From positions 128,001-192,000 of the forward strand of contig CAVSBT010000037.1 of the NCBI GenBank assembly GCA_963726245.1: a DNA stretch of 64,000 nt, read 5' to 3'. This stretch comes from an uncultured Chloroflexia bacterium. GTDB taxonomy: Bacteria; Chloroflexota; Dehalococcoidia; DSTF01; JALHUB01. Positions 1 through 64,000 of the stretch are shown piece by piece. The translations under genes and the position numbers were made by a program. Below the pieces are notes generated by a model, which saw only the letters and a program-made list of their open reading frames with translations, was not told the DNA's origin and did no database searches. Every line of letters begins with the position of its first letter. Position 1 is the stretch's first letter.

Positions 1-387
1 ATCGCCGATGAAGGCCACGGGCTGGAAGACCAGCTTAGCCCGCCCGTCGGCGACGTAATCTTTCTCGATACTGGGATCCATGGTCCGGGCGGCGCGGGCG
101 CAGTAGGGACACTGGAAGTCAGAGTACTCATTGATTGTGACGCGGGCGTTATCAGGGCCGAGGGTGCGGCCCTGGGCGGAGACCGTACGCTCCGGTATGG
201 TGACGTTGCCGTCCGACCCTCCACGGCCGTTGACGATGATCAACGCGACAACTGCGGCGACGGCGCCAATACCGACTACGGCCACAGGCGCCCAGACGCC
301 CATGCGCTGGAATACCGAGCGGCGAGGCCTTCGCGGTGGCTGTCGCTGAGGCTGCTTCTTCCGGCCCTTGCTACCTCTTCCTGCCAT
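1..387 (-). CDS. DsbA/thioredoxin-family disulfide oxidoreductase with N-terminal TM anchor (partial, runs off window start)
   Basis: Manual translation from ATG at 387: MAGRGSKGRKK...TM...GRTLGPDNARVTINEYSDFQCPYCARAA; EYSDFQCPYC is the typical DsbA/Thioredoxin_4 motif. Confidence 0.85.
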   Translation of the reverse strand, partial: MAGRGSKGRKKQPQRQPPRRPRRSVFQRMGVWAPVAVVGIGAVAAVVALIIVNGRGGSDGNVTIPERTVSAQGRTLGPDNARVTINEYSDFQCPYCARAARTMDPSIEKDYVADGRAKLVFQPVAFIGD

Positions 388-514
388 GTGGCCTTCCCCT
401 TGTAGTCTTCTACGCTCCCGAGGCGTACTTGGACCCGTGCTGGCGAACTCCTGTCCCCTCTTCTCCCGCGCCCATTATACAGGCAGCAACCTCGGACCCG
501 CGCGGCGGTCTCGC

Positions 515-1450
515 CTACGCGCGGGCAGGTGCCCCCTCAAGGAGGAAGTCTTCGATGAGACGCAGGGCAGCCTCGGGCTGCTCCTCCAGAAACAGGTGGC
601 CGCCCGCTACCAACTCGAGGCGCGAGCCCGCTATGAGCCGGTGCAGGCGTTCCCCCCGCGATGGCGGCAGCCAGTGGTCTTCCTCCCCCCAGACGATCAG
701 CGTCGGCTGGGTGATGTCGGCCGGACATAGGGGTGGGTCCCGGCGCCAGTGGGCCATGGTGTTGCCCAGAGCACGCAGGTAGCCGCGCATCCTCGCCGGG
801 CGCATGTACCCCTCTACCACGTCCTCGGTGCAGCGACTGGGATCAGAGTAGCCGCTCTTCAGCGACAGCTCCCGAAAGCGACGGTTATGGAAGGTGAAGG
901 GGGCTGCCAGCGGCAGCATCCGTCCGATAACGGCCGCGCCCCAGATGCGGCGTCCCAGCTCCAGGTCGCTGGCGCTGGAGGCCAGGATGAGACGCTCGAC
1001 CCGCTGGGGACAGGCCAGGGCCAGGCGCATGGCCACCGCTCCTCCCATCGAGTGGCCCAGCACCGAGGCCTTCTCGATGCCCAGCTCGTCCATGAGCTGG
1101 CGCACGAGCGCCGCCTGAGCGCTAAGCGTGTAGTCGCCTTCGGGGCGTTCGCTGAAGCCGAAGCCTTTCAAGTCGAGCGCCACCACGCGGAGATGGCGGG
1201 CCAGGTCGGGAAGGATGTGGCGAAAGGCAAAAGTAGACGAGCCGAGGCCATGGATCAGGAGTAGCGCCGGACCTTCGCCCGCCTCGACGTAGTGGATGCC
1301 GACACCGTCCACGGAGAGCGTACGGCCCGGCTTCTCGACCTCCGCGAGGTCCAGGCTCTCGTAGCGGCGGATCTCGCGACGCGAATAGGTCCAGAGCCCG
1401 CCGACCATGGCGCCCAGGATGGTCAGAGTGGCTACACGCCTCTTGCCCAC
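515..1450 (-). CDS. alpha/beta fold hydrolase
   Basis: LLIHGLG oxyanion motif, DLKGFGFS, GHSMGG nucleophile elbow, C-terminal GHLFLEEQP. Confidence 0.9.
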   Translation of the reverse strand: MGKRRVATLTILGAMVGGLWTYSRREIRRYESLDLAEVEKPGRTLSVDGVGIHYVEAGEGPALLLIHGLGSSTFAFRHILPDLARHLRVVALDLKGFGFSERPEGDYTLSAQAALVRQLMDELGIEKASVLGHSMGGAVAMRLALACPQRVERLILASSASDLELGRRIWGAAVIGRMLPLAAPFTFHNRRFRELSLKSGYSDPSRCTEDVVEGYMRPARMRGYLRALGNTMAHWRRDPPLCPADITQPTLIVWGEEDHWLPPSRGERLHRLIAGSRLELVAGGHLFLEEQPEAALRLIEDFLLEGAPARA

Positions 1451-1489
1451 CTCAGTCTGCTTCCGACAGCGTGGTTTCCATCAATCCGG

Positions 1490-2206
1490 CTAGCGCACCG
1501 TCTGGCCGGGCTTCATTTCGATGATGCGCAGGCCCGGGATATCGGCCGCCTCCTGACGCAGGGCCTGTGGCGTGCCCGTGAGGACGGGGAAGGTGGCGTA
1601 GTGCATCGGAATCACCATCTTCACTCCCAGCAGCCGGAGGGCATAGGCCGTCTCCCGCGGCGACATGGTGTAGAAATCGCCGATAGGCAGCATCGCCAGT
1701 TCAGGCTTGTACAGCTCGCCGATGATCTTCATGTCGCCGAAGACGCAGGTGTCACCGGCATCGTAGATCTTGAAGCCGTTCTCCAGCTCAATCACGAAGC
1801 CCACAGCCTCGCCGCCGTAGATGACCTTCCCGTCCTCCACGATGCCGCAGGAGTGACTGGCGCCCACCATCGTGACTTTGACGCCGTCCAGGGCTTCGGT
1901 CGTGCCGCCCTTGTTCATGCCGATGGTGTTCTGGACGCCCTTGCCCTCGAGGTAGGTGGCGAGCTCGAAGATGGCGAGGGTCTTGGCGCCCGTGCGCTTA
2001 GCGATGGGCACGGCGTCGGCCATGTGGTCGCCGTGGCCATGCGTGATGAGGATCAGGTCCAGGGAGTCGATCTTCTTCGCTTCTTCGGGGCAGGCCGGGT
2101 TGCTGTCGACCCACGGGTCGAGGAGCAAGTGCTTGCCCCCCGGCGTCGTGATCCGGAACGTCGCGTGCCCAAGCCAGGTGAAGGCGGTATCCTTCCCGAT
2201 ATCCAT
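1490..2206 (-). CDS. metal-dependent hydrolase, metallo-beta-lactamase fold (UPF0173-like)
   Basis: WLGHA, THGHGDH, AGDT, LPIGD.YTM and PMHYATFP motifs. Confidence 0.9.
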   Translation of the reverse strand: MDIGKDTAFTWLGHATFRITTPGGKHLLLDPWVDSNPACPEEAKKIDSLDLILITHGHGDHMADAVPIAKRTGAKTLAIFELATYLEGKGVQNTIGMNKGGTTEALDGVKVTMVGASHSCGIVEDGKVIYGGEAVGFVIELENGFKIYDAGDTCVFGDMKIIGELYKPELAMLPIGDFYTMSPRETAYALRLLGVKMVIPMHYATFPVLTGTPQALRQEAADIPGLRIIEMKPGQTVR

Positions 2207-2238
2207 GCCAGACCTCCTGTTCCGCCGGACAGCCGCCG

Positions 2239-3420
<1,182 letters not shown>

Positions 3421-3605
3421 ATCACCACAAGTCTATATGATAAGCTCTGCCGGACCCAAAGGCCAGGTATGACCTGTACGGGCGAAGGAACGCGCTGGTA
3501 CAATAAGCTTGCCGGAGGGCTATTCCGGCGAATCTGAATAGGGCGGGCCATCGTACTTGTTAATAGGACGGATGCTTTTGGGCACCGATCCGGGGCGGGA
3601 CGGCG

Positions 3606-4232
3606 GTGAACTACACGGACTGTCCTGACGAAGAGCTCGTTGAGCAGCTCTGTCGTCAAGACATGGAGGCCTTCGAGGCCCTTTACGATCGGTACGGGAA
3701 CCTCGTCTATTCCGTATCGTTGAGGATTTTGGGAGACGTGCACGCGGCCGAAGATGTGGTTCAAGACGTTTTCCTGCGGGTGTGGCGCAAGCCGGACCAC
3801 TACGACGCCGCGCGCGGCCGTTTCATGACCTGGCTAATGAGTGTGACCCGTAATCGCGCCATCGACGAGCGACGCAGCCGCGGCCGCCGCCTGCGCTTCG
3901 AGGTCGGGTCCGCGCCTCTGGACGGCGAAGGGCCCCAGTCTGACGATGCGGATGATCCCGCCCTGGCCACCCTCCAGGCCGACGAGCGCTCGGCGATACG
4001 TCGCGCCCTGGTCGGCCTGCCTGCGGAGCAGCGCTCCGCCATCGAGCTGGCCTATTACAAAGGACTCACGCAGCAGGAGATCGCGCGGGCCTTGGGTGAG
4101 CCGCTGGGTACGGTGAAGACTCGTATCCGGCTGGGCATGCGGAAGATGCGAGCGGCTCTGACTGAGATGCGCTCCGGACAAGAAGGTCAAGATGAACTGC
4201 GAGGAAGCCCGGGAACTGCTGGACGCCCATAG
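3606..4232 (+). CDS. ECF sigma-70 factor (SigK-like)
   Basis: AEDVVQDVFLRVW region 2; LAYYKGLTQQEIA...PLGTVKTRIRLG region 4. Confidence 0.92.
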   Translation: MNYTDCPDEELVEQLCRQDMEAFEALYDRYGNLVYSVSLRILGDVHAAEDVVQDVFLRVWRKPDHYDAARGRFMTWLMSVTRNRAIDERRSRGRRLRFEVGSAPLDGEGPQSDDADDPALATLQADERSAIRRALVGLPAEQRSAIELAYYKGLTQQEIARALGEPLGTVKTRIRLGMRKMRAALTEMRSGQEGQDELRGSPGTAGRP

Positions 4233-5028
4233 CCTGGGCGCCCTCGAGAAGTCTGAAAGCCGGAGGGTGCAGAAGCACCTGGCCCGCTGCGCCGGCTGTC
4301 GACTCCTGCACGATGAGGCTGTAGAGACAACCGCTCTCCTGGCTCTGGCCGCGCCGTTGCGCCGCGCCAGCCCGGCCCTCCGTCTGCGGCTGCGACGGGT
4401 GATGGTGCCGCGGCCGAGACTAGGCTGGTTCCCGACGCCGCGCCTGAGCTGGGCCACTGCGGCCGCTGCGCTTGCCATCGTCTCGCTGGGCGGGATTAGT
4501 TGGGGAGGCTTCCTCCAGACCCAGGTGAACGGCCTGAAGACAGACAACAACCGCTTCGATGTCCTCTACAGCGAGCTCGGGCGGCGAGATGAGACCGTGA
4601 ATGTCCTCCAGAAGGCGCTAACTGACGCTGCCTTCAAACAGCAGAGCCTCCAGGATCTACTGCAGCAGCAGGACCAGGCCATGAGGGTGGTGGCCCTGGA
4701 CAGCCAGGGCCGCGAGGACCTGTCAGCTCGGTGCCGGCCAGCCCGGTCAGAGGTACCTACCTCTGGAGCAATGAGGAGAACATGGGCGTTCTCTTCCTGG
4801 TTAACCTGCCGCAGACTCTCCGGCGGATCGCACCTACCAGCTCTGGGTGCTGAACCAGGACGGCACGCCGGTAAGCGGCGGCATATTCGCCCTCAGTCCG
4901 ATGGCTCGGCGCGGCTGCTCGTGCAAGGGGAGCTGGGCGGCACGCTCACGGGGATGGCCATCACCGTCGAGCCTGCCGGCGGCAGCCAGACGCCCACCGG
5001 GGAGATCATCCTCCAGGGCCGCCGCTAA
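4192..5028 (+). CDS. anti-sigma factor, zf-HC2 + TM + RskA-like C-terminal domain (frameshifts ~4730-4900)
   Basis: C-x-H-x3-C-x2-C (HLARCAGC), TM helix, C-terminal AITVEPAGGSQTPTGEII typical of RskA; YQLWVL present in an alternate frame. Confidence 0.85.
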   Translation: MNCEEARELLDAHSLGALEKSESRRVQKHLARCAGCRLLHDEAVETTALLALAAPLRRASPALRLRLRRVMVPRPRLGWFPTPRLSWATAAAALAIVSLGGISWGGFLQTQVNGLKTDNNRFDVLYSELGRRDETVNVLQKALTDAAFKQQSLQDLLQQQDQAMRVVALDSQGREDLSARCRPARSEVPTSGAMRRTWAFSSWLTCRRLSGGSHLPALGAEPGRHAGKRRHIRPQSDGSARLLVQGELGGTLTGMAITVEPAGGSQTPTGEIILQGRR

Positions 5029-5089
5029 CAACTCCTTCCCCACCTCCTGCGACCCATTGACCACGAGACCCATGTCGCGTTATCGTAAC

Positions 5090-5104
5090 TGATACCAGGT
5101 ATCA
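5090..5104. promoter_or_regulatory. Fur/Zur-type operator (perfect 7-1-7 inverted repeat TGATACC-A-GGTATCA)
   Basis: Lies between a putative promoter (TTGACC 5057-5062 / TATCGT 5081-5086) and the Fur-family ATG at 5108. Confidence 0.7.
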
Positions 5105-5107
5105 TCT

Positions 5108-5611
5108 ATGACAGAGCTGGACCTTGCCGCTCAGCGGCTAGAGATGCGCGGACTGCGCGTGACCCCGGCCCGGAGAGCTGTCCTGGCGGCGGTGCTGGCG
5201 GCCGGCCCCCACTTCACCGTGGACGACGTTTGTCAGCGGACGCGCGGGGTGGGACGGGCCACCGTCTTCCGCACCATGCGCCTCCTGCAGGGCCTGGACA
5301 TGGTCTGCCGGGTGCTGCTGGACGACGGCAGCCTCCACTATCGCCTTAGCAGGACCAGGGGCCATCACCACCACCTGGTGTGCACGGGCTGCGGCCGCGT
5401 TGAAGCCTTCACCAATTGCGGCGTTCCCGCCCTGGCCAGCGAGGTGGCGAAGCAGACTGATTACGAGATCGAGGGGCACTGGCTCGAGGTGTATGGACGC
5501 TGCCGCGCCTGCCGTTCGCGCCCGGTGGCCAGGCGGGCGGGTTCGGCAACGGGCAGGACCGGCCTGGCGGCAGGCCGGAGGCGGAACGCAAGGAAGCGGA
5601 GGGTGGTCTGA
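5108..5611 (+). CDS. Fur-family transcriptional regulator (probably Zur)
   Basis: GLRVTPARRAV, ATVFRTM, HHHHLVCTGCG, VYGRCRAC; upstream of a metal ABC transporter. Confidence 0.9.
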   Translation: MTELDLAAQRLEMRGLRVTPARRAVLAAVLAAGPHFTVDDVCQRTRGVGRATVFRTMRLLQGLDMVCRVLLDDGSLHYRLSRTRGHHHHLVCTGCGRVEAFTNCGVPALASEVAKQTDYEIEGHWLEVYGRCRACRSRPVARRAGSATGRTGLAAGRRRNARKRRVV

Positions 5612-6426
5612 TGAACCTTGCCCTTCGGGTGGAAGCGGAAGAGGCGCCGGTCACGGTCCGGGGGCTCTGGGCGGGTTACGAGGGCCACGTCGCCCTGGAG
5701 GACGTGAGCTTCAGCCTGGAGAAGGGGAGCCTGGTGGGGCTGGTGGGTCCCAACGGCTCGGGCAAGTCTACCCTTCTCAAAGTCTTGCTCGGCCTCCACC
5801 GACCGTGGCGTGGCTCCATCCGGGTCGGCGGCCTGTCGCCGGCGGCGGGCCGGCGATTCGTCGGCTACGCGCCGCAGTCGGAGCTGGTCGACTGGAACTT
5901 CCCCGTAACCGTCGAGGACGTGGTGGCCATGGGACGCATCGGGCGCCTGCCTGGGCGCGCAGACCTCCGGGCAAGCCTCTGGCCCCGGCCGGATCCGGAG
6001 GAGCGCCGCATCGTGGCGCGGTGCCTGGAGCGCGCGCGTCTGGACTCCCTGGCGAAGCGGCCTATCGGCGAGCTCTCTGGGGGCGAACAGCGGCGCATGC
6101 TCATCGCCCGCGCCCTGGCCCGCGAGCCGGAGGTCCTGCTCCTGGACGAGCCGATGGCCGGCCTGGACGCCACCTCCCAGCACGACGTCCTCGGCCTCTT
6201 CGAGGGGCTGCGCGACGAGGGCAAGACCCTCCTCGTCGCCACCCACGACCTCTCCTGCGTGGCCGGCTGCTTCAACCTGGCCCTCCTTCTCCAGCGACGG
6301 CTGATCGCCTTCGGGCCGCCCTCCGAGGTGTTCACGCACGAAAACCTTAACGCCACCTACGCGGCCCACCTGATCTTTCTGCCCTTCGAGGGCGCGATAT
6401 ACGCCCGCCACCACGGCCATGAATGA
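5611..6426 (+). CDS. Zn/Mn ABC transporter ATP-binding protein (ZnuC-like)
   Basis: GPNGSGKST, DWNFPVTVEDVVAMG, LSGGEQRR, LLLDEP, THD. Confidence 0.92.
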   Translation: MNLALRVEAEEAPVTVRGLWAGYEGHVALEDVSFSLEKGSLVGLVGPNGSGKSTLLKVLLGLHRPWRGSIRVGGLSPAAGRRFVGYAPQSELVDWNFPVTVEDVVAMGRIGRLPGRADLRASLWPRPDPEERRIVARCLERARLDSLAKRPIGELSGGEQRRMLIARALAREPEVLLLDEPMAGLDATSQHDVLGLFEGLRDEGKTLLVATHDLSCVAGCFNLALLLQRRLIAFGPPSEVFTHENLNATYAAHLIFLPFEGAIYARHHGHE

Positions 6427-7279
6427 CATCTGGCAGTACCTGCGAGAGCCCTTTCAGTTCGCCTTCATGCAGCGCGCCCTGATGGCCACTCTGATGGTGA
6501 GCGTCGTCAGCGCCTGCATCGGCACCTTCGTGGTCCTCAAGGGCCTCGCCTTCATCGGCGACGCGCTGGCTCACGCCTCCTTCGCGGGGGTGGCCACGGC
6601 CTTTGTGCTGGGGGCCAACATCTACGTGGGCGCGGTGATAGCGGTCCTCGTCACGGCGCTCGCCATCGCCCTCGTCGGGGGCCGGGCCCGCGTCAGCTTC
6701 GACACCGCCATCGGCATCCTCTTCGTCGGCGCCTTCGCCCTGGGCATCCTCATCATCAGCCGCCAGACCAACTACACCGTGGACCTGTTTTCTTTCGTAT
6801 TCGGCAACGTCCTGGGCGTAGGCCGCGACGACCTGCTCCTCATCGCCGTCATGGGGCTGGTCGTCCTGACGTTGGTGACTCTGTTCTACCGGCAGCTCCT
6901 CTTCACAGCCTACGACCCCACGATGGCCGCCGCCTCAGGGGTGCCGGTGGGTTTCGTCCAGTACATGCTGCTGGCGATGCTTGGGGTTTCGACCGTGGTG
7001 GCTTTGAAGGCCGTGGGCATCGTCCTCGTCGTGGCCATGCTGGTGACACCGGCGGCGACCGCCAGCCTGCTGGTGCGAAGGGTGCACCACATCATGGCGT
7101 TGGGCGCCGTGGTCGGGGCCATCTCCTCGGTGGTGGGTCTGTACGTTTCCTACTACGCCGAGGTGGCGTCGGGGGCGGCGATCGTCCTGACGGCCACCGT
7201 TCTCTTTCTGCTGGCCTTCCTCTTTTCGCCGCGTCGAGGCCTTCTCGCCGCCGTGCGGACGCCGGTGCCCGGCGGCTAA
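6419..7279 (+). CDS. Zn/Mn ABC transporter permease (ZnuB/ABC-3 family)
   Basis: FMQRAL, GDALAHASFAG, VGIVLVVAMLVTPAATA; multiple TM helices. Confidence 0.92.
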   Translation: MNDIWQYLREPFQFAFMQRALMATLMVSVVSACIGTFVVLKGLAFIGDALAHASFAGVATAFVLGANIYVGAVIAVLVTALAIALVGGRARVSFDTAIGILFVGAFALGILIISRQTNYTVDLFSFVFGNVLGVGRDDLLLIAVMGLVVLTLVTLFYRQLLFTAYDPTMAAASGVPVGFVQYMLLAMLGVSTVVALKAVGIVLVVAMLVTPAATASLLVRRVHHIMALGAVVGAISSVVGLYVSYYAEVASGAAIVLTATVLFLLAFLFSPRRGLLAAVRTPVPGG

Positions 7280-7357
7280 GGGTCGGCTTGCCGCCTCTAG
7301 CGCCGTAAGCTAAGCTGGTATTGGAACCTTACGCCCGTTTGTACTGGAGAGATTCCT

Positions 7358-8808
7358 GTGTCCGAAGTCAAACCCGCCGTAGACCGCAAGGCGCGCCTGA
7401 AAATCCCGGCCCAGCCGATGCCCGAGCAGGACCCGGCCATTCGCGTCCACAACTGGGATGAGGCCTATCTGCCGATCGACCTGAAAACAGCAAAGATCGA
7501 GGCCGAGCGCTGCATCCAGTGTCCCGCGGCGCCCTGCACCAAGGCCTGCCCCGTCGAAAACGACATTCCCGGTGCCTTCTGGCTCCTAGAGCACGGCGAT
7601 ATCGCCGGCGCCGCAGACAAGTTCCGCGAGACCAGCAGCCTGCCCGAGATGTGCGGCCGTCTCTGCCCCCAGGAGCGCCTCTGCGAAGGCCACTGCGTGG
7701 TGGGCAAGAACGCCAAGCCCGTCGCCATCGGGCGCCTGGAGGTCTTCGTCACCGACTACCAGCGTGAGAATCTCGGCTTCCCCATGCCGGAGCTGGCGCC
7801 GCCCAGCGGCCGGAGGGTGGCGATCGTGGGCGCGGGTCCCGCCGGCCTGACAGTGGCCGAAGAAATGGCGGTTCGTGGCCACGGCGCTACCATTTTCGAC
7901 GCCTGGCCGGAGCCGGGGGGCATCCTCCTGTACGGCATCCCCAACTTCAAGATGGCGAAGCGCATCCTTGATGAGAAGGTCGACTTCCTGAAGAAGCTCG
8001 GCGTCCGCTTCCTGATGGACACCCACATCGGGGCGGAGGTCACGCTGGAGGACCTCTTCGCCGAGGGCTATGACGCCGTCTTCCTCGGTCACGGCGCCAG
8101 CGTCGGCAACCTGCTCGGCATCGAGAACGACGACCTGGAAGCGGCGTCTACATGGCGACCGACTTCTTGGTGCGGGGCAACCTGAGGCCGGAGCAACTGC
8201 CCGAGGGCCAGCGAGAGCCGGTGCGCGTCGGCAAGCGGGCGCTGGTGATCGGCGGCGGCGACACCGCGATGGACTGTGTGCGCACCGCTGTCCGACTGGG
8301 CGCCGAGGAGGTGCGTTGCGTGTACCGCCGCACAGAGGCGGAGATGCCCGGTCGCATCGACGAGCGCGTCCACGCCCGCGAGGAGGGCGTCATCACAGAC
8401 TTTCTGGTCGCCCCCGTCCGCTTCCTCGGCGACGAGCAGGGACGCGTGAAGGCCGTGGAGTTCCGGCGCATGGAGCTCGGCGAGCCGGACGAGAGCGGCC
8501 GCCGGCGGCCGGTGCCCATCGAGGGCTCCGAGTTCGTCGTCGAGGCTGATACCGTCGTCCTGGCCCTGGGCTACAGCGTCGACCGCATCTTCAGCGATAC
8601 CGTGTCCGGCCTGGAGGCGGACCGCCAGGGTCGCATCGCCGTCGATCCGCAGACGGGTCGAACCAGCGTGCCGGGCGTCTTCGCCGGCGGCGACAACGTC
8701 AACGGCGCCGACCTGGTGGTGACGGCCATAAGAGACGCCCGCCGCGCCGCCAGCGGCATCAACGAGTACCTGCGGTCGCTGGCGCCCCAGCGGGTGGCGG
8801 CCAAGTAG
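7358..8808 (+). CDS. NAD(P)-dependent oxidoreductase, GltD/NfnB/SudA-like (frameshift ~8140)
   Basis: RCIQC...CTKACP, GRLCPQERLCEGHC, GAGPAG, YGIPNFK; downstream frame GGGDTAMDC, YRRT, VFAGGD..GADLVVTA. Confidence 0.88.
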
Positions 8809-8841
8809 GACAGCAGCATCCACAGGAGGGAGACGTGGATC

Positions 8842-9288
8842 ATGGCAGCCATTGAAGTAGGCAAGGAAGCACCCGACTTTACCCTGCGCGACGAGAACCG
8901 CGAGCCTGTGCACTTGAAGGACCTGCGAGGCAGCCCCGTGGTCCTGGTGTTTTACGTCGGCGATTTCGCGCCCGTGTGTACCAACGAGATGTGCGGCTAT
9001 CGCGATGACTACTCTCACTTTCAGGCCAAGGGCGCGCGCGTCTTCGGCATCAGCCGGGACGGCGTCTGGGCCCACAAGGCCTTCAAGGAGAGCCTGGGGC
9101 TCACGTACAGCCTTCTCTCCGACCCCAAGGGAGAGGCGGCCCGCCTGTACGACACCTGGAACGAGAACCTGGCCCTGTCGGAGCGACTCACAGTGGTCGT
9201 GGACAAGGATGGGATCATCCGTTACGTGACCCGCAGCGAGATCCTCAAGCCCAGGGATCACCGGGAGGCTCTGGCGGCCCTGGGCTAG
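8842..9288 (+). CDS. peroxiredoxin (AhpE/BCP-like redoxin)
   Basis: APDFTL, VLVFY..DFAPVCTNEMC, LLSDP, VVDKDGIIRY. Confidence 0.85.
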   Translation: MAAIEVGKEAPDFTLRDENREPVHLKDLRGSPVVLVFYVGDFAPVCTNEMCGYRDDYSHFQAKGARVFGISRDGVWAHKAFKESLGLTYSLLSDPKGEAARLYDTWNENLALSERLTVVVDKDGIIRYVTRSEILKPRDHREALAALG

Positions 9289-9427
9289 GGCGAAACCAAA
9301 TGGGCTCTGCGGCACTGAGACCTCCGCAGCTTCCCGAGAAGCTGAGGTGTTTGCAACCCTGCCACCGGAGATGCACCCGAGTGGCCGATGACCATCATCC
9401 CGCATCATTCAACCAGGGGACTCTTGC

Positions 9428-9868
9428 TTGACGCCGGCCGACCTGCCTAACGTCACCGACCTGCCGCGCGGCCACGAGCTGCCGACGGCCCACTTCCGGC
9501 TGGACGCCGGTGACGTCCACCGCTACCTGGAGGCCGTCGAGGACCGCTCCAACGCCTACGGGCAGGGGCCCGAAGGCGGTCCGGCCTGGGTGCCGCCTCT
9601 GGCCGTGGCCACAATGGCCCTGCGCGCTATCCTGGAGCAGGTGAAGCTGCCGGCGGGCGCCGTCCACACCGGCCAGGAGGTCGAGTTCCAGCGCGCCGTC
9701 CCGGTTGGCGCGTCTCTGCGCTCGCAGGCACGGGTGGCGCAGCGCTCCGAGATGCGGGGCGTAGTCGTCTCCGTCGTCGAGTTCGACGTGGCGGAGGATG
9801 GGGCGGCCGCCCCCGCCGTGGTCGGGCGAGCCACCTTGATGGCGCCGCTTGGGGAGTCGGCATCGTGA
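9428..9868 (+). CDS. MaoC-family dehydratase, N-terminal-type hotdog subunit
   Basis: YLEAVED, VPPLA, GAVHTGQEVEF; overlaps the next MaoC gene. Confidence 0.7.
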   Translation: MTPADLPNVTDLPRGHELPTAHFRLDAGDVHRYLEAVEDRSNAYGQGPEGGPAWVPPLAVATMALRAILEQVKLPAGAVHTGQEVEFQRAVPVGASLRSQARVAQRSEMRGVVVSVVEFDVAEDGAAAPAVVGRATLMAPLGESAS

Positions 9869-10266
9869 GCGCCGAAGACATCCCCCAGGTGCCGCCGCTG
9901 TCGCGAATGGTCACCCAGGAGGGAATCCGGCGCTACGCCGCGGCCTCCGGCGACCACAACCCGCTCCACGTCGACGAGGAGTATGCGCGCACGACGCCAT
10001 TCGGCGGCACGATCGCCCACGGCATGCTGGTGCTGGCCTATCTCTCGGAGATGATGGCTGCGGCCTTCGGCAACGACTGGCTGGCCGGCGGGCGCCTGAA
10101 GGTGCGCTTTCGGGGTCCCGCCCGCCCCGGCGACACGCTCACCGCCCACGCCGAGCCGCGCCGCGCCCGTGATGGTGTTTTCGAGTACGGCGTCGAGTGC
10201 AGCAACCAGAGGGGCGAGACCCTGGTCTCCGGCACGGCCGAGGTAGCCATGGGACGGTTCCAGTGA
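9865..10266 (+). CDS. MaoC-family (R)-specific enoyl-CoA hydratase
   Basis: YAAASGDHNPLHVDEEYA...TIAHGML hydratase-2 motif. Confidence 0.9.
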   Translation: MSAEDIPQVPPLSRMVTQEGIRRYAAASGDHNPLHVDEEYARTTPFGGTIAHGMLVLAYLSEMMAAAFGNDWLAGGRLKVRFRGPARPGDTLTAHAEPRRARDGVFEYGVECSNQRGETLVSGTAEVAMGRFQ

Positions 10267-10742
10267 AGGCTATGGAGGAGGAAGAGCGGCTCCGCATCGC
10301 CCGCGGATGCTTCGGATGCGGCGATTTGAACGCCAGGGGCCTCAAGCTGGCCTTCCGGCTGGAGGACGGCGCCGCCGTCGCGGAGCTCGACCCCGACCCG
10401 CACTACCAGGGCTTTCCCGGCCACATGCACGGCGGTCTGGTGGCAACCATGCTCGACGAAGCCATGGGCTGGGCCGCCTACCTCGAGGGCGTCTGGGCCA
10501 TGACCGCGCGCATGCACGTGCGATTCCGCCGGTCGGTACCCCTGGGCCGGCGCCTGCAGGTTCGCGGCTACATCACAAACAAGCGCCATCGCCTGATTCA
10601 AGCGCGTGCAGAGCTGCGTGACGAGGACGGCGCTCTGCTGGCCGAGGGCGAGGGCGCCTTCCTCCGCGTCACCCCAGAAGAGGGCCGCAAGTTCGAAGAG
10701 ATCTTCCGCGCCCGTGCCGGCACCCCCGGCTCGCCCGTCTGA
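10263..10742 (+). CDS. PaaI-family thioesterase
   Basis: CFGCG..N..GL, QGFPGHMHGGLVATMLDEAMG. Confidence 0.88.
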   Translation: MKAMEEEERLRIARGCFGCGDLNARGLKLAFRLEDGAAVAELDPDPHYQGFPGHMHGGLVATMLDEAMGWAAYLEGVWAMTARMHVRFRRSVPLGRRLQVRGYITNKRHRLIQARAELRDEDGALLAEGEGAFLRVTPEEGRKFEEIFRARAGTPGSPV

Positions 10743-10836
10743 GGGCTCTCCGGCTGGCCTCCTCGTAGGCACCAGGGCTATCATGGAAGGGAGGCCGCCC
10801 GCGAACCCACGGCGGGGCCTCTGAGTAAGACGACCA

Positions 10837-12072
10837 TTGGCGCGACGCATCATCCTCTACACGGGCAAGGGCGGCGTTGGCAAGACGACGGTCGCTGCCG
10901 CGACCGCTCTTCGCGCCGCCGAGCTCGGCTATCGCACTGTCATTCTCAGCACTGACGCCGCCCACAGCCTGGCCGACGCCTTCGGCATGTCGCTGGGGCC
11001 TGAGCCCGTCCCCGTGGCGCCCAACCTCTGGGGCCAGGAGGGTGACGTCTACTACAGCCTGAGGCGCTGGTGGGGCACCGTGCACGACTGGCTGCGGGCC
11101 CTTCTGCTCTGGCAGGGGGTGGACGAGATGGAGGCGGACGAGGTGGCGGCCGTCCCCGGCATGGAGGAGCTGGCCAACCTCCTCTGGATCAACCGCCACC
11201 ACGAGAGCGGCGACTACGACGTCATTGTGGTGGACTGCGCCCCTACCGGCGAGACGCTGCGCCTCCTCAGCTTCCCCGATTCGGCCCGCTGGTGGATCGA
11301 CAAGCTCCTGCCGCTGCAGCGTCGCCTCTCACACGTGCTGCGGCCCGTGATGCGCCCGCTCACCGGCATGCCCATCCCTGAAAGGGAGGTCTTCGACGCC
11401 GTGGAGGACCTGGTGCGGCAACTGGCCCGCCTGCACGAGGTGCTATCGGACAGGGAGCTGTCCTCCGTTCGCCTGGTGCTCAACCCGGAGAAGATGGTGA
11501 TCAGGGAGACGCAGCGCACCTTCACCTATCTGAACCTGTACGGCTACGTGACCGACGCCGTGGTGTGCAACCGCGTCCTGCCGGAGGGCGTCGGCGACGG
11601 CTACTTCGCCCGCTGGAAGGAGGCCCAGGCGGGCTACGTGAACCTCATCGACGAGGCCTTTGCGCCGCTGCCCATCCTCAGCGCTCCCCTTCTGCGGGAT
11701 GAGGCCACGGGACTGGAGGCGCTCCGGGAGGTCGCCGAGCACGTCTTCGGAGGTGACGACCCAACGCGCATCTACTACCCGGCCCTGGCCCACGAGGTGC
11801 GGGCGGAGGACGGCGGCTTCGTCCTCAGCCTGGGCGCGCCCTTCGCCACCAAAGACGAGGTATCCCTGGCCCAGCGCGGCGACGAGCTATCGGTGCAGGT
11901 GGGGGTCCACCGGCGCAACATCCTTCTGCCGCGCGTCCTCGCCGGCCTTCACGCCGCCAGCGCCCGCGTGGAAGACGGCCGCCTCAACGTCTACTTCCCC
12001 CGCGAAGAAGCGGCGGAGCCGCTCCTAGCGCCAATCCAGTTCAAGAGAGACCCTTCGCTCCGCTCAGGGTGA
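10837..12072 (+). CDS. ArsA/GET3-family ATPase with C-terminal HSP20-like domain
   Basis: GKGGVGKTT, STDAAHSL, PGMEE, DCAPTGETLRLL, NPEKMVI; C-terminal beta domain. Confidence 0.9.
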   Translation: MARRIILYTGKGGVGKTTVAAATALRAAELGYRTVILSTDAAHSLADAFGMSLGPEPVPVAPNLWGQEGDVYYSLRRWWGTVHDWLRALLLWQGVDEMEADEVAAVPGMEELANLLWINRHHESGDYDVIVVDCAPTGETLRLLSFPDSARWWIDKLLPLQRRLSHVLRPVMRPLTGMPIPEREVFDAVEDLVRQLARLHEVLSDRELSSVRLVLNPEKMVIRETQRTFTYLNLYGYVTDAVVCNRVLPEGVGDGYFARWKEAQAGYVNLIDEAFAPLPILSAPLLRDEATGLEALREVAEHVFGGDDPTRIYYPALAHEVRAEDGGFVLSLGAPFATKDEVSLAQRGDELSVQVGVHRRNILLPRVLAGLHAASARVEDGRLNVYFPREEAAEPLLAPIQFKRDPSLRSG

Positions 12073-12104
12073 CATAGTTGTCATTCTGAGCGGAGCGAAG
12101 AATC
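12047..12104. repeat. Inverted pair of REP-like elements (GACCCTTCGCTCCGCTCAGGGTGAC / GTCATTCTGAGCGGAGCGAAGAATC) between convergent genes
   Basis: Two related hairpins facing each other; a related copy lies at ~25494-25518. Confidence 0.7.
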
Positions 12105-12136
12105 CATCTTCGACCTGGGCCAGCGGTCGCCGCCGC

Positions 12137-13061
12137 CTAGCCTTCCTTGGGCTTCCGTAGCGGCCACTCGTTCACGAGGTTGGCCGTCACCTGCTTGCTC
12201 ACGAGCTGGGAGACCAGGTCCACCGTCCATGGCTTCTCCGTCTCCACGGCCGCTATGATCTCCGGCTCGGAGTAGAGGCCGACGTAGCCGGCATGAACGA
12301 GGAAGGTGCGGCCGTTGACGTTCGCAGGCCTCATCGGTGCAGAGCCAGGCGACAAAGGGGCCGATCTCCTCCGGCAACTGCTTCTCCAGCTGGGCAAGCA
12401 TGTTCATGCCCGCCTCGCCAGCGCGCGAGAAGCGGCGGCGCATCTCGTCGCTGAGGGTGAGGCGGGTGGCGGCCAGGGGGCGGATGGCGTTGCAGCGCAC
12501 GCCGTAGCGGCCCATCTCCCGCGCCACCGTGCGCGTCATGCCGACGATGCCCTCCTTCGCCGCCGAGTAGTTGGTCTGGCCGGGGTTCCCCAGCCCGGAC
12601 GTGGAGGAGGTGTTGACGATGACCCCCGGCTGGCGGGCCTGCCGGAAGTAGACGCAGGCGGCCTGCATCAGGTTGAAGTGGCCCTTGACGTGCACGGCGA
12701 TGACGTCGTCGAACTCCTCCTCGCTCATGTTGGCGAGCGTGCGGTCGCGGAGGATGCCGGCGTTGTTGACGACGATGTCCAGCCTGCCGAAGCTGTCGAG
12801 GGCCTGCCTGACGAGCTTCTCGCCGGTGGCGTGCTCGACGACGCTGTCGTAGCTGGCGAGCGCCCGGCCGCCCATCCTCTTGATCTCGTCGACCACCTCG
12901 TCGGCAGGGCCCTTGTCGCCGCCGGTGCCGTCGGTGGCGCCGCCGAAGTCGTTGACGATGACGATGGCGCCCTCAGAGGCGAGCGCCAGCGCCTCGCCCC
13001 TGCCGATGCCGCGGCCGGCGCCCGTCACGATGGCAACCCTGCCCTTGAGTCTCTCGCCCAC
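12137..13061 (-). CDS. short-chain dehydrogenase/reductase (frameshift ~12330)
   Basis: TGAGRGIG, VNNAGILRD, NYSAAK; C-terminus continues in ORF 12137..12397. Confidence 0.88.
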
Positions 13062-13098
13062 TACTGGTCCCCCTTCTTGAGGTCTGGAGCCGTCCAGG

Positions 13099-16000
13099 CT
13101 ACCAGGATGTCTTCGACTTGTGACTCGCGAACAAGCATGGGTTCACCCAGGATGCACTGTCGCCGCGCCGGCGGTCCGAGCCTTCTACCTCCACCCTTCC
13201 CGTCTCCCCCACCACCTGCCGCAGGCGCTCGACCAGCTCCTCGCAGGCGCGGGCCGAGGGCAGGGCCAGCTCCACGTCCTGGCCGTCGGACTGGCGGACG
13301 CGCAGTCGCACGGGGTCGTCGCCGGGGAAGTCCCGCAGGCAGGCGACCAGCGCCGCCACGCGGGCGCGGTCGGCCGCCTCGTCGTCCGTCTCCTCCAGCG
13401 TGACGCGCAGGACCGTGGGGGAGTGGGGCCCTATGCCCTCTGCCCTTTGCCCTTTGCCTGCGGCCGCCGTTGCTGCTGGAGCTGCAAGCCCTGGCGCCAC
13501 GCTTGCCGGCCGCGTGCCAGCCGGACGGCTCCCCTGGGCCGCCAGCCAGTCGGGGATGGCGAAGGGCGCGCCGCCGCCCGCCTGGTAGAGCGCGACGCGC
13601 TGCACGCCCACCGTGAGCCTCTCGCCTCGCTCGCGGACGCGCACCAGCACGAGCAGGATGTTGCCCTCCATCCACAGCTCGCGCGTCTGCTCGTAGAGGT
13701 CGGGCCAGACGGTGACCTCCAGGCTGCCCGAGAGGTCTTCCATCTCCACGGCCAGGAAGGGGCGGCTGTCGCGGGTGAAGAGAGGCCGCGAGCCGGTGAC
13801 CAGACCCGCCAGCACCAGCTCTCGACCCGACATCTCCGCCGTCACCTCGCTGCAGACGGCGGTTACGTGGGAGGCCAGGGCGCCGGCGGCGGCGCTGAAG
13901 GGGTGCTCGGAGACGTAGACCCCCAGGAGCTCCTTCTCCCAGGCCAGCATCTCCGACCGGGCCAGCTCCGTCTCCTCCGACTCCGCTTGGCCGGCAGGCA
14001 GCCCTGCCTGTCCGGCAGGCAGGTCCAGGGCGGGCAGAGGAGTGGCGGCGCTCTGGCCGAACATGTCGAACATGGTGGACTGCCCGGACTCGCGCAGCCG
14101 CTGCTCGCGCTGGGCGAGGGAGACGATGCGATCCAGGTTGGCCAGCAGGGTGGCCCGCCCGTACGAACGGCCGTCGGGGCGCTGTCCCAGGCTGTCGAGG
14201 GCGCCCGCCTTCACCAGGCTCTCCAGGGCGCGCTTGTTGAGGTTTCGAAGGTTGGCGCGGCGGCAGAAGTCCTCGATGGAGGCGAACTCCCGCCCGCCGC
14301 CTTCGCCTTCGTCGCGAGCGGCGATGAGGCTCTCGGCCGCGCCAGCGCCGACGTTCTTGATGAGGGCCAGCCCGAAGCGGATGGCGGTGCGGCCATCGGG
14401 GAGGGCCTCCAAGGCAAAGTTGACCTGGCTGTGGTTGACGTCGGGCGGCAGGATAGGGATGCCGAGCTTGGCGCACTCGGCGACGGCGCTGGCGATGCGC
14501 TCGTGGGCGCCCGCCGGGTGATGGGGCGCCATCATGAGCACGGCCGTCATGTAGTCGGCCGGGTAGCAGGCCTTCAGGTAGGCCGTCTGGTAGGCGATGG
14601 TGGCGTAGCAGTAGGCGTGGGCCTTGTTGAAGGCGTAGCCGGCGAACGGCAGGATAAGCTCGAAGATCTCGCTGGCCAGCTCCTCACTGTAGCCGCGCGC
14701 CTTCGCCCCATCGAGGAAGCGCTGGCGTTCGGCGCGCATGACCTCAGGGATCTTCTTGCCCATCGCCTTGCGCATGGTGTCGGCGTCGCCCAGGCTGTAG
14801 CCAGCGAACTTCTGGGCGATGAGGAGCACCTGGTCCTGGTAGACGATGACGCCGTAGGTCTCGTCCAGGAGGTCGGACAGGTCCGGGTGCGGGTAGCGGA
14901 TCTGCTCGTGGCCGTGCTTGGCGCGGCAGTAGGTGGGGATGTGCTGCATGGGCCCCGGCCGGTAGAGGGCGACCATGGCCGCCAGGTCGCCGATGCCGGT
15001 CGGCTTCAGCTCCTGGATGTGACGGCGCATGCCGGCGCTCTCCAACTGGAATACCCCGAAGGTCTCCCCTTTCGACAGCATCTCGTAGGTGGCGGCGTCC
15101 CCGTCGGGCAGGTTCGTCAGGTCCACATCTACGCCGTGGGCCTGCCGGATGATCTCCACCGCGCGGTCGAGAATGGTGAGGTTGGTGAGGCCCAGGAGGT
15201 CCATCTTCAGCAGCCCGATGGCCGCCACCTGCTCCATGGCGAACTGGGTCATGGGGATGGCGGCGTCGCCGTCGCTGCTGCGGGCGGGCCTCTGGAGGGG
15301 CACGTGCTCCACGAGCGGCTCGCGGGAGATGACGACGCCGGCAGCATGAGTGCTGGCGTGGCGAGACAGTCCCTCCAGCTTCTGGGCGGTCTCCACCAGG
15401 CGCCGCACCTGCTCGTCCATGTCGTAGAGGGAGCGCAGCTCCGGGTTCTCGTCCAGGGCGCGCTCTATGGTCATGTGGAGGGCGTTGGGCACGAGGCGGG
15501 CGACGCGGTCTGTGTCGGCGTAGCGTAAGGCCGAGTGCGCGGCCCACGTCCCGGATGGCGGCCTTGGCGCCCATGGTGCCGAAGGTGATGATCTGGGCGA
15601 CGCGATCATAGCCGTACTTCTCCGCGACATAGCGGATGACCTCGTCGCGGCGGTCCTCGGCGAAGTCGAGGTCGATGTCCGGCGGCTCGCGGCGCTGGTC
15701 GTGCAGGAAGCGTTCGAAGACCAGGCGGGCGGCCAGGGGGTCGATCTCGGTGACGCCCAGGCAGTAGAGGATGAGGCTGGCGGCGGCGCTGCCGCGTACC
15801 CCCATGCCGATGCCCTGTGATCGCGCGAACTGGGCGATGCCGTTGACCACCAGGATGTAGTTGGTGAAGCCCGTCTTCCGCACCACCTCCAGCTCGTACT
15901 GGAGGCGGCGCTCCACGTCCTCGGAGGCGGCCGGGTAGCGCCGGGCGAGGCCCTCCTGGGTCAGGCGGGCCAGGTGCTCTTCGGAGGAGACGCCGGGCGG

Positions 16001-16849
16001 CAGGTCGGGCTCCGGCAGGTGCAGGCGGCCGAACTCCAGCTCCAGGTCGCAGGCCTGGGCCACCTGCCAGGTGTTGTCGATGGCCTCCGGCAGGTCGGGG
16101 AAGAGGGCGCGCATCTCCTCCTCTGACTTCAGGTAGTAGGAGTCGTCCGACATCCTCATCCGCTTCTCGTCCAGGACGGAGGAGTTGGTGCCGATGCAGA
16201 GGAGGATGTCGTGGATGGGGGCGTCCTCCCGGTAGACGTAGTGGCAGTCGTTCGTAGCCACCAGGGGGATGCCGGTCTCGCGCGAGAGGCTAACCAGGTC
16301 GCGGTTGACGGCGGTGACCTCCGGCATGCTGTGCTCTTGGAGCTCGAGATAGAAGCCGTCGAAGACTTCCTGATACCAGCGGGCCGTCTTCGCCGCCTCC
16401 TCATAGCGACCGTCCATCAGCAGGCGGTGCACTTCGCTGGAGTTGCAGCCGGAGAGGGCGATGATCCCATCGCTGTGCTGCTGGAAGAGCTCCTTGTCCA
16501 TGCGCGGCTTGTAGTAGTAGCCCTCCAGGTTCGCCTTGGTCACCAGGGCCAGCAGGTTGCGATAGCCCTTCAGGTTGCGCGAGAGGAGGGTGATGTGAAA
16601 GGACCGCTTGTCGGCGGGCTCGCGGGAGAGGCGTGAGCCAGGGGCGACGTAGGCCTCGATGCCGATGATCGGCTTGACGCCGCGGGCGCGCGCCTCGCGA
16701 TAGAAGTCGATGGCGGCGTAGAGGACGCCGTGGTCGGTGAGGGCGACGGCCTCCTGGCCCAGCTCGCGGGCGCGGTCCATGAGCTGGGGGATGCGGGAGA
16801 GGCCGTCCAGCAGGCTGTACTCGGTGTGAAGGTGAAGGTGGGTGAACAT
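13099..16849 (-). CDS. dnaE: DNA polymerase III alpha subunit (frameshift ~15530)
   Basis: FTHLHLHTEYSLLDG PHP domain, GSAAAS, PDIDLDF, STHAAG, GLLKMDLLGL, FAGYAFNKAHA, OB fold. Confidence 0.95.
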
Positions 16850-16965
16850 TCGCGCCGCTATCCGGCCTATTCTAGCAGGCCACGGCAGCAGGCAGGCGAG
16901 CGCTTATGTGAATTTGCCGCCGTCGTGAGGGGCGGGAAAGCGAGGCGGCCAGTGGCGGCGCACAA

Positions 16966-17121
16966 CCCCAGCGTGAACGCTGGGGCATCGGAAGGCGAAT
17001 CTATGCCCCCGCCTTCAGGCGGGGGTGAAGGATTCCCCTACCAACGGTGAGCCAGCATGGCCGCGTAGCGGAAGGCTTTAGCCTTCCACAGAGGCCGTGG
17101 AGGGCTGAAGCCCTCCTCTAC
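16966..17121. repeat. Cluster of GC-rich palindromes including an inverted GTAG-type REP doublet (17065-17121)
   Basis: CCCCAGCGTGAACGCTGGGG, CCCCCGCCTTCAGGCGGGGG, GTAGCGGAAGGCTTTAGCCTTCC and GGAGGGCTGAAGCCCTCCTCTAC. Confidence 0.7.
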
Positions 17122-17173
17122 GCGCGGGGCCTTCGGAGGAACGGAGGTGTCGTCGCGCCAGAGGCTCGGTTGC

Positions 17174-17683
17174 CTAGTGGCTGTGGACGGGGCTGAGGTA
17201 GTGCTCGCGCGCGGCCGAGGGTGAGGCCGCTCGGGCGCGGTCCTTGGCCTGCACGAAGACACGGAAGATCACGGTGGCGACAAGGGCGGCCAGCCAGGTG
17301 TTGAATGCCCCAAGCCAGACCAGCGTCACCGTGGGGATCCAGTAGACGTAGTGAATGTTGTCCAAGCCCAGGCTGTCGGTATTGAGCATGACCACAAAGG
17401 GGAGGATAGCGCCGGCGGCGCCTATGATGCCCGCCCAGATGGCAGCCCATCGGGCGCGGCCCTGGCCGAAGAAGCACCAGGCGAAGGCCACGAGGTTCAG
17501 AAGGGCCGGGAAGAACGTGCCCAGGGCCTGGTCGCGGACCGCCCAGGGTCCTCCGTTGCCGAGGCTCAGGTCCGTGCCCTCATAGAGGGTCATGCGCGAT
17601 TGCAGGAACACCGAAAGGGGAACGGTGACCACGGGGATCAGGAGCACCCACAGAAACGGACAGAACCACTTACGGAGCCACAT
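17174..17683 (-). CDS. hypothetical membrane protein (~4 TM)
   Basis: Hydrophobic segments; RBS-like GGAAGGG upstream. Confidence 0.6.
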   Translation of the reverse strand: MWLRKWFCPFLWVLLIPVVTVPLSVFLQSRMTLYEGTDLSLGNGGPWAVRDQALGTFFPALLNLVAFAWCFFGQGRARWAAIWAGIIGAAGAILPFVVMLNTDSLGLDNIHYVYWIPTVTLVWLGAFNTWLAALVATVIFRVFVQAKDRARAASPSAAREHYLSPVHSH

Positions 17684-17916
17684 AGTCGCCCTTCCTACAT
17701 CTCAAGGAGTGCGGCACCATATTAGGGATTACGCTGCCCCTGTGGGAGTAGGGTTTACCCCTAATTCCGCCGGGAAAACACCCTACTTCTTAACCATTTG
17801 AGTGAAAGACGCCCGCCCATTACTATGGCTGCGGTCAGCGTCAGGGTGGCGCGAGCCTGCCTAGCTCTGGTGAGGCTGTGGACGTCAACATCCTTGACGC
17901 GCGGGGGTAGCACCCA

Positions 17917-20406
17917 TTGGCATCGGACAGGGCGGCCTTCCTAGACGTGCTCGGAGCGCTGGGCCGGCCCCTCGGCCTCTTGAGGAGGTCGGGGGTCGCT
18001 GCGGACCGCACGCGGCCCACGGCCGGCACCTATGCCGGCCTCTTCATGGTCTCCCTCAGCACGCTGATGTACGAAGTCCTCCTGACGCGAATATTCAGCG
18101 TGACCATGTGGTACCACTTCGCCTTCGTCGCCATCTCCGTGGCCCTCTTCGGCATGACCGTCGGCGCGTTGCTGGTCCACCTCCTGCCCGAGCGCTTCCC
18201 GGACGAAAGGGCCAAGGAGCGGCTCTCGCTGTTCGCGCTTCTCTTCGGCCTGTCCGTAGTTGTCAGCTTCCTCACCCAGCTCTCGATCCCCTTCAACCCG
18301 GAGTGGACACTGGCGGGGATCTACTCAGTCGGCTTCACCTACCTGGTGACCTCCGTCCCCTTCATATTCAGCGGCGTCTGCGTTTGCCTGGCCCTCACGA
18401 AGTTCAGCCGGCAGGTCAGCAAGCTGTATGCGGCCGACCTGGTGGGCGCGGCCCTGGGCGCCATCCTCCTCCTCCAGCTCCTCAACGTCCTCGATGGCCC
18501 GTCCGCCGTGATTGCCATCGCCTCCCTCTGCTGCCTCGGCGCGGTGCTCTTCGCCCACGATGCCGGCGCGCGTGTCACCATGGGGCTCGCCGCCGCCTCT
18601 GCCGCCGTGCTCCTCAGCTTCACCGTCGCCAACGCCGTCGCCTACCGGCACCAGGATCCGATCCTGCGACTGACGTGGGTCAAGGGCGAGCAGGAGCAGG
18701 CGGGCCTCTACCAGAAATGGAACTCGTTCTCGCGGATCTTGGTGGGGGGCGACCCGAACATGCCCATCAGGCCCAACTGGGGCGGTATGAGCGTGACGCT
18801 GCCGGCCAGCTTCGAGGCGCGCCAGCTCTCCATGACCATCGATGCCGGCGCCGGCACGGTCCTCACCCACTACGACGGTGACCCGCGGACCATCGAGCAC
18901 ATGAAGTACCAGGTGGTGAACCTGGCGCACTACATCAGGAGCAACGCCGACGTGCTGGTGGTCGGCGTGGGCGGCGGCAGCGACGTGTTGTCGGCGCTGG
19001 CCTTCAACCAGCGCTCTGTCACCGGCGTCGAGATCAATCAGCAGATACTGGACGCCGTCAACAAGGTCTACGGCGACTTCACCGGTCACCTGGACCGCGA
19101 CCCGCGGGTCCGCTTCGTCAACGACGAGGCGAGGAGCTACGTCGCCCGCTCCAAGGACAAGTTCGACATCATTCAGATCTCGTTCATCGACACCTGGGCG
19201 GCGACGGCGGCAGGGGCCTACGCCCTCTCCGAGAACTCGCTCTACACCGTCGAAGGGTGGCAGACCTTCCTCGACCACCTAACCCCCGGCGGGGTGCTGA
19301 CCGTCTCCCGCTGGTACGTCCAGGACCGGCCGCTGGAGGCCTATCGCCTCACAGCGCTGGCAGCGAAGGTCCTGCGCGACCGGGGCATCGATGACCCGCG
19401 CCAGCACGTCTTCCTGGCGGTGGGCCCCGCGCCGTTCGTCTCTGTGGGCACGATCATCGTCAGCCCAAAGCCGTTCTCGCAGGCGGACCTGGCGACGCTG
19501 GAACGCGTCGCAAGCCAGATGCAGTTCGAGGTGGCGGTGGCGCCGGACCAAACCAGCGACCCCATGTTCGGGGCCATCCTCGAGGCGAAGGACCCGGCTG
19601 CCTTCGCCGCCGGCTACTCCTTCGACATCTCGCCGCCGACTGACAACAGGCCCTTCTTCTTTCAGATGGTCCGGCTTCAAGATGTGTTCAAGAGCGTCTC
19701 GGTTTGGGAGGACTACCTCAGGAAGCCGACGCGGGTCCTCTTCTCGCTGACCATCGCCGTCCTGTCGCTGACTTTGATGGCCATCGTCCTGCCGCTGGCC
19801 CTCACCACGAACAGGAAGGCCCTGAAGGGCATGCTGCCGTTCTTCGTGTTCTTCTCGGGCATCGGCCTGGGCTTCCTGCTGGTGGAGGTCTCCCAGTTGC
19901 AGCGCCTCATCATCTTCCTGGGGCACCCGTCTTACGCCCTGTCGGTGGTGCTCTTCTCGCTTCTCCTGTCCAGCGGCATCGGCAGCCTGGCGACCCAGCG
20001 ATTGGGCAACCCGCATCCGCGCCTGTCCACCCTGTGGCCGTTCGTGCCTCTGCTGGCGCTGCTGGTCGTCTTCGGCTTTGCGACGCCTCTCGCCATCGAC
20101 CGGTTTGACTCGGCGACGACGCCGGTGCGCATCGCAGTGGCCACCGCCATGCTGGTACCCGTCGGCTTCCTGATGGGGATGCCCTTCCCCATTGGGATGA
20201 AGATGGCCTCGTTGCGGCCGCAGGCGCCGACGGCGTTCCTGTGGGGCATCAACGGCGCCATGTCGGTGTGCGCGTCGGTGCTGGCCGTGCTCATCGCGAT
20301 GACGTGGGGCGTTTCGACGACGTTCTGGGTGGGGTGCCTGTGCTACGCCGTCGCCCTCGCGGCGCTCAGCTTCACCGTCAGGGCGGAAGCCCAGCGCCGG
20401 GTTTGA
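17917..20406 (+). CDS. multi-pass membrane protein with central spermidine-synthase-like SAM-dependent domain
   Basis: N- and C-terminal TM blocks, KLYAADLVGA, VVGVGGGSD, GVEIN, DEARSY, SENSLYTVE, PPTDNRPFF. Confidence 0.82.
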   Translation: MASDRAAFLDVLGALGRPLGLLRRSGVAADRTRPTAGTYAGLFMVSLSTLMYEVLLTRIFSVTMWYHFAFVAISVALFGMTVGALLVHLLPERFPDERAKERLSLFALLFGLSVVVSFLTQLSIPFNPEWTLAGIYSVGFTYLVTSVPFIFSGVCVCLALTKFSRQVSKLYAADLVGAALGAILLLQLLNVLDGPSAVIAIASLCCLGAVLFAHDAGARVTMGLAAASAAVLLSFTVANAVAYRHQDPILRLTWVKGEQEQAGLYQKWNSFSRILVGGDPNMPIRPNWGGMSVTLPASFEARQLSMTIDAGAGTVLTHYDGDPRTIEHMKYQVVNLAHYIRSNADVLVVGVGGGSDVLSALAFNQRSVTGVEINQQILDAVNKVYGDFTGHLDRDPRVRFVNDEARSYVARSKDKFDIIQISFIDTWAATAAGAYALSENSLYTVEGWQTFLDHLTPGGVLTVSRWYVQDRPLEAYRLTALAAKVLRDRGIDDPRQHVFLAVGPAPFVSVGTIIVSPKPFSQADLATLERVASQMQFEVAVAPDQTSDPMFGAILEAKDPAAFAAGYSFDISPPTDNRPFFFQMVRLQDVFKSVSVWEDYLRKPTRVLFSLTIAVLSLTLMAIVLPLALTTNRKALKGMLPFFVFFSGIGLGFLLVEVSQLQRLIIFLGHPSYALSVVLFSLLLSSGIGSLATQRLGNPHPRLSTLWPFVPLLALLVVFGFATPLAIDRFDSATTPVRIAVATAMLVPVGFLMGMPFPIGMKMASLRPQAPTAFLWGINGAMSVCASVLAVLIAMTWGVSTTFWVGCLCYAVALAALSFTVRAEAQRRV

Positions 20407-20485
20407 CCACCCTCAGGAGCGGATGCTAGCATTGGATTGCGGCGACCGGGAGCGTTTGTGAGGGGGAAGAAGGTGAGAGGGCCGG

Positions 20486-20764
20486 ATGGTTAAGACAAAT
20501 AGCCAGGACTTAGAGACGAGGGTGGAGGAGACGCTGGATGAGATCCGGCCCTATCTCGAATCCCACGGCGGCGACGTGACGCTGCTGGAGGTCACCCCAG
20601 AGAAGGTGGCGAGGCTGCAGCTCCTCGGGGCCTGCGGCGGCTGCCCGATGAGCGCCATGACCCTCAAGTTTGGCATCGAGCGCCTCCTAGAGGACCGCGT
20701 GCCGGAGCTGGCCGGCGTCGAGGCGGTGACCGCGGACGACTTCGACCCGTCGGCGTACGAGTAG
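20486..20764 (+). CDS. NifU/NfuA-family Fe-S carrier domain protein
   Basis: IRPYLESHGGDV, LLGACGGCPMSAMTLKFGIE. Confidence 0.92.
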   Translation: MVKTNSQDLETRVEETLDEIRPYLESHGGDVTLLEVTPEKVARLQLLGACGGCPMSAMTLKFGIERLLEDRVPELAGVEAVTADDFDPSAYE

Positions 20765-20844
20765 AAACCCTCCCAGCACAACTTCGAAGGCCAGGCTCAA
20801 GCCTGGCCTTCGGTGCTTGACGTGATCCGCGCCTCCTGACGCCC

Positions 20845-20937
20845 GCAGCGGAGGCCTTTAGGCCTCCACACTCCCGTCATTCGTCCGAAGGCTGGCCTTG
20901 GGTCACCTTGCGGACGGAGCTGAAGCTCCGTCCCTAC
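20845..20937. repeat. REP-like doublet between convergent genes
   Basis: GCAGCGGAGGCCTTTAGGCCTCC ... GGACGGAGCTGAAGCTCCGTCCCTAC; preceded by hairpin GAAGGCCAGGCTCAAGCCTGGCCTTC. Confidence 0.65.
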
Positions 20938-20961
20938 GTCGCGAAGAAAGGCCCAGCCCCG

Positions 20962-22182
20962 CTACTCTTCCTTGTCCAGCTCGAAGGCGCGATGGAGGGC
21001 GCGCACGGCCTGCGGCACCTTCGATTCGCTGATGATGCAGGTGATGCGGATCTCGCTGGTGGAGATCATCTCGATGTTGATGCCCTCATCGAAGAGGGTG
21101 CGGAACATGCGGGCGGCGTAGCCGGGGGCAGTGGTCATCCCCGTGCCCACGACGCTCACCTTGCCCAGCTTGTCGTCGGTGACGACCTCGGCGGCGCCGA
21201 TGCTGCGGGAGGCCTCTTCGACGATCGGCAGCGCCTTGTGCAGGTCCTTGCGCGACACCGTGAAAGTGACGTCGGTGAGCTGCTCGACGCTGGCGTTCTG
21301 GACGATGGTGTCCACCGATACGTGGGCCTCGGCCAGAGGGTCGAATATGCTGACGGCGATGCCCGGCCGGTCGGGGACGCCCCGGACGGTGATCTTGGCT
21401 ACGTCCAGGTCCTGCGCGATGCCGCGTACCTTCTTGAACTGCTCCATGGATACGCCTCCGTGTATCAGCGTGCCCGGCGCCTCCTTGAAGCTGGAAGCCA
21501 CCAGGATAGGCATGTTGTAGACCGCCCCCAGCTCGACAGACCGCGCATGCATGACCTTGGCCCCTACGGCGGCCAGCTCCAGCATCTCCTCGTAGCCGAT
21601 GTCCTTCAGCTTCCGTGCCCTGGGCTCAACGCGGGGGTCGGTGGTGTAGACGCCTTCGACGTCGGTGTAGATCTCGCAGACCTCAGCGCCGAGGGCGGCG
21701 GCCAGGGCCACCGCCGTCGTGTCGGACCCGCCGCGGCCGAGGGTGGTGACGTCCATCTCGTCCGTGACGCCCTGAAAGCCGGCCACGACGATGATGCGGC
21801 CCTGCTTCAGCTCCCGCCGCACGCGCTTCGCGTCGATGCCCTGGATGCGCGCCTTGCTGTGGACGGCGTCGGTCTTGATGCCGGCCTGGGCCCCCGAGAG
21901 GCTGACGGCGTCATAGCCCATCGATTGGAGGGCCATGGCCATGAGGGTGGTGGACACCGTCTCCCCCGTCGACAGGAGAACGTCCATCTCCCGCTCCGGG
22001 GGATGCTCCATGACCTCCTGGGCCAGGGCGATGAGCTGGTCGGTGGTCTTGCCCATGGCGGAGACCACCACCAACACGTCGTTCCCCTGATCCTTGCGGC
22101 GGGCGACGCGGCGGGCGACGTTCTTGATGAACTCGGCGCTGGCAAGGGAGCTGCCGCCGTACTTCTGGACGATGAGTGCCAT
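20962..22182 (-). CDS. lysC: aspartate kinase
   Basis: [40 protein letters not shown], two ACT domains. Confidence 0.95.
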
Positions 22183-23127
22183 ACCTAATCCCCCGTGACT
22201 GACGGGGCCGACGAGATGCGCCCCCTTGGCGCTGGGAACCGTGACGAGGCTCGTGGCCTCGAAGCCGCGGGCCTGCGCCGCCTCTCTCATGGCCCGCGCT
22301 ATCTTATTGTCGTCCTCTCTGGTGAGAGCCAGGATAGTGCTGCCACCGCCCGAGAGGTAGGCGCAGAGGGCGCCCGCCTCGCGCGCCGCCCTGAACACGT
22401 CCTCCATGGCCGGGAAGAGCTGGGCCCGCGCCGGCTGGTGAAGCCGGTCCTGGGTGGCCACGTCCAGCAGATCGAAGCGGCCCTCGCTGAGAGCGGCGAC
22501 GAGCAGGGCAGCCCGCCCGATGTTGTGGATGGCGTCCTCGCGGGAGAGCTCCTTGGGCAACAGGCGCCGGCTCTCATCGGTGGGCATGGCCATCTCGGGC
22601 ACAAGGAGGACTGCCTTGAGCCCGCCGGGCATGGTCGCTCCCAGGTGGACCAGGCGTCCCCGGTCTGTCACCACCACCTGGAGGCCGCCGAAGAGGGCGG
22701 GGGCGGCGTTGTCGGCGTGGCCCTCCAGCCGCGCCGCCAGTGGGAGCAGCTCTTCCGCCGAAAGGGGTGCGCCCAGCAGGGCGTTGGCGGCCATCAGCCC
22801 GCCCACGCGAGCGGCGGCGCTGGCGCCCAGGCCTCGCGCCACCGGCACCTCGCCACCGGCCCAGACGGTCGACAGGCCGGCCGGCGGTTGGGCTCCGGCG
22901 GCTTCGTAGAGGGAGAGAGCCGCCTTCTCGATCATGGCCGACAGAGGGTCCGCGGGCGACGGCAGCGGTTCGGGGCGCGCTTCGACGGTAACCTCAGCCC
23001 AGAGGTCCAGGGCCATGCCCAGACAGTCGAACCCCGGCCCAAGGTTGGCCGAGGTCGCGGGCACCCGAACCGTGGCTCGCTGTGGTGGCAAGACGGTGTC
23101 CTCTCGTGGGTGGCCCGATTGTACCAT
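22183..23127 (-). CDS. thrB: homoserine kinase (reads in-frame into lysC as assembled)
   Basis: [47 protein letters not shown]. Confidence 0.92.
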
Positions 23128-23191
23128 CGCCCCTTCAGTCTATCAAACGTCCTGTTAAGGGTGCGCTAAACTGTATCCTGCCGCTTCCCCG

Positions 23192-23200
23192 TGCTATAAT
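23192..23200 (+). promoter_or_regulatory. extended -10 promoter (TGcTATAAT)
   Basis: Consensus match ~30 nt upstream of ATG 23231, which has an AGAGGTG RBS. Confidence 0.6.
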
Positions 23201-23230
23201 GCGCCCCGCCGCTATCAGAGAGGTGATGCC

Positions 23231-23551
23231 ATGTCCCTTGAAGAGCTTCGCGACCTCGTCATCGTCGTCTGGGGTATCCTGGGAATCGTGTTCCTGGCCG
23301 TGGCCATTGTGCTGGGGATCGTCGTGGGCCTGAGCGCCCGCCGCCTGATCGTCACAGTCCGGAGCCTGCTCCGGGATGACGTACAGCCGACCCTGCGCTC
23401 GGCCCGCCAGACCGTGGACAGCATCCGCGGCACCACCTCCTTCGTGGCCGATACTGCCGTCGCCCCCGTCATCCGTGTCTATGGCATTTTCTCCGGCGTC
23501 CGGCGTTTCCTGAGCGTGCTCCTGGGGTTCAAGAAACGTCGAAGCCGGTAG
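23231..23551 (+). CDS. small membrane protein (DUF948-like context)
   Basis: N-terminal TM helix then amphipathic helix; precedes a YtxH-like gene. Confidence 0.6.
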   Translation: MSLEELRDLVIVVWGILGIVFLAVAIVLGIVVGLSARRLIVTVRSLLRDDVQPTLRSARQTVDSIRGTTSFVADTAVAPVIRVYGIFSGVRRFLSVLLGFKKRRSR

Positions 23552-23590
23552 CTCTTCCTGTCGCACGGCCACCGCGAAAGGACGCACTCC

Positions 23591-23965
23591 ATGGAGGAGA
23601 ACGACAACAGCAGCGAATCAGAAGATGCCCCGGCGACCGCTGAGGCCTGCTGCCACGGTCCGGGGTTCCTGTTCGGTGTCATAATGGGCGCCCTGGTCGG
23701 CGCTGTCCTGGCGACCATCCTCACACCCGTCAGCGGCGACGAGGCGCGGCTCCGCGCCGCCGAGAAAGCCCCTGAGCTGTGGCGCCGTCGGGACGAGCTG
23801 ACGCGGGAGGGCCGCGAGAAGGCCCTGCACGTCGCTGAAGGCGCCCGTTCCCGACTGGCGGAGGCCCGGGAGGCCGCCAAGGAGGCGACCCAGGAGGCGC
23901 AGCAGGAGGCCCGCCGCCGCTACGAGGGCATGACGGGCCGCCGCTCGGGCCCGCCTCTCCCCTGA
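23591..23965 (+). CDS. YtxH-domain protein
   Basis: GFLFGVIMGALVGAVLATILTPVSGDEAR, followed by coiled coil. Confidence 0.75.
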   Translation: MEENDNSSESEDAPATAEACCHGPGFLFGVIMGALVGAVLATILTPVSGDEARLRAAEKAPELWRRRDELTREGREKALHVAEGARSRLAEAREAAKEATQEAQQEARRRYEGMTGRRSGPPLP

Positions 23966-23970
23966 CCCCA

Positions 23971-25035
23971 GTGGCTCCTCGCATTGTCACGGCGGTGGCT
24001 CTGCTGGCCCTATCCGCCCTTCTGGCGGCATGCGGCGCCGAAGGGTCGGCGGAACTTGTCGGCCCACAGCCCACTATCGCCCCCACGCCGCGGCCGGCGG
24101 CGACCCCTGACGCCCGCTCCGTGCCGGTGGAGCCTCTGATCCCGGAAGGAGCGACCGTCGAGAGAGTAATCTACGGCCGCCTCCTGCCCGGACAGGGCGA
24201 GCAGATCATCGTCCATAGCAGCCGCGACATCTCCGGCCAGGGCGGGTCCGCCTCAGACGGAAGCTGCGACCGGCAGGACTACCTCCAAATCTTCGCCTTC
24301 GACCCGGATTTCGGCCAGTGGAAGCCTCTCTTCGAGGGCGACAAGTGGCCGTCTACGGCCGCTCCCTTCATTCCCGACCGCGAGGACTCGTCCGACCCGT
24401 GCAAGAGCTACGAAACGCTGGACCTGGTCGAGCTGGTGGACATGGAAGCGGACGGCGGAATCCAGGACCTGGCCGTGGCCCTCGCCACCGGCAAGGAGGA
24501 TAAGCCCGGCCCGCTGCTGCTGAAGGTGTTCTCCTTCCGCTCCGGGGCCGCTGAGCCCATCTACGACGAGGCCGCGCCCCACGGCGGCGCCACCCGCATG
24601 CTCGCCGGCGGGCGCATCGCGCTGGAGCAGGGCACCTACCCGTCGAGCTCCAGCCCCCTCTGGCGCGGCCGCTCCAACCCCAACGGCACCCTAACAGAGG
24701 TCATCGGCCGGAACGAGGAGTACGGCCAGGTGGACGTGGTGGAGAGCTCACTGGCCCTCTACTGCCGCCACGGCGCCGTCGACCAGGTGAAGGACGACGC
24801 CCTCATCGTCACCTGCGACGCCGACGGCCAGCAGCGGTTCACCGGCTACCGGCTAAACGGCGAGACGAAAGTGCTGCCGGCGGAGTTCGGCGGGCCCGGC
24901 GACCTGCGCGTCGGGCAGGAGGTGTCGGTGAGCGCGGCCGAGCCCCTGGAGCTGAACGAGGACTGGGAGCTGGAGCCCGTCGCCTCGGAGATCCGAGTCC
25001 TGGACCAGCAACAGGCGTTCAGCGGCTTCCCGTGA
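23971..25035 (+). CDS. hypothetical lipoprotein
   Basis: LLAAC lipobox, Pro/Thr linker. Confidence 0.65.
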   Translation: MAPRIVTAVALLALSALLAACGAEGSAELVGPQPTIAPTPRPAATPDARSVPVEPLIPEGATVERVIYGRLLPGQGEQIIVHSSRDISGQGGSASDGSCDRQDYLQIFAFDPDFGQWKPLFEGDKWPSTAAPFIPDREDSSDPCKSYETLDLVELVDMEADGGIQDLAVALATGKEDKPGPLLLKVFSFRSGAAEPIYDEAAPHGGATRMLAGGRIALEQGTYPSSSSPLWRGRSNPNGTLTEVIGRNEEYGQVDVVESSLALYCRHGAVDQVKDDALIVTCDADGQQRFTGYRLNGETKVLPAEFGGPGDLRVGQEVSVSAAEPLELNEDWELEPVASEIRVLDQQQAFSGFP

Positions 25036-25042
25036 CAGCGAG

Positions 25043-25071
25043 AGGTGGGAGGCGCCTTTCGCCTCCCACCT
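25043..25071. terminator. hairpin terminator between convergent CDS and tRNA
   Basis: AGGTGGGAGGCG-CCTTT-CGCCTCCCACCT. Confidence 0.6.
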
Positions 25072-25088
25072 CTCTTCTTGTTTCCACA

Positions 25089-25179
<91 letters not shown>

Positions 25180-25236
25180 GCCTTCAGATTGAGTTGCCAC
25201 TTTGTCAATCTGTGGCGCTCAAGCTGTCACGTTTGG

Positions 25237-25326
25237 TGGCGGAGGGGGTGGGATTCGAACCCACGGTACGCTTGCGCGTACACCGCTTTTCGAGAGCGGC
25301 ACCATCAGCCTCTCGGACACCCCTCC
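25237..25326 (-). tRNA. tRNA-Ser(CGA)
   Basis: GGAGGGG...CCGCT-CT-CGA-AA-AGCGG, long variable arm, T-loop, CCA; TATAAT just upstream. Confidence 0.95.
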
Positions 25327-25400
25327 GCGCGTATTATAGCGCAGGCCGCGGTCGGCTGGATGACCGTCGGGCCGCCCGCCAACGAGCTGGCATGCAATCC

Positions 25401-25518
25401 GCAGGCGAGGCTTTCGAGCCTGGCGAGAGCAGGACGCCGAGGTCTAAAGGCCCCGGCTACATTGTTCTGAACAGGCTGCATGATTCCAAGCCAGATTCTT
25501 CGCTTCGCCCAGAATGAC
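25401..25518. repeat. REP-like doublet plus GATTCTTCGCTTCGCCCAGAATGAC element
   Basis: Reverse strand GTAGCCGGGGCCTTTAGACCTCGGCG; second element similar to 12079-12104. Confidence 0.6.
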
Positions 25519-25534
25519 GGTGTTCCAAGTGGTT

Positions 25535-26236
25535 CTAGATGCGCTCGGCGCGGACGACGAGGCGGTGGCTGTATTGGTGGATGTCTCGGTTGAACGTGCC
25601 GGTGCAGGTTATGAGGGTGACGGTGTCTTTGCTGGTGGGACCGACGATCTCGTTGATGGGGGCGTCGTCGCTGGCATAGGCGACGTTACTCACCACCAGG
25701 TACTGGTAGGAGGTGCCGTCGGCGAGGTCCACCTCGACCAGGTCGCCGGGGCCCAACTCCTTCAGGTGCCAGAAGACAGCGGGGCCGACGCTGGCGAAGT
25801 CCACGTGGCCGGAAAAGACGGCGTTGCTGCCCGCGCCCGGTCGGGCCGTGAAGTCGTACCAGCCCACATCAAAGGCCGACCTCGGCGACTGCATGGCGCC
25901 CTGGTCGTCCACTCCCAGCGTCACGACCGGCGCGTCGACCCCGATCTTGGGGATGACCAGTCGGGTCAAGGGAGCGCTGCTGGGCGGCGTCGCGGCGGGC
26001 GGCGTCTCGGCCAGTTGCCGCAGTCGCTGCTTGTCCAGGCTGAAGCCGGTCGAGGTAGTGGCGTCGCTGAGGGACGGGCCGGAAGTCGGCTCGGGGATGG
26101 AGCCGTCGGTGCCACTGCCCACGACTCCCGAGAAGGCCATCCCCAGGAGCACGAAGGCGGCCAGGATCAGGGCAACGCCGGCGCCCATGAGCCAGCGGTG
26201 CAGGTTCCGGTTACGATTGGCGTAGGAGCGACCCAT
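25535..26236 (-). CDS. class F sortase
   Basis: N-terminal TM; RLVIPKIGVDAPV, VGWY..PG..NAVFSGHVD, TLITC...RLVVRA (His/Cys/Arg triad). Confidence 0.92.
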   Translation of the reverse strand: MGRSYANRNRNLHRWLMGAGVALILAAFVLLGMAFSGVVGSGTDGSIPEPTSGPSLSDATTSTGFSLDKQRLRQLAETPPAATPPSSAPLTRLVIPKIGVDAPVVTLGVDDQGAMQSPRSAFDVGWYDFTARPGAGSNAVFSGHVDFASVGPAVFWHLKELGPGDLVEVDLADGTSYQYLVVSNVAYASDDAPINEIVGPTSKDTVTLITCTGTFNRDIHQYSHRLVVRAERI

Positions 26237-26688
26237 GCGCTTCTAGCCCTCGAAACCACTAACGGTACTTCATTATACGTTATTACGTCCGATTATGGGT
26301 TCGGGACTCGTTGGGCGGCAGTCGCCCCGCGACGTAGGGACAGAGCTTCCCCGCCGAAGGCGGGTCCGCCTCTGGCAGAAGCTCCGTCCGCAAGGCAGTT
26401 GTAGGGGGCAGACGGAGCGTGCCCCAGAAGGCCAGCCTGAAGCCTGGCACCGGTGGCTCGAGCCGGCCTCAAGGCAGGCCTTCAGAGGAATGGATAGCGG
26501 CCGGGCCTCCGCGACACCCGATCACGCCAAATAGGGAACTTCTTGCTCCCGCCCAGCGTTAACCATTTGGGGCCGCGCCGCGTTCTTATTGTAGAGCGGC
26601 CCTACCGGGCTCCGGCCCGGTTTGTACGGCCGTTCATCGGTGTGTCCCGGCCCGCCATAGGCGGGAGCGCCGCGGGGCCGCCGCAGTA

Positions 26689-26718
26689 TTGACAAGGGAC
26701 GCCTGCTGTACTAAAGAT
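26689..26718 (+). promoter_or_regulatory. sigma70-like promoter (TTGACA-N17-TAAAGA), duplicated at ~28638
   Basis: Perfect -35; near-identical promoter and ~95-nt leader before both paralogs. Confidence 0.6.
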
Positions 26719-26815
26719 AGGCGCGGTGGCGGGAGTAGGTCCGCCTGAGGCGGAAAGGCGCAAAGCGGACGTAGCGTAGTTCACTAGCCCGTCAGGGCAA
26801 GGAGGGCCAAGCCTC

Positions 26816-28437
26816 ATGCGCGTTCCAGGGCAGCAGAGAAAGTCTTACATGTGGAGGTGGACGGCAGCGCTCGCGGGGTTGGCCGTCCTTGGTTTTGCGC
26901 TGGTGATGGCGGTGGTGGTCACGCCGGCCAGCAGCGTCCAGGCTGCCACCTTTACCGTGAACAGCGTTGCTGACACCGGCGACGCCGACGCTCGCCGACG
27001 CCAAGTGCGACGTCAACCTAGCGTACATCGGGCAACCAGTGCACCCTGCGTGCAGCCATCGAGCAGGCCAACAACCGACTCCGGCGGTTGGCCAACACCA
27101 TCACCTTCAGCTCGGCACCGGCACTCAACCATCACTCCCGGTGGGCGCCTATGACGCCCTCGGTGACGACGGCCTCACCATCAATGGGGAGCGGGACCAT
27201 CGTCATCAAAGGCGCTTCCTGCCATGCTGGAGGTCGACGCCGACAACGTCACCATCTCGCACCTGATCCTGAACGGCGACGCCGCCGGCGCAAACGGCAT
27301 CGTGGTGCGCGCCACCAACGACAGCTACCCACCTCACCGGCGTCGAGGTCAGGAAGTACACCGGGACGGGCATCGTCTTCAACGGCAACAACGACGACTT
27401 CGTCCTGGATACCGTCAATGTCCACGACAACACCGGCGACCGGCATAGACCTGGCCGCTGGTTCTGACGACGGCATCATCCGCAACAGCACCATCGAGGA
27501 CAACGGCGGCGGCGGGATCTACCTGAACGACGGCTCGGGCAACCAGATCCTCAACAACACCATCCAGGATAACGGCACTGGGCCGACACGACGACAACGG
27601 CATCGAGGCCACAGACCAGAGCGAGTTGACGCATCCTGGGCAACACCCATCAGCGACAACTACGACGACGCGATCCGGATCGAAGGCGCCGGCACCGGCC
27701 TGGTCACGATCAACAACAACAGCATCCACGTCGGCCAGGGTGGCATCGACCTCGAGGACGACTGCCACTGCGACGACGTCCATATCAGCGGCGATACCGC
27801 CATCCGAGTCCAACTGCTTCAGCGGCTCCCTGACCGCCGACGTCGAGTTCTACCTGGCAGAACGAAAGCGGCGACGACATCGAGGCCCAGTACAACTACT
27901 GGGCCGGCGACACGGACCCCAAAGACAAGATATGTGCCATCGGACCAGAACAACGTCTAATTGCGACGCGAGGCGGCGGTACCGCAGACGGCGACGTCGA
28001 CTGGAGCCCGGTGGCAAGCTCGTGCGCCGGTGGCCACGCGTCACACCCACGCCTACCACCGCCACGGGTAGCATCACACCCAGCTTGACGCCCACGTGAC
28101 GGGCACGCCGCCCACGTCGACGCCCACAGTGACGGGCACGCCGCCTACATCCACGCCCACGCCCACGAGCGCCATGGAGTCGGTGACGCTGGCGGGCGGC
28201 ACCTGCAACCCGGTGGCCAGCACCTACGCGGACGGCACGCCCATCGCCACCATCGCGGCAGGCGTCTCACCGTCGGGCATCCTCATCTCCATCTGGTGGT
28301 ACAACACCGGTTCGGGAACCTGGCTCGGCTACTCGGCCCAGTTCCCCGACCAGAGCGACTTGAGCAGCGTGGACCGCCTGGAGGCGATATTCATCTGCGT
28401 CAGCTCCGCAGGCACCTGGAGCCGGCCTATAATCTGA
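26816..28437 (+). CDS. secreted CSLREA-domain / parallel beta-helix protein with Pro-Thr linker and GCNP-type C-terminal domain (multiple frameshifts)
   Basis: Signal peptide VQA|ATFTVN, CTLRAAIEQAN, N/D/G-rich repeats, C-terminus ESVTLAGGTCNPV...SRPII. Confidence 0.8.
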
Positions 28438-28768
28438 GAGGAGCGGAACGGGCGCGACTCCTGACGCGAGAAGTCAGGGATTTCCAATGGGGGCGGCCGG
28501 TGGGCCGCCCCCATCCGTTAAGGCCTGCCTGCCGGCAGGCAGGAAGATCAGCAGGGAAGGAGCAAGACCCATGCGTGTTCGAAAGCTCACCCCTGCCTCT
28601 GGATTCTTGCCCGTCCGGGCTGCGGCCTGCCGGAGTATTGACAAGGGGCACCTTCTGCACTAAAGATAGGCGCGGTGGCGGGAGCAGGCCCGCCTAAGGC
28701 GGAAAGGCTGCGAGAGACAGGACCTAGCGTAGTTCACTAGCCCGTCAGGGCAAGGAGGGCCAAGCCTC

Positions 28769-30391
28769 ATGCGCGTTCCAGGGCAGCAGAGAAAGTCTGG
28801 CACGTGGAGGTGGACGGCAGCGCTCGCGGGGGTGGCCGTCCTTGCTCTTGCGCTGGTCGCGGCGGTGGTGGTCACGCCGGCCGGCAGGGTCCAGGCCGCC
28901 ACCTTTACGGTGAACCGGACTACCGACGAATCTGACAACGACGTTACCGACGGCGTGTGTGACTGGGACCGGCGACGACTGGCAACCAGTGCACTCTCCG
29001 TGCAGCCATCGAGCAGGCCAACGAAGACTCCGGGGTCGGCAACACCATCAGCTTCAGTATCACCGGCGGCGGCACCCACACCATTACCCCGGCGGGGAGT
29101 GCCTATGACCCCATTGTTGACGACGGCCTCACTATCAACGGCGCAGCAATATCGTCATCAAAGGCGCTTTCGCCACGCTGGAGATCGACGCCGACAACGT
29201 CACCATCTCCCACCTGATCCTGAACGGCGACGCCGCGGCCGGAAACGGCATCGTGGTGGACACCCCCAACGACGCTACCCACCTCACCGGCGTCGAGGTC
29301 AAGAAGTACACCGGGACGGGCATCATCTTCAGCGGCAACAACGACGACTTCATCCTGGATGCCGTCAATGTCCATGACAACGGTACGGTCGCCGGGCTCG
29401 GCATAGTCCTGGCCGCTGGTTCTGACGACGGCATCATCCGCAACAGTACCATCGAGGACAACAGCGTCGAAGGGATCTACCTGACCGACGGCTCGGGCAA
29501 CCAGATCCTCAACAACCAATCGAGGATAACGGCAGCCCTGACCGCGGCGACGGCATCGGGGCCGACAGCCAGAGCGAGTTGAGCATCCTGGGCAACACCC
29601 TGAACGATAACTTCGACGACGCGATCCGGATCGAAGGCGCCGGGACCGGCCTGGTGACAATCAACAACAACAGCATCCGCGTCGGCCAAGGCGGCATTGA
29701 CCTCGAGGCGGGCTGCAACTGCGACGACGTCCATATCAGCGGCACCACTGCTGCCGAGTCCAACTGCTTCAGCGGCTCCCTGACCTCCGACGTCGAGTTC
29801 TACCTGGCGAACGAAAGCGGTGCTGACATCGAGGCGCAGTACAACTACTGGGCCGGCGATACCGACCCCGACGAAAAGATATGTGCCGTGGATCAGAATA
29901 ATGTCGCGGACTGTGACCACGGCGGAGGCGATCCCCCAGACGGCGACGTCGACTGGAGCCCGGTAGCTTCGAGCTGTGCCGGGGTGGCTACGGTCACGCC
30001 CACGCCTACCATCACGGGTACCATCACGCCCACCCTAACACCTACGGTGACGGGCACACCGCCCACGTCGACGCCCACCAACACGGCGACGCCAACGGGT
30101 CCCACGGCCACGCCGACAACGGGCCCCATGGAGTCGGTGACGCTGGCGGGCGGCCACTGCAACCCGGTGATCAGCACGTACGCCGATGGCACGCCCATCG
30201 CCACCATCGCCGCGGGCGTCTCACCGTCCGGCATCCTCATCTCCATCTGGTGGTTCAACCCCGGTACGGGTGACTGGCTCGGCTACTCGCCCCAGTTCCC
30301 CAGCGTGAGCGACCTTGCCAATGTGGACCGCCTGGAGGTGATCTTCATCTGCGTTAGCTCCCAGGGTAACTGGAGCCGGCCCATAATATAG
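28769..30391 (+). CDS. tandem paralog of 26816..28437 (CSLREA/beta-helix + GCNP-type CTD; frameshifts)
   Basis: High DNA similarity along the gene; ends ESVTLAGGHCNPV...SRPII. Confidence 0.82.
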
Positions 30392-30511
30392 GGGAGCGGA
30401 ACGGGCTCGACTCGTGAGCGCGAGGAGTTGGGGGCTCGCGAAACGGGGGCGGCCCACCGGCCGCCCCCGTCCATTCAGGGAGGATAACTTAGCAGGGAAG
30501 GAGCAAGACCC

Positions 30512-31939
30512 ATGCGTACGCGAAAGCTCAGCCGCGCGGCGGCAGCAATTGTCTTGAGCACCCTCGGTGCGGCGCTGCTGGTCTGGCTGGCGGTGGTTCC
30601 AGCCACCCGAGTCCAGGCGGCTACTTTCACCGTCAACGTAACCACCGACGGCGGCGACCTGGCTGCCGACGGTGTCTGCGACTCGGACGCGGCGGGCGGC
30701 AACCAGTGCAGCCTGCGCGCCGCCATCCAGGAGGCCGACGCCTCGGCGGGCCAGGACGTCATCGCCATCGGCGTCGCCGGGCCCATCGTGCTCACCGGCT
30801 CGCTACCGCAGATTACGGATAACGGCCTTGTTATCACCGGGAGCGGCCAGCAGGTCAGCATGACCGCCCCTGGCATCGCCTTCTGAGGTCAACGCTGACG
30901 GCGTCCAGATCAACAACCTGGTCATCGACGGCTCGAACGTCGGCACCACGGGCATCAGGATCAGCGTCCACGACGGATGACCTGATCCTGGACGGCGTCA
31001 CGTCCGTGGCTTCACCAGTGACGGCTTCTGAGAACACCGGTGGCGGCGGCCAGCGCAATACCATCCGCAACAGCACCTTCACCGCCAACGCGGGCGACGG
31101 CATCGGGTTCACCGGCGGCAAAGATGACGTCGTATCTCGACAGCATCATCACCAACAACGGCCAGGCGGCCGACGGCCTGGAGGTGTCAACGAGGACGGC
31201 CTGGTCATCCAGGGCAACACCTTCTCAGGCAACTTCAACGCCCAGATCGCTGATCGGCAGCATGCAGGCCGGCCAGCACGTGTCTATCATCCAGAACAGC
31301 ATCACATCGGGCTCCGACGGCATCGTCATCGGTGCGGCGGTGAACGCGACGGCCGCCATCGACATCGGCCTCTCCGTCGCCAACCGCAACGTCTTCCGCG
31401 GCGCCATTGCCGCCCCGGCCGAGCAGCACCTGAGGAACCTGAGCCCCGCCAACATCAACGCCATCTACAACGACTGGGACGCCTACAATCCGGCCGCCAT
31501 CGAGGGCGAAATCTGCCACGATGGCGACGCGGGTTGCGGGCCCGGCGTGGTCAACTTTGATCCGTTCGTCGACACGCCCTCGCCCCTGCCCACCATCACG
31601 CCGACGCCCACGGTCACCGAGACGCCCGGTACCCCCACGGTAACGCCCACGGGGACGCCTGCCGCTACCGGCACGCCGGGAGCCGTGGAGACGTTGCCCC
31701 TGATAGCAGGCTGCAACCCGCTGGCCTGGACCGGGACCGACAACACGCCCATCGCCACCATCGCCGGCGCCGTCTCGCCGGCGGGCATTCTCGTGGCACT
31801 CTGGCAGTTCAACAACGGCACCTGGCTCGGCTACTCGCCTCAGTTCCCCGAAGTCAGCGACCTTCAGCAGATGAACCGTCTGGACGTTGCCTTCGTCTGT
31901 GTGAGTGGCGCGGGCACCTTCAGCCGTCCCGTGATCTAG
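30512..31939 (+). CDS. secreted CSLREA-domain / beta-helix protein with GCNP-type CTD (frameshifts)
   Basis: ATFTVNVTTD...NQCSLRAAIQEAD; ends ETLPLIAGCNPL...SRPVI. Confidence 0.82.
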
Positions 31940-32641
31940 GAGGCACAAAGGGCAGAGCTCACCAATCACGGGTCGGGGCGGTCGTGCGACCGCCCCGACC
32001 TTGTCCGGGGGACCCCTCCAAGGGTCGCCCAAGCTGCCGCCGCGGGACAGGCGGAAATTGTTTCGCAGTTTTTGTCTTTCGGGAAGTCCCTGCACGTCCA
32101 CCCTCGCCAAGGGAGCCCGCTCACCGCTGCGTCGGGCTTGGAGCGCTTCCAGACTCGTGCAGGAATCGGCAGAGCTGCCGGGTCAGGTGCGTCGGATCTC
32201 TCACGTGTCTTGAAACACTACACACGATGTCAACCTGCCCTCACTAGAGACAGCGTTACCTTCCGCGCAGCCCAGGGCCAACAGCTACGGACGCGCTCTG
32301 CCACACCATAGACGCTCTTCCTCCACCCCAGGCTCGGCCACCTATCTCACCAACGCCCTCGGCGCCGAACCAAACTCGCCTAAGTATCCACCGACCCCCT
32401 GGCACTCTCCACCTCCCCCGCGAAGCCCTTTCCGGCCTGTGCTGTTTTCACACTACGGAAGCCCATCCTCATCATCGGAACCCCATGAACGGCATGTCCC
32501 ACCACATCTATGACAACTATGAACGGGTGGAGGGGTGACGGGCAGTACCTGCCGATGCTACAATCCTTCCGGCCCATGTATTGAGCCACACTCAGCGGCA
32601 CTATTGTGGCACGCAATCCCCGTCCAAAGGAGGTGGGCTCG

Positions 32642-33151
32642 ATGGCTCGACTCGCATTAAGCGTTATTCTTACTAGTGTGTTCCTCATGGCGGCACTCAG
32701 CATGCTTAGAAATGGCCATGTGAACCCCGTGGCCCCTGTCTATGCTTGAGGAGGCCCTCCGCCGCCGACGGCGACTTCGGCGGCCGCCACGGGTTCCGTG
32801 GCACCCACAAGTACCGTAGTACCCACACGTATCGTGGCTCCCACGGCCATACCCACGCAAGCCCCGCAGCCGACATCAGCACCGTCTCCGGGCGCAACCG
32901 AGACGGTTCCGCTCATCGCGGGGTGTAGCCCTGTGGTCTGGACAGGCATACATGGTACGCCCATCGGCACCGTTGCTAGCGCCGTCTCACCGGCCGGGAG
33001 CCTCGTCGCGCTCTGGGCGTTTGACGCTGGTCTCTGGCTAGGGTACTCGCCTCAATTCCCGGAAGTCAGCGATCTGGCGCAGATGAATCGCCTGGACGTG
33101 GTCTTCGTCTGCGTCAGCACTACCGGCACCTTCAGCCGGCCCGTGATCTAG
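32642..33151 (+). pseudogene. signal peptide + Pro/Thr linker + GCNP-type CTD with in-frame TGA at 32747-32749
   Basis: AAAGGAGG RBS, MARLALSVILTSVFLMAAL...PVYA*GGPPPPT in the same frame as ORF 32798..33151. Confidence 0.7.
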
Positions 33152-33472
33152 GGGGCATCTGGGCCGGACCTCAGCAACAAGGACAAGTTCGGGGCGGCCA
33201 TACGGCCGCCCCGATTGATTCTCAGGGAAAGTGAGCGGCGCGGCTTTGGGCCCGGCTTACCTGCAAGGCGTGAAAAGACGACGCTGCTCAGGCCACTGCA
33301 ATGTGCTGGTACGTGTGTTCGCGTACGTCCGCCGCTGCCAGAAGCACAAGCAGGTTGTGTCGCATTTCGTCGCGTCCTGTCGCATCCAGGCGACGCGACC
33401 GTCCGAGACCCAGCTTGCAGCGGACTCGGCGTCGGGTTCGGACCCTGTCAGTGGTAGCTCCTGGCGATGCCG

Positions 33473-33871
33473 CTACGGGGGCGTGCCGCGGCCGAAGGCT
33501 CTCGCTCGCCGCTCTCGATGCTTGCGGAGCCCCTCGACAGGATAAGGCCAGAAGATCTCCTCGATCAGCTTGTCGGCCCGGGGCAGCCGCAGGGGCTCGT
33601 CTGAGTCGTCGACCGGAGGGAGTACCTCGACTTCCAAGCTCCTGCTCATGTGGAGCCGTCGTCGGGGCCGGCGGAGAGCGAGTTCGTGTACTGTCTCGTG
33701 CAGTCCCGCCGGCTGGAAGCCGGCCCTCAGGATAGGCATCTTCAGGTTCTCGACAGGACCTAGCAACTGGCCTGCCTCTCTTGACCGCCTCAAATACTCA
33801 TCAACTGCTTCGGCCACGATCTGGTAGCAAATCTCCGGTGCCAGTTTCCGCTCCAGGCTGCGCAGCCCCAT
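33473..33871 (-). CDS. hypothetical protein (accessory insert)
   Basis: ORF coupled to the upstream ORF; no recognised motif. Confidence 0.45.
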   Translation of the reverse strand: MGLRSLERKLAPEICYQIVAEAVDEYLRRSREAGQLLGPVENLKMPILRAGFQPAGLHETVHELALRRPRRRLHMSRSLEVEVLPPVDDSDEPLRLPRADKLIEEIFWPYPVEGLRKHRERRARAFGRGTPP

Positions 33872-33872
33872 A

Positions 33873-34392
33873 TCAATACGCCCCCCCGACGAGCAAGGGC
33901 AGGTTATCCTCGAGCCGACGAACCCGCCGCTCTTGGTCTATCAACACGTAGGTCCTTCCCGACGCGACCAGCGCATGTGCCGCTCTCAGGGCTACCCTGT
34001 CATCTTGGGAATCAAGCAATTCGATGAGCTTCGTGGTAGCCAAGGTGCCTGCGTAAGCCTGAAGGTCAAAGGTTCTCTCCAAGAACTCCTCGCGGCGAGA
34101 GGCCAATTCGCGCTAAAAGTCCGGGTCTCAAGCCAGCGATGGATGGTTGATCGGTGGACCTTCACAGCGTCCGCCACGTACACGATCGGCGTACCGACGA
34201 CCATGAGGGCGAGAGCCCGGCCTTTCCTGGCATCAGGACCGTTATTGTGCGATCGGCTCGCACCTGCCCTGGCAGCGCTGGAGGAAGTGAGCTCATCGCA
34301 GACAGGGGAGTTGTTCCCCGGCGCCACAGCTTGCCCTGTCATATGCTGGCCATCCGCGCCGAGGTGGCCGCTCTTCTCTTTTGGCCGCATGC
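33873..34392 (-). CDS. HTH protein, resembling phage terminase-small-subunit-like HTH proteins (frameshifted)
   Basis: LALMVVGTPIVYVADAVKVHRSTIHRW HTH, then LIELLDSQDDRVALRAAHALV in another frame. Confidence 0.5.
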
Positions 34393-34543
34393 TTGGTGTC
34401 CCCCTCAACTCTGAAACTCCCGGTGACCTTGGCTCGGTTACCGCTTGAGGGCCCCCAAGAGCACTCAAGCTCTGTACGACTCGCCAATAGAATAATCGGC
34501 CAACCAATGAAGGTACTCGAGGGGGGTCGGCGTTGGGAATCTG

Positions 34544-34964
34544 CTATGGCAGCAACCGTGGTACCTTGAGCCGGCCACCGTTCGACGCTGTCGATAGCTG
34601 TTGCTCTACCCATGCCATCACATTCTCCGCGTCCCGGAGGTGCCGCTCAGCATCTCCCGGGTCTATCTCAGCCGCAGCCCCGGGCCCAACCAGGATATCC
34701 GGATACCTGGACACCACATAGGCTCTCGTTAGACTCATCAGACCGCCCGTGAGGTCCAGCTCGACGGGCTAGCCACGACCAGAATCGTGTGTCCGTGGCG
34801 GCTGCGTGGCCTCGCGCTCCACCAGCAGCGCTTTGATGGCCTTCTCGGCCACCTGCTGTGCGAAGGAACGACGTGGCCGACCAGCGCTCGCCTGCCAACG
34901 TCACACGCGCGGTCACGAGGTCCTCCTCTGCCTGCCGCCACCATCGCTCCGTCTCTATCCGCAT
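34544..34964 (-). CDS. HEPN-domain protein (frameshifted)
   Basis: WWRQAEEDL..AR, AQQVAEKAIKALL, PRTHD, YVVSRYPD; TATAAT ~20 nt upstream. Confidence 0.8.
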
Positions 34965-35178
34965 GACTCTTACACTAGGTAGATTATACCAGCGCGCGCC
35001 CCAACGCACAGAGCGGATCAGCCTGGCGACGCCCGCCAATCCCGTGTTCATGCAGGCAGCCGGGCACGGATGGGAGAATCCGATCGCCAGCTCAGACACA
35101 GCCGCAGGGTCGGATCGCCCGGGTTCCTCAAGGGGAAAAGGGCGGTAGGCGTCCCTGAGTTCCGAAAGCTTGATGGCT

Positions 35179-35421
35179 TTACGTGGACTTGGCGAGCCGC
35201 AGCCTCAAAGCCGCGGCATGCTTGCAGACGCCACGGTAGGTGAAACCCGGGCAAGTGCAGGTGATGTGGCCAAAGGGGCTCGCGAAGAGCTCAAAGTAGG
35301 CGTCGGGCTCCACGCTCCGAGACCGAGCCAGGTAGCGGTCCGTGCCCGCCAGCTTCACCACCCGCACTCGCTCCGTGCGCGCCCGCTCCAGGGCCCTCAG
35401 CTCACGCTCCTCCGTGTCCAT
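35179..35421 (-). CDS. SWIM zinc-finger protein
   Basis: ITCTCPGFTYRGVCKHAAA (CxC-xn-CxH). Confidence 0.8.
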   Translation of the reverse strand: MDTEERELRALERARTERVRVVKLAGTDRYLARSRSVEPDAYFELFASPFGHITCTCPGFTYRGVCKHAAALRLRLAKST

Positions 35422-35518
35422 CACCGTTCCTCCCGTGGATGCAGCAAGGGTGTGACGGATCCTCGAGCCTGGGCTGATGCGGAAGAGCCAGCTCCTCGGG
35501 GATACCGCGGGCTGCCAC

Positions 35519-35779
35519 GTAAGCACTTGTGATGTTGGCCCGCACGAAGGGCCGCTCCAAGACCAGCATCTGGCTCAGCCGTGTCAGGCAGTTGGCCCCC
35601 ACGAAGTAGTCCCTCCGCGCCTCCATGTCCCGCAGCCCGTATAGGTAGTTCGGCAAGAGCCGACCCGCAGGCGTCACAGGTGGTGTCGCAGGGAAAGCGC
35701 AGCATCCCCCGAAAGCGCCGTAGCCTCTTCCCCTGTGCAAAGGCCTGCAGCCGGTCTCCTCATAGGTCATCGTCGTCAT
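35519..35779 (-). CDS. hypothetical protein (frameshifted, Cys-containing)
   Basis: GAGGAGG RBS before MTTMTYEETGC; coding signal split across frames. Confidence 0.4.
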
Positions 35780-35794
35780 GTTCTGCCTCCTCGG

Positions 35795-36660
35795 ATGATG
35801 TGATGGGGATATCGCAGCGGGAGCAGTCCACCGGCCGGACACGATCCGCCCCAGCTTCATGCAGTAGGTTTGCAGCCAGCGGCAGCGCGGCTCTCGCTCC
35901 GCCGGCGGTGCCTCGAAGCCCTCCCTCTGCGCCCCCGCCATGCCGGACCTCCTCTCGAAAGTCGGCAGATGGAGTAAGACGGATTCTCCGCCTTGCGATC
36001 CTCAGCGTAGGCCAGCCAGAACTGCGGGGCGTTAGTCTGGGAGGCTACGATGTACCAGGTGACCTCCTGAAGGGTGGAATTTTGCAATTGATTGCAAAAT
36101 TGGCCGTCCTCCCCCGAGAAAGAAGACCTCCCACACCTTCGCCAGGTTGTAGGCCTGGCGCCAGCCGATGCCAAAGGTGCGGCCCATGGCCTCCCAGGCG
36201 CGGTCGCCGTAGACGCTGCGCCGCTTGGCCTCCCAGAGGATGGCCGCCTGGGCCTTCCAGGCGCGCTGGTCGAGGTCACGAAAGTAGGAGAAAGAGGTCG
36301 ACGAGCTGGTCGTCGCGTGAGGTATGGTATCCTCTGGGCGAGGGCGTCGAGGCGGGTCTCCAGAAGGTTGAGCTCGTGGAAGTACTCGGAGGGGCGGAAG
36401 CCGGGGTTGAAGAGGCGGCGCGCGACGACCTTGCCTGTCGCCGACTTGGGCGACCACGAGGTGGCGGTCGGTGCGCTCCAGACGCCAGCGCTGTTCGGTG
36501 ATCTGGGTATGGCAGGAGCGGCAGAGGACAGCCTTGTTCGCGGGAGCCTCGATCTCGGGACGGCGAGAGCCGCCCATGCGGCGAGGTTCGATGTGATGGA
36601 CCTCCGCGTTGCGAGAGGTGCCGCAGATCTCGCAACGGCTGTCCGGCCGCGACAAACATA
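35795..36660 (-). CDS. HNH endonuclease-domain protein (frameshifted)
   Basis: CEICG....EVHHIEPRRMGG...PANKAVLCRSCH. Confidence 0.72.
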
Positions 36661-36710
36661 GCGAGTATCCGTCCGTAATCCGCCTCTAATCATACATTAA
36701 GTGGACAGCC

Positions 36711-36929
36711 GTGTCAACACCTAGGTTGACGCCTCGGGTAGCGCTGAAAGAGTGGCGGCGGCTGCGTGCCCTGTCACAAGAGGAACTGGCAAGGGCAGCG
36801 GGCATTCAACGCAGCACCATCGTGGACATCGAGAGCGGAAAGCGGTCTCCTCGGCCGAGCACGCTGAGAAGACTCGCGAAGGCGCTGAACATCAAGCCCG
36901 AGGGGCTCTTTGCGGATCCATTCGCGTAG
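36711..36929 (+). CDS. XRE-family HTH transcriptional regulator
   Basis: LSQEELARAAGIQRSTIVDIESGKRSPRPSTLRRLAKAL. Confidence 0.9.
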   Translation: MSTPRLTPRVALKEWRRLRALSQEELARAAGIQRSTIVDIESGKRSPRPSTLRRLAKALNIKPEGLFADPFA

Positions 36930-37745
36930 CAGAGGGGGGTGCCGGGCCACGTTTGCAGGTGCGAGGTCTGCGCTTCCGGCTGAATCCCGCTCCTGCCAAC
37001 GGAAGGCGCCCCGGCGTTCTGCCGAGGCCATCCATACTCGCCGGAAGGTAGGATCGGGCTTAGCCGCCTCTTCTAGCATGGGGCCGTACATGCGCTCAGC
37101 ACGCACGAAGCGCCGGTCGCTGTACTCATGGCCGTCCCAGGAACCGCCGCAGGTGACAAGGGTGACGGCATCATGACCGTTGATGCCGAAAACCTGGTCC
37201 CAGTTGATCTCATCCACCGGAGACTCCTGGTTCCAGACGACGGCATAGTAGTAGACGGTCTGGTCCGCCAGCCGCACTTCCACCTCGTCACCGGGCTTCA
37301 GCTGGTCCAGGTCCCAGAACACAGCCGGGCCGTAGTGGATATAGTCCACGTGGCCGGATAAGATGGCATTCCCTCCAAACCCAACTCGGTGCTCCTCCCC
37401 GGGATGGTACTCAGACATATCGTACACGGCGACAACTTCCGGGCCGCTGGGCATGGGCATGACCCCGTCGGTGTCCACGGTGTGCGGCTCCAGGGCAGCG
37501 TTAACGTCTATCTTGGGGATCAACAGCCTTTCAGGAGCAGCCCCGCTTGGCGGAACGGGGCTTTCCGTGGGCCAGGGAACAGCTGTCGCCGTCGGTTCAG
37601 TTACCAGCTGCCGCTGCGGCTTCTCTCCTCCTCGAAAGACACCCTGCGTTGAGACCACAACCAGGGCCGCACCCAGCAGCGCCGAAGCCAAAGGGGCCGC
37701 CAACAGCGGCAGTCTCCTCGACAGCGTTAGCTTCCATATCCGCAT
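36774..37745 (-). CDS. class F sortase (second copy; C-terminal ~90 aa extension doubtful)
   Basis: N-terminal TM, RLLIPKIDV, NAILSGHVDY, TLVTCGG...RRFVRAER. Confidence 0.9.
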   Translation of the reverse strand: MRIWKLTLSRRLPLLAAPLASALLGAALVVVSTQGVFRGGEKPQRQLVTEPTATAVPWPTESPVPPSGAAPERLLIPKIDVNAALEPHTVDTDGVMPMPSGPEVVAVYDMSEYHPGEEHRVGFGGNAILSGHVDYIHYGPAVFWDLDQLKPGDEVEVRLADQTVYYYAVVWNQESPVDEINWDQVFGINGHDAVTLVTCGGSWDGHEYSDRRFVRAERMYGPMLEEAAKPDPTFRRVWMASAERRGAFRWQERDSAGSADLAPANVARHPPLLREWIRKEPLGLDVQRLRESSQRARPRRPLSALDVHDGAALNARCPCQFLL

Positions 37746-37900
37746 GCAGTCTCCCCTGTTCCGCCTTTGTCATAGACCCGCCACCAGCCTTCCGACCACT
37801 CAGCATATCACAGCCCGCCCTTTAGCGTCGTCGCCCACACGCGCATCTTGCCAGAGATAGAACGAGCCTCCCCAGCTTCTCCGGGGAGGCTCGCCTAATC

Positions 37901-38527
37901 TCAGACCCTCTCTGCCTTAGGCAGAGACGCCTCTCCTAGTGGCGTATACCGACGGTAGGCCGACACACCCGCCGTGCCCAGCAGTAGCAGTCCAAGCCCA
38001 GCGGCCATGTAGACCCACCAGGCCGTCCCGCTGCCACCGTCCAGGTAACCGCCCGTGCCCGTTATGACCCTAGGCGTTGGCGTTACCGGCGCCGGCGTGG
38101 AGGGCGGCGCCACCGTGGGCTGCACGGCCTGGCCGCCCAGGTCCAGCGACGTGAACTTGCCGCTGCTCCAGGTAGCGCTACCCGCCGGGTTGCCTCCGAC
38201 CATGAAGCTTACCGAGGCGCCCTCGGTGCCACACCCGGCCGTCTGTCCGCTTGCCACCACGTCCAGGACGTACGACGAGTCCGCCTTCACGGTCGTCTGG
38301 CCACAGACGGTATCGCCGATCGTGGCGCTGACCTGAGTTCCTGCCGCGGCCGCCGACCCGCCCTGGGTTACCTTGCCGAAGAAGCGGTTCGGCGGCGTCG
38401 GCGGCTGGGCGCTGACGCTCGCCACCAACAGCGACGAGATCACCGCCACAACTACGCCTGCCAGCACGCCCTTTTTCAGGGTCTTCCAGTCAAGAATCAT
38501 AGTATTGAATCCCTCCGTTGATTCCAT
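37901..38527 (-). CDS. small secreted protein with putative sortase sorting signal (VITGTGG-TM-RR)
   Basis: Signal peptide VSA|QPPTPPNRFFG, two Cys, PT linker, VITGTGG + hydrophobic helix + RR; directly upstream of the sortase. Confidence 0.75.
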   Translation of the reverse strand: MESTEGFNTMILDWKTLKKGVLAGVVVAVISSLLVASVSAQPPTPPNRFFGKVTQGGSAAAAGTQVSATIGDTVCGQTTVKADSSYVLDVVASGQTAGCGTEGASVSFMVGGNPAGSATWSSGKFTSLDLGGQAVQPTVAPPSTPAPVTPTPRVITGTGGYLDGGSGTAWWVYMAAGLGLLLLGTAGVSAYRRYTPLGEASLPKAERV

Positions 38528-38562
38528 TCCCCGGAGCTACCCCTTAGCGGAAGCCCCTGACT

Positions 38563-40457
38563 CTAGATCTTCGGCCGGCTAATGGTGCCGGGCGCATTCA
38601 TGCAAACGAAGATCGCGTCCAACTGGTTGACAGTCGTCAGGTCGCTGGCCTCCGGAGCCGCAGCCGAGAACCCCTGCCAGGTGCCCGACTCGGGGTCGAA
38701 CACCCAGACGGCGTCCAGCGCTTCGGGCGGCGCTACTCCCTTCGCCACCGTTTCGATTGGGGTGGCGTCGGGCCATGTCGCGGCCAGCGGGTTGCAGCCC
38801 GCCACCAGCTTCACCGATTCGCTCTCTGAAGGTCTCCAGCTTGACCACGCCAACGGCGACCACGTTGGGATGGCGGTCAAGGCGGCAGGTCAGCGTGAGC
38901 GTCCCTCCCTCCATCACCGCCTTCCCTGTGGGCACGATCTTTACCATAACATGCCCGGCAGGTCGCCAGCCAGGCCGCCCGTGGTGCCCGTCTGGGGCCA
39001 GATTATGAGGCCGCTTTGCACCGGATCCAGCGAGCACGAGACAGTCTCGTTGGCCATGGGCCGGAAGGACGAGTCGAGCGCCACAAACTTGAACTCGCCC
39101 CCTTCGGGACCTATGGCACCTCCAGGGGGCAGCTCCAGATACGTCCCCAGCAGCGGCTCACCGACGAAGGTGGCGTTGATGGTGCGCGGCGGAGACTGAC
39201 GCCGCCGCCCTGCTGAGCGGTGATGGTGGCCGTGCCGACGTCACCGTTGCCCAGCAGGAAGGTCGTGACGACGCCGTTGCGCCAGCCGTCGGCGTCACAG
39301 CCGCCCTTGAACGTAATCCCGCCATTGGGCTACCAGTCGGCCTTTCGCGAAAGCCACTGGAACCAGTAGTACAGGGCGTCCACGTCGAAGACGTTCACCG
39401 ACTTGCCCTGGCCCACAGTCAGTGGCCACGATGGGTGGGAAAAGATACTCCAGCGCCTGCCGCTAGATTGCTCGCGCCATTCTTGAGCGCCTGAGCGACG
39501 GGGCTCATAGAGAAAATCCCGAGATCGGTCTCAAAGCTGACGTAGTCGTCGAAGAGCGCTGCCGTGTTCCCGCCGCACCAGACATCCGGCAAGTCCAGGT
39601 CTGGGAGGCCCGTGCGGGATTGATGTCGAGCTGCTGGTGTTGCTCCCGTAGCCCTCAGCCGGCGGCCCGACGTCACCGTAGACGCTCGCCGTAGAGACCG
39701 TCATACATGTCGTCCAGGCCCTGCGCGCCGTCCTGATCCGGGTCAATCAGCGCCTGCTCGGTACTCGGCACAAGGGGAGCGCGACCGGTAACGTCGCAGT
39801 GGTAGGCCACGAGCAAAGGCTGCTCCTGGGCAGCCGTGCCGAGCGGCCCTGTGGGCCCAAAGGCCAGTATCGTGTCCACCACGACGATCTGCACCGAGCG
39901 CGCGTCGCCCGTCTCGTCCGTAGCCGTGACCAGGACGATCTCGTTCACGCCCTTTGTGTTGCCCAGCGTGGCCGCCGCGGCGTTAACGCGCACCGTCACC
40001 ACGCCCACAGCGGCATCCATGTCGGCGCCGCTGTTGTCCGACACCGTCAGCGTGTGATCGCCGTCGGCGTCGAAGGTGAGCGCCGGCGGCCCGCTGTTCT
40101 GCGGGTACAGCCTCGTCCATCTCGAAGGTGATGGCGCCGTATGGCTCCGGGTGCGTTCGCGGTTCATACAGCGTGCTCCCATCCACGTCAGGGCAGGGGC
40201 CAGTGTCGACCGGGAGCGCCTGGCGCGAAGCAGAACACTGCCACGATGCCCGGCTGCCCGGTGCCGATGATCGCCGGGATAGCCTGGTTGTTCAGTCCCG
40301 GCACAGCCGGTGCCGCCGATGGCAGCGCCGCAATACCGCCCGGGGCGCCCAGGCTGGCCTCTGCGCGCTGGGTGTGTCCCGCCGGGTGCAGGATTCCCAG
40401 CACCACCATGAGCGCCGCCACCAGGGCGATCACTCCTACTTTTCTGACATTACCCAT
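38563..40457 (-). CDS. large secreted S-layer-like protein with GCNP-type CTD (many frameshifts)
   Basis: Paralog of 41359..43243 (LGAPGGIAALPSAAPAVPGL, DVWCGGNT, DGWRNGVVTT); ends ESVKLVAGCNPL...SRPKI. Confidence 0.72.
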
Positions 40458-40693
40458 CAATGGCGCCTCCTTTCAGGACACGAAAAGCGCCGGACCACTC
40501 TTGGCCCATGACTAGACGCTTGCGGCCGGCAGGCCAGTCCGGACCTTCCGTTTCCCTGCGCCGCCGTCATCGGACATCTGGCGAGCCTTCCCGGGTAGGC
40601 TGACAGCACCGCCGGGAAGGCTCGCCCCGATTTCGTGGCCGCGCCTCCGCCCACAGGCGACCATGGTCGCCTCGAGCGGAGCCGCCTGCCGAT

Positions 40694-41257
40694 TTAGCGC
40701 GCGTTCCGGCGATAGGTCGCCACGCCCGCCGTGCCCAGCAGCAGCAGACCCAGGCCAGCAGCCATGTAGACCCACCAGGCCGTCCCGCTGCCACCGTCCA
40801 GGTAACCGCCTGTGCCCGTTATGACCTTGGGCGTTGGCGTTACCGGCTTCGGCGTCGCGGGCGCTGCCGTAGGCGGTGCAGCCTGTCCGGCGAGGTCCAT
40901 AGACGTGAACTTGCCGCTGCTCCAGGTGCCAGTTCCCGCCGGGTTGCCTCCCACCGTGAAGCTCACCGAAGCACCCTCGGTGCCGCACCCGGCCGTCTGT
41001 CCGCTGGACACCACGTCCAGGACATACGACGAGTCCGATTTCACGGTCGTCTGGCCACAGACGTTGCCGCCAATGTCGGCGCTGACGTTCGTGCCCGCCG
41101 GGGCCGCCGAGCCACTCAGGGTTACCTTGCCGAAGAAGCGGTTCGGCGGCGTCGGCGGCTGGGCACTCACGCTCGCCACCATCATGGACGAGATAAGCGC
41201 CACTACCGCGGCTACTAGCGCGCCCCTTCTCAGGGCCTTCCAGCTAATGATCATCAC
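40694..41257 (-). CDS. paralog of 37901..38527, putative sortase substrate
   Basis: QPPTPPNRFFGKV...KVITGTGGYLDGGSGTAWWVYMAAGLGLLLLGTAGVATYRR. Confidence 0.78.
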   Translation of the reverse strand: MMIISWKALRRGALVAAVVALISSMMVASVSAQPPTPPNRFFGKVTLSGSAAPAGTNVSADIGGNVCGQTTVKSDSSYVLDVVSSGQTAGCGTEGASVSFTVGGNPAGTGTWSSGKFTSMDLAGQAAPPTAAPATPKPVTPTPKVITGTGGYLDGGSGTAWWVYMAAGLGLLLLGTAGVATYRRNAR

Positions 41258-41358
41258 TCACGGTCCCTCTCGTCTGATTCCTTTCTCGGAGCGTCAGCTC
41301 CGTTGAAGGCTGCAGGGTGTGGGGACCGCTGCCGGCCCCCACACCCTGCCACTGAGTC

Positions 41359-43243
41359 CTAAATCACCGGCCGCCCGATTGTGGCAGCCGCGTTCACGCA
41401 AACGAAGATGGCGTCCAGCCGGTCCACGGTAGCCAGGTCGCTGACCCCCGCGGGAGCGGTAGGCGAGAAGCCCTGCCACATGCCCGTCGCCGGGTCGAAC
41501 TTCCAGATGGCTTCCAGGGCCTCTGCCGGCGCCACCGCGCCAGACACCGTCGCGATCGCTGTCGCGTCGGGCCACGTTGCGGCCAGCGGGTTACAGCCCT
41601 CAACCAGCGCCACCGACTCCAGGTTGGGAGTCTGGCTCAGACTGACCTTGTCGCTCGCCGAGACGCTGCGGTCGCGGTCCAGCGTGCAGGTGATGGTCAA
41701 CTCCTCGGCTGCGACCACGGACTTGCCCGTCGGTATCAGCTTGAAGGTGACCTCACCCGGGTCGTGTCCGAGGTGACTAGCGCCTGTGGTCGCGGTCTGG
41801 TTGAGGATCGCCAGGGCGCCGCCCGTGGGATCCACCGTGCAGGTCACGGCCTCATTCCCCACCGGCCGGCCGTCCTGGTCCACCACGGCCACCGTGAAGT
41901 TGTCGCCGGTTGTGCCGATGATCGCCGGCGCCGTGATGAAGAGGGAGAGCGCGGCCTCGCCCTCGAAGGTCACGTTGATCGTGCGAGCCGGGCTGACGCC
42001 GCCGCCCTGCTGGGCGCTGATCGTGGCGACGCCGACGTTGCCGTTGCCCAGGAGCTCGGTGGTGACGACGCCGTTGCGCCAGCCGTCGATGTCACAGCCG
42101 CCCTGGACACCCACGCCGAATTGACTGAAGTCCCACTCCGACCACACGAGGAGGGCATCGATGTCGAAGGTGTCGATTTCCTGACCCTCGCCGCAGGCGG
42201 CGTCAATCATGGGCGGGAAGAACCAGTCTAGGAAGTTGGCCAGGTTGGCCGAGGTCTGCTGAACGATTACGGCGGCAGGGTCAACCGAGAAGAGGCCCTT
42301 GTCCGTCTGGAAGTCGACGAAGTCATCGAACAGCGCACTCGTGTTACCGCCACACCAGACGTCCGGAATCGCCACCGGAGGTATCGTGCCGTTGGGGGCG
42401 TCTCTGCCCAGCAGAGTGTTGCTGCCCCAGCCGGCGCCCGGGCCGCCGCCAAATTGCCAGTTGGGCCCGTAGAGGCCGTCGTACATGTCGTTCAGCCCCT
42501 GCTGCTGATCGTCGTTCCCTGCGCTACCCTCGGCAATCCACTGAGCAGGTGTTGGGCACGAGCGTGCTCCGCCCGAGCACGTCACAGTGGTAGGAGACGT
42601 AGACCGGCTGATCCTGGGAGGCGGTGCTGATCTGACCGCTGGGCCCCCAGGCCAGCATGGTGTCCACGATCACGATGTTGACCGTGCGCACGTCGCCCGT
42701 GTCGTCCGTGGCGGTGACCTTGACGATCTCGTTAACGCCCTTGGTGTTGCCCTGCGTGGCCGCGGCGGCATTCACGCCTGTCGCCACCACGCCGATGGCC
42801 GAGTCCATGTCGGCGCCGCTGTTGTCCGTCACCACCAGGGTGTCAGACCCGCTCGCAGCCCAGGTGGCCATGGGCACCGCCGCCGCTGGTGGGGTAGACC
42901 TGGGTCAGCTCCAGGGTAATGGGGCCCAATAGTCGGTGTCCACGACTTCCCCCCGGACAATCCCCTGCCACGTAGGGCAGGTCTCGATGTCCCGCAAGGT
43001 CCGGCGCCGTGCGCAGAAGACGGCCACGATGGCCATCTGGCCGGTGCCGATGATGGCCGGGAGGCCCTGGTTGGCGAGGCCGGGGACGGCCGGAGCCGCC
43101 GAGGGCAACGCCGCGATGCCGCCCGGCGATCCCAGGTCGGCCTGGGCCACCGGCGTCTGTGCCGTTGGCCGGAGCGCCGCCAGGACGACGAGGAGAGTCG
43201 CCATAACGGCCAGTATTCCCAGTTTCTTTATGCTAATGCTCAA
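41359..43243 (-). CDS. large secreted S-layer-like protein with GCNP-type CTD (frameshifts ~42560-42950)
   Basis: AAAGGAGGAG RBS, signal peptide AQA|DLG, acidic beta-rich body, ends ESVALVEGCNPL...GRPVI. Confidence 0.78.
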
Positions 43244-43875
43244 GGGTTGCTCCTCCTTTGGGCGGATTTGCGGCTGCGGGCTTGCCGCTCAGAGACCTCG
43301 GGCGCGAACGTGGGCCGGACCGACCTCTCCCGGTCGGCAGGCCCATCTCCTCCTTCACCATAGGTCACGGCTCGCCGCCACCGCATTCCCTTGCTTTCTC
43401 CTTATCTTTCACAATCACTGACTTGACGAGTCTGCTAGCTACAGAGTGACCGACCCCCACCCCTGATCCACCGGAGCCGGCCTGCTCCGACGGCCTCGTT
43501 CCGGGTGGAAGCGAGGCCACTTCTGAAGTTAGCTACATCGCATCCCCCCTTCCTGCTCCCCGCCATCCTTGCCAGGGAACCGGCGGGCTCCATGTTCCGA
43601 AAATTCTCAGCGCGCCAACGGGCAGACGGGTCAAAACACAATTCCCCTACCCCCGCCAGCTCGCAACGTTCCGTCTCTAAGACAGCAGCGCTCTAGCGGG
43701 CGCGCACACACAATTTGGCAACCGCAAAAGCGCCGTTGCCACAACCCTTAAAACGCCGGGCCGGAGGAAAAGGTTAACGCCGGGTGGCGGCTGTTAACTC
43801 TGGGCGTAGGTGACGCGTTCTACATAATACAAGCGTTGGGTACGGGCCGCTGGACGGCCGGGGACAAAAGCGATT

Positions 43876-44523
43876 ATGCTATGCACAGTATGGGCACACC
43901 GGCTCTTCCCCCTCAGGAGGCCTCCGAGCGCCGATTCTGCCTTCTCCGACCTGCCGACGGACGGACAGGAGAGGGACATGGTCCAGCGCGCCCGCTCCGG
44001 GGACCAGCCGGCCCTGGGCGAGATCTACGACCTCTATTTCCCCCGCATCTACCGCTACGTCCTGGCCCGCACCGGCAACACAGCCGAGGCGGAGGACGTC
44101 ACGGAGGACGTCTTCATCAAGGTCCTGGGCGCCATCGGCGGCTTCGAGTGGCGAGAGGCGCCTTTCGCAGCCTGGATCTTCCGCATCGCCCACAACCAGC
44201 TCATCAGCCACAGTCGCAAGAACGGCGTCCGTCGCCAGGATACTCCCCTGGCAGACACCATCGCTGACCCGGCTCCGGACCCGCTCATCCGCGTCGAAAA
44301 CAGGCTTTACTTCGAGCAGATCCTCGATGTCGCGCGTGTCCTCCCTCAGGCCCAGCGCGAAGTGCTCTGGCTGCGCTTCGCCGTCGGCCTCTCCATTTGT
44401 GACACGGCACGCACCCTGGGGAAACAAGAAAACAACGTTAAGGTCCTCCAGCACAAGGCGATCGCCAGGCTCCAGAAGCTCCTGGGCCAGTCTGAGCTGG
44501 AAAGGCCGAATATATTAGGATAG
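43876..44523 (+). CDS. ECF sigma-70 factor
   Basis: IYRYV...AEDVTEDVF...FAAWIFRIAHN; QREVLWLRF...NVKVLQHKAIARL. Confidence 0.92.
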   Translation: MLCTVWAHRLFPLRRPPSADSAFSDLPTDGQERDMVQRARSGDQPALGEIYDLYFPRIYRYVLARTGNTAEAEDVTEDVFIKVLGAIGGFEWREAPFAAWIFRIAHNQLISHSRKNGVRRQDTPLADTIADPAPDPLIRVENRLYFEQILDVARVLPQAQREVLWLRFAVGLSICDTARTLGKQENNVKVLQHKAIARLQKLLGQSELERPNILG

Positions 44524-44533
44524 CGCGACCGAT

Positions 44534-45967
44534 ATGAAGCAGCGCTTCGAAGACATACTGGCGGAGTGCCTGGAGGCGGCCAACACGGGCCGGCTCACCA
44601 TCGATGAGTGCCTGGCCCTCTATCCCCATCTGCGCGACCGCCTGGAGCCGCTTCTACGCTTCGGGCACCAGTTGAGCCAGGCCTCTTTCCCGGAACCCGA
44701 CTCAACGTTCCGCGAAGCCGCGCGTGAGCGCTTCCTCGCCGCTGCCCAGGCCGGTGCCGTGGCCCCACAGCAGCGGCGGAGGCTGCTGCCCGCGCTGCAC
44801 ATGCCCCGCCGCTGGAGCTGGCGCCCGCTGTTCTCCGCTCAAATGGGCCGCCCGGTCGGCTGGCGGAGGGCCGCTCTCACCATGGCTGCGGCGCTGCTCC
44901 TTGGCTGCATCGGCTTCTCATCTTTCGCCGTGGTCAGCGCCGGCGACAGCCTGCCGGGCGACTGGCAGTACCCTGTCAAGCGGCTCACCGAGCGCGCCCG
45001 CCTCACCTTCACCTTCGGCGAGGACGCCCGCCGCGACTACCGCATCAGCCTCGCGGAGGAGCGACTGCACGAGGTACAGGGCCTGGCCTCCCGGCAAGAC
45101 AGAATCAGCGAATCCACCCTCGCGCAGCTCGTGGACGCCACTGAGCCTTTGGTCAAGGCTCTGGAGCCCGACTCCGTCCCCACCGACCAGATCCAGCGCA
45201 TCACAGACCTGACGGCCGAGCAGACCGCCACCCTTGACCGCGTGGGACCGCTGGTCGAGAGCAAGGCGGCCGACGAGCTGGCGGAGGCCAGGGTCGTCTC
45301 CAGCGAGGGCTACGATAAGGCTGTGGTGGCGCTGGCCGCAGCACGCGCTGAGGGGCCTGAGGAAACCCCGGGCCTCACGACTCCAGCAACCGGCACCCCT
45401 TCGGCCGGCGCCGGTACCGCATCACCAACGCCGGGCTCAAGCCCCGGCGCGGCAGCCAGCCCTTCGCCCACGCCGGCCGCCGGCGCCAGCGCTTCCGCCA
45501 CGCCCACGCCGCAGCCCACGCCTGTTCCGGGCGAGGCCACACCCGCGGCGGCTGAGCCCACTCCGCTACCGGGCGAGCCCACGCCCGCAGCGCCGGAGCC
45601 CACCGCGACACCGTCCCCTCCAGAACGGCCCGTGACTTTCCTGCCCGACGACAACACCGCCGGCCTGAAGTGGGACCTGCTCACAATCGGCGCCTTCTCG
45701 ATGAGGGCGCCCGCCGACGGGAGCGCAGATTGGGCGGTGTCCACGCTGAACGGCGCCAGCGGCAATCGGATCCTGGTCGGACACTTCCAGAGCGGCGGCT
45801 TTGACGCCAGCATCACGGTGCAAGTCAACACGGGACAGGCCTCCATCCGCGTGCTCGCCGAAGGCAAGATTCAGGAAGTGAGCGCCGAGGACGTGCGCAC
45901 TCTGGTGCCTGGCCCTGTCGCCGACGTCATCCTCCACGTGTTAGAGTCCATCCACGCCGGATCATAG
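44534..45967 (+). CDS. DUF5667-type membrane protein, probable anti-sigma factor
   Basis: ILAECLE...ECLALYP N-terminus, TM, SLPGDWQYPVKRLTE...AEERLHE, Pro/Thr-rich linker. Confidence 0.8.
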   Translation: MKQRFEDILAECLEAANTGRLTIDECLALYPHLRDRLEPLLRFGHQLSQASFPEPDSTFREAARERFLAAAQAGAVAPQQRRRLLPALHMPRRWSWRPLFSAQMGRPVGWRRAALTMAAALLLGCIGFSSFAVVSAGDSLPGDWQYPVKRLTERARLTFTFGEDARRDYRISLAEERLHEVQGLASRQDRISESTLAQLVDATEPLVKALEPDSVPTDQIQRITDLTAEQTATLDRVGPLVESKAADELAEARVVSSEGYDKAVVALAAARAEGPEETPGLTTPATGTPSAGAGTASPTPGSSPGAAASPSPTPAAGASASATPTPQPTPVPGEATPAAAEPTPLPGEPTPAAPEPTATPSPPERPVTFLPDDNTAGLKWDLLTIGAFSMRAPADGSADWAVSTLNGASGNRILVGHFQSGGFDASITVQVNTGQASIRVLAEGKIQEVSAEDVRTLVPGPVADVILHVLESIHAGS

Positions 45968-46027
45968 GAGATCCCCTTTGGCCGAGGCGCCGCCCGTGAA
46001 GCGGCACAGCACCCATTCGAGAAGGCC

Positions 46028-46543
46028 ATGAGAAGTATTGGGCTTGTCTTGATAGCAGTGGCGGTTGTCCTGTCTGCCGCCGCTTGCGGTGGCGGCGGGG
46101 CAGACACTGGTGGAACGCCTGGCTCCACTGCCTCTCCTGCTCCCACCACCTCTCCCGGCCCAACCGCGACGCCTCGCCGCGCCGCGGGCCCCGCCTCGCT
46201 CTGCCAGCAGTCTCAGCAGCCTCTCCCCTCCTACAACGTCCAGGTCACTGCCCGCTGGAAGGGCAAGGACCGGGTCGTTGTCGACGGAAGCGCCAACCTG
46301 CCCGGTCCGGGCACCGTGAACTACCTGATCTGCCAGGATGGGCAGGTATCCGGCTCCCTGATTTGGGCGCAGAATCCCACCTTCAAGGACGGCAAGATCC
46401 ACGCCGAATCCAAGCTCGTCGAATCCCAGGCTGGGCCGGTTTTCGACCCCAACGCCCACCTCACCGTGGTGCTGTCCGTCCTCGGAGAGATCCAGATGCC
46501 TTACTTCACCGTCAGTGTGCCCGTGGAGGGCAAGCCCGAGTAG
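46028..46543 (+). CDS. hypothetical lipoprotein
   Basis: LSAAAC lipobox, PT linker, beta-rich domain. Confidence 0.65.
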   Translation: MRSIGLVLIAVAVVLSAAACGGGGADTGGTPGSTASPAPTTSPGPTATPRRAAGPASLCQQSQQPLPSYNVQVTARWKGKDRVVVDGSANLPGPGTVNYLICQDGQVSGSLIWAQNPTFKDGKIHAESKLVESQAGPVFDPNAHLTVVLSVLGEIQMPYFTVSVPVEGKPE

Positions 46544-46626
46544 GCGCGTCTTCGGAAACACAAGGGAGAGGGCTTTCAACCCTCTCCCTTTTTCCATCGC
46601 GATGAAGCGGCCGGGCCCGCCGGCCC

Positions 46627-47607
46627 TCAGACGATTGGCCGCACAAAGGCGCCGGGGCCGGTCACACAGACGAAGACCACATCCAGGAAGTTCTTCGTCG
46701 TCAGGTCGCTGGCCTCGGGATAGGCCGGCGAGTAACCGAGCCAGCCAGTGGCCTCAAGCTCCCACAGCGCCTCCAGGTTGCCTGACGGACCCACCGCCCC
46801 GGCAATAGTCCCGATGGGCGTGGCGTCGGCATAGGTAGTGGCCACAGGGTTGCAGCCTGCAGCGAGGTCTACAGCCTCAAATCCCGGCGGCAGCGGCGTG
46901 GGCGTGGCGCCCGGGACCACCGGCGTCGGTCCCGGGCCTCCCGGCGTCGGCGAAGCGGCTGGCGGCGGCGTTGCCGTCGGCCCAGGCGTGACGGGCGTGG
47001 AAGTGGGGCCCGGCCCGACGCCTTCGCAGTCTATGGTGGCGTCGGCCAGGGTGGTAGGGAGGCTGACGCCGCCCGCCCCCAGCGTGATGGTGAATGTCCC
47101 GCCTTGAGGAGAGTCCCCCGAGTTTACCAGGTGCAGCGTAGCCGGGCCTGCGGCCATGCACTGGAAAGTGGCTATCACCGTCTCGCCGGTGGCGTTCGTG
47201 GTGCCCGAAGCACTAGCGGACCCACCCAAGAGCCGGGTACCCACCGGGGTCACCACGGCGTTTGCGGTAGTGCCGCCCAGCCCGGTGTAGTGCCAGCTCT
47301 CGAGTGTCGTGTCGCCGTTGATGTCGTCCGTGGGGATGAACGTCAGGCCCGCGTGGTCCACCACCAGGTTATAGCCTGCCCATGGCGTGCTCGCGTCGGT
47401 AATGTCAAAGCTGACCTGGAAGGGCACGCCCACCGGCTGCGTCGCGGTGGCCTGGATGCCGGGCGCGTTGACGTCGGCGTTTACAGCCATAGCGTTGTCC
47501 GGGGCCGCCACTACCGCCGTTCGGCCGGCTAGAACACCGCCGACGGTCAGCGCTGCAACCAGGACCACCCACAGTCCTCTCTGCACCATGTCAACCCTCT
47601 CTTTCAC
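46627..47607 (-). CDS. secreted cohesin-like domain + PT linker + GCNP-type CTD
   Basis: NAMAVNAD...WAGYNL...FQC...ADATIDC; ends EAVDLAAGCNPV...VRPIV. Confidence 0.78.
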   Translation of the reverse strand: MKERVDMVQRGLWVVLVAALTVGGVLAGRTAVVAAPDNAMAVNADVNAPGIQATATQPVGVPFQVSFDITDASTPWAGYNLVVDHAGLTFIPTDDINGDTTLESWHYTGLGGTTANAVVTPVGTRLLGGSASASGTTNATGETVIATFQCMAAGPATLHLVNSGDSPQGGTFTITLGAGGVSLPTTLADATIDCEGVGPGPTSTPVTPGPTATPPPAASPTPGGPGPTPVVPGATPTPLPPGFEAVDLAAGCNPVATTYADATPIGTIAGAVGPSGNLEALWELEATGWLGYSPAYPEASDLTTKNFLDVVFVCVTGPGAFVRPIV

Positions 47608-47619
47608 ACGGAAGCTCCG

Positions 47620-48249
47620 TCAACCTGCGCAGGTCACCGAAGCGTCCTTGACCTCGGTGGCGATGGTGAAGCCCTGGTACGCCAGCAACGTACTTCCGGA
47701 CACAGTTTCGGACGGCGTTAGCAAGTGGATGGTGCTGGTCCCCTGTCCCACGCAATGGAAGGTGAGCCTGTTAAGCGGCCCCTGGAAACTGGTGTTACCC
47801 TGGACGCGGGCACAGCCTGTGAACATCGTATTCTCCATCACCGTTGGGGTCGCGCAGAGGTTCAGCTCCTCCGGCATCAGATGCACCTGGGAATCATAGG
47901 CCAGCACGGCCGGGTCCCACTGCGCATTGAACTGGTAGCCCTGGTAGCCGGGTCCTGCGTTCAGCACCACGACGTCTACCTCGAACGGGGTCGGGCCCGT
48001 CACCGTCCGGCTAGCCTCGATCCCTCCCCCGGCGACGACGTCCACCCCCATCGCCGCCTCGTAGACCGCCGGTGTCGGAGGGAACGTGGGAGTCCGAATC
48101 ACGGCGGCGCCGGTGCCTTCTGGAACCCCGCCACCGGTTGGCGTCGGCCCAAGTGCCGGCTGCTCCCCACCACCGCACGCCCCCAGCGCGACAGCGAGCA
48201 ACGACAGCCCCGCCAGTGCCCACCAGCCGTTCAAGGTGAGCTTCTTCAC
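47620..48249 (-). CDS. lipoprotein with cohesin-like domain
   Basis: LGAC lipobox; AMGVDV...YQGYQFNAQWDPAVL...LTFHCVGQGTSTIHL...DASVTC. Confidence 0.75.
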   Translation of the reverse strand: MKKLTLNGWWALAGLSLLAVALGACGGGEQPALGPTPTGGGVPEGTGAAVIRTPTFPPTPAVYEAAMGVDVVAGGGIEASRTVTGPTPFEVDVVVLNAGPGYQGYQFNAQWDPAVLAYDSQVHLMPEELNLCATPTVMENTMFTGCARVQGNTSFQGPLNRLTFHCVGQGTSTIHLLTPSETVSGSTLLAYQGFTIATEVKDASVTCAG

Positions 48250-48273
48250 CAGCCATCTCCTCCTTATCAGCGT

Positions 48274-49268
48274 CTACACCAGCGGTCGCACGAAGGTGCC
48301 CGGGGCGTTGACGCACAAGAATACCACGTCCAGGAACCGCGCTGTCGCCAGGTCGCTGGCCTCGGGATACTGAGGAGCGTAGCCTCGCCAGAGGCCTGCG
48401 TCGAACGCCCACATCGCCCCCAGGATGTCCGCCGGCGAGATGGCGGCGGCCAGCGTCTGCACCGTGGTGCCGTCCGGGTAGGTGACTGTGACGGGATTGC
48501 AGACGGCGGCAAGATCCACCGTGTCCGCCTGGTCCGGCGGCGGAGTCGGCGCTGGTGTAGGCGTCGGCCCCGCTGGCACCGGCGTTGCCGTGGGGCCCGC
48601 CGGCACCGGCGTTGCCGTAGGCTCCGCTGGCACGGGCGTCTCCGTGGCCCCCCCTCTACCGTCGGCGTCGGCGTGGCTTCCTGCGCGCACGACGGCGGTG
48701 GCGGCGAGCCGCCGCCTATGGCAATGGAGTCGTTCACCACGTCCGAGGGGATAGCGCCACCGAGAGAGTTCGCGAGGCTCCAGTGGAAGATGCAGAGCGA
48801 GCTGCTGCCGTTGGCCAGGGCCGTGAACTGGATGAATGACAGCGGGCCGGAACCGCTCGGAGGCTGTGGCTGTTCTCCGCTGGTCAGGCATGCGAACCAG
48901 ACCGTGCCGTCCGGGATGGGGACGTCTATTGTGGTGTCGCCGTTCTGGTCGATCCCCGGCGGCTGGCTAAGCACACAGCTCGGCGTCCGCCCGGTGCCGC
49001 CCAGGAACGAGCCATCTGTGACGCTGTCGAGGCGTAGCAGCCCGGGGTCGTAGGAAAGACGCCACTCGTAGGCGCCCAGGTTCGTCACGTCCTGAACGTC
49101 GATCCTGACCACGACGGAATCGCCCACCGACGCCGTGTGGGGCGAGACCACCTGCACCGTGGCCGACTGCCCCAGGGCCGATCCGCCCATCGAGGCGAGG
49201 GCGGCCAGCCCCACGCCAATTGCAGCAGCGATAGACCAGGCTAATGATTTCCGCACCCGCAAACTCAT
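48274..49268 (-). CDS. secreted cohesin-domain protein + PT linker + GCNP-type CTD (frameshift ~48650)
   Basis: VGDSVVVRIDVQDVTNLGAYEWRLSYDPGLL...GSGPLSFIQF; ends DTVDLAAVCNPV...VRPLV. Confidence 0.8.
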
Positions 49269-49502
49269 GCCCCTTCACCTCACGTAAGACTCGGATTCAG
49301 TATCGGCCGTTCTGGGCCCTCACCTTATACTCCTCGTCCCCGGTGAGCAATGGCCCCGGCCGCGAGAGATTGAGGGTCGCTTCCGCCCGCCGGCGCCTGC
49401 CTACCGTCAGACAAGCCCGCCAGCGCCTGCCTGCCGTCAGGCAGGCCTACGGAAGCGAACCACCTCCCGCCCAAAGGTACGCCCGGCCCGCCCGGCTGGA
49501 TT

Positions 49503-49552
49503 TAAGGTCAAGAGGCGGAAGAGGGGCTTCCCTCTCCCGCCTCTTGACCTTA
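49503..49552. terminator. long hairpin downstream of 49593..51350
   Basis: TAAGGTCAAGAGGCGG-AAGAGGG...CCCTCTC-CCGCCTCTTGACCTTA. Confidence 0.6.
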
Positions 49553-49592
49553 GACCAGTGCTTCTGTACGCCCCGCGCGTTCGGGCGGCGCG

Positions 49593-51350
49593 CTAATTCC
49601 TATCCCATATCGACACTATGGCGAACGGCGACAACCGGATGGCCATGAAGCGCCCCGGCCCAGACGGGCAGGTACCAGAGCCGATGACCATGACCCGCCT
49701 GCCCCGGGTGTCCATCACCTGTCCCGCGAGCATGACGCGGTTCCCACGCGAGAACCACACTCCACCCCAGCTAGCCTCGTCGACATGAATGGCCCTCGCC
49801 GAAGTAGAGTCGTCGAACCAGCCCCACTGCACACTGCCGCCGAAGAATCTGTCTATCTTCAGGAAGAGGCCAGTTCGGGAGGAGTTGTTGAACGTGCAGA
49901 CCTGGGGCCCCGGCGTAGGCGTGGCCGTCGGCATCGGCGATGGCGTCGGCGTAGGCGGCTGCACGTTGCTGCAGTTGATCGTGGCGTCGCTCAGGAGCGT
50001 ACCGATGGTGACGCCCCTCGCACCGAGGGTGGTGGTGTACTGCGGAGGATTATCGGCTGAGGTCACGAGGTGCAGGTGGCCGGTGCTGCTCCCCGGGTGG
50101 ATGCACTGGAAAGTGGCGTTCACCACCGCCCCTGTGAGGCTGGTGGTGCCCGATGCCCGCGCGGAGCCGCCAAACAGGGTGTCGGTGAGCGTGTCGCCGT
50201 CGGTGTCATACCCGGTCACCGCACTGTCCAGCGACATGGTCCCCAGCCCCGTGTAGTGCCAGCTCTCGAGGACGCCGTCGGGCGGATCACTGAGGTCGTC
50301 CGTGGGCACGAAGGCCAGGATGCCGGGTTCGAAGTAGACCCGGAGGTTGTAGCCGGCGTAGTTCTGGGTCACCCTCGTGACGTTGAAGCTCACGCCGAAG
50401 GGGCTGTTGCCCGACACGTTGCGCGTGGCGTCGATGGTACCAGTAGAGTCGTCGGCGTCTACCGCCATGGAGTTAGGCGCCGATGGCGTCTCGGTCGGCG
50501 TCGGCGTGTTGGTCTCCGTCGGCGTGTTGGTGGCCGTCGGTGTGCTGGTGCGCGTCGGCGTCTCCGTCGGCGTATTGGTGACCGTGGCTGTGTTGGTTGG
50601 CGTAGGTGTGTTGGTGGGCGTGCCCGTAGGCGCGGGCGTGTTGGTCGGCGTGGGCGTGTTGGTCGCCGTCGGCGTGCTGGTCTCCGTCGGCGTGCTGATG
50701 GGCGTAGGCGTCGGCACGCCCTGGCACGTTATGCTGGCGTCCACCAGGTCGGTGGTGAGGGTGATGCCGCCCGTACCGAGGGTGGTGGTGTACTGCTGAG
50801 GGTCATCGGCTGAGGTCAAGAGGTGCAGCGGGCTGGTCCCGTCGCCCACGCATTGGAAAGTGGCGTCCACGGCCGCCCCCGAGACGTTGGTGAGACCCGA
50901 GTTCCTCGCGGAGCCGCCAAACAGGGTGTCGGTGAGACCGTTGGCAGGGTTGATGTCAAACTGGGTCACCGCACTGTCGAACACCATGAGCCCCAGCCCG
51001 GTGTAGTGCCAGCTCTCGAGGACGCTGTCGGGCGGATCACTGAGGTCGTCCGTGCCCACGAAGACCAGGATGCCGTCGTCGAAGGAGACCTTGAGATTGT
51101 AGCCTTTATAATTGTCGGTGCCGTCCCAGGTGATGCAGGCGCTGACAACGAAGTTGCCGGTTCCGGTGACGGTGTGGGTAGCATCAATGGGGCTGCAGTT
51201 GTCGCCCCCTACGGCGTCCGCGCTCATGAGGTTGTGCGTTAGGACGGCCTCCGTCCCGGAGGGGCGCAAGAGGCTGAAGGCGGCCACGGCCGCCACCGCC
51301 GCCACCAGCGCCAGCATACCAAAGACGACGAGTCCCGTAGGTCTTCTCAT
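49593..51350 (-). CDS. secreted protein with two cohesin-like domains (mini-scaffoldin-like) and a distinct basic C-terminal domain
   Basis: Internal duplication (GYNL...[19 protein letters not shown]...LFGGSAR...ATFQC) separated by a long TPT linker. Confidence 0.78.
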
Positions 51351-51635
51351 GGTGTCCCCTCCTCACCCTTTCTTCAGGGCCACAGCAACAACACCTAACA
51401 CCGGCCTTATCCTGGCCTGCTTCCCCTCTCCCTGCTGGCCGCCCGGCGCTACCCTACCCCCTCCCCATACGGGGGAAACACATCAGCACGCACCCCTTGG
51501 GGGTGTGGCCGGGCAAAGCCCTGTGTCCTTATATCACATCTTTGGCGGCAGCGCTACCCCATTTGTGCAACTCGGTAGGGGCTGCGCGTTGCTCCACCCC
51601 CAAGAAGCGCAGACACGCGGCGGAAACTGCCCCAG

Positions 51636-53324
51636 CTATGGAGAGCAGCTAAGGCCGACCTGGGCGAGCACTCCCATCACGTCGCTCATACCAATCACGC
51701 CGTCAGGTGGGCCGGCACACCGGGCGGCTTTGACAGCGGGCTGGGCGAGCGGTCGTAGGCCACGCCGTCGGCGATGGTGTCGCCGTTCTTGTCGCTGTCG
51801 TAGTCGACGCCGTTGCCGTTAGGCGGACCCCCGCTGGATGTCCCCGAGTAGAAGAGGACGGCGAGGACATCTCTCATCTCAACGAGCTTGTCCTTGGCCC
51901 CGTTGGGCGTGGGGTCCACGTTGGCCGGCACGGGCACGTCGTAGAAGTCATACCAAACGTGGGGGTCCAGTGCCAGTTGCAGCTCCCGGCTGTCGCCGCA
52001 GCCGTCGCCGTCGGCGTCCCCGGGGCCGGCTGGCGGCGTGGGCACGGGGGTGAAAGTGTTGGTCGGGGTGGGCGTAATCGTGGCCGTGGCCGTGGGGGTA
52101 GGCGTCCGGGTGGTCGTAGGCGTCCAAGTGGTCGTGGGCGTTGGCGTGGGCTCCGGCAGGCCCATGCACCTGACACCGGCCTGGGCCAGCACCCCCAGCA
52201 CGTCGCTCATATCGACGACACCCTTCGGCGGGCCAGCATCCCAGGGAGGGTTAGGCGGGGGGCTGGCCGAGCGGTCGTAGCGACGGCCCACCCTGTCCCA
52301 GTCGTCCACGACTCCGTCCGGGTACATTGCCTGGTGGACGCTATCAAACCAGTCGCCGTCCTTGAGGCTGTCGTAGGACACGCCGTTACCGTTGGGCGGG
52401 CCGCCCGCCGTGGTGCCGGCGTCGAGGAGCACCGCCAGGACGTCGCTTATGTCCACGGAGTGGTCGCGCGGGCCATTGGGTGCGGGTCCGCGTTGGCTGG
52501 CGCCGGGCACGTCGTAGAAGTCCCAGGGGCTCACGCGGTCGAAGCCCTTCGCCTGCTCCTCGCCATCGCGGCATCCGTCACCGTCGGTATCGATGGGGAG
52601 AGGCGTTGGCGTGAGCGTTGGGGTAGGAGTGCGGGTGGGCGTATGATGGGGGTGGGCGTAGGAGTGTATGTAACCGTGGGAGTGGCGGTGTTCGTGGGTG
52701 TGGGCGTGATTGTAGGTGTTGGCGTGTTTGTGGGAGTCGGCACCGCCTGGCAGGTGACGGAGGCGTCAGCCAGGACCGTATCGATAAGTACCCCATAGCG
52801 GCCCAGAGTGGTTGTGCCCAGCACCGGCTCCTGGACCACTGTTCTCACCATGGAGAGGGCTCGTGCCCTCCCCCACGCAGTGAAGGTTGACGGTGTTGAC
52901 CGGCCCCGTGAAGGTGGTGGTGCCGCTCTGGCCGATGCAGCCCGCAAAGACGGTGCTGATCGTAGTCGTGGGCACCGCGCAGAGAGTGAGGCCCAGAGGG
53001 CGAGAGGTCCGTCTGGCCGTCGTAGGCCAGGATAGCCGGGTCCCACTCCAGGAAATACTGGTAGCCCTGATAAGCCGTACTCGCGGCCGTGACAACAATG
53101 CCTACCCCGAAGGGGGCCCTGGTCCCGGAAACGGTCCTGCCGGTGTCAACGCCGTCGCCCGAGACGGCATCCACCGCCATGGCGTTCGGCGAAGCCGCCA
53201 GCGAAGGCGGGGGTGAACCGATACTCCGCCAGTCCCTGGTCAGGGCCAGGGCGACGGAGGCTACGACCACGAGAACCACGAGGAAGGCCAGGCCTCTCCT
53301 CTTGGCACCCTTTACCATGCGCAC
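51636..53324 (-). CDS. secreted cohesin-like domain + PT linker + two dockerin-like ('flexitail'-like) modules (frameshifts)
   Basis: NAMAVDAV...YQGYQYFLEWDPAIL; two D.DGDGC.D..E...WDFYDVP...D..VDISDVLAVL...PPDG...SDV..VL.Q.G..C modules; true stop at 51636 in alternate frame. Confidence 0.75.
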
Positions 53325-53413
53325 CTTGTCTCACTGGCGGGGCAAACGCCGCTCATGGCGCCTCTACGCCTACGCGGCGATGAGTATTCCTCAAGACATC
53401 CCCCGTGTTCTCG

Positions 53414-54887
53414 CTAGGATCCCGTGCATGAATGGCCTGACTGGGACAGCACCATCAGCACATCGGCCATCGAGATCGCCCCATCGGGAGCGCCCGACGT
53501 GGGCGGGGCCGCCGTGCGGTCGTAGCGACGACCGACCTTGTCTAGACTATTCAGCACTGTGTCCCCGTTCCAGTCCCCGTCCTTTAGGCTGTCATAGGAT
53601 ACGCCGTTGCCGTTGGGCGGCCCGCCGCTAGAGGCGCCGGAGTAGAACAGCACGGCGAGCACATCGCTTATGTCTACGCTCCGGTCCCTGGGGCCGCTGG
53701 GGCTCGGATCCTTGTTGGCAGGCACAGGCACGGAGTAGAAGTCCCAGGGGTTCGTCCAGTCGCGGTTCCCGCCCAGAGTGATGTCGTCGCGGGCCTCCTC
53801 CACGTCGCTACAGCCGTCGCGGTCGCTGTCGCCGGTCGCCAGCCCCAGGCTCTTTATGGTGAGGCTGCCGTCCAACGGCGTGAATGGGATCTGGGTGGGG
53901 ACGGAGTCGGATCTGAGGAGGCACGTCTTCTGATACTCCGGCGCGGAGCAATCGTTTAACAGCACCAGGGCTGTGGAGCCCGCCGCTACGGGGCCGAAGG
54001 TCACCGTCGCCAGTATTCCGGTCCCCGTCGGGCCCAGATGTGTAGAGCCCAAGGTCAGGCACTCGAAGTTCACGGTCCCGCTTCCGTAGACCGCTGCCAG
54101 GCAGCTCAGGCTGCGGCCGGTGCTTCCCAGGAAGCCGCCGTCCTGAATGCCCAGCGGCGTTACCACGGCCGGGTCATAGGACACCGTCACTTCATAGGCC
54201 CCGAGCTCATCCCCGCTCTGCAGCCCCACCACCACCACATTGATCCGAGTGGTATTGACGCCGAACGCGTGGTCGATGTTGGGGGAGGTGGCAGCCCAGG
54301 TGCCGGCGCCGGAGTCGTACACGCTGGCGGCGCCGTCGGCATAGCCGGGGCTGGACTGGTCGGCGCCCCAGACGTAGTAGCTGTAATCGAGCGCCCCCGA
54401 ATCTCTTGACCACCAGGTGGTACTGGGTGCCGCCCGTCAGTTGGGGCGGCGTCGTGAAGGTGAAGGTGATGAACCTGAAATCGTTGGAGCTGAGACTGCT
54501 CGCGGCCACCGTGTTGCTGGTGCCGTTGGCCACCAGTGTACCGGGAACGCCGCCCGAGTCGGTCCGGATCTCCACCGTCAGGTTGTCGGTAGGCACCCCG
54601 ACCTTCTTGAGCCACAAGCTGGCCCGGACAGCCCTGGTGCTGGCCGGGAGCTTGAAGCCCTGTGCCCGCCGGGCGCTGGCTGCCGTGTCGCCCACGTTTA
54701 GGTTGAAGACGTCTACGTTGTTGGCGCCGTAGTAGGCGGCTTCCGAAGGCGCCACCTTGGGCGACGGGTCAAACTTGATGTTATAGACGTTCGCCGCCAG
54801 GGCTGGCGTATCGGAGCCCACAACCAGCGCCGCCGCCAGGACAGCGACAAAGAAGCTACCGCGACTGAACCAAGCTACCCAGCGCAA
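53414..54887 (-). CDS. secreted protein: choice-of-anchor-R-like domain + cohesin + dockerin/flexitail-like module (frameshift ~54390)
   Basis: AQGFKL...LWLKKVG.PTDNLTVEIRTDSGGVPG; LGAYEVTVSYDPAVV; GDSDRDGCSDVEE...NPWDFYSVP...GHSC. Confidence 0.75.
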
Positions 54888-55169
54888 CTTTCTGCCCCCA
54901 AGTTAAAGATCGGCTTCCACTGCCACTTATAGAACGTACATGGCGGCCCAGAGGTTTCATCACCGTCCTGGGCCAGCCCGCACCCGGTGGGGACCCCGGG
55001 CATCCTGCCTCCAGGGGGGCTTCGCGGCGGCCCCCACCAGACCTTGGCCTGCCATCTCCCGTAGGTCTAGAGGGGGGAGCACCCCGGGCTCCCGGGGGGC
55101 TCCCCCCTCGCTATCGGCTTCCGGCCGGATCCTGACCTCCCGATTCAGTACCTGAGAACCCCCTTAGGT

Positions 55170-57773
55170 TTACGGGTCCATAGGCGGCTGAGCCGGGTAG
55201 GGGTTCGTGCAGGTGCTGCCGGCACGACCGAAGACGAACTGCAGGTCCTTCACGTCGATGTCGTTGTCAGGCGGGTAAGGCTGCAGGTCGTTGCACGTCG
55301 TGTACCACAGGCTGCCCAAGTGGCTCCCGTACCGCCAGGCCTGCGCCTGCTCGTCGAGCAGGTCGACCTTGCAGTCGTGGTTCAGGTCACCCTCGAGGTA
55401 GCGAATGGTGAGCTTGGTGCTCGTGCAGTACTTCAGGTCACCACCAGGCAGTGTCCCCGCCATGGGGTCGCCCAGGGTGTCCGACCACTGGCAAGCCGAG
55501 TCCTTCAGCCAAGTCACCACACCGTTCTCGAAGCCCGGGCACATATCGATGTACAGGTTTGGTTGCGGCTTGACAGCGATGGTGGCCAGCGTGAAGGGAC
55601 CCATGCCCAACGGGCCGGCCAGGTCCAGCGCCCAAGGGGGCGCGAGGCTTATGCAGGCCCAGTGGATGATGTTCTCCCCGATGATGCTCGGAGCGCAACT
55701 GACAGACCGCCCCGTGCTGCCCAGCCAGCCAGAGTCAGTGATGACCGGTATCTGCAGCACACTCAGGTCGTACTCGAGGTTGAACTCGTAGGCGCCTAGA
55801 CCATCGGTAGGCTCAACAGCGCCGGTCATCGGGTCAACGTCTTCTGGATCGTTGGCGACGTTGCGGGCGATCTCGCTGATCAGGATGCTGCCCTGGCCCG
55901 GGCCCGTGCAGGCCGGCGGCGCCGCGTCGCAGAGCCAGAGATTCGCCATGGCCGGGTCCTTCATCATCTGGGCGTCGGCCGACCGGACGAACACATCGAC
56001 GCTGTCGCTGAGCGTCGCGCCGTGGTCGGTCCAGCCGTCGATGGCCGTGTTGACCACATGCTGGTTGACCAGGGTCGGGGCGAACGTGGCGTCGTACTTG
56101 ATCCAAGCCGTCTCGCCGGGCGCCATGTCGACGGCGCCAGGCAGCGCGGGGTCGTTGTCGATGTCGGCGGCCCCGATGTTCGTGCACGCGATCGGCCCAT
56201 TGACCGCCGTGGTGCAGGACCCTACGTTGGCGCTCTTCGTCAGGCTGCTGGCAACGTAGGTTATGTTGCCAGTGTCAAGGTCGTCGCTCACCTGGACGCC
56301 CGTCGCCGGCGAGGCGCTGGCACCGTTCGTCAGGGTGATCATGTAGTGGACCGTGGCACCGGCCACGCTCTCTGCGCTGTCCACATAGCCCGCACCAACG
56401 TCCACCTTCTTGTCGACGGCGACGTTGGCGGCGGTCGTGGTGGTGACCTCACAGCCTATGCTGGCCGGATAGACATGGCCCACACCCGGACCCGGTATCA
56501 CGGTCGGAGGTCCGGCAGGGTACGGAACAGTCGGGCAATCCGCCTCATTGGTCTGCAAGGGGTCCACCGTGGGATTAGGCTCGCCGAAGGTAGAGCCCGT
56601 CGCGGCTCCACCAACGTTGAAGTCGTTCTTGCCAGCGTCCGCGATGGGCACCTTGACGCTGAGCCTGAGTGTCACAATCCCGCCCGCCGGGATGCTGTCC
56701 ACCAGCCCAATGCCAAGGCCACCGCCCTGGAGGAACGGGTTCTCAACGACGCAGATAACGAAGTTGTGGAACGTGGGCGGATGGTTGGGCCAGTTCGGGT
56801 TGAGGAATGTCCCAAGGTAGCCCGGCATACAGGTGCCGGCGGCTATGTCACCGGGGTCGGTGAGGACACCGTTACCGTTGAGGTCAACGTCCACCGCACC
56901 CGGTATGGTCAGCATCGGGTGTGGGTAGTACGCGCGCGCGGGGGCCCCCACGGTGCCCTGGATGATCTTGTTCACCGCGTTGCTGGTCTCCTCGTCTAGC
57001 GCGTTGGGCAGTTCGTCGAACATCGACATGCCCCTGGACGCGTTCGGCCCGTTGTTCGTGGCGACGATCTTGTAGTTCACGATGCCGCCGGCGAGCACAG
57101 GGTCAGACCCCGTGTCCGTCTTCACCGAAGACCAGTCAGCCATATTTAAGCAGGTGATCGTGGCGTCCGCCAGGTCCGTGCCGATGGTGAGGCCGCCCGC
57201 AGCCAGGGTGGTGCTGAAGGGCGGTGTACTGGCGTCCGCCGAGGTCGTCAGGTGCATGGTATAGACGCCAGGAGCGTCGCACGAGAACCTACCGACGACC
57301 GCCACGCCCGTGGTCGTGCTCGCCGCGCCTAATGTGGCGGACCCACCCAAGAGGCGGGTACCCACCGGGGTCACGACGGCGTTTGCGGTAGTGCCGCCCA
57401 GCCCGGTGTAGTGCCAGCTCTCGAGGATGCCGTCGAGCGGATCACTGTAGTCATCCGTGGGGATGAACGTCAGGCCGATGTGGTCGACGTCCAGGTTGTA
57501 GCCCTTCCAGGCTGTACCGGCGGTCGTGATGTTAAAGTTGACATCGAACGGCGCGCCCACCGCCTTGGTGGCCGCAATCTGGACACCAGCCGTCACTGTG
57601 TCGGCGTCTACCGCCATGGCGTTGGGGTTAGCAGCCTGGGTCGGCGTCGCCGAGCGGCTAAACGTCGCCATGAAGACTATTGCCAGCGCCGTAAAGGCTA
57701 GCAGAGCCCATTTTGTTCCCTTTAGGGATCCGATTGACATTTGAACCTCCCACTGAGCTTGGTTTGGGACCAA
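55170..57773 (-). CDS. large secreted protein: cohesin-like, 2x DUF11-like, cohesin, C-terminal dockerin
   Basis: NAMAVDAD...; VKTDTGSDPVLAGGIVNYKIVATNNGP (DUF11); GLGAYEFNLEYD; EGDLNHDCKVDLLD...DLQP..PDNDIDVKDLQ duplicated Ca-binding loop. Confidence 0.8.
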   Translation of the reverse strand: MVPNQAQWEVQMSIGSLKGTKWALLAFTALAIVFMATFSRSATPTQAANPNAMAVDADTVTAGVQIAATKAVGAPFDVNFNITTAGTAWKGYNLDVDHIGLTFIPTDDYSDPLDGILESWHYTGLGGTTANAVVTPVGTRLLGGSATLGAASTTTGVAVVGRFSCDAPGVYTMHLTTSADASTPPFSTTLAAGGLTIGTDLADATITCLNMADWSSVKTDTGSDPVLAGGIVNYKIVATNNGPNASRGMSMFDELPNALDEETSNAVNKIIQGTVGAPARAYYPHPMLTIPGAVDVDLNGNGVLTDPGDIAAGTCMPGYLGTFLNPNWPNHPPTFHNFVICVVENPFLQGGGLGIGLVDSIPAGGIVTLRLSVKVPIADAGKNDFNVGGAATGSTFGEPNPTVDPLQTNEADCPTVPYPAGPPTVIPGPGVGHVYPASIGCEVTTTTAANVAVDKKVDVGAGYVDSAESVAGATVHYMITLTNGASASPATGVQVSDDLDTGNITYVASSLTKSANVGSCTTAVNGPIACTNIGAADIDNDPALPGAVDMAPGETAWIKYDATFAPTLVNQHVVNTAIDGWTDHGATLSDSVDVFVRSADAQMMKDPAMANLWLCDAAPPACTGPGQGSILISEIARNVANDPEDVDPMTGAVEPTDGLGAYEFNLEYDLSVLQIPVITDSGWLGSTGRSVSCAPSIIGENIIHWACISLAPPWALDLAGPLGMGPFTLATIAVKPQPNLYIDMCPGFENGVVTWLKDSACQWSDTLGDPMAGTLPGGDLKYCTSTKLTIRYLEGDLNHDCKVDLLDEQAQAWRYGSHLGSLWYTTCNDLQPYPPDNDIDVKDLQFVFGRAGSTCTNPYPAQPPMDP

Positions 57774-57983
57774 GAATGTTCATCTTCCTCTTGAAAAATG
57801 GCCTCCGTTTCCACCTCCTTACGGCGGGGCTGGTTCAGGTATGCTCGGTTTGGGGCGTCCCTGCCGGTGTCGGGGAGGGGGCCGTCCGGCCACCCAGACG
57901 AGCCGTCGGGCCGGCCCCCTCCGTTACCGCTTCTGCCAGGGCTCCGGCTCCCGGGTCCCTGGCTCCTTTGCTCCTAACTCTTC

Positions 57984-60731
57984 TTACTTCACCCCCTTGG
58001 TGCCGCAGTTCTTACCGGACCAGGCCAGGGCTCCCAGCACGTCGCTGATGTCGATGGAACCGTTGGGCGGGCCGGGCGTGACGCCGGGCGTGCGGTCGTA
58101 GTCCCTGCCGTCGAGTATGCCGTCGCTGTTCTTGTCGACATCGTAGGCCACGCCGTTGCCGTTGACCGGCCCGAGGTGGTTGGCGCCCGAGTAGTAGAGG
58201 ACGGCCAATACATCGGCGATGCTGACGGCGCCGCTGCGGGTGCCGTTGGGGCCGACGATGTCCTTGTAGGCCGGCACCGGCACGTTGTAGTGGGCGTACC
58301 ACTGGGTCGGGTCGAGACCCAAAGCGATCATTTCGGCGTCGGTGCAGTAGCCATCACCGCTGGTGTTGAAGGCGCCGGGCACTATGGTGTAGGCGCCTGC
58401 GACCGGCATGCTAGGAGTCCAGGCCGAGCCGGTGAGGACAGTGCCCGTGTTAGAGGTGATGGCCATCGAGCTGCCGCCCATCTTCCCAATGAACCCGGCC
58501 CAGGCGTTGGTAGTCCAGGATTTGCTGCCATCGGTGAGGGTCGTAGCTGTCACACCGGTTGCCGTGCCGCTGTCAATCGTCGGCGGCGTAGCCAGAGCGA
58601 TCGGGTTGACACCCGTGGCGATGCTGGTGACGTCGCTGACGGTGTCGCCGTTGCAGTCACCGGGCAAGGACGGAAGGCCCGGCGTGGAGGTCTTGTCGAG
58701 GGCGTCGGTGCCGAGGAAGGTCTCACAGCCGTTGCTGGCGAGATCGCCGTCCGTGTCCTTGGTGTCGAAGTAGTCGAAGAAGGTCTTACCAGCGGCAGCC
58801 GGGGCAGCGGAGGTGAACCCGTCCCAGAAGTCCGGTCCGCCATCGTTGTTCGAGTCCCTGTAACCGGAGAGGCGGGCGCTGGCCAGGGCCGGGTTGGCGT
58901 AGGGCGTGGTGGTGGCATTCGTCGCCTCCGGCGCCAGGCAGTACTTCATGAAGGGGTCGCCGGCCTCGGCCTTGGGCACCGTGCTGCCGACGAAAAAGCG
59001 GTTGTTGCAGATGTTGGAGTTGTCCACGTACCCGTTGGTCGCCAGCTTGGGTGGGGGCGTCTTGTACCCCTGGCCGTTGCCCGGGATGGTGGGCTCCGGG
59101 TCACAGCTGTCGCCCAGGCCGTCGCCGTCCGTGTCAAGCTGGACGTTGGCATCCGCAAGCAGGCCGTTTTTCACGAGGGGGCAGTTGTCGACGAAGTTCA
59201 GGTAGCCGTCGCAGTCCCGGTCCTGGAACTTCGAGAAGGGCGGGACGTTCCGGTTCCCGGCCGCGCCGCTAACGCAGTTATCTTGAAGGTCGGATGTCGG
59301 GGTCTCGTGGTCGGGGTCGCACACCCCCGTCAAGGTGTCGCCGTCGGTGTCGTCGGCCGCCGTACCGGTAGTGTCCACGTTACAGCGGTCGTCGCCGCCC
59401 ATGGTGCCCTTGGTGCCCCCGGGGATGGTGTCGCCGTCGACGTCCGGGGCCGTGGACTTCTGGAGCGCGTAGTCCCAGGGGCCGGTATTGCTCCCGCCGA
59501 CGACCGTGCGCACCACCTCCGGCACGAACCCGGGCAGCGTCGCGGTCCCAGGGCTGGGGTTAGCGAGGGTGTCGGGATACGTGGGGACGGAGGTGACGCC
59601 CTGGATGAACACCGGCACGGCATAGTAGGGCGGGCAGGTTTTCACCGTGGTGGTCAGAATGTTGAAATTCGGGTCGTTCGAGGCTACGGACGGCCAGGTT
59701 GGATACTGGACCGTGATCAGCTCGAAGTACCTGTTCTCTCCCACAGGCTGCATGCTGAAGACGAGGAAGTTGACGTCCACGTCGTTGCTAGTGGCCGCAA
59801 CGATCGGTATGGGGGCGATGCCGAAGAAGCGGCTGACCAGAGTAGCCTGCGGCGGCAGGCCCAGCGCGTTGACGATGGACGGGATGGGCATTGGCAGCTG
59901 GGTCACGCCCCTAGGCGCGCACTTCGGTTGCCCGGCGACGCCACAGCCCGCCGGGTATACGGGGGAGCCGTTCTGCCCGTTGCTCGGCTCCTGGCTCTCA
60001 AACGGCGTCGTAGCGTCAAGATTCACAACGTCAACAAGGCCGCTGAGGGTGCCGTTGACCATGGTGGTGTCGTCCTTGACGGCGTTCCACAACTCGAGGT
60101 CAGCGCTAAAGAGCACGTTGGCCTCTTGTCCGAGGGGCACGAGGTTGCGGTCGCAGGCGAGTGGCTGGCCGTTGACGGTGGGGTCGATGCCGACGTTATA
60201 GTCATCGATGTTGTTGGCCGGTATCACTATACCCAGGTTAAGCCCTGAAGAGACCTGGAAAGTGATTGCCCCCGCCCTGGCGCCCAGGATGGCAGGGTGG
60301 TTGGCCACCAGGCCGGCCACCGGGTCGGGAATGGTATCGCCGGTGACGTCGGCTGGCACGGCAGCCAGGGGGCCGGTGCTCCAGGTGGCGTTGCTCAGGT
60401 CGAAGTAGGCCTGGGTGGCCTCCTTCCAGCCTGCCGCGTTGCCTTCTTGCTGCAACCAGAAGTTGGCGTAGATGTCAGGGCACTCACCCGGCCGAATCAC
60501 GTCGTCCGGGTTGTTGCTGGTGCAGAGAGCCGGCAGCACCGGTGCCAAGGTGTGCTTCATGTACACGTCCCAGCTCATGGTGCTGGGGTCGGCTGACACG
60601 GTAGTAGCCGTTCGGTTTCCCAGGGCCAGGAAGAGGGCCACCAAGACCATTGCTCCCAGTCCCATCAAAATAGCATTGCGCTTCATAAACGCATCCTCCA
60701 TCAACTTCGTTACAAAAGAGTCGGGCTGCAC
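57984..60731 (-). CDS. large secreted protein with thrombospondin type-3-like repeats and C-terminal flexitail/dockerin-like module (likely start 60686)
   Basis: Signal peptide; DRDCDGYLNFVDNCPLVKN...QLDTDGDGLGDSCD; VSIADVLAVLYYSG...GPPNGSIDISDVLGALAWSGKNC. Confidence 0.8.
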   Translation of the reverse strand: MQPDSFVTKLMEDAFMKRNAILMGLGAMVLVALFLALGNRTATTVSADPSTMSWDVYMKHTLAPVLPALCTSNNPDDVIRPGECPDIYANFWLQQEGNAAGWKEATQAYFDLSNATWSTGPLAAVPADVTGDTIPDPVAGLVANHPAILGARAGAITFQVSSGLNLGIVIPANNIDDYNVGIDPTVNGQPLACDRNLVPLGQEANVLFSADLELWNAVKDDTTMVNGTLSGLVDVVNLDATTPFESQEPSNGQNGSPVYPAGCGVAGQPKCAPRGVTQLPMPIPSIVNALGLPPQATLVSRFFGIAPIPIVAATSNDVDVNFLVFSMQPVGENRYFELITVQYPTWPSVASNDPNFNILTTTVKTCPPYYAVPVFIQGVTSVPTYPDTLANPSPGTATLPGFVPEVVRTVVGGSNTGPWDYALQKSTAPDVDGDTIPGGTKGTMGGDDRCNVDTTGTAADDTDGDTLTGVCDPDHETPTSDLQDNCVSGAAGNRNVPPFSKFQDRDCDGYLNFVDNCPLVKNGLLADANVQLDTDGDGLGDSCDPEPTIPGNGQGYKTPPPKLATNGYVDNSNICNNRFFVGSTVPKAEAGDPFMKYCLAPEATNATTTPYANPALASARLSGYRDSNNDGGPDFWDGFTSAAPAAAGKTFFDYFDTKDTDGDLASNGCETFLGTDALDKTSTPGLPSLPGDCNGDTVSDVTSIATGVNPIALATPPTIDSGTATGVTATTLTDGSKSWTTNAWAGFIGKMGGSSMAITSNTGTVLTGSAWTPSMPVAGAYTIVPGAFNTSGDGYCTDAEMIALGLDPTQWYAHYNVPVPAYKDIVGPNGTRSGAVSIADVLAVLYYSGANHLGPVNGNGVAYDVDKNSDGILDGRDYDRTPGVTPGPPNGSIDISDVLGALAWSGKNCGTKGVK

Positions 60732-60988
60732 ATGGCTATTGCTATGGGCACCTCCTTCGCCGCATTTCCTTGCCTCCCGCCCGTCCTCTCAAGGCCCGGG
60801 GCGCGCAGGCCCTTGCAAAGCACAGCCTCCCTCGCCGTAGGCCAGCTCTCACACGTTCATCACCGCGTCCCCCTCCTCGGTCCCGCGGACGTGCATGAAC
60901 TCAAAAACGACGAGGCGTCCTTGCCCCCAAAAGCTATATAGGCTCGATACTCTTTCGGCGGGGAATCTACCAATCCACCAGCGACCTT

Positions 60989-61017
60989 GGTTTAGCACTT
61001 TGTGAGAGTTTTGTCAA
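60989..61017 (-). promoter_or_regulatory. sigma70-like promoter (TTGACA-N17-TAAACC with extended TG) for the minus-strand surface-protein genes
   Basis: Reverse strand ttgaca-aaactctcacaaagtgc-taaacc in an AT-rich divergent intergenic region. Confidence 0.5.
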
Positions 61018-61163
61018 GCCCCTGGGGTGGAATTTTAATTCACGAATTCAATAACGTCTTCTGGCCCGTCTGTCACGCCAGCCGCGCCGCTGGTGGCGTC
61101 AAACCCCGCCACGGGGGCTGGACGCAGCGACTGCCAGTAAGTTAGAGTGGCGAAGTCGGAGGC

Positions 61164-62033
61164 TTGGGCCCAATGCCGGTACCAACCACGGTGCTGAGGA
61201 CACGCCGCCTGCTGCTGGGCGTACTGCTTCTAGCCGGTCTGGCCTTCGCCGCTGCCTGCGGCAACGAGAACGCTGCCAAGCCGACCGCATCCGCCGTCGG
61301 CACGCGGCCAGCCCAGGGCACTTCCTCGCCCGCTGCCGCATCCACTCTGGGGACCCCCGTCCCCTTCACCGGCCCCCCCACCGGCATCGGCGCCGACGTG
61401 TCGGCGAACCTGTTCCAGAATGGCAGTTTCGAGTCCGGCCCCGACCCCTGGATCTCCCTCACCTGGTCCGCGGCCTGGGGCACACCCTTCAGCGTCACCT
61501 CCGAGAAGGCCCACAGCGGCAAGCAGAGCGCATCCCTAGAGCTGCGGGCGACATCCGAAGATATCGGCGCTAAGGTCTTCGGCGTCGTCCAGGAGGTGAG
61601 CCCGCTGGCACAGTTCCCGGAGGTCATCTCCGGCTACTACCGGGTGGAGAACTGGGTTCGCGGCGCCCCCAAGCAATACCTCCAGTTTGTGATCATCGCC
61701 TTCGGGGCCAACAACCTGCCCGGAGGGCACCCTAACCACCAGATTCGCTACGTCCTGGCCGGCGTGTCCCAGCCCCCGCTCGAAATCAGCAACGCCAAGT
61801 ACATCTTCTTGAGCGGGGAAGACCCTCCTACCGACAAGTGGGTCTACTTCGAGGTGCCCGTCAGCAAGGATTTCACGGAGCAATGGGGCGACATCCCGAA
61901 AGGCTACCAGATGCTCCGCCTCCTCTTTGAGGTCCGCTACGATGACAAGCCTACTGGCGCCGAGGCTCAAGCCAATGCTTACTACGACGATCTGTACATG
62001 GGCCCTGCCCAGGGTAACCCCAACCGGCCTTAG
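61164..62033 (+). CDS. lipoprotein with CBM/galactose-binding-like jelly-roll domain
   Basis: FAAAC lipobox; NLFQNGSFESG...AHSGKQSA...YYDDLYM. Confidence 0.65.
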   Translation: MGPMPVPTTVLRTRRLLLGVLLLAGLAFAAACGNENAAKPTASAVGTRPAQGTSSPAAASTLGTPVPFTGPPTGIGADVSANLFQNGSFESGPDPWISLTWSAAWGTPFSVTSEKAHSGKQSASLELRATSEDIGAKVFGVVQEVSPLAQFPEVISGYYRVENWVRGAPKQYLQFVIIAFGANNLPGGHPNHQIRYVLAGVSQPPLEISNAKYIFLSGEDPPTDKWVYFEVPVSKDFTEQWGDIPKGYQMLRLLFEVRYDDKPTGAEAQANAYYDDLYMGPAQGNPNRP

Positions 62034-62040
62034 AGAGACG

Positions 62041-62679
62041 ATGGCGGTGGGACGACACATACCACAGTGGCACCCCTGGATACTGCTGGCGGCAGCCCTG
62101 GCGGCGATGACGGCCATGTCCCTGGCGGGCGCCCAGGTTACTCAGGTTACTATCGTCCGCTCAGAAGTGCCGGCGGCCCCTGTGAGCACAAACGACACAG
62201 TCACCGTCCCCATCGTCATCGATAGCGTGACGAACCTGGGCGCTTTCGATTTTCAGGTGAGCTTCGACCCGGCGATCCTCAAGGCGGAGAAGGTGGAGAC
62301 CGGCCCCTTCCTGGGCAGCAGCGGCCGCGAGGTCAACTGCCCTAAGTCCAGCATCGATGAAGGGTCGGTGCGCCTGACCTGTGTGACTTTGGGAGCCACG
62401 CCGGCCGGTCCCACCGGCTCCGGTGTGCTGGCCACACTCGTATTCAAGCCGGTCGCCAGCGGGACCAGCCCCCTCCGGTTCGAGCAGTTGACTCTCACCG
62501 ACCCTCCTGGCACGAGCATGCCCGCCCAGGGGCAAGACTCCTCTCTCACTGTGGTGCCCGGCGCTGACAGTGGCTTCGCGTGGGCCCTCTGGGGGCCTGT
62601 TATCGGCGTCGGCGTCCTGGCCCTGGGTGCAGCCGCGGTTTGGGTGGCCTGGCGGGCTCGCCGGTCCCGCCGAGCGTAG
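62041..62679 (+). CDS. cohesin-domain protein with C-terminal TM anchor
   Basis: TVTVPIVIDSVTNLGAFDFQVSFDPAIL...GSGVLATLVFK..ASGTSPL; C-terminal helix + RARRSRR. Confidence 0.82.
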   Translation: MAVGRHIPQWHPWILLAAALAAMTAMSLAGAQVTQVTIVRSEVPAAPVSTNDTVTVPIVIDSVTNLGAFDFQVSFDPAILKAEKVETGPFLGSSGREVNCPKSSIDEGSVRLTCVTLGATPAGPTGSGVLATLVFKPVASGTSPLRFEQLTLTDPPGTSMPAQGQDSSLTVVPGADSGFAWALWGPVIGVGVLALGAAAVWVAWRARRSRRA

Positions 62680-62737
62680 AGCGGCCTCTCTCTCACGCAT
62701 TTTTCGTAAATTTTGCGGGATCCGGGCGTCCAGGGGC

Positions 62738-64000
62738 TGTCGTGTCGCAGCTAGAATGTCCGCCTTTGTGTCGCAGGTAGAATGTCCTCCAACACCTGCT
62801 CTACGGTCAACGGCGCATCGCGCAAGTGCCCCTTGTCTATGTGAGGCAGCTCCGCCACCAGGCACCCAGCGTGCCACACCCTCAGCCGCTCTCCTGGGTG
62901 GATATGGAGCTGCACCTTGAAGGCCACCAAGCAGGGCTCGCTGGGCAGGGTGTAGGTCACCCCATCCAGGCTGATGGTGTGGTCCTTAGCCACCTTGCGC
63001 TCCTCCTTGAGGCAGAAGACGTCGTCCGGGTTGCCCTCCAGGGGGCGGGTGACAGCAGGCTGTAGCCGCTCGCTGGGTGTGCAGCCGGTGTCGCGGTTGA
63101 CGTGGCGGGTGTTGTACTCCTCCACCCAGTGGTCTACCAGGGTCTGGAGCTCCTCCAGGCTGCCCGCCCGGTTGTGGTCCAGCACCCGCTCCTGGAGGAA
63201 GCGGAAGAAGCGCTCGATCTTCCCCTTGGCCTGGGCGTTGCCCGGTAGGTGGGAGAGGAGCTGGATGTCCAGCTCCCGCAGGGCCCGGCCTACCTCCGTC
63301 TCCACCAGCCCCTGGAGAGTCTCCTGGCGGTAGGTGAAGAAGCGGCTGCGCTGGTAGCGGGTGAGGCGGAACTTGGAGTCATTGTCGGTATAGAGGACCC
63401 GCGGGCGGCCGTAGCGCTCCATTGCCTGTCGTAGGGTCAGGAGAGTGTGGTAGCTGGAGTCTGTGGGGAAGACGCCGGCGGCCAGCACGGCCCGGGAGTA
63501 GTCGTCCAGGATGACCACCACGCAGACATGACGGTAACCCTCCAGCCAGGCTCCCACCGTAGTATCCATCTGCCACAGCTCGCCGAAGGCCCGCATCTCG
63601 AAGCGCCGGGCCGGGCGGCGGTGTCGGGGCAGAGGGTTGCCAGTCTCCCCCCGCAGAAGCCGGTGGACGGTGGCGCGGTGCACCACCACCCCTTCCGTGG
63701 CGGCCAGGGCCTCGGCGATAGCGGGGGCGGACCAGTAGGGATACTCCCGGTGCAGACGCCGGATCTCCTCGTTCGTTGAGTCGGGCAAGGCGTTCCAAGC
63801 CGAGTGCCGGCGCTGGTAGGCCAGGCTCCCCAGGCGCCGGCCGCTCTCCCGATACCGCTTCAGCACCCGCCGTACCTGCCGCGTCGAGAGGCCCATCTCC
63901 CGCCCTGCCTCCTCCTGGCTAAGCCGTCCCTGCTCCACCAGCACCACCAGGGGATAGCGAACCATGACCCGCAGCCATCCTCTCTGCACGGGCACCTCCT
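62738..64000 (-). mobile_element. insertion sequence, IS1202 (ISNCY)/IS481-like; right end at 62738, left end outside window
   Basis: TGT terminus followed by two 20-bp direct repeats GTGTCGCAG(C/G)TAGAATGTCC (62742-62761, 62768-62787). Confidence 0.75.
62751..63995 (-). CDS. DDE (rve) transposase with N-terminal HTH
   Basis: GLSTRQVRR HTH, WQMD, LDDYSR, YTDN, AKGKIERFF. Confidence 0.92.
   Translation of the reverse strand: MPVQRGWLRVMVRYPLVVLVEQGRLSQEEAGREMGLSTRQVRRVLKRYRESGRRLGSLAYQRRHSAWNALPDSTNEEIRRLHREYPYWSAPAIAEALAATEGVVVHRATVHRLLRGETGNPLPRHRRPARRFEMRAFGELWQMDTTVGAWLEGYRHVCVVVILDDYSRAVLAAGVFPTDSSYHTLLTLRQAMERYGRPRVLYTDNDSKFRLTRYQRSRFFTYRQETLQGLVETEVGRALRELDIQLLSHLPGNAQAKGKIERFFRFLQERVLDHNRAGSLEELQTLVDHWVEEYNTRHVNRDTGCTPSERLQPAVTRPLEGNPDDVFCLKEERKVAKDHTISLDGVTYTLPSEPCLVAFKVQLHIHPGERLRVWHAGCLVAELPHIDKGHLRDAPLTVEQVLEDILPATQRRTF

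Follow-up and report, generated by a model that had tools for sequence, protein, structure and literature searches.

A candidate cell-surface display locus of cohesins, dockerin-like tails and an uncatalogued domain in an uncultured Dehalococcoidia bacterium

Composition of the locus

What might socket-and-plug modules like those of cellulosome proteins assemble in a locus that, unlike cellulosome loci, is without sugar-degrading enzymes? This question is raised by about 20 secreted "socket and plug" proteins encoded, together with two sortases and an ECF sigma/anti-sigma pair, in a stretch of DNA from an uncultured Dehalococcoidia bacterium (Chloroflexota; 64,000 nucleotides, in the following the window). 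The new element of this locus is GCNP, a domain of about 80 residues that is uncatalogued in Pfam and NCBIfam. The genes are as follows.

25535..26236, minus strand: SrtF1 (sortase 1), class F-like, N-terminal membrane anchor (Pfam Sortase, NCBIfam class_F_sortase)
26816..28434, plus strand: CSLREA-like/parallel beta-helix secreted protein with terminal GCNP (Beta_helix/NosD, para_beta_helix); frame-broken, 2>1>3>1 against the intact 559-aa orthologue
28769..30388, plus strand: second beta-helix protein with GCNP (Beta_helix matches); frame-broken, 2>1>3>2 against the L013 orthologue
30512..31936, plus strand: third beta-helix protein with GCNP (weak Beta_helix match); frame-broken, 2>3>1>2 against L008 orthologues of 487-520 aa
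32642..33148, plus strand: short protein of signal peptide, Pro/Thr linker and GCNP only; one frame switch
36774..37745, minus strand: SrtF2 (sortase 2), class F-like (Pfam, NCBIfam), with a C-terminal extension of ~95 aa that its orthologues (236-293 aa) lack; alignment restricted to 37062-37769
37901..38527, minus strand: Small 1, putative sortase substrate (translation)
38566..40449, minus strand: paralogue of the 41359 protein with terminal GCNP; at least three frames
40694..41257, minus strand: Small 2, 85% identical to Small 1 across the domain; weak GVDTG_CTERM match (NCBIfam, E 0.0075)
41359..43288, minus strand: p41, secreted, matching no named family, terminal GCNP; three frames; orthologues of 580-594 aa in L008 and L009
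43876..44523, plus strand: ECF sigma factor (Sigma70_r2 E 1.1e-15, r4 E 1.4e-7; TIGR02937 85.2 bits, cut-off 42.9); gene neighbourhood recurs in L007
44534..45967, plus strand: membrane anti-sigma factor, extracytoplasmic DUF5667 (E 5.3e-11), PT-rich tail; orthologues in L006 and L007
46627..47607, minus strand: CohA, linker and GCNP, 326 aa, intact; about 20 full-length homologues
47620..48249, minus strand: lipoprotein (lipobox L-G-A-C in the translation) with a single divergent CohA-type cohesin, 26% identical to CohA (tblastn, E 1e-7) and included as a row of alignment A1
48274..49268, minus strand: CohB, PT linker and GCNP (Pfam Cohesin 31.0 bits); one frame switch; orthologues in L006 and L007 intact
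49593..51350, minus strand: double CohA and a C-terminal "CTD2" of ~100 aa matching no named family; CTD2-like segments recur in P0086 and in a G036 protein
51636..53324, minus strand: CohA and two flexitails (E 1.9e-27, two stretches); at least four frame switches
53414..54887, minus strand: choice-of-anchor R domain, CohB and flexitail; a single 1-base frame switch close to 54395; orthologues intact, 464-556 aa long
55170..57773, minus strand: CohA, DUF11 repeats (E 2.1e-9) and a CohB that continues into a short dockerin-like tail; intact, 867 aa
57984..60731, minus strand: 915-aa secreted protein with a large uncharacterised N-terminal region, TSP3-like Ca-binding motifs (weak MtsC/TSP3-type match, NCBIfam) and flexitail
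61164..62033, plus strand: putative lipoprotein (lipobox A-A-A-C in the translation); zero family matches in Pfam and NCBIfam
62041..62679, plus strand: membrane-anchored single CohB (Pfam Cohesin 40.3 bits); N-terminal hydrophobic segment and C-terminal TM helix with RRSRR tail in the translation

A tblastn search of the whole window with one copy of each module type as query reproduced the counts of the sequence-only reading, with eight GCNP (E 1e-19 to 2e-49), ten cohesin-like (six CohA and four CohB) and five plug-like modules, and the module system reaches the contig end, beyond the window.

CohA: 47026-47496, 47629-48054, 49971-50474, 50724-51152, 53058-53186 (a partial, frame-broken copy), 57150-57623
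CohB: 48717-49133, 53966-54259, 55566-55799, 62137-62556
Flexitail: 51737-51952, 52166-52591, 53426-53833, 58005-58346
Short dockerin-like tail: 55173-55400
GCNP, plus strand: 28204-28434, 30158-30388, 31706-31936, 32918-33148
GCNP, minus strand: 38566-38802, 41362-41598, 46630-46863, 48277-48510

The reported absence of glycoside hydrolases held up, as none of the 189 stop-to-stop frames that overlap 25.3-64 kb and span 100 codons or more matched a glycoside hydrolase family in Pfam at E <= 0.01. The label "enzyme-free" fits this stretch but not the rest of the genome, where GCNP/flexitail modules are found on an M23 peptidase, and homologues carry GCNP or flexitail modules on S8 proteases, GH5, a GH79-like protein and an M28 peptidase.

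Cohesins and plug-like tails

The cohesin assignment was supported for both classes. CohB is the Pfam-type class, with Pfam matches and a profile match to PDB entry 3l8q (E 2.7e-11), while CohA is a divergent class with two conserved cysteines that hhalign aligned to CohB with 92% probability. In the AF2 model of the 46627 protein the CohA and GCNP domains both reached a pLDDT of ~85-90 (CohA 85-93), all 12 Foldseek matches of the CohA model at E <= 1e-3 were cohesins, and so were the top 17 rows of the VIA structure comparison (Z 12.0 to 9.8).

The tails were a more mixed case. Flexitail is a catalogued module (NCBIfam NF041520; 96.1 and 77.9 bits, cut-off 40), but the kinship to dockerins that had been proposed for it is weakly suggested by Pfam Dockerin_1 (E 0.053) and hhalign (59%), and the flexitail part of the AF2 model had a pLDDT below 50. 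The short tail is the likelier dockerin of the two, judging from its alignment with 23 canonical dockerins from the same taxonomic order (hhalign, 80.6% probability, 57 columns). It is also C-terminal in multi-cohesin ORFs (1514-1688 aa) of G003, G024 and G036. Flexitail passengers are unrelated to each other and include YVTN, RCC1, DUF11, RHS and M28 domains. The adaptor architectures that combine cohesin and tail are real, and intact orthologues of them exist.

Sortases and anchors

Both sortases matched Pfam Sortase (PF04203; SrtF1 89.7 and SrtF2 55.6 bits, cut-off 26.6), but the class F assignment was confirmed only in part: the class F model was the best NCBIfam model for both, with scores (120.4 and 88.3 bits) below its cut-off of 166, and we therefore refer to them as class F-like. 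The translation of SrtF1 contains the motifs SGHVD, TLITC and VVRAE. All three predicted anchor types were visible in the translations, namely the lipoprotein 47620, the TM-anchored 62041 protein and the putative sortase substrates 37901 and 40694, which share a conserved motif, TM helix and RR tail. Small 1 consists of a signal peptide, a two-Cys beta domain of ~95 aa, a PT stalk, the motif TGTGGYL..SGT, a TM helix and a YRR tail. The Small gene adjoins SrtF2 in four genomes, and full-length Small and an SrtF2 orthologue of 62% identity or more occur together in the same four but in none of the 77 others.

The GCNP domain and its conservation

The domain described earlier as an unnamed C-terminal domain is indeed unnamed, having no match in Pfam or NCBIfam, wall-binding families included, but its position is not strictly C-terminal: among 766 representative clusters it was mostly C-terminal and in some cases N-proximal, and tandem pairs occur in G003, G008, G024 and G036. 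GCNP was present in six of the 81 genomes of the order (8-30 copies each; just four genera) and in none of 250 elsewhere in the phylum. Passengers in the 50 proteins scanned include Peptidase_S8, GH5, Peripla_BP_6, SH3_3, propellers, RTX and PKD, and one GCNP of the source genome stands ahead of a Peptidase_M23 domain (E 1e-31). Where G000 has a sortase-type signal, a Small-like domain of G036 is joined to GCNP instead. The structure hit lists for the full-length CohA+GCNP model were filled by the cohesin domain and yielded no fold assignment for GCNP.

Gene order was kept in other Dehalococcoidia MAGs. The order SrtF1 (at the equivalent position), beta-helix/GCNP genes, SrtF2, Small and p41+GCNP is conserved in L008, L009 and L013, while L006 and L007 share CohB+GCNP, CohA-type+GCNP and the anti-sigma factor, with the ECF sigma factor also in L007. 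The source genome encodes murG and four PBP transpeptidase domains. What the analysis shows is the identity of the modules, their folds, their synteny and their distribution.

A proposed display system

We consider it about an even chance (probability roughly 0.5) that the locus is a lineage-specific cell-surface display system of a peptidoglycan-containing Dehalococcoidia bacterium, which would follow cellulosome logic with non-CAZyme cargo. From these we infer the anchoring role of GCNP, all binding steps, which substrate the sortase acts on and how expression is regulated. Cohesin modules of both classes would be the sockets, attached to the envelope by a lipobox (47620 protein), by membrane helices (62041 protein and a four-cohesin protein outside the window), by sortase-type C-terminal signals or by GCNP as a putative non-covalent envelope- or wall-binding module, the role that SLH domains have in clostridial anchoring scaffoldins. 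The plugs, flexitail as an enlarged dockerin-like tail and the short dockerin behind some CohB modules, would link cargo or adaptor proteins to these sockets, with RCC1 propellers, TSP3-repeat and DUF11 proteins as candidates, while beta-helix proteins and the p41 family would be held directly via their own GCNP. SrtF2, which like SrtF1 is located within the GCNP gene cluster, probably attaches the neighbouring Small via a non-LPXTG signal (TGTGGYL, TM helix, RR), and the mid-locus ECF sigma/anti-sigma pair probably governs expression. Should flexitail be a ligand of either cohesin class, the proteins that pair it with CohA or CohB would be self-complementary, which counts against the display reading.

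Alternative explanations

GCNP is probably an envelope anchor and not a plug, as suggested by its 766 clusters, mixed positions, tandem pairs, diverse passengers and M23 linkage, the exchange of GCNP and sortase signal in G036 and the conserved cohesin+GCNP proteins. It is unlikely, though worth weighing, that GCNP is itself the plug, a ligand unrelated to dockerins that binds (CohB-type) cohesins and replaced canonical dockerins in this sub-lineage, with the beta-helix, p41, protease and hydrolase proteins that end in GCNP as cargo on multi-cohesin scaffolds. Such a replacement would fit the distribution of Dockerin_1, with at least two matches in 50 of the 53 genomes that have cohesins but no GCNP, versus one of the six GCNP-positive ones, all six of which have cohesin matches, and GCNP passengers are as diverse as those of dockerins. 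G028 combines 13 cohesin matches and 19 GCNP with one weak Dockerin_1 and no flexitail, a pattern that counts against the anchor reading, which leaves it without explanation. On the other hand, four of the six GCNP-positive genomes have 10-28 flexitail matches as possible plugs, so that the argument depends for the most part on a single genome of 89% completeness, and six genomes of four genera represent few lineages. GCNP as a plug also sits poorly with its N-terminal and tandem copies and those on an M23 peptidoglycan hydrolase and on solute-binding proteins, with the conserved sortase/GCNP gene cluster without cohesin, with the self-binding then expected of cohesin+GCNP proteins and with the full-length AF2 model, whose pTM of 0.52 we read as CohA-GCNP packing without confidence. 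Even less probably, GCNP would be a tag for sorting or processing, comparable in its role to the T9SS C-terminal domain, and the sortase-like enzymes encoded next to it would recognise it and cut it off while the protein is exported or attached. The tight conserved order with two sortases flanking the GCNP genes in four genomes, the multi-copy, all-or-none distribution and the mostly C-terminal position would agree with such a tag, but G036 (18 copies) and G008 (8 copies) are without an SrtF2 orthologue, N-proximal and tandem copies exist, no membrane-retention segment follows GCNP, and a conserved short cleavage motif before it was absent across the eight window copies, "LPPG" being conserved solely within the CohA+GCNP orthologue group.

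Frame switches were needed in nine of the 22 genes according to their translations, and the locus is interrupted by a SWIM/HNH stretch (~3.5 kb, 33.2-36.7 kb) and contains an rve transposase (62751-63995), both of which are insertions outside the system. These breaks and insertions could be taken as signs of a decaying pseudogene cluster without a working system, which we regard as improbable: the breaks are single-base shifts with similarity retained on both sides, the housekeeping gene murG is likewise split, and orthologues are intact in four other MAGs, a pattern that fits assembly consensus errors.

Extent, gene order and assembly state of the locus

The window with the cohesin-bearing genes spans bases 128001-192000 in a 203.5 kb contig of an uncultured Dehalococcoidia MAG (genome G000; 2.68 Mb in 46 contigs, 82.8% complete, 6.3% contamination), and the GC content of the window is about 66%. 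The sequence-only observation is confirmed and its interpretation partly supported: the sockets (cohesins of two classes, CohA and CohB) are real and the plugs (flexitail and short tail) probable, with putative pairing between them. We regard the locus as a new, variant form of cohesin-dockerin surface assembly. Every module type, four kinds of anchor, sortases and a regulator are present, which makes the locus a compact test set. For module mapping, high-GC3 frames were translated, one copy per recurring module was cut out and compared with the window by tblastn, and the approximate tally of the sequence-only reading (some 10 modules resembling cohesins, 5 plug-like tails, 8 C-terminal domains) was reproduced. 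The features referred to below are, in window positions:

20965-23139, minus strand: 725-aa frame with GHMP-kinase N and C domains (homoserine-kinase type), aspartokinase and ACT domains; an unusual two-kinase fusion of the threonine pathway
25535..26236, minus strand: SrtF1, class F-like sortase
33200-36700 (~3.5 kb), last GCNP gene to SrtF2: minus-strand SWIM zinc finger frame (35182-35574), HNH nuclease (36035-36685; weak IscB-type match)
36774..37745, minus strand: SrtF2, class F-like sortase
37901 and 40694: the two Small proteins
41359: protein of the p41 family
49593-49940, minus strand: CTD2, a second C-terminal domain of ~100 aa with Cys near both ends, behind a double CohA
55173-55400: short tail
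62751-63995, minus strand: rve/Mu-type transposase with HTH domains

Table. Recurring modules in the window
Module; length or type; occurrence; method
GCNP; 78 aa; 8 copies; tblastn
CohA; 158 aa; 6 copies, 1 of them broken; tblastn
CohB; Pfam-type cohesin; 4 copies; tblastn
Flexitail; long tail; 4 copies; tblastn
Short tail; different from the flexitail; end of an 867-aa protein

We place the left end of the locus at the sortase at 25.5 kb because the GHMP-kinase/aspartokinase/ACT fusion gene is a housekeeping gene. The transposase at the right breaks into the cohesin locus, which resumes past it: to the right of 62.7 kb, the final 11.5 kb of the contig add seven CohB, one CohA and four to five flexitails. 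One of the proteins there combines four CohB modules with a membrane segment at the C-terminus, and another, of the CohB/short-tail kind, has LPRAGEG, a TM helix and an RR tail at its end. More module copies were located on contigs C44, C4, C21, C15 and C30 of the same genome.

When the 189 stop-to-stop frames (100 codons or longer) between 25.3 and 64 kb were scanned with Pfam, matches were obtained to sortase (two), beta-helix (fragments), ECF sigma factor, DUF5667 (the anti-sigma factor), cohesin (three), DUF11, SWIM, HNH and rve transposase; none of these frames matched a glycoside hydrolase family. The earlier description of the system as enzyme-free is sound within this locus and does not extend beyond it. 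NCBIfam added the flexitail, a choice-of-anchor R domain and class F as the top sortase model in the window. The ECF sigma factor contains sigma-70 regions 2 and 4 (PF04542, E 1.1e-15; PF04545, E 1.4e-7; TIGR02937, 85.2 bits against a cut-off of 42.9).

Comparison with thirteen related loci identified two conserved blocks. Three of these loci (L008, L009 and L013) share the order SrtF1, beta-helix/GCNP genes on the opposite strand, SrtF2, Small and p41+GCNP, which corresponds to 25.5-43.3 kb of the window, while two others (L006 and L007) carry CohB+GCNP, CohA-type+GCNP and the anti-sigma factor, followed in L007 by the ECF sigma factor, as at 43.8-49.3 kb. The stretch at 33200-36700 is probably an inserted mobile element, because the first three loci are without it at the same position; this insertion may explain the ~95-aa C-terminal extension of SrtF2.

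Frame switches were required in nine of the 22 genes counted. An extra base near 54395 shifts the frame of the choice-of-anchor R/CohB/flexitail gene, whose orthologues (464-556 aa) are intact; in each of the three beta-helix genes the frame switches three times when compared with the intact orthologues (487-628 aa), and in the CohA-flexitail-flexitail gene at least four times. The end of the latter at about 51636, as proposed from the sequence, was confirmed by reading the frames. These breaks are probably consensus errors. The murG gene is split as well, with 188 and 48 bits for its two adjacent frames (G000:C15:76647-77742, minus strand), a further sign of single-base assembly errors.

Two classes of cohesin modules

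The four CohB modules of the window align mutually, and two of them exceeded the gathering score of PF00963 (31.0 and 40.3 bits; threshold 24.1), while the third reached 21.1 bits and the fourth had no Pfam match. A CohB profile built from nine copies matched the type II cohesin dyad of A. cellulolyticus (3l8q, E 2.7e-11), and the AF2 model of the module had a pLDDT of 85-93. By these profile matches CohB is assigned to the cohesins.

CohA was without any Pfam match even at E <= 10, and thus did not qualify as a cohesin by the sequence criterion of PF00963. Its profile aligned with the CohB profile at 92% probability (hhalign), and the only matches in a sequence search of the PDB were cohesins (E 0.007). 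For structural comparison we used an AF2 model of the 326-aa CohA+GCNP protein (28 sequences, mean pLDDT 74, CohA domain 85-93). All 12 Foldseek matches at E <= 1e-3 were cohesins, and so were the 17 best rows of the VIA search, headed by 2vo8 (Z 12.0, rmsd 2.7 over 127 residues) and including 2xdh (Z 10.6). By these comparisons CohA has the nine-stranded jelly-roll fold of cohesins.

To describe distribution, 81 genomes of the order were sampled evenly, with G000 included and genome G037 entering the totals only; the sampled genomes are related and hence not independent, so all counts from this sample are descriptive. The CohB profile matched 59 of the 81 genomes. CohA was detected in 27 of 81 at E <= 1e-5 and in 11 at E <= 1e-12, all 11 of which were flexitail-positive, and was missing from both GCNP-positive, flexitail-negative genomes. 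Cohesins (59/81) and Dockerin_1 (57/81) were common in the order, with only 0/21 and 2/21 genomes, respectively, in family f2. Many-cohesin ORFs of up to 4574 aa were also observed (genome G021).

Flexitail and short tail as candidate plugs

The flexitails are recognised by NF041520 (96.1 and 77.9 bits; cut-off 40), with nine of the ten matches in the genome exceeding the cut-off. This family occurred in 27 of the 81 genomes of the order, with at least 50 matches in several of them. Its database entry, "flexitail domain-containing putative surface protein", carries no function, and in the literature searched the term "flexitail" was found only for an unrelated antibody tag. With PF00404 the best score among the four flexitails scanned, reached in one of them, was 14.2 bits (E 0.053), below the cut-off of 22.9, and the flexitail profile matched nothing in the PDB at E <= 10. 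Aligned to 23 canonical dockerins from five genomes of the same order, it gave 59% probability (E 9e-5, hhalign) over 53 columns, confined to the C-terminal half. In the AF2 model this part had a pLDDT below 50, and only two short helices appeared, along the repeated D-I-S-D-V-L segments.

The short tail had no Pfam match at E <= 10 and aligned with the canonical dockerins at 80.6% probability (E 1.3e-5, 57 of 65 columns, hhalign). Its sequence 'GDLNHDCKVDLLD' reads as a full D-x-N-x-D...D loop. Short tails occur three to four times per genome in five genomes, where they also terminate multi-cohesin ORFs of 1514-1688 aa. Canonical Dockerin_1, present in 57 of the 81 genomes, had a single match in the entire G000 genome. 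Of the two, the short tail is the more likely relative of the dockerins and the flexitail a possible one; both are probable plugs. A flexitail also precedes another copy of CTD2 in a homologous protein (P0086), and CTD2 recurs inside a protein of genome G036 (locus L045).

The GCNP domain and its passengers

GCNP is the most original part of the system, an uncatalogued domain, restricted by lineage and linked to a sortase gene cluster, that would serve as anchor or plug. It had no match in Pfam or NCBIfam, and a profile of the eight window copies retrieved 766 representative proteins (E <= 1e-3), of which 433 remained at E <= 1e-10. The domain was C-terminal in most of the rows listed and located at residues 40-120 in some, and tandem pairs occurred in four genomes (G003, G008, G024 and G036). 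Within the order it was found in six of the 81 genomes, with 8-30 matches each, and in a set of 250 further Chloroflexota genomes, each 80% complete or more, no match appeared at E <= 1e-8.

In the AF2 model GCNP (pLDDT ~85) forms six strands and one short helix, with two conserved Cys on strands 2 and 5. The fold searches with the 326-aa model were filled by the cohesin domain and say nothing on the GCNP fold, including its novelty. In the PDB the GCNP profile matched only BurrH, a repeat-protein artefact with 0 stretches, and weak rows attributable to chance; in the ESM Atlas the GCNP part matched only unnamed clusters (0.93). An LPPG motif preceding GCNP was considered as a sortase cleavage motif and rejected, as it is kept only in the CohA+GCNP orthologues and not across the eight window copies.

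The passengers were surveyed by a Pfam scan of 50 of the 150 GCNP proteins listed. They comprised Peptidase_S8, GH5, GH79-like and Peripla_BP_6 domains, beta-helix/NosD (nine proteins), NHL/YNCE propellers, RTX, PKD, SpaA, SH3_3, Big_1 and TSP_3, and 24 of the 50 had no match. In G000 itself, a gene on contig C27 (L017, 1309-2598, plus strand) encodes a signal peptide, an N-terminal GCNP, a linker and Peptidase_M23 (E 1e-31); one in-frame TGA, an error or a real stop, falls at a conserved hydrophobic position before the second Cys of its GCNP. The genome contains murG and four PBP transpeptidase domains, from which we infer that the organism makes peptidoglycan. Among the remaining occurrences is a 3 kb contig titled "uncultured archaeon" (L004, CAYGYC010000506.1), a label that is probably wrong, with three CohA and two GCNP copies that are 77-79% identical to the window copy.

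We prefer to regard GCNP as an envelope anchor rather than as a cohesin ligand. Its variable position and tandem copies argue for this, as do its passengers, which include a peptidoglycan hydrolase and solute-binding proteins, and its location next to SH3_3, and the combination of cohesin and GCNP in one protein has the architecture of an anchoring scaffoldin. A natural domain swap points in the same direction: locus L045 (G036:C3:206401-208100) encodes at 364-1368 (minus strand) a 334-aa protein with a Small-like part, a CTD2-like part and a terminal GCNP, without membrane segment, so that GCNP stands where G000 has the sortase-type signal. Surface proteins and M23 hydrolases are targeted to the wall non-covalently by modules such as SH3b, LysM and SLH. 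GCNP resembles them in being small, N- or C-terminal, tandem, borne by many unrelated passengers and present on an M23 peptidase, but in sequence it matches none of these families.

Alternatively, GCNP could be a cohesin ligand of a new kind, beta-rich and unrelated to dockerin, that displaced the canonical dockerins in a few Dehalococcoidia genera. In that case, proteases, hydrolases and beta-helix proteins tagged with GCNP would be presented on multi-cohesin scaffolds, and proteins with both cohesin and GCNP would polymerise head to tail to form a lattice on the surface. We consider this rather unlikely, even though at least two Dockerin_1 matches were present in 50 of the 53 GCNP-negative, cohesin-positive genomes compared with one of the six GCNP-positive genomes, and genome G028 combines 13 cohesin matches and 19 GCNP with three short tails, one weak dockerin match and no flexitail. 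Many flexitails are, however, also present in four of the six GCNP-positive genomes, so that the case for a ligand leans on one incomplete genome. Complex prediction for CohB (A2 alignment) and GCNP (A5, residues 238-326) gave scores of 0.01 and 0.02, where the mark was 0.32, and weighs neither way. GCNP, an uncatalogued family of 80 residues, appears to set the destination of dozens of secreted proteins, enzymes included.

Relation to known cohesin-dockerin systems

What is understood of cohesin-dockerin assembly comes almost exclusively from cellulose-degrading Firmicutes, and the same building logic is encountered here in an uncultured member of the Dehalococcoidia, with two tail types replacing the classical dockerins and a cargo other than CAZymes. 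Anchoring and adaptor scaffoldins of cellulosomes include SdbA and OlpB of C. thermocellum (cohesin and SLH), ScaE of R. flavefaciens (cohesin and sortase signal) and ScaB of A. cellulolyticus. The locus shares with them the cohesin fold (structures matched: 3l8q, 2zf9 and 4ums), single or tandem cohesins on PT-rich linkers, the adaptor-style union of cohesin and docking tail in one protein, separate anchoring proteins and sortase genes in the cluster. It differs from them in the absence of CAZyme cargo from the window locus, in its tails (the flexitail and a divergent, short dockerin-like tail), in the scarcity of SLH across the order and in its host phylum, Chloroflexota. With no glycoside hydrolase in the 189 frames and one canonical dockerin in the genome, the locus falls outside the definition of a cellulosome as dockerin-bearing glycoside hydrolases on a scaffoldin.

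Non-cellulosomal cohesins and dockerins are said to have been found widespread by Peer et al. in 2009. Such cohesins, from C. perfringens glycoside hydrolases (2vo8 and 2w1n) and from Archaeoglobus fulgidus (2xdh), rank first or close to first among the structural matches of CohA and share with it a context other than cellulose degradation. Whereas those cohesins are single modules in enzymes or isolated proteins, ten occur here within 37 kb and at least eight more in the next 11.5 kb.

The literature searched contained no description of cohesins in Chloroflexota; judged by title and opening of the abstract, the papers that mention cohesin, dockerin and Chloroflexi together are metagenome or enzyme surveys. 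A literature search for cohesin in Dehalococcoidia returned nothing relevant, and the words "Chloroflex" and "archaea" are absent from a 2025 review of cellulosomes. Once worked out, the pairings would indicate what these abundant sediment and soil bacteria display on their surface, provide new orthogonal protein-docking pairs and assign a function to the flexitail and the GCNP family.

Sortases and the Small proteins

Both window sortases scored above the PF04203 cut-off of 26.6 bits (89.7 and 55.6 bits), and their translations contain the His, TLxTC and Arg motifs. The class F model NF033748 was the top class model for both, yet the scores (120.4 and 88.3 bits) remained below its cut-off of 166. 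The class F sortase of Propionibacterium (Cutibacterium) acnes recognises LPXTG and is, in the accessible part of PMC8225981, the only class F enzyme given as characterised. The window sortases resemble it in their best NCBIfam class and in the His, Cys and Arg motifs, but score below the class cut-off and neighbour a putative substrate with TGTGGYL instead of LPXTG.

This putative substrate, Small, consists of a signal peptide, a 95-aa two-Cys domain, a PT stalk, the sequence TGTGGYL..SGT, a hydrophobic segment and YRR, with TGTGGYL invariant in six of six orthologues. Relative to a cell-wall sorting signal, Small has the hydrophobic segment and the RR tail, and TGTGGYL was found in place of an LPXTG-type motif. 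By analogy, the C-terminus may work as the counterpart of a sorting signal. In the G000 genome, TGTGGYL is restricted to the two Small genes. SrtF2-like sortases were detected in 77 of the 81 genomes, with orthologues of at least 62% identity only in G000, G028, G024 and G003, the same four genomes that encode full-length Small; this co-inheritance and the adjacency of the genes suggest that SrtF2 would act on Small.

A pilin role for Small was rejected, there being no invariant Lys in the six orthologues, and so was a strict dependence of GCNP on SrtF2 and Small, since genomes G036 and G008 carry GCNP without either. SLH domains were likewise rejected as the missing anchor of the order, being matched weakly and in just two of the 81 genomes. 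Outside the locus, a third sortase of G000 adjoins a protein with LPVTGEG, a TM helix and RRARR (G000:C44:74880 and 75282-75989, both minus strand), a classical pair.

Follow-up and report, generated by a model that had tools for sequence, protein, structure and literature searches.

Eight neighbouring genes ending in one domain

The window, a 64,000-nt stretch of DNA from an uncultured Chloroflexia bacterium (Chloroflexota; GCA_963726245.1 CAVSBT010000037.1:128001-192000), contains eight neighbouring signal-bearing genes that end in the same unnamed 85-residue domain with two Cys residues. A repeated C-terminal domain of this size had been proposed in a first-pass annotation, and translation found it at the proposed coordinates in all eight cases. 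Copies 1–4, 7 and 8 were retrieved by a strict regular expression, and copies 5 and 6 by translating the right frame; all of them could be aligned (alignment A1) and were recovered by our own HMM, with an E value of 6e-42 for copy 1. Relative to copy 1, the identities in alignment A1 were 45–84%, and 20 columns were invariant, including C11, C75, W41 and the terminal R-P. In each copy the stop codon follows the domain immediately. The window copies end in R-P-[VIKL]-[IV], with neither a hydrophobic stretch nor a basic tail.

Gene 1 (26816..28437, + strand; domain at 28174..28437) encodes a signal peptide, a CSLREA-type parallel beta-helix body, a Pro/Thr linker and the domain, and gene 2 (28769..30391, +; domain at 30128..30391) is its paralogue with 84% DNA identity. 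Gene 3 (30506..31939, +; domain at 31685..31939) encodes a beta-helix body, a Pro/Thr linker and the domain, while the product of gene 4 (32642..33151, +; domain at 32900..33151) consists of a signal peptide, a Pro/Thr linker and the domain. On the minus strand, gene 5 (38563..40451; domain at 38563..38825) encodes a body of ~590 aa with a weak Big_1-like match followed by the domain, and gene 6 (41359..43243; domain at 41359..41620) is a paralogue of gene 5. Gene 7 (46627..47607, −; domain at 46627..46880) combines a signal peptide, a cohesin-like body, a Pro/Thr linker and the domain; in gene 8 (48274..49268, −; domain at 48274..48525) the body is a cohesin (PF00963, E 3e-7) between the signal peptide and the linker. 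The Pro/Thr linker, which had been described as usual, was present ahead of six of the eight copies but missing in genes 5 and 6. Between genes 7 and 8 lies a gene for a 209-aa cohesin-like protein without the domain (47620..48249, −), whose N-terminus resembles a lipobox (LGAC) and whose body is a homologue of the gene 7 body (27% identity, E 4e-8); judging from its sequence, it would be the cargo of gene 7 with a different anchor. An ECF sigma factor (43876-44523, +) and a DUF5667 putative anti-sigma protein (44534-45967, +) are also encoded inside the cluster, and both are kept in the same-genus genome G001.

All eight products had been regarded as secreted. A signal-like hydrophobic N-terminus was indeed recognised by eye in the translations of all eight genes, but only gene 7 (46627-47607, −) retains an intact frame. 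Gene 4 is interrupted by an in-frame TGA (32747-32749), and the other six genes are split by one to at least four one-base frame changes. Compared with intact homologues, genes 1, 2, 3, 5, 6 and 8 showed at least 4, 3, 3, at least 4, 1 and 1 frame changes, respectively, those of genes 6 and 8 being located near 42546-42560 and between 48621 and 48663. The frames of gene 1 run 2>3>1>3>1 by tblastn against the intact homologues P0043 and P0221. At the frame-change sites of gene 3, one-base differences were observed at the same places in contigs from other metagenomes, and the counterparts of the eight genes in G001 are unbroken.

Distribution, position and cargo of the domain family

Eight further copies were found elsewhere in the same genome with our own HMM, and a profile search returned 924 cluster representatives at E≤1e-3; the recurrence of the domain is therefore far above chance expectation. 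The domain was present in 6 of the 93 genomes of its order, with 8–30 copies each, and in none of 400 further genomes taken from across the phylum.

The first-pass annotation had treated the domain as lying outside characterised families, and this was borne out in Pfam, NCBIfam and the PDB, by sequence and by fold. No Pfam family was matched by any of the eight copies at E<0.01. An NCBIfam scan at E≤1 gave four weak matches for the eight copies, which included no sorting domain; flexitail (NF041520), which like the present domain is a Chloroflexota-specific tail on CSLREA/beta-helix surface proteins, was not among them. The AF2 model of the domain was confident (pLDDT 96.6), with six strands and one short helix. 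When this model was compared with the PDB, no chain was found by Foldseek at E≤1e-3 (best 0.82), and none of 48,161 chains reached Z≥5 in VIA-align (best Z 4.4, rmsd 3.1 Å, 66 residues aligned). The best E value of the domain profile against PDB sequences was 0.62. Membership of the dockerin family was rejected, because there was no Pfam match and the beta-rich model is not the duplicated Ca-binding loop-helix fold; beyond PF00404, no dockerin family of any kind was listed for the 150 representatives at E≤1e-5. A possible kinship with the 'L..GWNL' domains of surface proteins had been suggested. A scan of this genome for that motif gave four matches, not one of which lies in a secreted beta-domain, so that the genome holds no such domain, and no Trp variant of the Cys positions was seen among the best 150 proteins.

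The position of the domain was determined for 298 copies in 245 proteins. Of these, 121 are N-terminal, directly behind the signal peptide, and 116 are C-terminal; another 15 stand alone, and the 46 inner ones are for the most part second members of tandems (tandems occur in 53 of the 245 proteins). The view that the domain always forms the extreme C-terminus thus applies to the eight window copies, but neither to the family nor to four of the eight further copies in the genome, which are N-terminal or have more sequence behind them. The same is true of the terminal R-P, which had been called invariant: it is so in the window, but in the family 78% of the C-terminal copies have the R and 96% the P, and just 8% of the N-terminal copies have the R. 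Both Cys residues are retained in 100% of 166 copies; no conserved Lys or other nucleophile-like residue appeared in the conservation of the same 166 copies.

These results bear on the proposal that the domain is a sorting signal, which a dedicated machine would recognise at the C-terminus for sorting or secretion and then remove or use for covalent attachment (compare the T9SS C-terminal domain, PEP-CTERM and LPXTG). Although the R-P-hydrophobic end at the extreme C-terminus of all eight window copies and the two sortase genes within the locus would agree with this idea, it is already contradicted by the 121 N-terminal and 46 inner copies and by the 15 that make up whole small secreted proteins. 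In addition, the domain is a confident globular unit with no hydrophobic stretch, basic tail or nucleophile-like residue, and the terminal R-P is not maintained in N-terminal copies, so that we consider this explanation very improbable. The occurrence of N-terminal, inner and stand-alone copies argues instead for a binding module. As specific identities, a T9SS C-terminal domain or another C-terminal sorting domain was rejected on account of the N-terminal copies and the lack of a match to curated models, and an LPXTG-type signal on account of the R-P-[VIKL]-[IV] end without a hydrophobic stretch, only 2 of 209 members of the family having a TM-like segment at the C-terminus.

The cargo proteins belong outside the cytoplasm and, as the first-pass annotation had described, are unrelated to one another. 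They include a Peripla_BP_6 solute-binding protein, DsbA/Thioredoxin_4 proteins, S8 proteases, GH5, GH114, BsuPI and chagasin inhibitors, cohesin and beta-helix bodies, and some of them must stay at the cell. An N-terminal hydrophobic segment was present in 162 of 209 M-start proteins of the family, and a C-terminal TM-like segment in only two of the 209. The suggested role in surface retention is supported by the terminal position, the extracytoplasmic cargo, the rarity of a second anchor (2/209) and a predicted docking partner with a sortase-type tail, which is encoded in the same cluster.

A small, probably sortase-anchored protein and two class-F-like sortases

A small protein of 187 aa, which we propose to be a sortase-anchored socket, is encoded just downstream of gene 6 (40694..41257, −). 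It is composed, in this order, of a signal peptide, the segment QPPTPPNRFFG, a beta-sandwich, a Pro/Thr linker, TGTGG, a hydrophobic stretch and a YRR tail, and QPPTPPNRFFG is its invariant mature N-terminus. A second copy lies just downstream of gene 5 (37901..38500, −) and is followed by a class-F-like sortase gene (36774..37745, −; sortase domain at ~37089-37529), the gene order being the same in three other genomes. Another class-F-like sortase (25535..26236, −) is encoded divergently from gene 1, also at a conserved position. The latter was matched by Pfam Sortase (E 1.6e-25, 89.7 bits, cut-off 26.6), and the two enzymes are 46% identical. In NCBIfam, class_F_sortase gave E values of 4.9e-35 for the sortase at 25535..26236 and 3.6e-25 for that at 36774..37745; class F (NF033748) was the top-scoring class for both, with 120.4 and 88.4 bits, which are below the cut-off of 166. 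Class F sortases include the Propionibacterium acnes enzyme, according to a review (PMC8225981).

Because the small protein bears a sortase-type tail and is encoded beside a class-F-like sortase, its covalent attachment to the cell wall is probable. As read from the sequence, TGTGG would count against processing by a sortase, since it is not the canonical LPXTG, and the remaining proteins of this genome that are likely to be sortase substrates have LPxxG motifs (LPVTG and LPRAG, for example). The sorting-domain model GVDTG_CTERM of NCBIfam matched the anchor weakly (E 0.0075, below cut-off). Among 120 anchor homologues from the database, PPTPPNR was present in 99, TGTGG in 105 and a basic tail end in all 120; these homologues are 65–100% identical to the window copy and far more alike than the domains are among themselves.

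The locus is conserved in four genomes from three genera and two families. A gene for a ~590-aa domain protein is followed by that for the small protein and by the sortase gene, and the flanks contain genes for two to four beta-helix domain proteins and a second sortase. Close orthologues of the small protein (E≤3e-24) were detected in 5 of 6 domain-bearing genomes and in 0 of 87 domain-free ones, counts that rest on related, non-independent genomes. There are one to three anchor genes per genome against 8–30 domain copies. In G023 (85% complete, 8–9 domain copies) no match to the anchor was found, and in G004 (93% complete, 18 copies) there is just a fusion of sandwich and domain that lacks a membrane tail, so that the anchor may not serve as the domain's partner in every genome. 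The sandwich of the socket is transthyretin/CnaB-like, but all of its fold matches are weak (best E 9e-4). It is also an ordinary inner module of other proteins (for example L019), with remote matches in 42 of 93 genomes, and fusion to and adjacency with the domain could thus be mere co-occurrence of surface modules.

Predicted complex and proposed surface display

The complex was predicted with copy 6, the first row of alignment A4, as the domain chain and the 187-aa protein as the anchor. The ipSAE values were 0.65, 0.70 and 0.71, and the best of three controls gave 0.00. Of 157 solved complexes, 116 attain the ipSAE mark, as do 2 of 215 mismatched pairs; these counts are rough here, as our own alignments were used. 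The runs concurred in their contacts, with a pLDDT of 89–90 for the partner. The invariant face of the domain was placed on the invariant N-terminus of the anchor. Domain residues G8, C9, W39, G50, P56 and C74, which are conserved whether a copy is N-terminal, C-terminal, inner or on its own, formed the interface together with the conserved anchor residues P34-P38, R40, F42, V79, D81 and G115-F117. In the model both Cys residues of the domain contacted one and the same partner residue; this and their complete conservation agree with the earlier idea of a disulfide, which would staple the domain. The terminal R-P-hydrophobic segment had been taken for a recognition strand, but the last residues of the domain lay outside the predicted interface and R-P is poorly kept outside C-terminal copies. 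The model may also echo intramolecular packing learnt from fused proteins.

The conserved face could instead belong to an envelope- or glycan-binding module which, like SLH, LysM, WxL or CBM, would act on a lineage-specific wall polymer, the S-layer or a substrate polysaccharide, the sortase-anchored neighbour being merely co-regulated. Several conserved aromatics on one face, terminal copies on Pro/Thr tethers, the tandems (53/245) and stand-alone copies (15/245) are typical of avidity-based polymer binders; GH5, GH114 and S8 cargo is of a kind to which carbohydrate-binding modules are classically attached, and the narrow lineage with many copies per genome would fit a lineage-specific polymer, as would the domain copies of G004 and G023, which occur without the anchored partner. 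However, no known binding module was matched by sequence or fold, and solute-binding, DsbA-like and protease-inhibitor cargo makes little sense on a substrate binder. Moreover, the predicted protein partner occupies exactly the conserved face, and the invariant QPPTPPNRFFG of the small protein has no explanation under this view. We therefore hold this explanation to be unlikely, though it carries some weight.

Fusions of the sandwich with the domain were seen in 8 of the 150 representatives. The beta-sandwich of the small protein occurs with either a sortase-type tail or the domain instead (P0150, P0042, P0136 and P0050), and in P0007 domain and sandwich alternate twice, with QPPTPPNRFF directly after each domain. 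Such proteins suggest head-to-tail, non-covalent chains of domain and sandwich, in which dual-module proteins (the G004 protein, P0150) would polymerise on a base fixed by sortase, as fibres or as a lattice, with single-domain proteins as caps or decoration. The predicted interface would serve in trans between these proteins, and fused proteins without a membrane tail do exist; but the small number of fusions, in which the contact may also be intramolecular, makes this arrangement improbable.

The reading that we favour, to which we give about an even chance, is that the domain is a surface-retention plug which docks varied secreted proteins on the small wall-anchored protein, in the manner of cohesin and dockerin but with unrelated folds. 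In Ruminococcus flavefaciens, dockerin (and XDoc) docks onto the sortase-anchored single cohesin ScaE. The proposed arrangement would resemble this system in that a small terminal module on unrelated proteins plugs into a wall-anchored socket with a sortase in the same cluster, that sockets are few and plugs many, and that some proteins have both parts. It differs in that there is no homology and no Pfam dockerin or cohesin match on plug or socket: the plug is a beta-rich two-Cys domain, which also occurs N-terminally, rather than a Ca-binding helical pair, and the socket is the transthyretin/CnaB-like sandwich. This genome also encodes true cohesins and dockerins, the former being among the cargo of the domain. 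SLH of Gram-positive anchoring scaffoldins and S-layer proteins is likewise a terminal, non-covalent retention module with many cargoes, including cohesin proteins. SLH binds pyruvylated wall polymer, whereas a protein partner is predicted here; SLH (PF00395) did not match the domain, and across the order it was found in only 2 of 93 genomes, this genome not among them. Like proteins with an LPXTG sorting signal, the partner has a short C-terminal motif that is followed by a hydrophobic stretch and basic residues, and it is encoded beside class-F-like sortases, but its motif is TGTGG, both enzymes score below the class F cut-off, and the 85-residue domain itself has no such features.

According to the docking model, the domain would act as a small beta-rich binding module that is stapled by a disulfide; it occupies one end of a protein or the other, and a Pro/Thr tether often precedes it. 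Its Cys pair, Trp39, Trp/Phe48, Gly50 and Phe/Trp72 (gene 6 numbering) would clamp the nearly invariant QPPTPPNRFFG and the adjoining strands of the highly conserved beta-sandwich protein non-covalently, and the latter would be fixed covalently to the cell wall by sortase via its TGTGG/hydrophobic/basic tail. The outcome would be the display of beta-helix proteins, cohesins, proteases, solute-binding and DsbA-like proteins and protease inhibitors at the cell surface.

An unnamed two-cysteine domain and its family

Translation of the window showed that a sequence of 84–87 residues with two Cys is common to the eight stretches in which the first-pass annotation had seen a repeated domain, at 28174–28437, 30128–30391, 31685–31939 and 32900–33151 on the forward strand (the ends of genes 1–4) and at 38563–38825, 41359–41620, 46627–46880 and 48274–48525 on the reverse strand (the ends of genes 5–8). 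Six copies were caught by a strict pattern, and two on the reverse strand once the correct frame had been translated. Aligned with each other, the eight copies had 45–84% identity to the first and shared 20 invariant columns, including both Cys, a Trp and the Arg-Pro at the end; a stop codon directly followed each copy. The repeat at these positions is real.

When 1.84 billion representatives were searched with a profile, 924 matched with E ≤ 1e-3, of which 539 reached E ≤ 1e-10. The named matches were "hypothetical protein", and the sole match with an organism came from a Dehalococcoidia MAG. A contig search with a single copy returned one locus, in an uncultured Chloroflexi MAG. In the samples on which the genome counts rest, the domain was found in 6 of 93 genomes of the window's own order (one of the 93, G458, is an unpublished genome), with 8–30 matches each, and in 0 of 400 other genomes of an even phylum sample. 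The window's family was represented among the six by three genera, and a second family by both of its genomes. The window's own genome held eight further copies outside the window, some of them N-terminal or stand-alone. Both Cys and Trp40 were kept in 100% of 166 copies. No conserved Lys was observed among the copies, and for this reason the domain as nucleophile donor for a sortase was rejected.

The eight copies matched no family in Pfam or NCBIfam and no PDB sequence (best E 0.62), so that the database check proposed at first pass returned no characterised family in these collections. The fold check proposed with it gave a confident AlphaFold2 model (14 sequences, pLDDT 96.6) with six strands and one short helix. 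With this model, Foldseek retrieved 0 solved chains at E ≤ 1e-3 and VIA-align retrieved 0 of 48,161 chains at Z ≥ 5 (best Z 4.4); the rows of both searches were weak and unrelated. Even without a detectable structural relative, the fold may still be of a known type, and its newness is unproven. A motif search of the own genome for "GWNL"-type domains gave nothing usable. Literature searches on class F sortases, on sortases, cohesins and dockerins in Chloroflexota and Dehalococcoidia, and on CSLREA/flexitail, with the account of class F sortases in the review PMC8225981, yielded no report of the domain or its system.

State of the genes and the surrounding island

Gene 7 (46627–47607, reverse strand) was the sole single open frame among the eight genes, as judged by tblastn with intact database homologues and with the same-genus genome G001, where frames of 333, 594, 456, 489, 499 and 619 aa are open in the syntenic cluster. 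At least four frame changes were found in each of genes 1 and 5, three in each of genes 2 and 3, and one in each of genes 6 and 8, whereas gene 4 was interrupted by an in-frame TGA. The indels of the split genes were single bases and did not lie in homopolymers. About 16 such single-base changes were concentrated in paralogous surface-protein genes at 26800–33200 and 38500–43300. Long high-GC3 frames covered 67% genome-wide versus 16–49% in this part of the contig, which indicates that the damage is local. At the frame-change sites of gene 3, contigs of four other metagenomes differed by one base at 30883, 30967, 31000, 31031 and 31135; because these contigs come from relatives 90–99% alike to the window and not from this strain, they do not tell error from real change in the strain. 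The share of the words sampled from 26700–33200 that occurred in any public run was 0.14 at most, a small share that carries no habitat claim. The frame changes are likely assembly error.

The TGA of gene 4 lies at 32747–32749, and a paralogue on another contig of the own genome (C27, locus L001, ∼3838–3840, reverse strand) carries TGA at the same codon, with 85% DNA identity between the two genes over 532 bases. In both, it stands between the signal peptide (...NPVAPVYA) and a Gly/Pro/Thr linker, and the downstream domain is well conserved. The shared TGA might be recoded or read through, it might be a nonsense mutation that predates the duplication, or both copies might carry a common assembly artefact. 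A 35-aa query from the N-terminal peptide of gene 4 found no orthologue in five related genomes, in a search run without positive control.

Between genes 7 and 8 lies a lipobox-type cohesin-like protein that lacks the domain and shares homology with gene 7 over the body of the latter. The surface-protein island continues at 49593–62600, mostly on the reverse strand, with large secreted proteins of 585, 356, 340, 869 and 934 aa that lack the domain, one of them with DUF11. Cohesin-like stretches matched by a cohesin protein of G001 were observed at 53960–54235, 55647–55832 and 62107–62571. The window ends in a Mu-like or rve-type transposase (62754–63998, reverse strand), and an ORF with a SWIM zinc finger (35182–35574, reverse strand) lies in the poorly coding gap at 33.2–36.7 kb between genes 4 and 5; both hint at mobile-element activity around the island.

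Positions and cargo of the domain

A total of 298 copies in 245 proteins were classified by position: 121 N-terminal, 116 C-terminal, 15 stand-alone and 46 inner. The N-terminal copies lay just behind the signal peptide, and the inner ones were mostly the second member of a terminal tandem. The first-pass annotation had placed the domain always at the extreme C-terminus, with an invariant terminal Arg-Pro, and had proposed it as a sorting or surface-retention module. Position and motif hold for the eight window copies but not for the family: C-terminal copies kept Arg in 78% and Pro in 96%, whereas Arg was found in 8% of the N-terminal copies. The sorting-signal explanation is contradicted by the N-terminal copies and by the poor conservation of Arg outside the C-terminal ones. 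Taken together, the positions and the conservation of Arg-Pro by position exclude a C-terminal sorting signal and point to a binding module.

All eight window genes had a signal-like hydrophobic N-terminus as judged by eye. Among the domain proteins starting with M, a hydrophobic segment was present at the N-terminus in 162 of 209 and at the C-terminus in only 2 of 209. The cargo, that is, the non-domain bodies, was extracytoplasmic and unrelated between proteins, in agreement with the earlier description. It included S8 proteases, GH5, GH114, metallo-beta-lactamase-fold proteins, DsbA-like thioredoxins, CSLREA/beta-helix proteins, branched-chain amino-acid binding proteins, cohesin, PKD, Big_1, DUF11, and inhibitors of the BsuPI and chagasin types.

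A small, probably wall-anchored protein as putative docking partner

A small protein of 187–199 aa is encoded directly downstream of genes 5 and 6, in two copies (37901–38500 and 40694–41257, reverse strand). Behind a signal peptide, its mature part starts with QPPTPPNRFFG and continues with a two-Cys beta-sandwich, a Pro/Thr linker and a tail, V(I/V)TGTGGYLD...WW.Y followed by a hydrophobic stretch and YRR; the candidate sortase-recognition stretch is TPTPKVITGTGGYLDGG. The sandwich was modelled with pLDDT 84–90 and weakly resembled transthyretin/CnaB-like sandwiches (best Foldseek E 9e-4). Two class-F-like sortases, both scoring under the curated class F cut-off, are encoded at 25535–26236 and 36774–37745. 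The gene order of a ∼590-aa domain protein, the small protein and a sortase was kept in G001 and in two other genomes of the order (G007 and G019), flanked by two to four beta-helix domain proteins and a second sortase.

In the genomes of the order, the small protein had close orthologues (E ≤ 3e-24) in 5 of 6 domain-bearing genomes versus 0 of 87 others. Remote sandwich look-alikes occurred in 42 of 93 genomes, including one weak match in G458. The 120 database homologues listed were 65–100% identical to the window copy, forming a tight family, and among them PPTPPNR was kept in 99, TGTGG in 105 and the basic tail in 120. SLH as a complementary anchor was uninformative, being found in 2 of 93 genomes of the order.

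In one complex prediction, the anchor ectodomain (residues 33–128, 8-row alignment) and the domain (24-row alignment) gave ipSAE values of 0.65, 0.70 and 0.71, versus 0.00 for the best of three controls; in calibration, 116 of 157 solved complexes passed the mark, as did 2 of 215 mismatched pairs, counts that apply only roughly here as own alignments were used. Partner pLDDT was 89–90, and contacts agreed between runs. The predicted interface comprises a conserved face of the domain (G8, C9, W39, W48, G50, P56, F72 and C74, gene 6 numbering) and P34–P38, R40, F42, V79, D81 and G115–F117 of the anchor. The domain residues are conserved whatever the position of the copy, and those of the anchor throughout its family. 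Both domain Cys touch anchor residue 115 in the model and should therefore be close together, which would fit the disulfide proposed earlier and is consistent with the presence of both in 166 of 166 copies. Of 150 representatives, 8 were fusions of sandwich and domain, and in some of these the domain takes the exact place of the sortase-type tail; the complex score, which expresses model confidence rather than measured binding, may partly reflect intramolecular packing learnt from such proteins.

The function judged most likely is docking, in which many secreted proteins would be held non-covalently on the small protein. A class-F-like sortase would fix the small protein to the wall, the domain would clamp its proline-rich QPPTPPNRFFG N-terminus and sandwich, and many tagged proteins, among them enzymes, inhibitors, binding proteins and also true cohesins, would be displayed via this contact. 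Against docking, G004, another genome of the order, carries only a fused form without the tail, and no anchor was found in G023; binding of the domain to a wall polymer or glycan is a rival explanation. Against sortase anchoring, TGTGG is not canonical and the class assignment of the sortases lies below the cut-off, while other likely substrates carry LPxxG. On contig C44 of the own genome (∼74746–75791), a third sortase adjoins a protein ending in LPVTG, a hydrophobic stretch and a basic tail, and other likely substrates have LPRAG or LPAAG; LPxxG thus seems to be the sortase motif type of this genome, from which TGTGG in the small anchor departs.

The anchor reading is also weakened by the sandwich being a common inner module of other proteins. 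An 821-aa S8 protease of G001 (locus L019, contig C54, 1258–3720, reverse strand) has it at an inner position, ahead of thrombospondin-type-3/dockerin-like Ca-binding repeats, an arrangement indicating that the sandwich also serves as a spacer in dockerin-tagged proteins of that genus. Head-to-tail chaining of proteins carrying both modules is a further rival; under docking onto the small protein, proteins with both plug and socket could likewise chain into longer non-covalent scaffolds.

Docking of this kind would resemble the dockerin on a sortase-anchored cohesin in its plug-and-socket display, but the domain and the small protein are built from unrelated folds. Perhaps the system is an independent invention of the cellulosome principle, in which a disulfide-stapled beta domain would grip an anchor and a clade of uncultured Dehalococcoidia would display dozens of proteins. 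Surface display by plug and socket is itself of a known kind; the parts would here be non-homologous. If true, the reading would give a name and function to a domain that tags 8–30 secreted proteins in each genome of a clade of uncultured Chloroflexota from sediments and wetlands, and a first candidate substrate and role to class-F-like sortases outside Actinobacteria. A compact non-homologous docking pair (∼85 + ∼95 residues), of a kind sought for protein engineering, would join the few known natural surface-display systems, and the domain would flag hypothetical proteins of these metagenomes as exposed on the surface.

Follow-up and report, generated by a model that had tools for sequence, protein, structure and literature searches.

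A putative wall-anchored receptor and C-terminal plug domain encoded by a duplicated surface-protein cassette of a Dehalococcoidia-class bacterium

To our knowledge, the construction and decoration of the cell surface of uncultured Chloroflexota are almost entirely uncharacterized, and among the titles and abstract openings of the literature on Chloroflexota or Dehalococcoidia sortases, LPXTG signals and cohesin-dockerin pairs, none concerns a system of the kind considered here. The window that we analyzed, a stretch of 64,000 nucleotides from a metagenome-assembled genome (MAG) of this class, raises the question why a gene for a large acidic protein (A) is twice followed by a gene for a small sortase substrate (B), with a sortase gene at the end of the row. 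The answer towards which we lean, and which we consider on balance probable, is that these genes encode a cell-surface display module in which B, a sortase-anchored stalk, is the wall receptor for a plug, the C-terminal domain (CTD) of A.

A1, B1, A2, B2 and the sortase gene form a real minus-strand cassette (Table 1), in the order and at the coordinates proposed by a first-pass annotation of the window, with B1, B2 and the sortase gene open where it had placed them. B1 has two matches only in the 2.68-Mb genome, namely, B1 itself and B2. The description of the two B proteins as near-identical two-Cys domains with a sorting tail likewise holds: they are 81% identical, contain two Cys each and share the tail. 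At the DNA level, the two A-B cassettes align with 73-84% identity, and sequence identities do not discriminate a cognate pairing of B1 with A1 and of B2 with A2.

Table 1. Features of the cassette and of the surrounding surface-protein island (positions in the window)
Feature	Position	Strand	Remarks
A1	41359..43243	-	Secreted acidic multi-sandwich protein with C-terminal two-Cys CTD; 3 frame shifts
CTD of A1	41362..41619	-	86 aa, GCNP...FVCV; contact with B predicted
B1	40694..41257	-	187 aa, open ORF
A2	38563..40457	-	A1 paralogue; in-frame TAG at 39330 and 10 frame shifts, near 40223, 40114, 39674, 39654, 39620, 39460, 39414, 39196, 38948 and 38827
CTD of A2	38566..38820	-	
B2	37901..38527	-	208 aa, open ORF; B1 paralogue
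Cassette sortase	36774..37745	-	Open ORF; catalytic domain about 37071-37634
A1 5' leader	43244..43573	-	Conserved, with invariant AAGGAGGAG and TTG start
ECF-type sigma factor	43876..44523	+	Divergent; Pfam Sigma70_r2 and r4
Putative anti-sigma factor	44534..45967	+	DUF5667
CTD-bearing protein	46627..47607	-	326 aa, without Pfam family
Cohesin domain + CTD protein	48267..49268	-	333 aa; Pfam Cohesin 31 bits, cut-off 24.1
Four more CTD-ending genes	26816..33148	+	CTD ends at 28434, 30388, 31936 and 33148
Second sortase of the island	25535..26236	-	Pfam Sortase 89.8 bits; NCBIfam class F 120.5 bits, cut-off 166

This layout, in which an ECF sigma/anti-sigma pair is followed by (A-B)n and then by the sortase, recurs in 37 metagenome loci and in two other families of the class. 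These loci contain 42 B genes, 35 of which have room upstream; the upstream neighbor is a CTD-ending gene in 26 cases, another B gene in nine and anything else in none. Downstream of B, there are 10 A genes, 10 sortase genes, nine B genes and one case of nothing, with eight cases lacking room. In a genome from another family of the same order (G380), an intact A (551 aa), B and the sortase stand in a row. A full row is also present in G065, where it consists of a CTD protein (617 aa), a B protein with LPRTG and a sortase, and in G177 and G160, B comes after a CTD protein, the B of G160 having LPRTG. The match of the query to the large proteins of the latter three genomes is confined to the CTD.

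B combines a transthyretin-like sandwich, which is highly conserved, with a Pro/Thr stalk and a tail of the sortase type. In B1, a putative signal peptide is followed by the sandwich, which starts from QPPTPPNRFFG, the Pro/Thr linker, a VITGTGG motif, a hydrophobic helix and a YRR tail. The translation and the structure model place a hydrophobic N-terminal helix, the candidate signal peptide, at residues 6-32, followed by VSA-QPP, and a C-terminal helix at 161-186, ending in YRRNAR, that is, a hydrophobic stretch with a basic tail. The tail is conserved across 114 orthologues, with the candidate sorting motif [VI][VI]TGTGG; the LPXTG motif is absent from B. In distant B homologues, the aligned place is occupied by LPRTG or by motifs such as PPVAG, PPVTG, PPTTG and APRTG, after which come a hydrophobic stretch and a basic terminus. 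One candidate family for the tail, GVDTG_CTERM (NF058571), scored 16.6-19.8 bits against a cut-off of 29 and was dropped because sub-threshold matches also occur in 11 of 14 control genomes.

The cassette sortase is 65% identical to the G380 sortase and matches Pfam Sortase (PF04203) with 55.7 bits, above the gathering score of 26.6. Its translation contains SGHVD, TLVTCGG and RRFVRAE, which we take to represent the catalytic His, the TLxTC Cys and the Arg, and the ORF has a 3' extension of about 90 codons past the end in relatives. The assignment of this enzyme to class F is borne out only inasmuch as class F is the best-scoring class, but the score of 88.4 bits for NF033748 falls short of the curated cut-off of 166. 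The genome encodes a peptidoglycan machinery, including PBPs, Mur ligases and FtsW/RodA. In the mechanism that we propose, B would be exported and its signal peptide cut, such that the mature chain starts with QPPTPP; the adjacent sortase would then cut the C-terminal signal ([VI][VI]TG-TGG, hydrophobic helix, YRR) and join B to peptidoglycan, so that a Pro/Thr stalk would remain, tipped by a small transthyretin-like sandwich.

An operon with its own sortase, with tandem B-B genes before the sortase (nine cases), could alternatively produce a sortase-polymerized fibre of pilin-like B proteins joined head to tail, with A sitting on the fibre, a reading also in line with weak fold matches of B to CnaB2 and Gram-positive pilin domains (Z about 6). 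We consider this scenario very unlikely, given that B is a single 90-residue domain in which no YPKN-type motif, the pilin motif, was seen by eye, and that A has no sorting signal, so that the sortase could not join it.

The partner proposed for B, the CTD, is a modular domain of 86 residues with two Cys that is found at 16 places in the genome. At E<=0.001, it has 807 cluster representatives, and in 127 of the best 150 of these, it ends at most eight residues from the C-terminus. Its cargo includes beta-helix/NosD and cohesin proteins and, by structure, CARDB, CAP and M10 protease clusters. We name B and the CTD as two families, neither of which has a relative by sequence in Pfam, NCBIfam or PDB; neither matches Cohesin (PF00963) or Dockerin (PF00404) at E<=5, in agreement with the earlier suggestion of a non-cohesin pair. 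The CTD has no Pfam match to Por_Secre_tail, and its fold likeness to T9SS sorting tails (Atlas TM 0.65-0.72) is a lead only. This likeness, together with the generic sandwich fold of B (best Z 8.0), would fit an explanation that we deem unlikely but take seriously, namely, that the CTD does not bind B at all and either fixes its carriers elsewhere (to a wall polymer, to peptidoglycan or to itself) or tags them for export or quality control, B being an independent small wall protein that is merely co-transcribed. There are only two B genes for the 16 CTDs in the genome, which counts against the docking reading.

The first-pass annotation called for modeling the B domain and the CTD as a complex, and the outcome is positive. 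For B 32-128 and CTD 546-636, the three runs give ipSAE values of 0.76, 0.68 and 0.75 (median 0.75), against a best of three of 0.01 for the controls; this score is the model's own confidence, and because our own alignments were used, its calibration, in which 58 of 80 solved complexes but only two of 110 mismatched pairs attain the mark, holds only roughly. At least 96% of the contacts are common to the runs, and the pLDDT of the partners is at least 87. The predicted interface comprises the mature N-terminus of B (33-38, R40 and F42), and C559, P561, W589, W598, G600, P606, F622 and C624 of the CTD, the latter being invariant in all eight CTDs of the window. The two mismatched pairs that pass the mark leave the explanation without binding some room, but the gap between 0.75 and 0.01 and the invariant interface residues speak against it, as does the gene order, which is strict in 35 of 35 cases.

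Fusions point in the same direction: the B domain is in the same chain as the CTD in nine of the 150 best CTD representatives, and the recurrence of both orders is at odds with mere co-transcription. Two proteins (L057 and L058) combine, in one chain, a signal peptide, a CTD-like domain, the B domain and an anchor tail. Natural fusions of this kind may have taught the language model the pairing, which would mean that the domains pack against each other, not that they bind when split.

The distributions favor the absence of binding. The B-type domain is present in 163 of the 401 genomes of the class and the CTD in 42, in 37 of which B is also found. The co-occurrence that was anticipated is thus seen from the side of the CTD, but not from that of B, which is four times as widespread, so that the distributions are nested rather than matched. 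In one family (f28), 10 of 11 genomes have B and none of the 11 has the sortase, which counts against docking; in another (f20), B-type domains occur alone, as small B-like anchors that share the N-terminal motif and are encoded among housekeeping genes, with CTD matches that are at best weak, so the CTD need not be the reason for the tip motif. No CTD match was obtained in any of the four other genomes that belong to the family of the MAG. The original proposal that B captures the CTD is accordingly backed in silico by the complex prediction, the gene order and the fusions, but not by matched phyletic patterns.

Under the docking reading, the tip of anchored B would bind, non-covalently, the CTDs that end A1 and A2 and probably also those of 14 other CTD-ending reading frames, including beta-helix proteins and cohesin carriers; if it does, B is the wall-anchored receptor and the CTD is the plug. 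A broader version, plausible although in our estimate short of probable, is that B and the CTD are a new docking pair, unrelated to cohesin-dockerin, in which the mature N-terminus of the sortase-fixed stalk grips a tail common to hundreds of families. A clade of Chloroflexota would in this general manner mount enzymes, cohesin carriers and A, as the coat protein, on the wall, and the B-CTD fusions would act as chain-extending adaptors.

The cargo genes of the cassette itself are frame-broken in this assembly. A1 and A2 are, as first described, paralogous acidic proteins, but in the present sequence neither is a single ORF. Comparison with the intact orthologues P0002 (636 aa) and P0045 (618 aa) places the three frame shifts of A1 near 43011, 42881 and 42547 and reveals the disruptions of A2 listed in Table 1. 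P0002, an orthologue of A1, is 85% identical across a 408-aa piece. P0002 and P0045 are each on record on a 14,694 bp contig. Assembly error is the likeliest origin of these breaks, because the orthologues of A are intact elsewhere and dnaE, an essential gene, is frame-split in the same window. A gltD-like gene of the window is split in the same manner, and three of the four CTD-ending genes at 26816..33148, all three encoding beta-helix proteins, are frame-broken too.

A reading of A1 and A2 as true pseudogenes, in a strain that lost its main surface cargo, appears improbable, although 14 disruptions fall within 3.8 kb and the about 1.9 kb of B1, B2 and the sortase gene are intact, and none of the break sites is in a homopolymer run. 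At about 3.7 per kb, indels are far denser in the A genes than in the long neighboring ORFs, so that plain random error is no explanation. The sequencing runs searched for the source reads share at most 0.23 of words, and the source reads were not found among them, which also leaves decay in play. Against decay, besides the split dnaE, the restored frames are close to the intact orthologues, with conserved codons between the breaks, and short contigs of relatives from other sequencing runs carry frame-restoring indels at four of the 14 sites, the majority of the 14 being non-informative in these contigs. Between 42877 and 43013, the contigs of relatives jump by 130-135 bases, probably across a variable segment. 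Gene calls for the surface proteins of this MAG are truncated by the indels.

With frames restored, the A orthologues have a mature mass of ~60 kDa and a pI of about 4.05, and the structure model of A reaches a pLDDT of 88. Foldseek reports fold likeness of A to S-layer proteins at TM<=0.21, and Foldseek and VIA searches with A and B return generic sandwich matches, the CTD being outside the reach of whole-chain searches. PF02369 is on record for the A homologues P0038, P0079, P0086 and P0087, and residues 432-548 of A resemble intimin/invasin Big_1 (Z 11.3, rmsd 2.1, 91 aligned, 24% identity); this match involves one A domain only, and unlike in intimin, there is no outer-membrane barrel here. 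In the docking reading, A is the variable, acidic, exposed cargo, possibly with the role of a coat protein.

Among known systems, scaffoldins that are anchored by a sortase and dock their partners through cohesin-dockerin pairs, such as ScaE of Ruminococcus flavefaciens, resemble the proposed module in that a small, stalked, wall-linked receptor holds many secreted proteins via one common plug domain, and the window itself encodes a protein with both cohesin and CTD. The receptor here, however, is a transthyretin-like sandwich, and a beta domain with two Cys takes the place of a Ca-binding pair of helices as the plug. In Sulfolobus SlaA/SlaB (PDB 8qox), a small anchored stalk protein similarly carries a large exposed partner, and B aligns with SlaB (Z 7.5, rmsd 3.2, 85 aligned), at a Z such as common arrangements also give; the proposed anchoring of B relies on a bacterial sortase signal, and a lattice of A would be hypothetical. 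The SLH-anchored SbsB and SbsC, which are likewise acidic, consist of multiple sandwiches and carry an anchoring module at one end, give the top Foldseek matches for A, at TM of only 0.14-0.16, but the Pfam search found no SLH domain, and the anchor proposed here is a protein, not a wall polymer. The Por_Secre_tail of T9SS is, like the CTD, a beta domain of 80-90 residues at the extreme C-terminus of diverse secreted cargo but shows no sequence match to it, and Chloroflexota are generally held to be monoderms; here, it is the partner rather than the cargo that carries the sortase signal. If B binds the CTD, this would explain the cell retention of hundreds of otherwise unnamed secreted proteins, and a small disulfide-stabilized docking pair would join the few known and could serve as a protein-assembly tool.

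The strong ribosome-binding site and the ~630-bp upstream region ascribed to A1 are both present: the TTG start at 43243 lies six bases behind AAGGAGGAG, and 632 bp extend to the sigma gene at 43876. The predicted leader RNA hairpin shows almost no covariation (term 0.71), and an Rfam search of the window returned two tRNAs only. Contigs from RNA libraries (X17) are on 27 of 30 bins; however, the depth of contigs does not rank genes, and contigs of this kind are evidence neither of transcription nor of abundance. The sigma gene matches PF04542 (57.8 bits) and PF04545 (31.5 bits), with Sigma70 regions 2 and 4 only, as in the ECF type; it is syntenic in 11 metagenome loci. The anti-sigma gene is syntenic as well, and this pair probably controls the operon.

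The cassette encoding large secreted acidic proteins (A), small sortase-substrate-type proteins with a Pro/Thr stalk (B) and a sortase, ordered A1, B1, A2, B2 and sortase on the minus strand, is real, conserved and uncharacterised. B1, B2 and the sortase are all open at the coordinates reported in the first-pass annotation (see the table), and the two A-B units share 73-84% identity in the DNA alignment. B1 and B2 had been called near-identical; they are paralogues, at 81% identity, and the only matches to B1 across the source genome are B1 and B2. The window corresponds to G000:C37:128001-192000, and the metagenome-assembled genome comprises 2.68 Mb on 46 contigs (completeness 83%, contamination 6.3%); named relatives of its proteins are listed as 'Dehalococcoidia bacterium' (P0088, P0302), and the Atlas neighbours are for the most part Chloroflexota.

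Features of the window discussed in the text
Feature	Coordinates	Strand	Remark
gltD-like oxidoreductase	7301-8805	plus	two overlapping frames
dnaE	13099-16849	minus	frame shift
721-aa ORF	20962-23127	minus	
Block next to sortase	33200-36770		
SWIM-like ORF	35179-35526	minus	named from reading the translation
HNH-like ORF	36032-36655	minus	named from reading the translation
XRE-type HTH ORF	36711-36929	plus	named from reading the translation
Sortase ORF	37745-36774	minus	open reading frame
B2	38527-37901	minus	open reading frame
B1	41257-40694	minus	open reading frame
A1 leader	43244-43573	minus	
Cohesin + CTD protein	48267-49268	minus	333 aa

Neither A1 nor A2 is the intact gene for a ~620-aa protein that had been described. 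Mapping by tblastn and frame-aware alignment against the intact orthologues P0002 (of A1, 636 aa) and P0045 (of A2, 618 aa), each recorded on a 14,694 bp contig, places 3 frame shifts in A1, and 10 plus an in-frame TAG in A2. Residues are conserved in the stretches separating the breaks, homopolymer runs are absent at the break sites, and at 4 of the 14 sites (38826/7, 38943, 39198, 42879/82) indels that restore the frame are present in short contigs of other public runs. Judged from sequence, the breaks are probably not real. Their density in the A genes far exceeds that in neighbouring ORFs of 721-915 codons, which suggests poor consensus across strain-variable genes, and the A genes require re-polishing. 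Other window genes are also broken. By profile search, a shift near 15,525 divides the NTPase domain of dnaE: one frame encodes PHP and positions 1-155 of the NTPase profile, the other NTPase 153-260, finger, HHH and OB. Pyr_redox_2 of the gltD-like gene (profile 2-119 and 142-291) is likely split by another assembly indel, and three beta-helix genes at 26.8-31.9 kb, which share the 86-residue two-Cys C-terminal domain (CTD) of A, show frame changes relative to intact proteins of G380, a genome of the same order and a different family.

A (551 aa), B and sortase are all intact in G380, followed by a convergent pair of CTD genes and by another sortase. In the layout shared by 37 metagenome loci, a divergent sigma/anti-sigma pair is followed by (A-B)n and finally a sortase, with the variants A-B-A-B-A-B, A-B-B and A-B-A-A-B; each complete A in these loci is a single unbroken match. 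Among 42 metagenome B genes, 35 have upstream room, and these are preceded by a CTD-ending gene (26) or another B (9); the next gene downstream is A (10), sortase (10) or B (9), with nothing in one case and no room in 8. Genomes of family f34 have similar arrangements: a CTD-ending protein of 617 aa, a B homologue with LPRTG and a sortase in G065, and CTD-ending proteins of 837 and 777 aa, each followed by B, in G160 (B with LPRTG) and G177, respectively. These large proteins match the query only through the CTD.

The CTD occurs at 16 places in the source genome, 8 of them inside the window, in 42 of the class's 401 genomes and, at E<=0.001, in 807 cluster representatives; among the best 150 representatives, it lies within 8 residues of the C-terminus in 127. 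Its cargo includes beta-helix/NosD and cohesin proteins and, by Atlas structure, CARDB, CAP and M10 protease clusters. Pfam, NCBIfam and PDB contain no sequence relative of either the CTD or B. The window also encodes a protein combining a cohesin domain with the CTD, suggesting that it may link enzymes bearing a dockerin to the B anchor. Near-identical CTD gene copies, each followed by a Mur ligase gene, occur at G000:C6:21411-22584 and G000:C24:3894-5206 in the source genome, hinting at strain duplicates within the bin.

Mature A is ~60 kDa with a pI of ~4.05. In the model of P0002 (pLDDT 88), residues 432-548 form a predicted Ig domain of the intimin type (Z 11.3, rmsd 2.1, 91 aligned), and whole-chain matches are generic multi-sandwich proteins (TM<=0.21), topped by the S-layer protein SbsB; the proposed S-layer role of A is not established.

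B is better conserved than A, with orthologue identity of 67-88% (120 clusters listed), compared with only 33-70% for A. Residues 38-125 are predicted to form a beta sandwich (pLDDT >90) of the transthyretin/carboxypeptidase-regulatory type (best Foldseek E 3.8e-4), the best VIA Z of 8.0 (rmsd 2.7, 77 aligned) being in the range of common arrangements. The tail, [VI][VI]TGTGGYLD..GSGTAWW, a helix and YRR, is kept in 114 orthologues; homologues throughout the class are built alike and carry LPRTG or motifs of the PxxTG/PxxAG type. The genome encodes three sortases along with peptidoglycan synthesis genes. Class F scores best for both window sortases, yet under the NCBIfam cut-off, such that the class F label given to the cassette sortase is not established. 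The motif GGIA[AE]LP is almost invariant right after the A signal peptide (A residues 40-51, ~43126-43091, minus strand) and also lies ~30 residues ahead of a hydrophobic helix with a terminal RRRWLR in other surface proteins (L056, L057, L058 and G000:C4:10515-11672); it may be a further type of sorting signal, one perhaps recognised by the second sortase.

Capture of the CTD by the B domain, as originally proposed, is somewhat probable and the best-supported mechanism; the evidence supports it, short of demonstration. The predicted complex of B 32-128 with CTD 546-636 scores ipSAE 0.76, 0.68 and 0.75 (median 0.75), against 0.01 for the best of 3 controls, with at least 96% of contacts common to the runs and partner pLDDT of at least 87. 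The complex-prediction mark is reached by 58/80 solved complexes and 2/110 mismatched pairs, calibration counts that are only rough here because the alignments supplied for the two partners were custom-made. The predicted interface involves the mature N-terminus of B (33-38), R40, F42, 79, 81, 87 and 114-117, and on the CTD side includes C559, P561, W589, W598, G600, P606, F622 and C624, all invariant across the 8 window CTDs. Both domains occur in one chain, in either order, in 9 of the best 150 CTD representatives, and a CTD-like domain is directly joined to a B domain in L057 and L058. Co-occurrence is one-sided: B is found in 37 of the 42 CTD genomes (for CTD matches at E<=1e-14, B in 12/12 and sortase in 11/12), but B-type domains extend far wider, to 163/401 genomes, with sortases in 202/401 (both tallies include the unpublished genome G244), a spread that counts against docking. 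Also against docking, family f28 has B in 10/11 genomes and sortase in 0/11, family f20 has lone B-like anchors sharing the B tip motif, and a genome search finds the CTD missing from all four family mates of the source genome. A Cys-free CTD relative with a GWN[FL]IGWLGP end terminates a B-domain protein in G012 (L075, G012:C58), and in G221 (L078, G221:C74) one ends a protein whose gene adjoins a B-domain match.

Related loci share the 330-nt A1 leader as well as the RBS and TTG start; a 100-nt hairpin is predicted in the leader, with compensatory change in only 7/86 pairs, a covariation too weak for an RNA-structure claim. The block separating the sortase from the convergent CTD genes, made up of the HNH-like, SWIM-like and XRE-type HTH ORFs, is absent from related loci, which suggests an inserted mobile piece. 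Elsewhere in the window, the 721-aa ORF combines GHMP (homoserine-kinase-like), aspartokinase and ACT domains.
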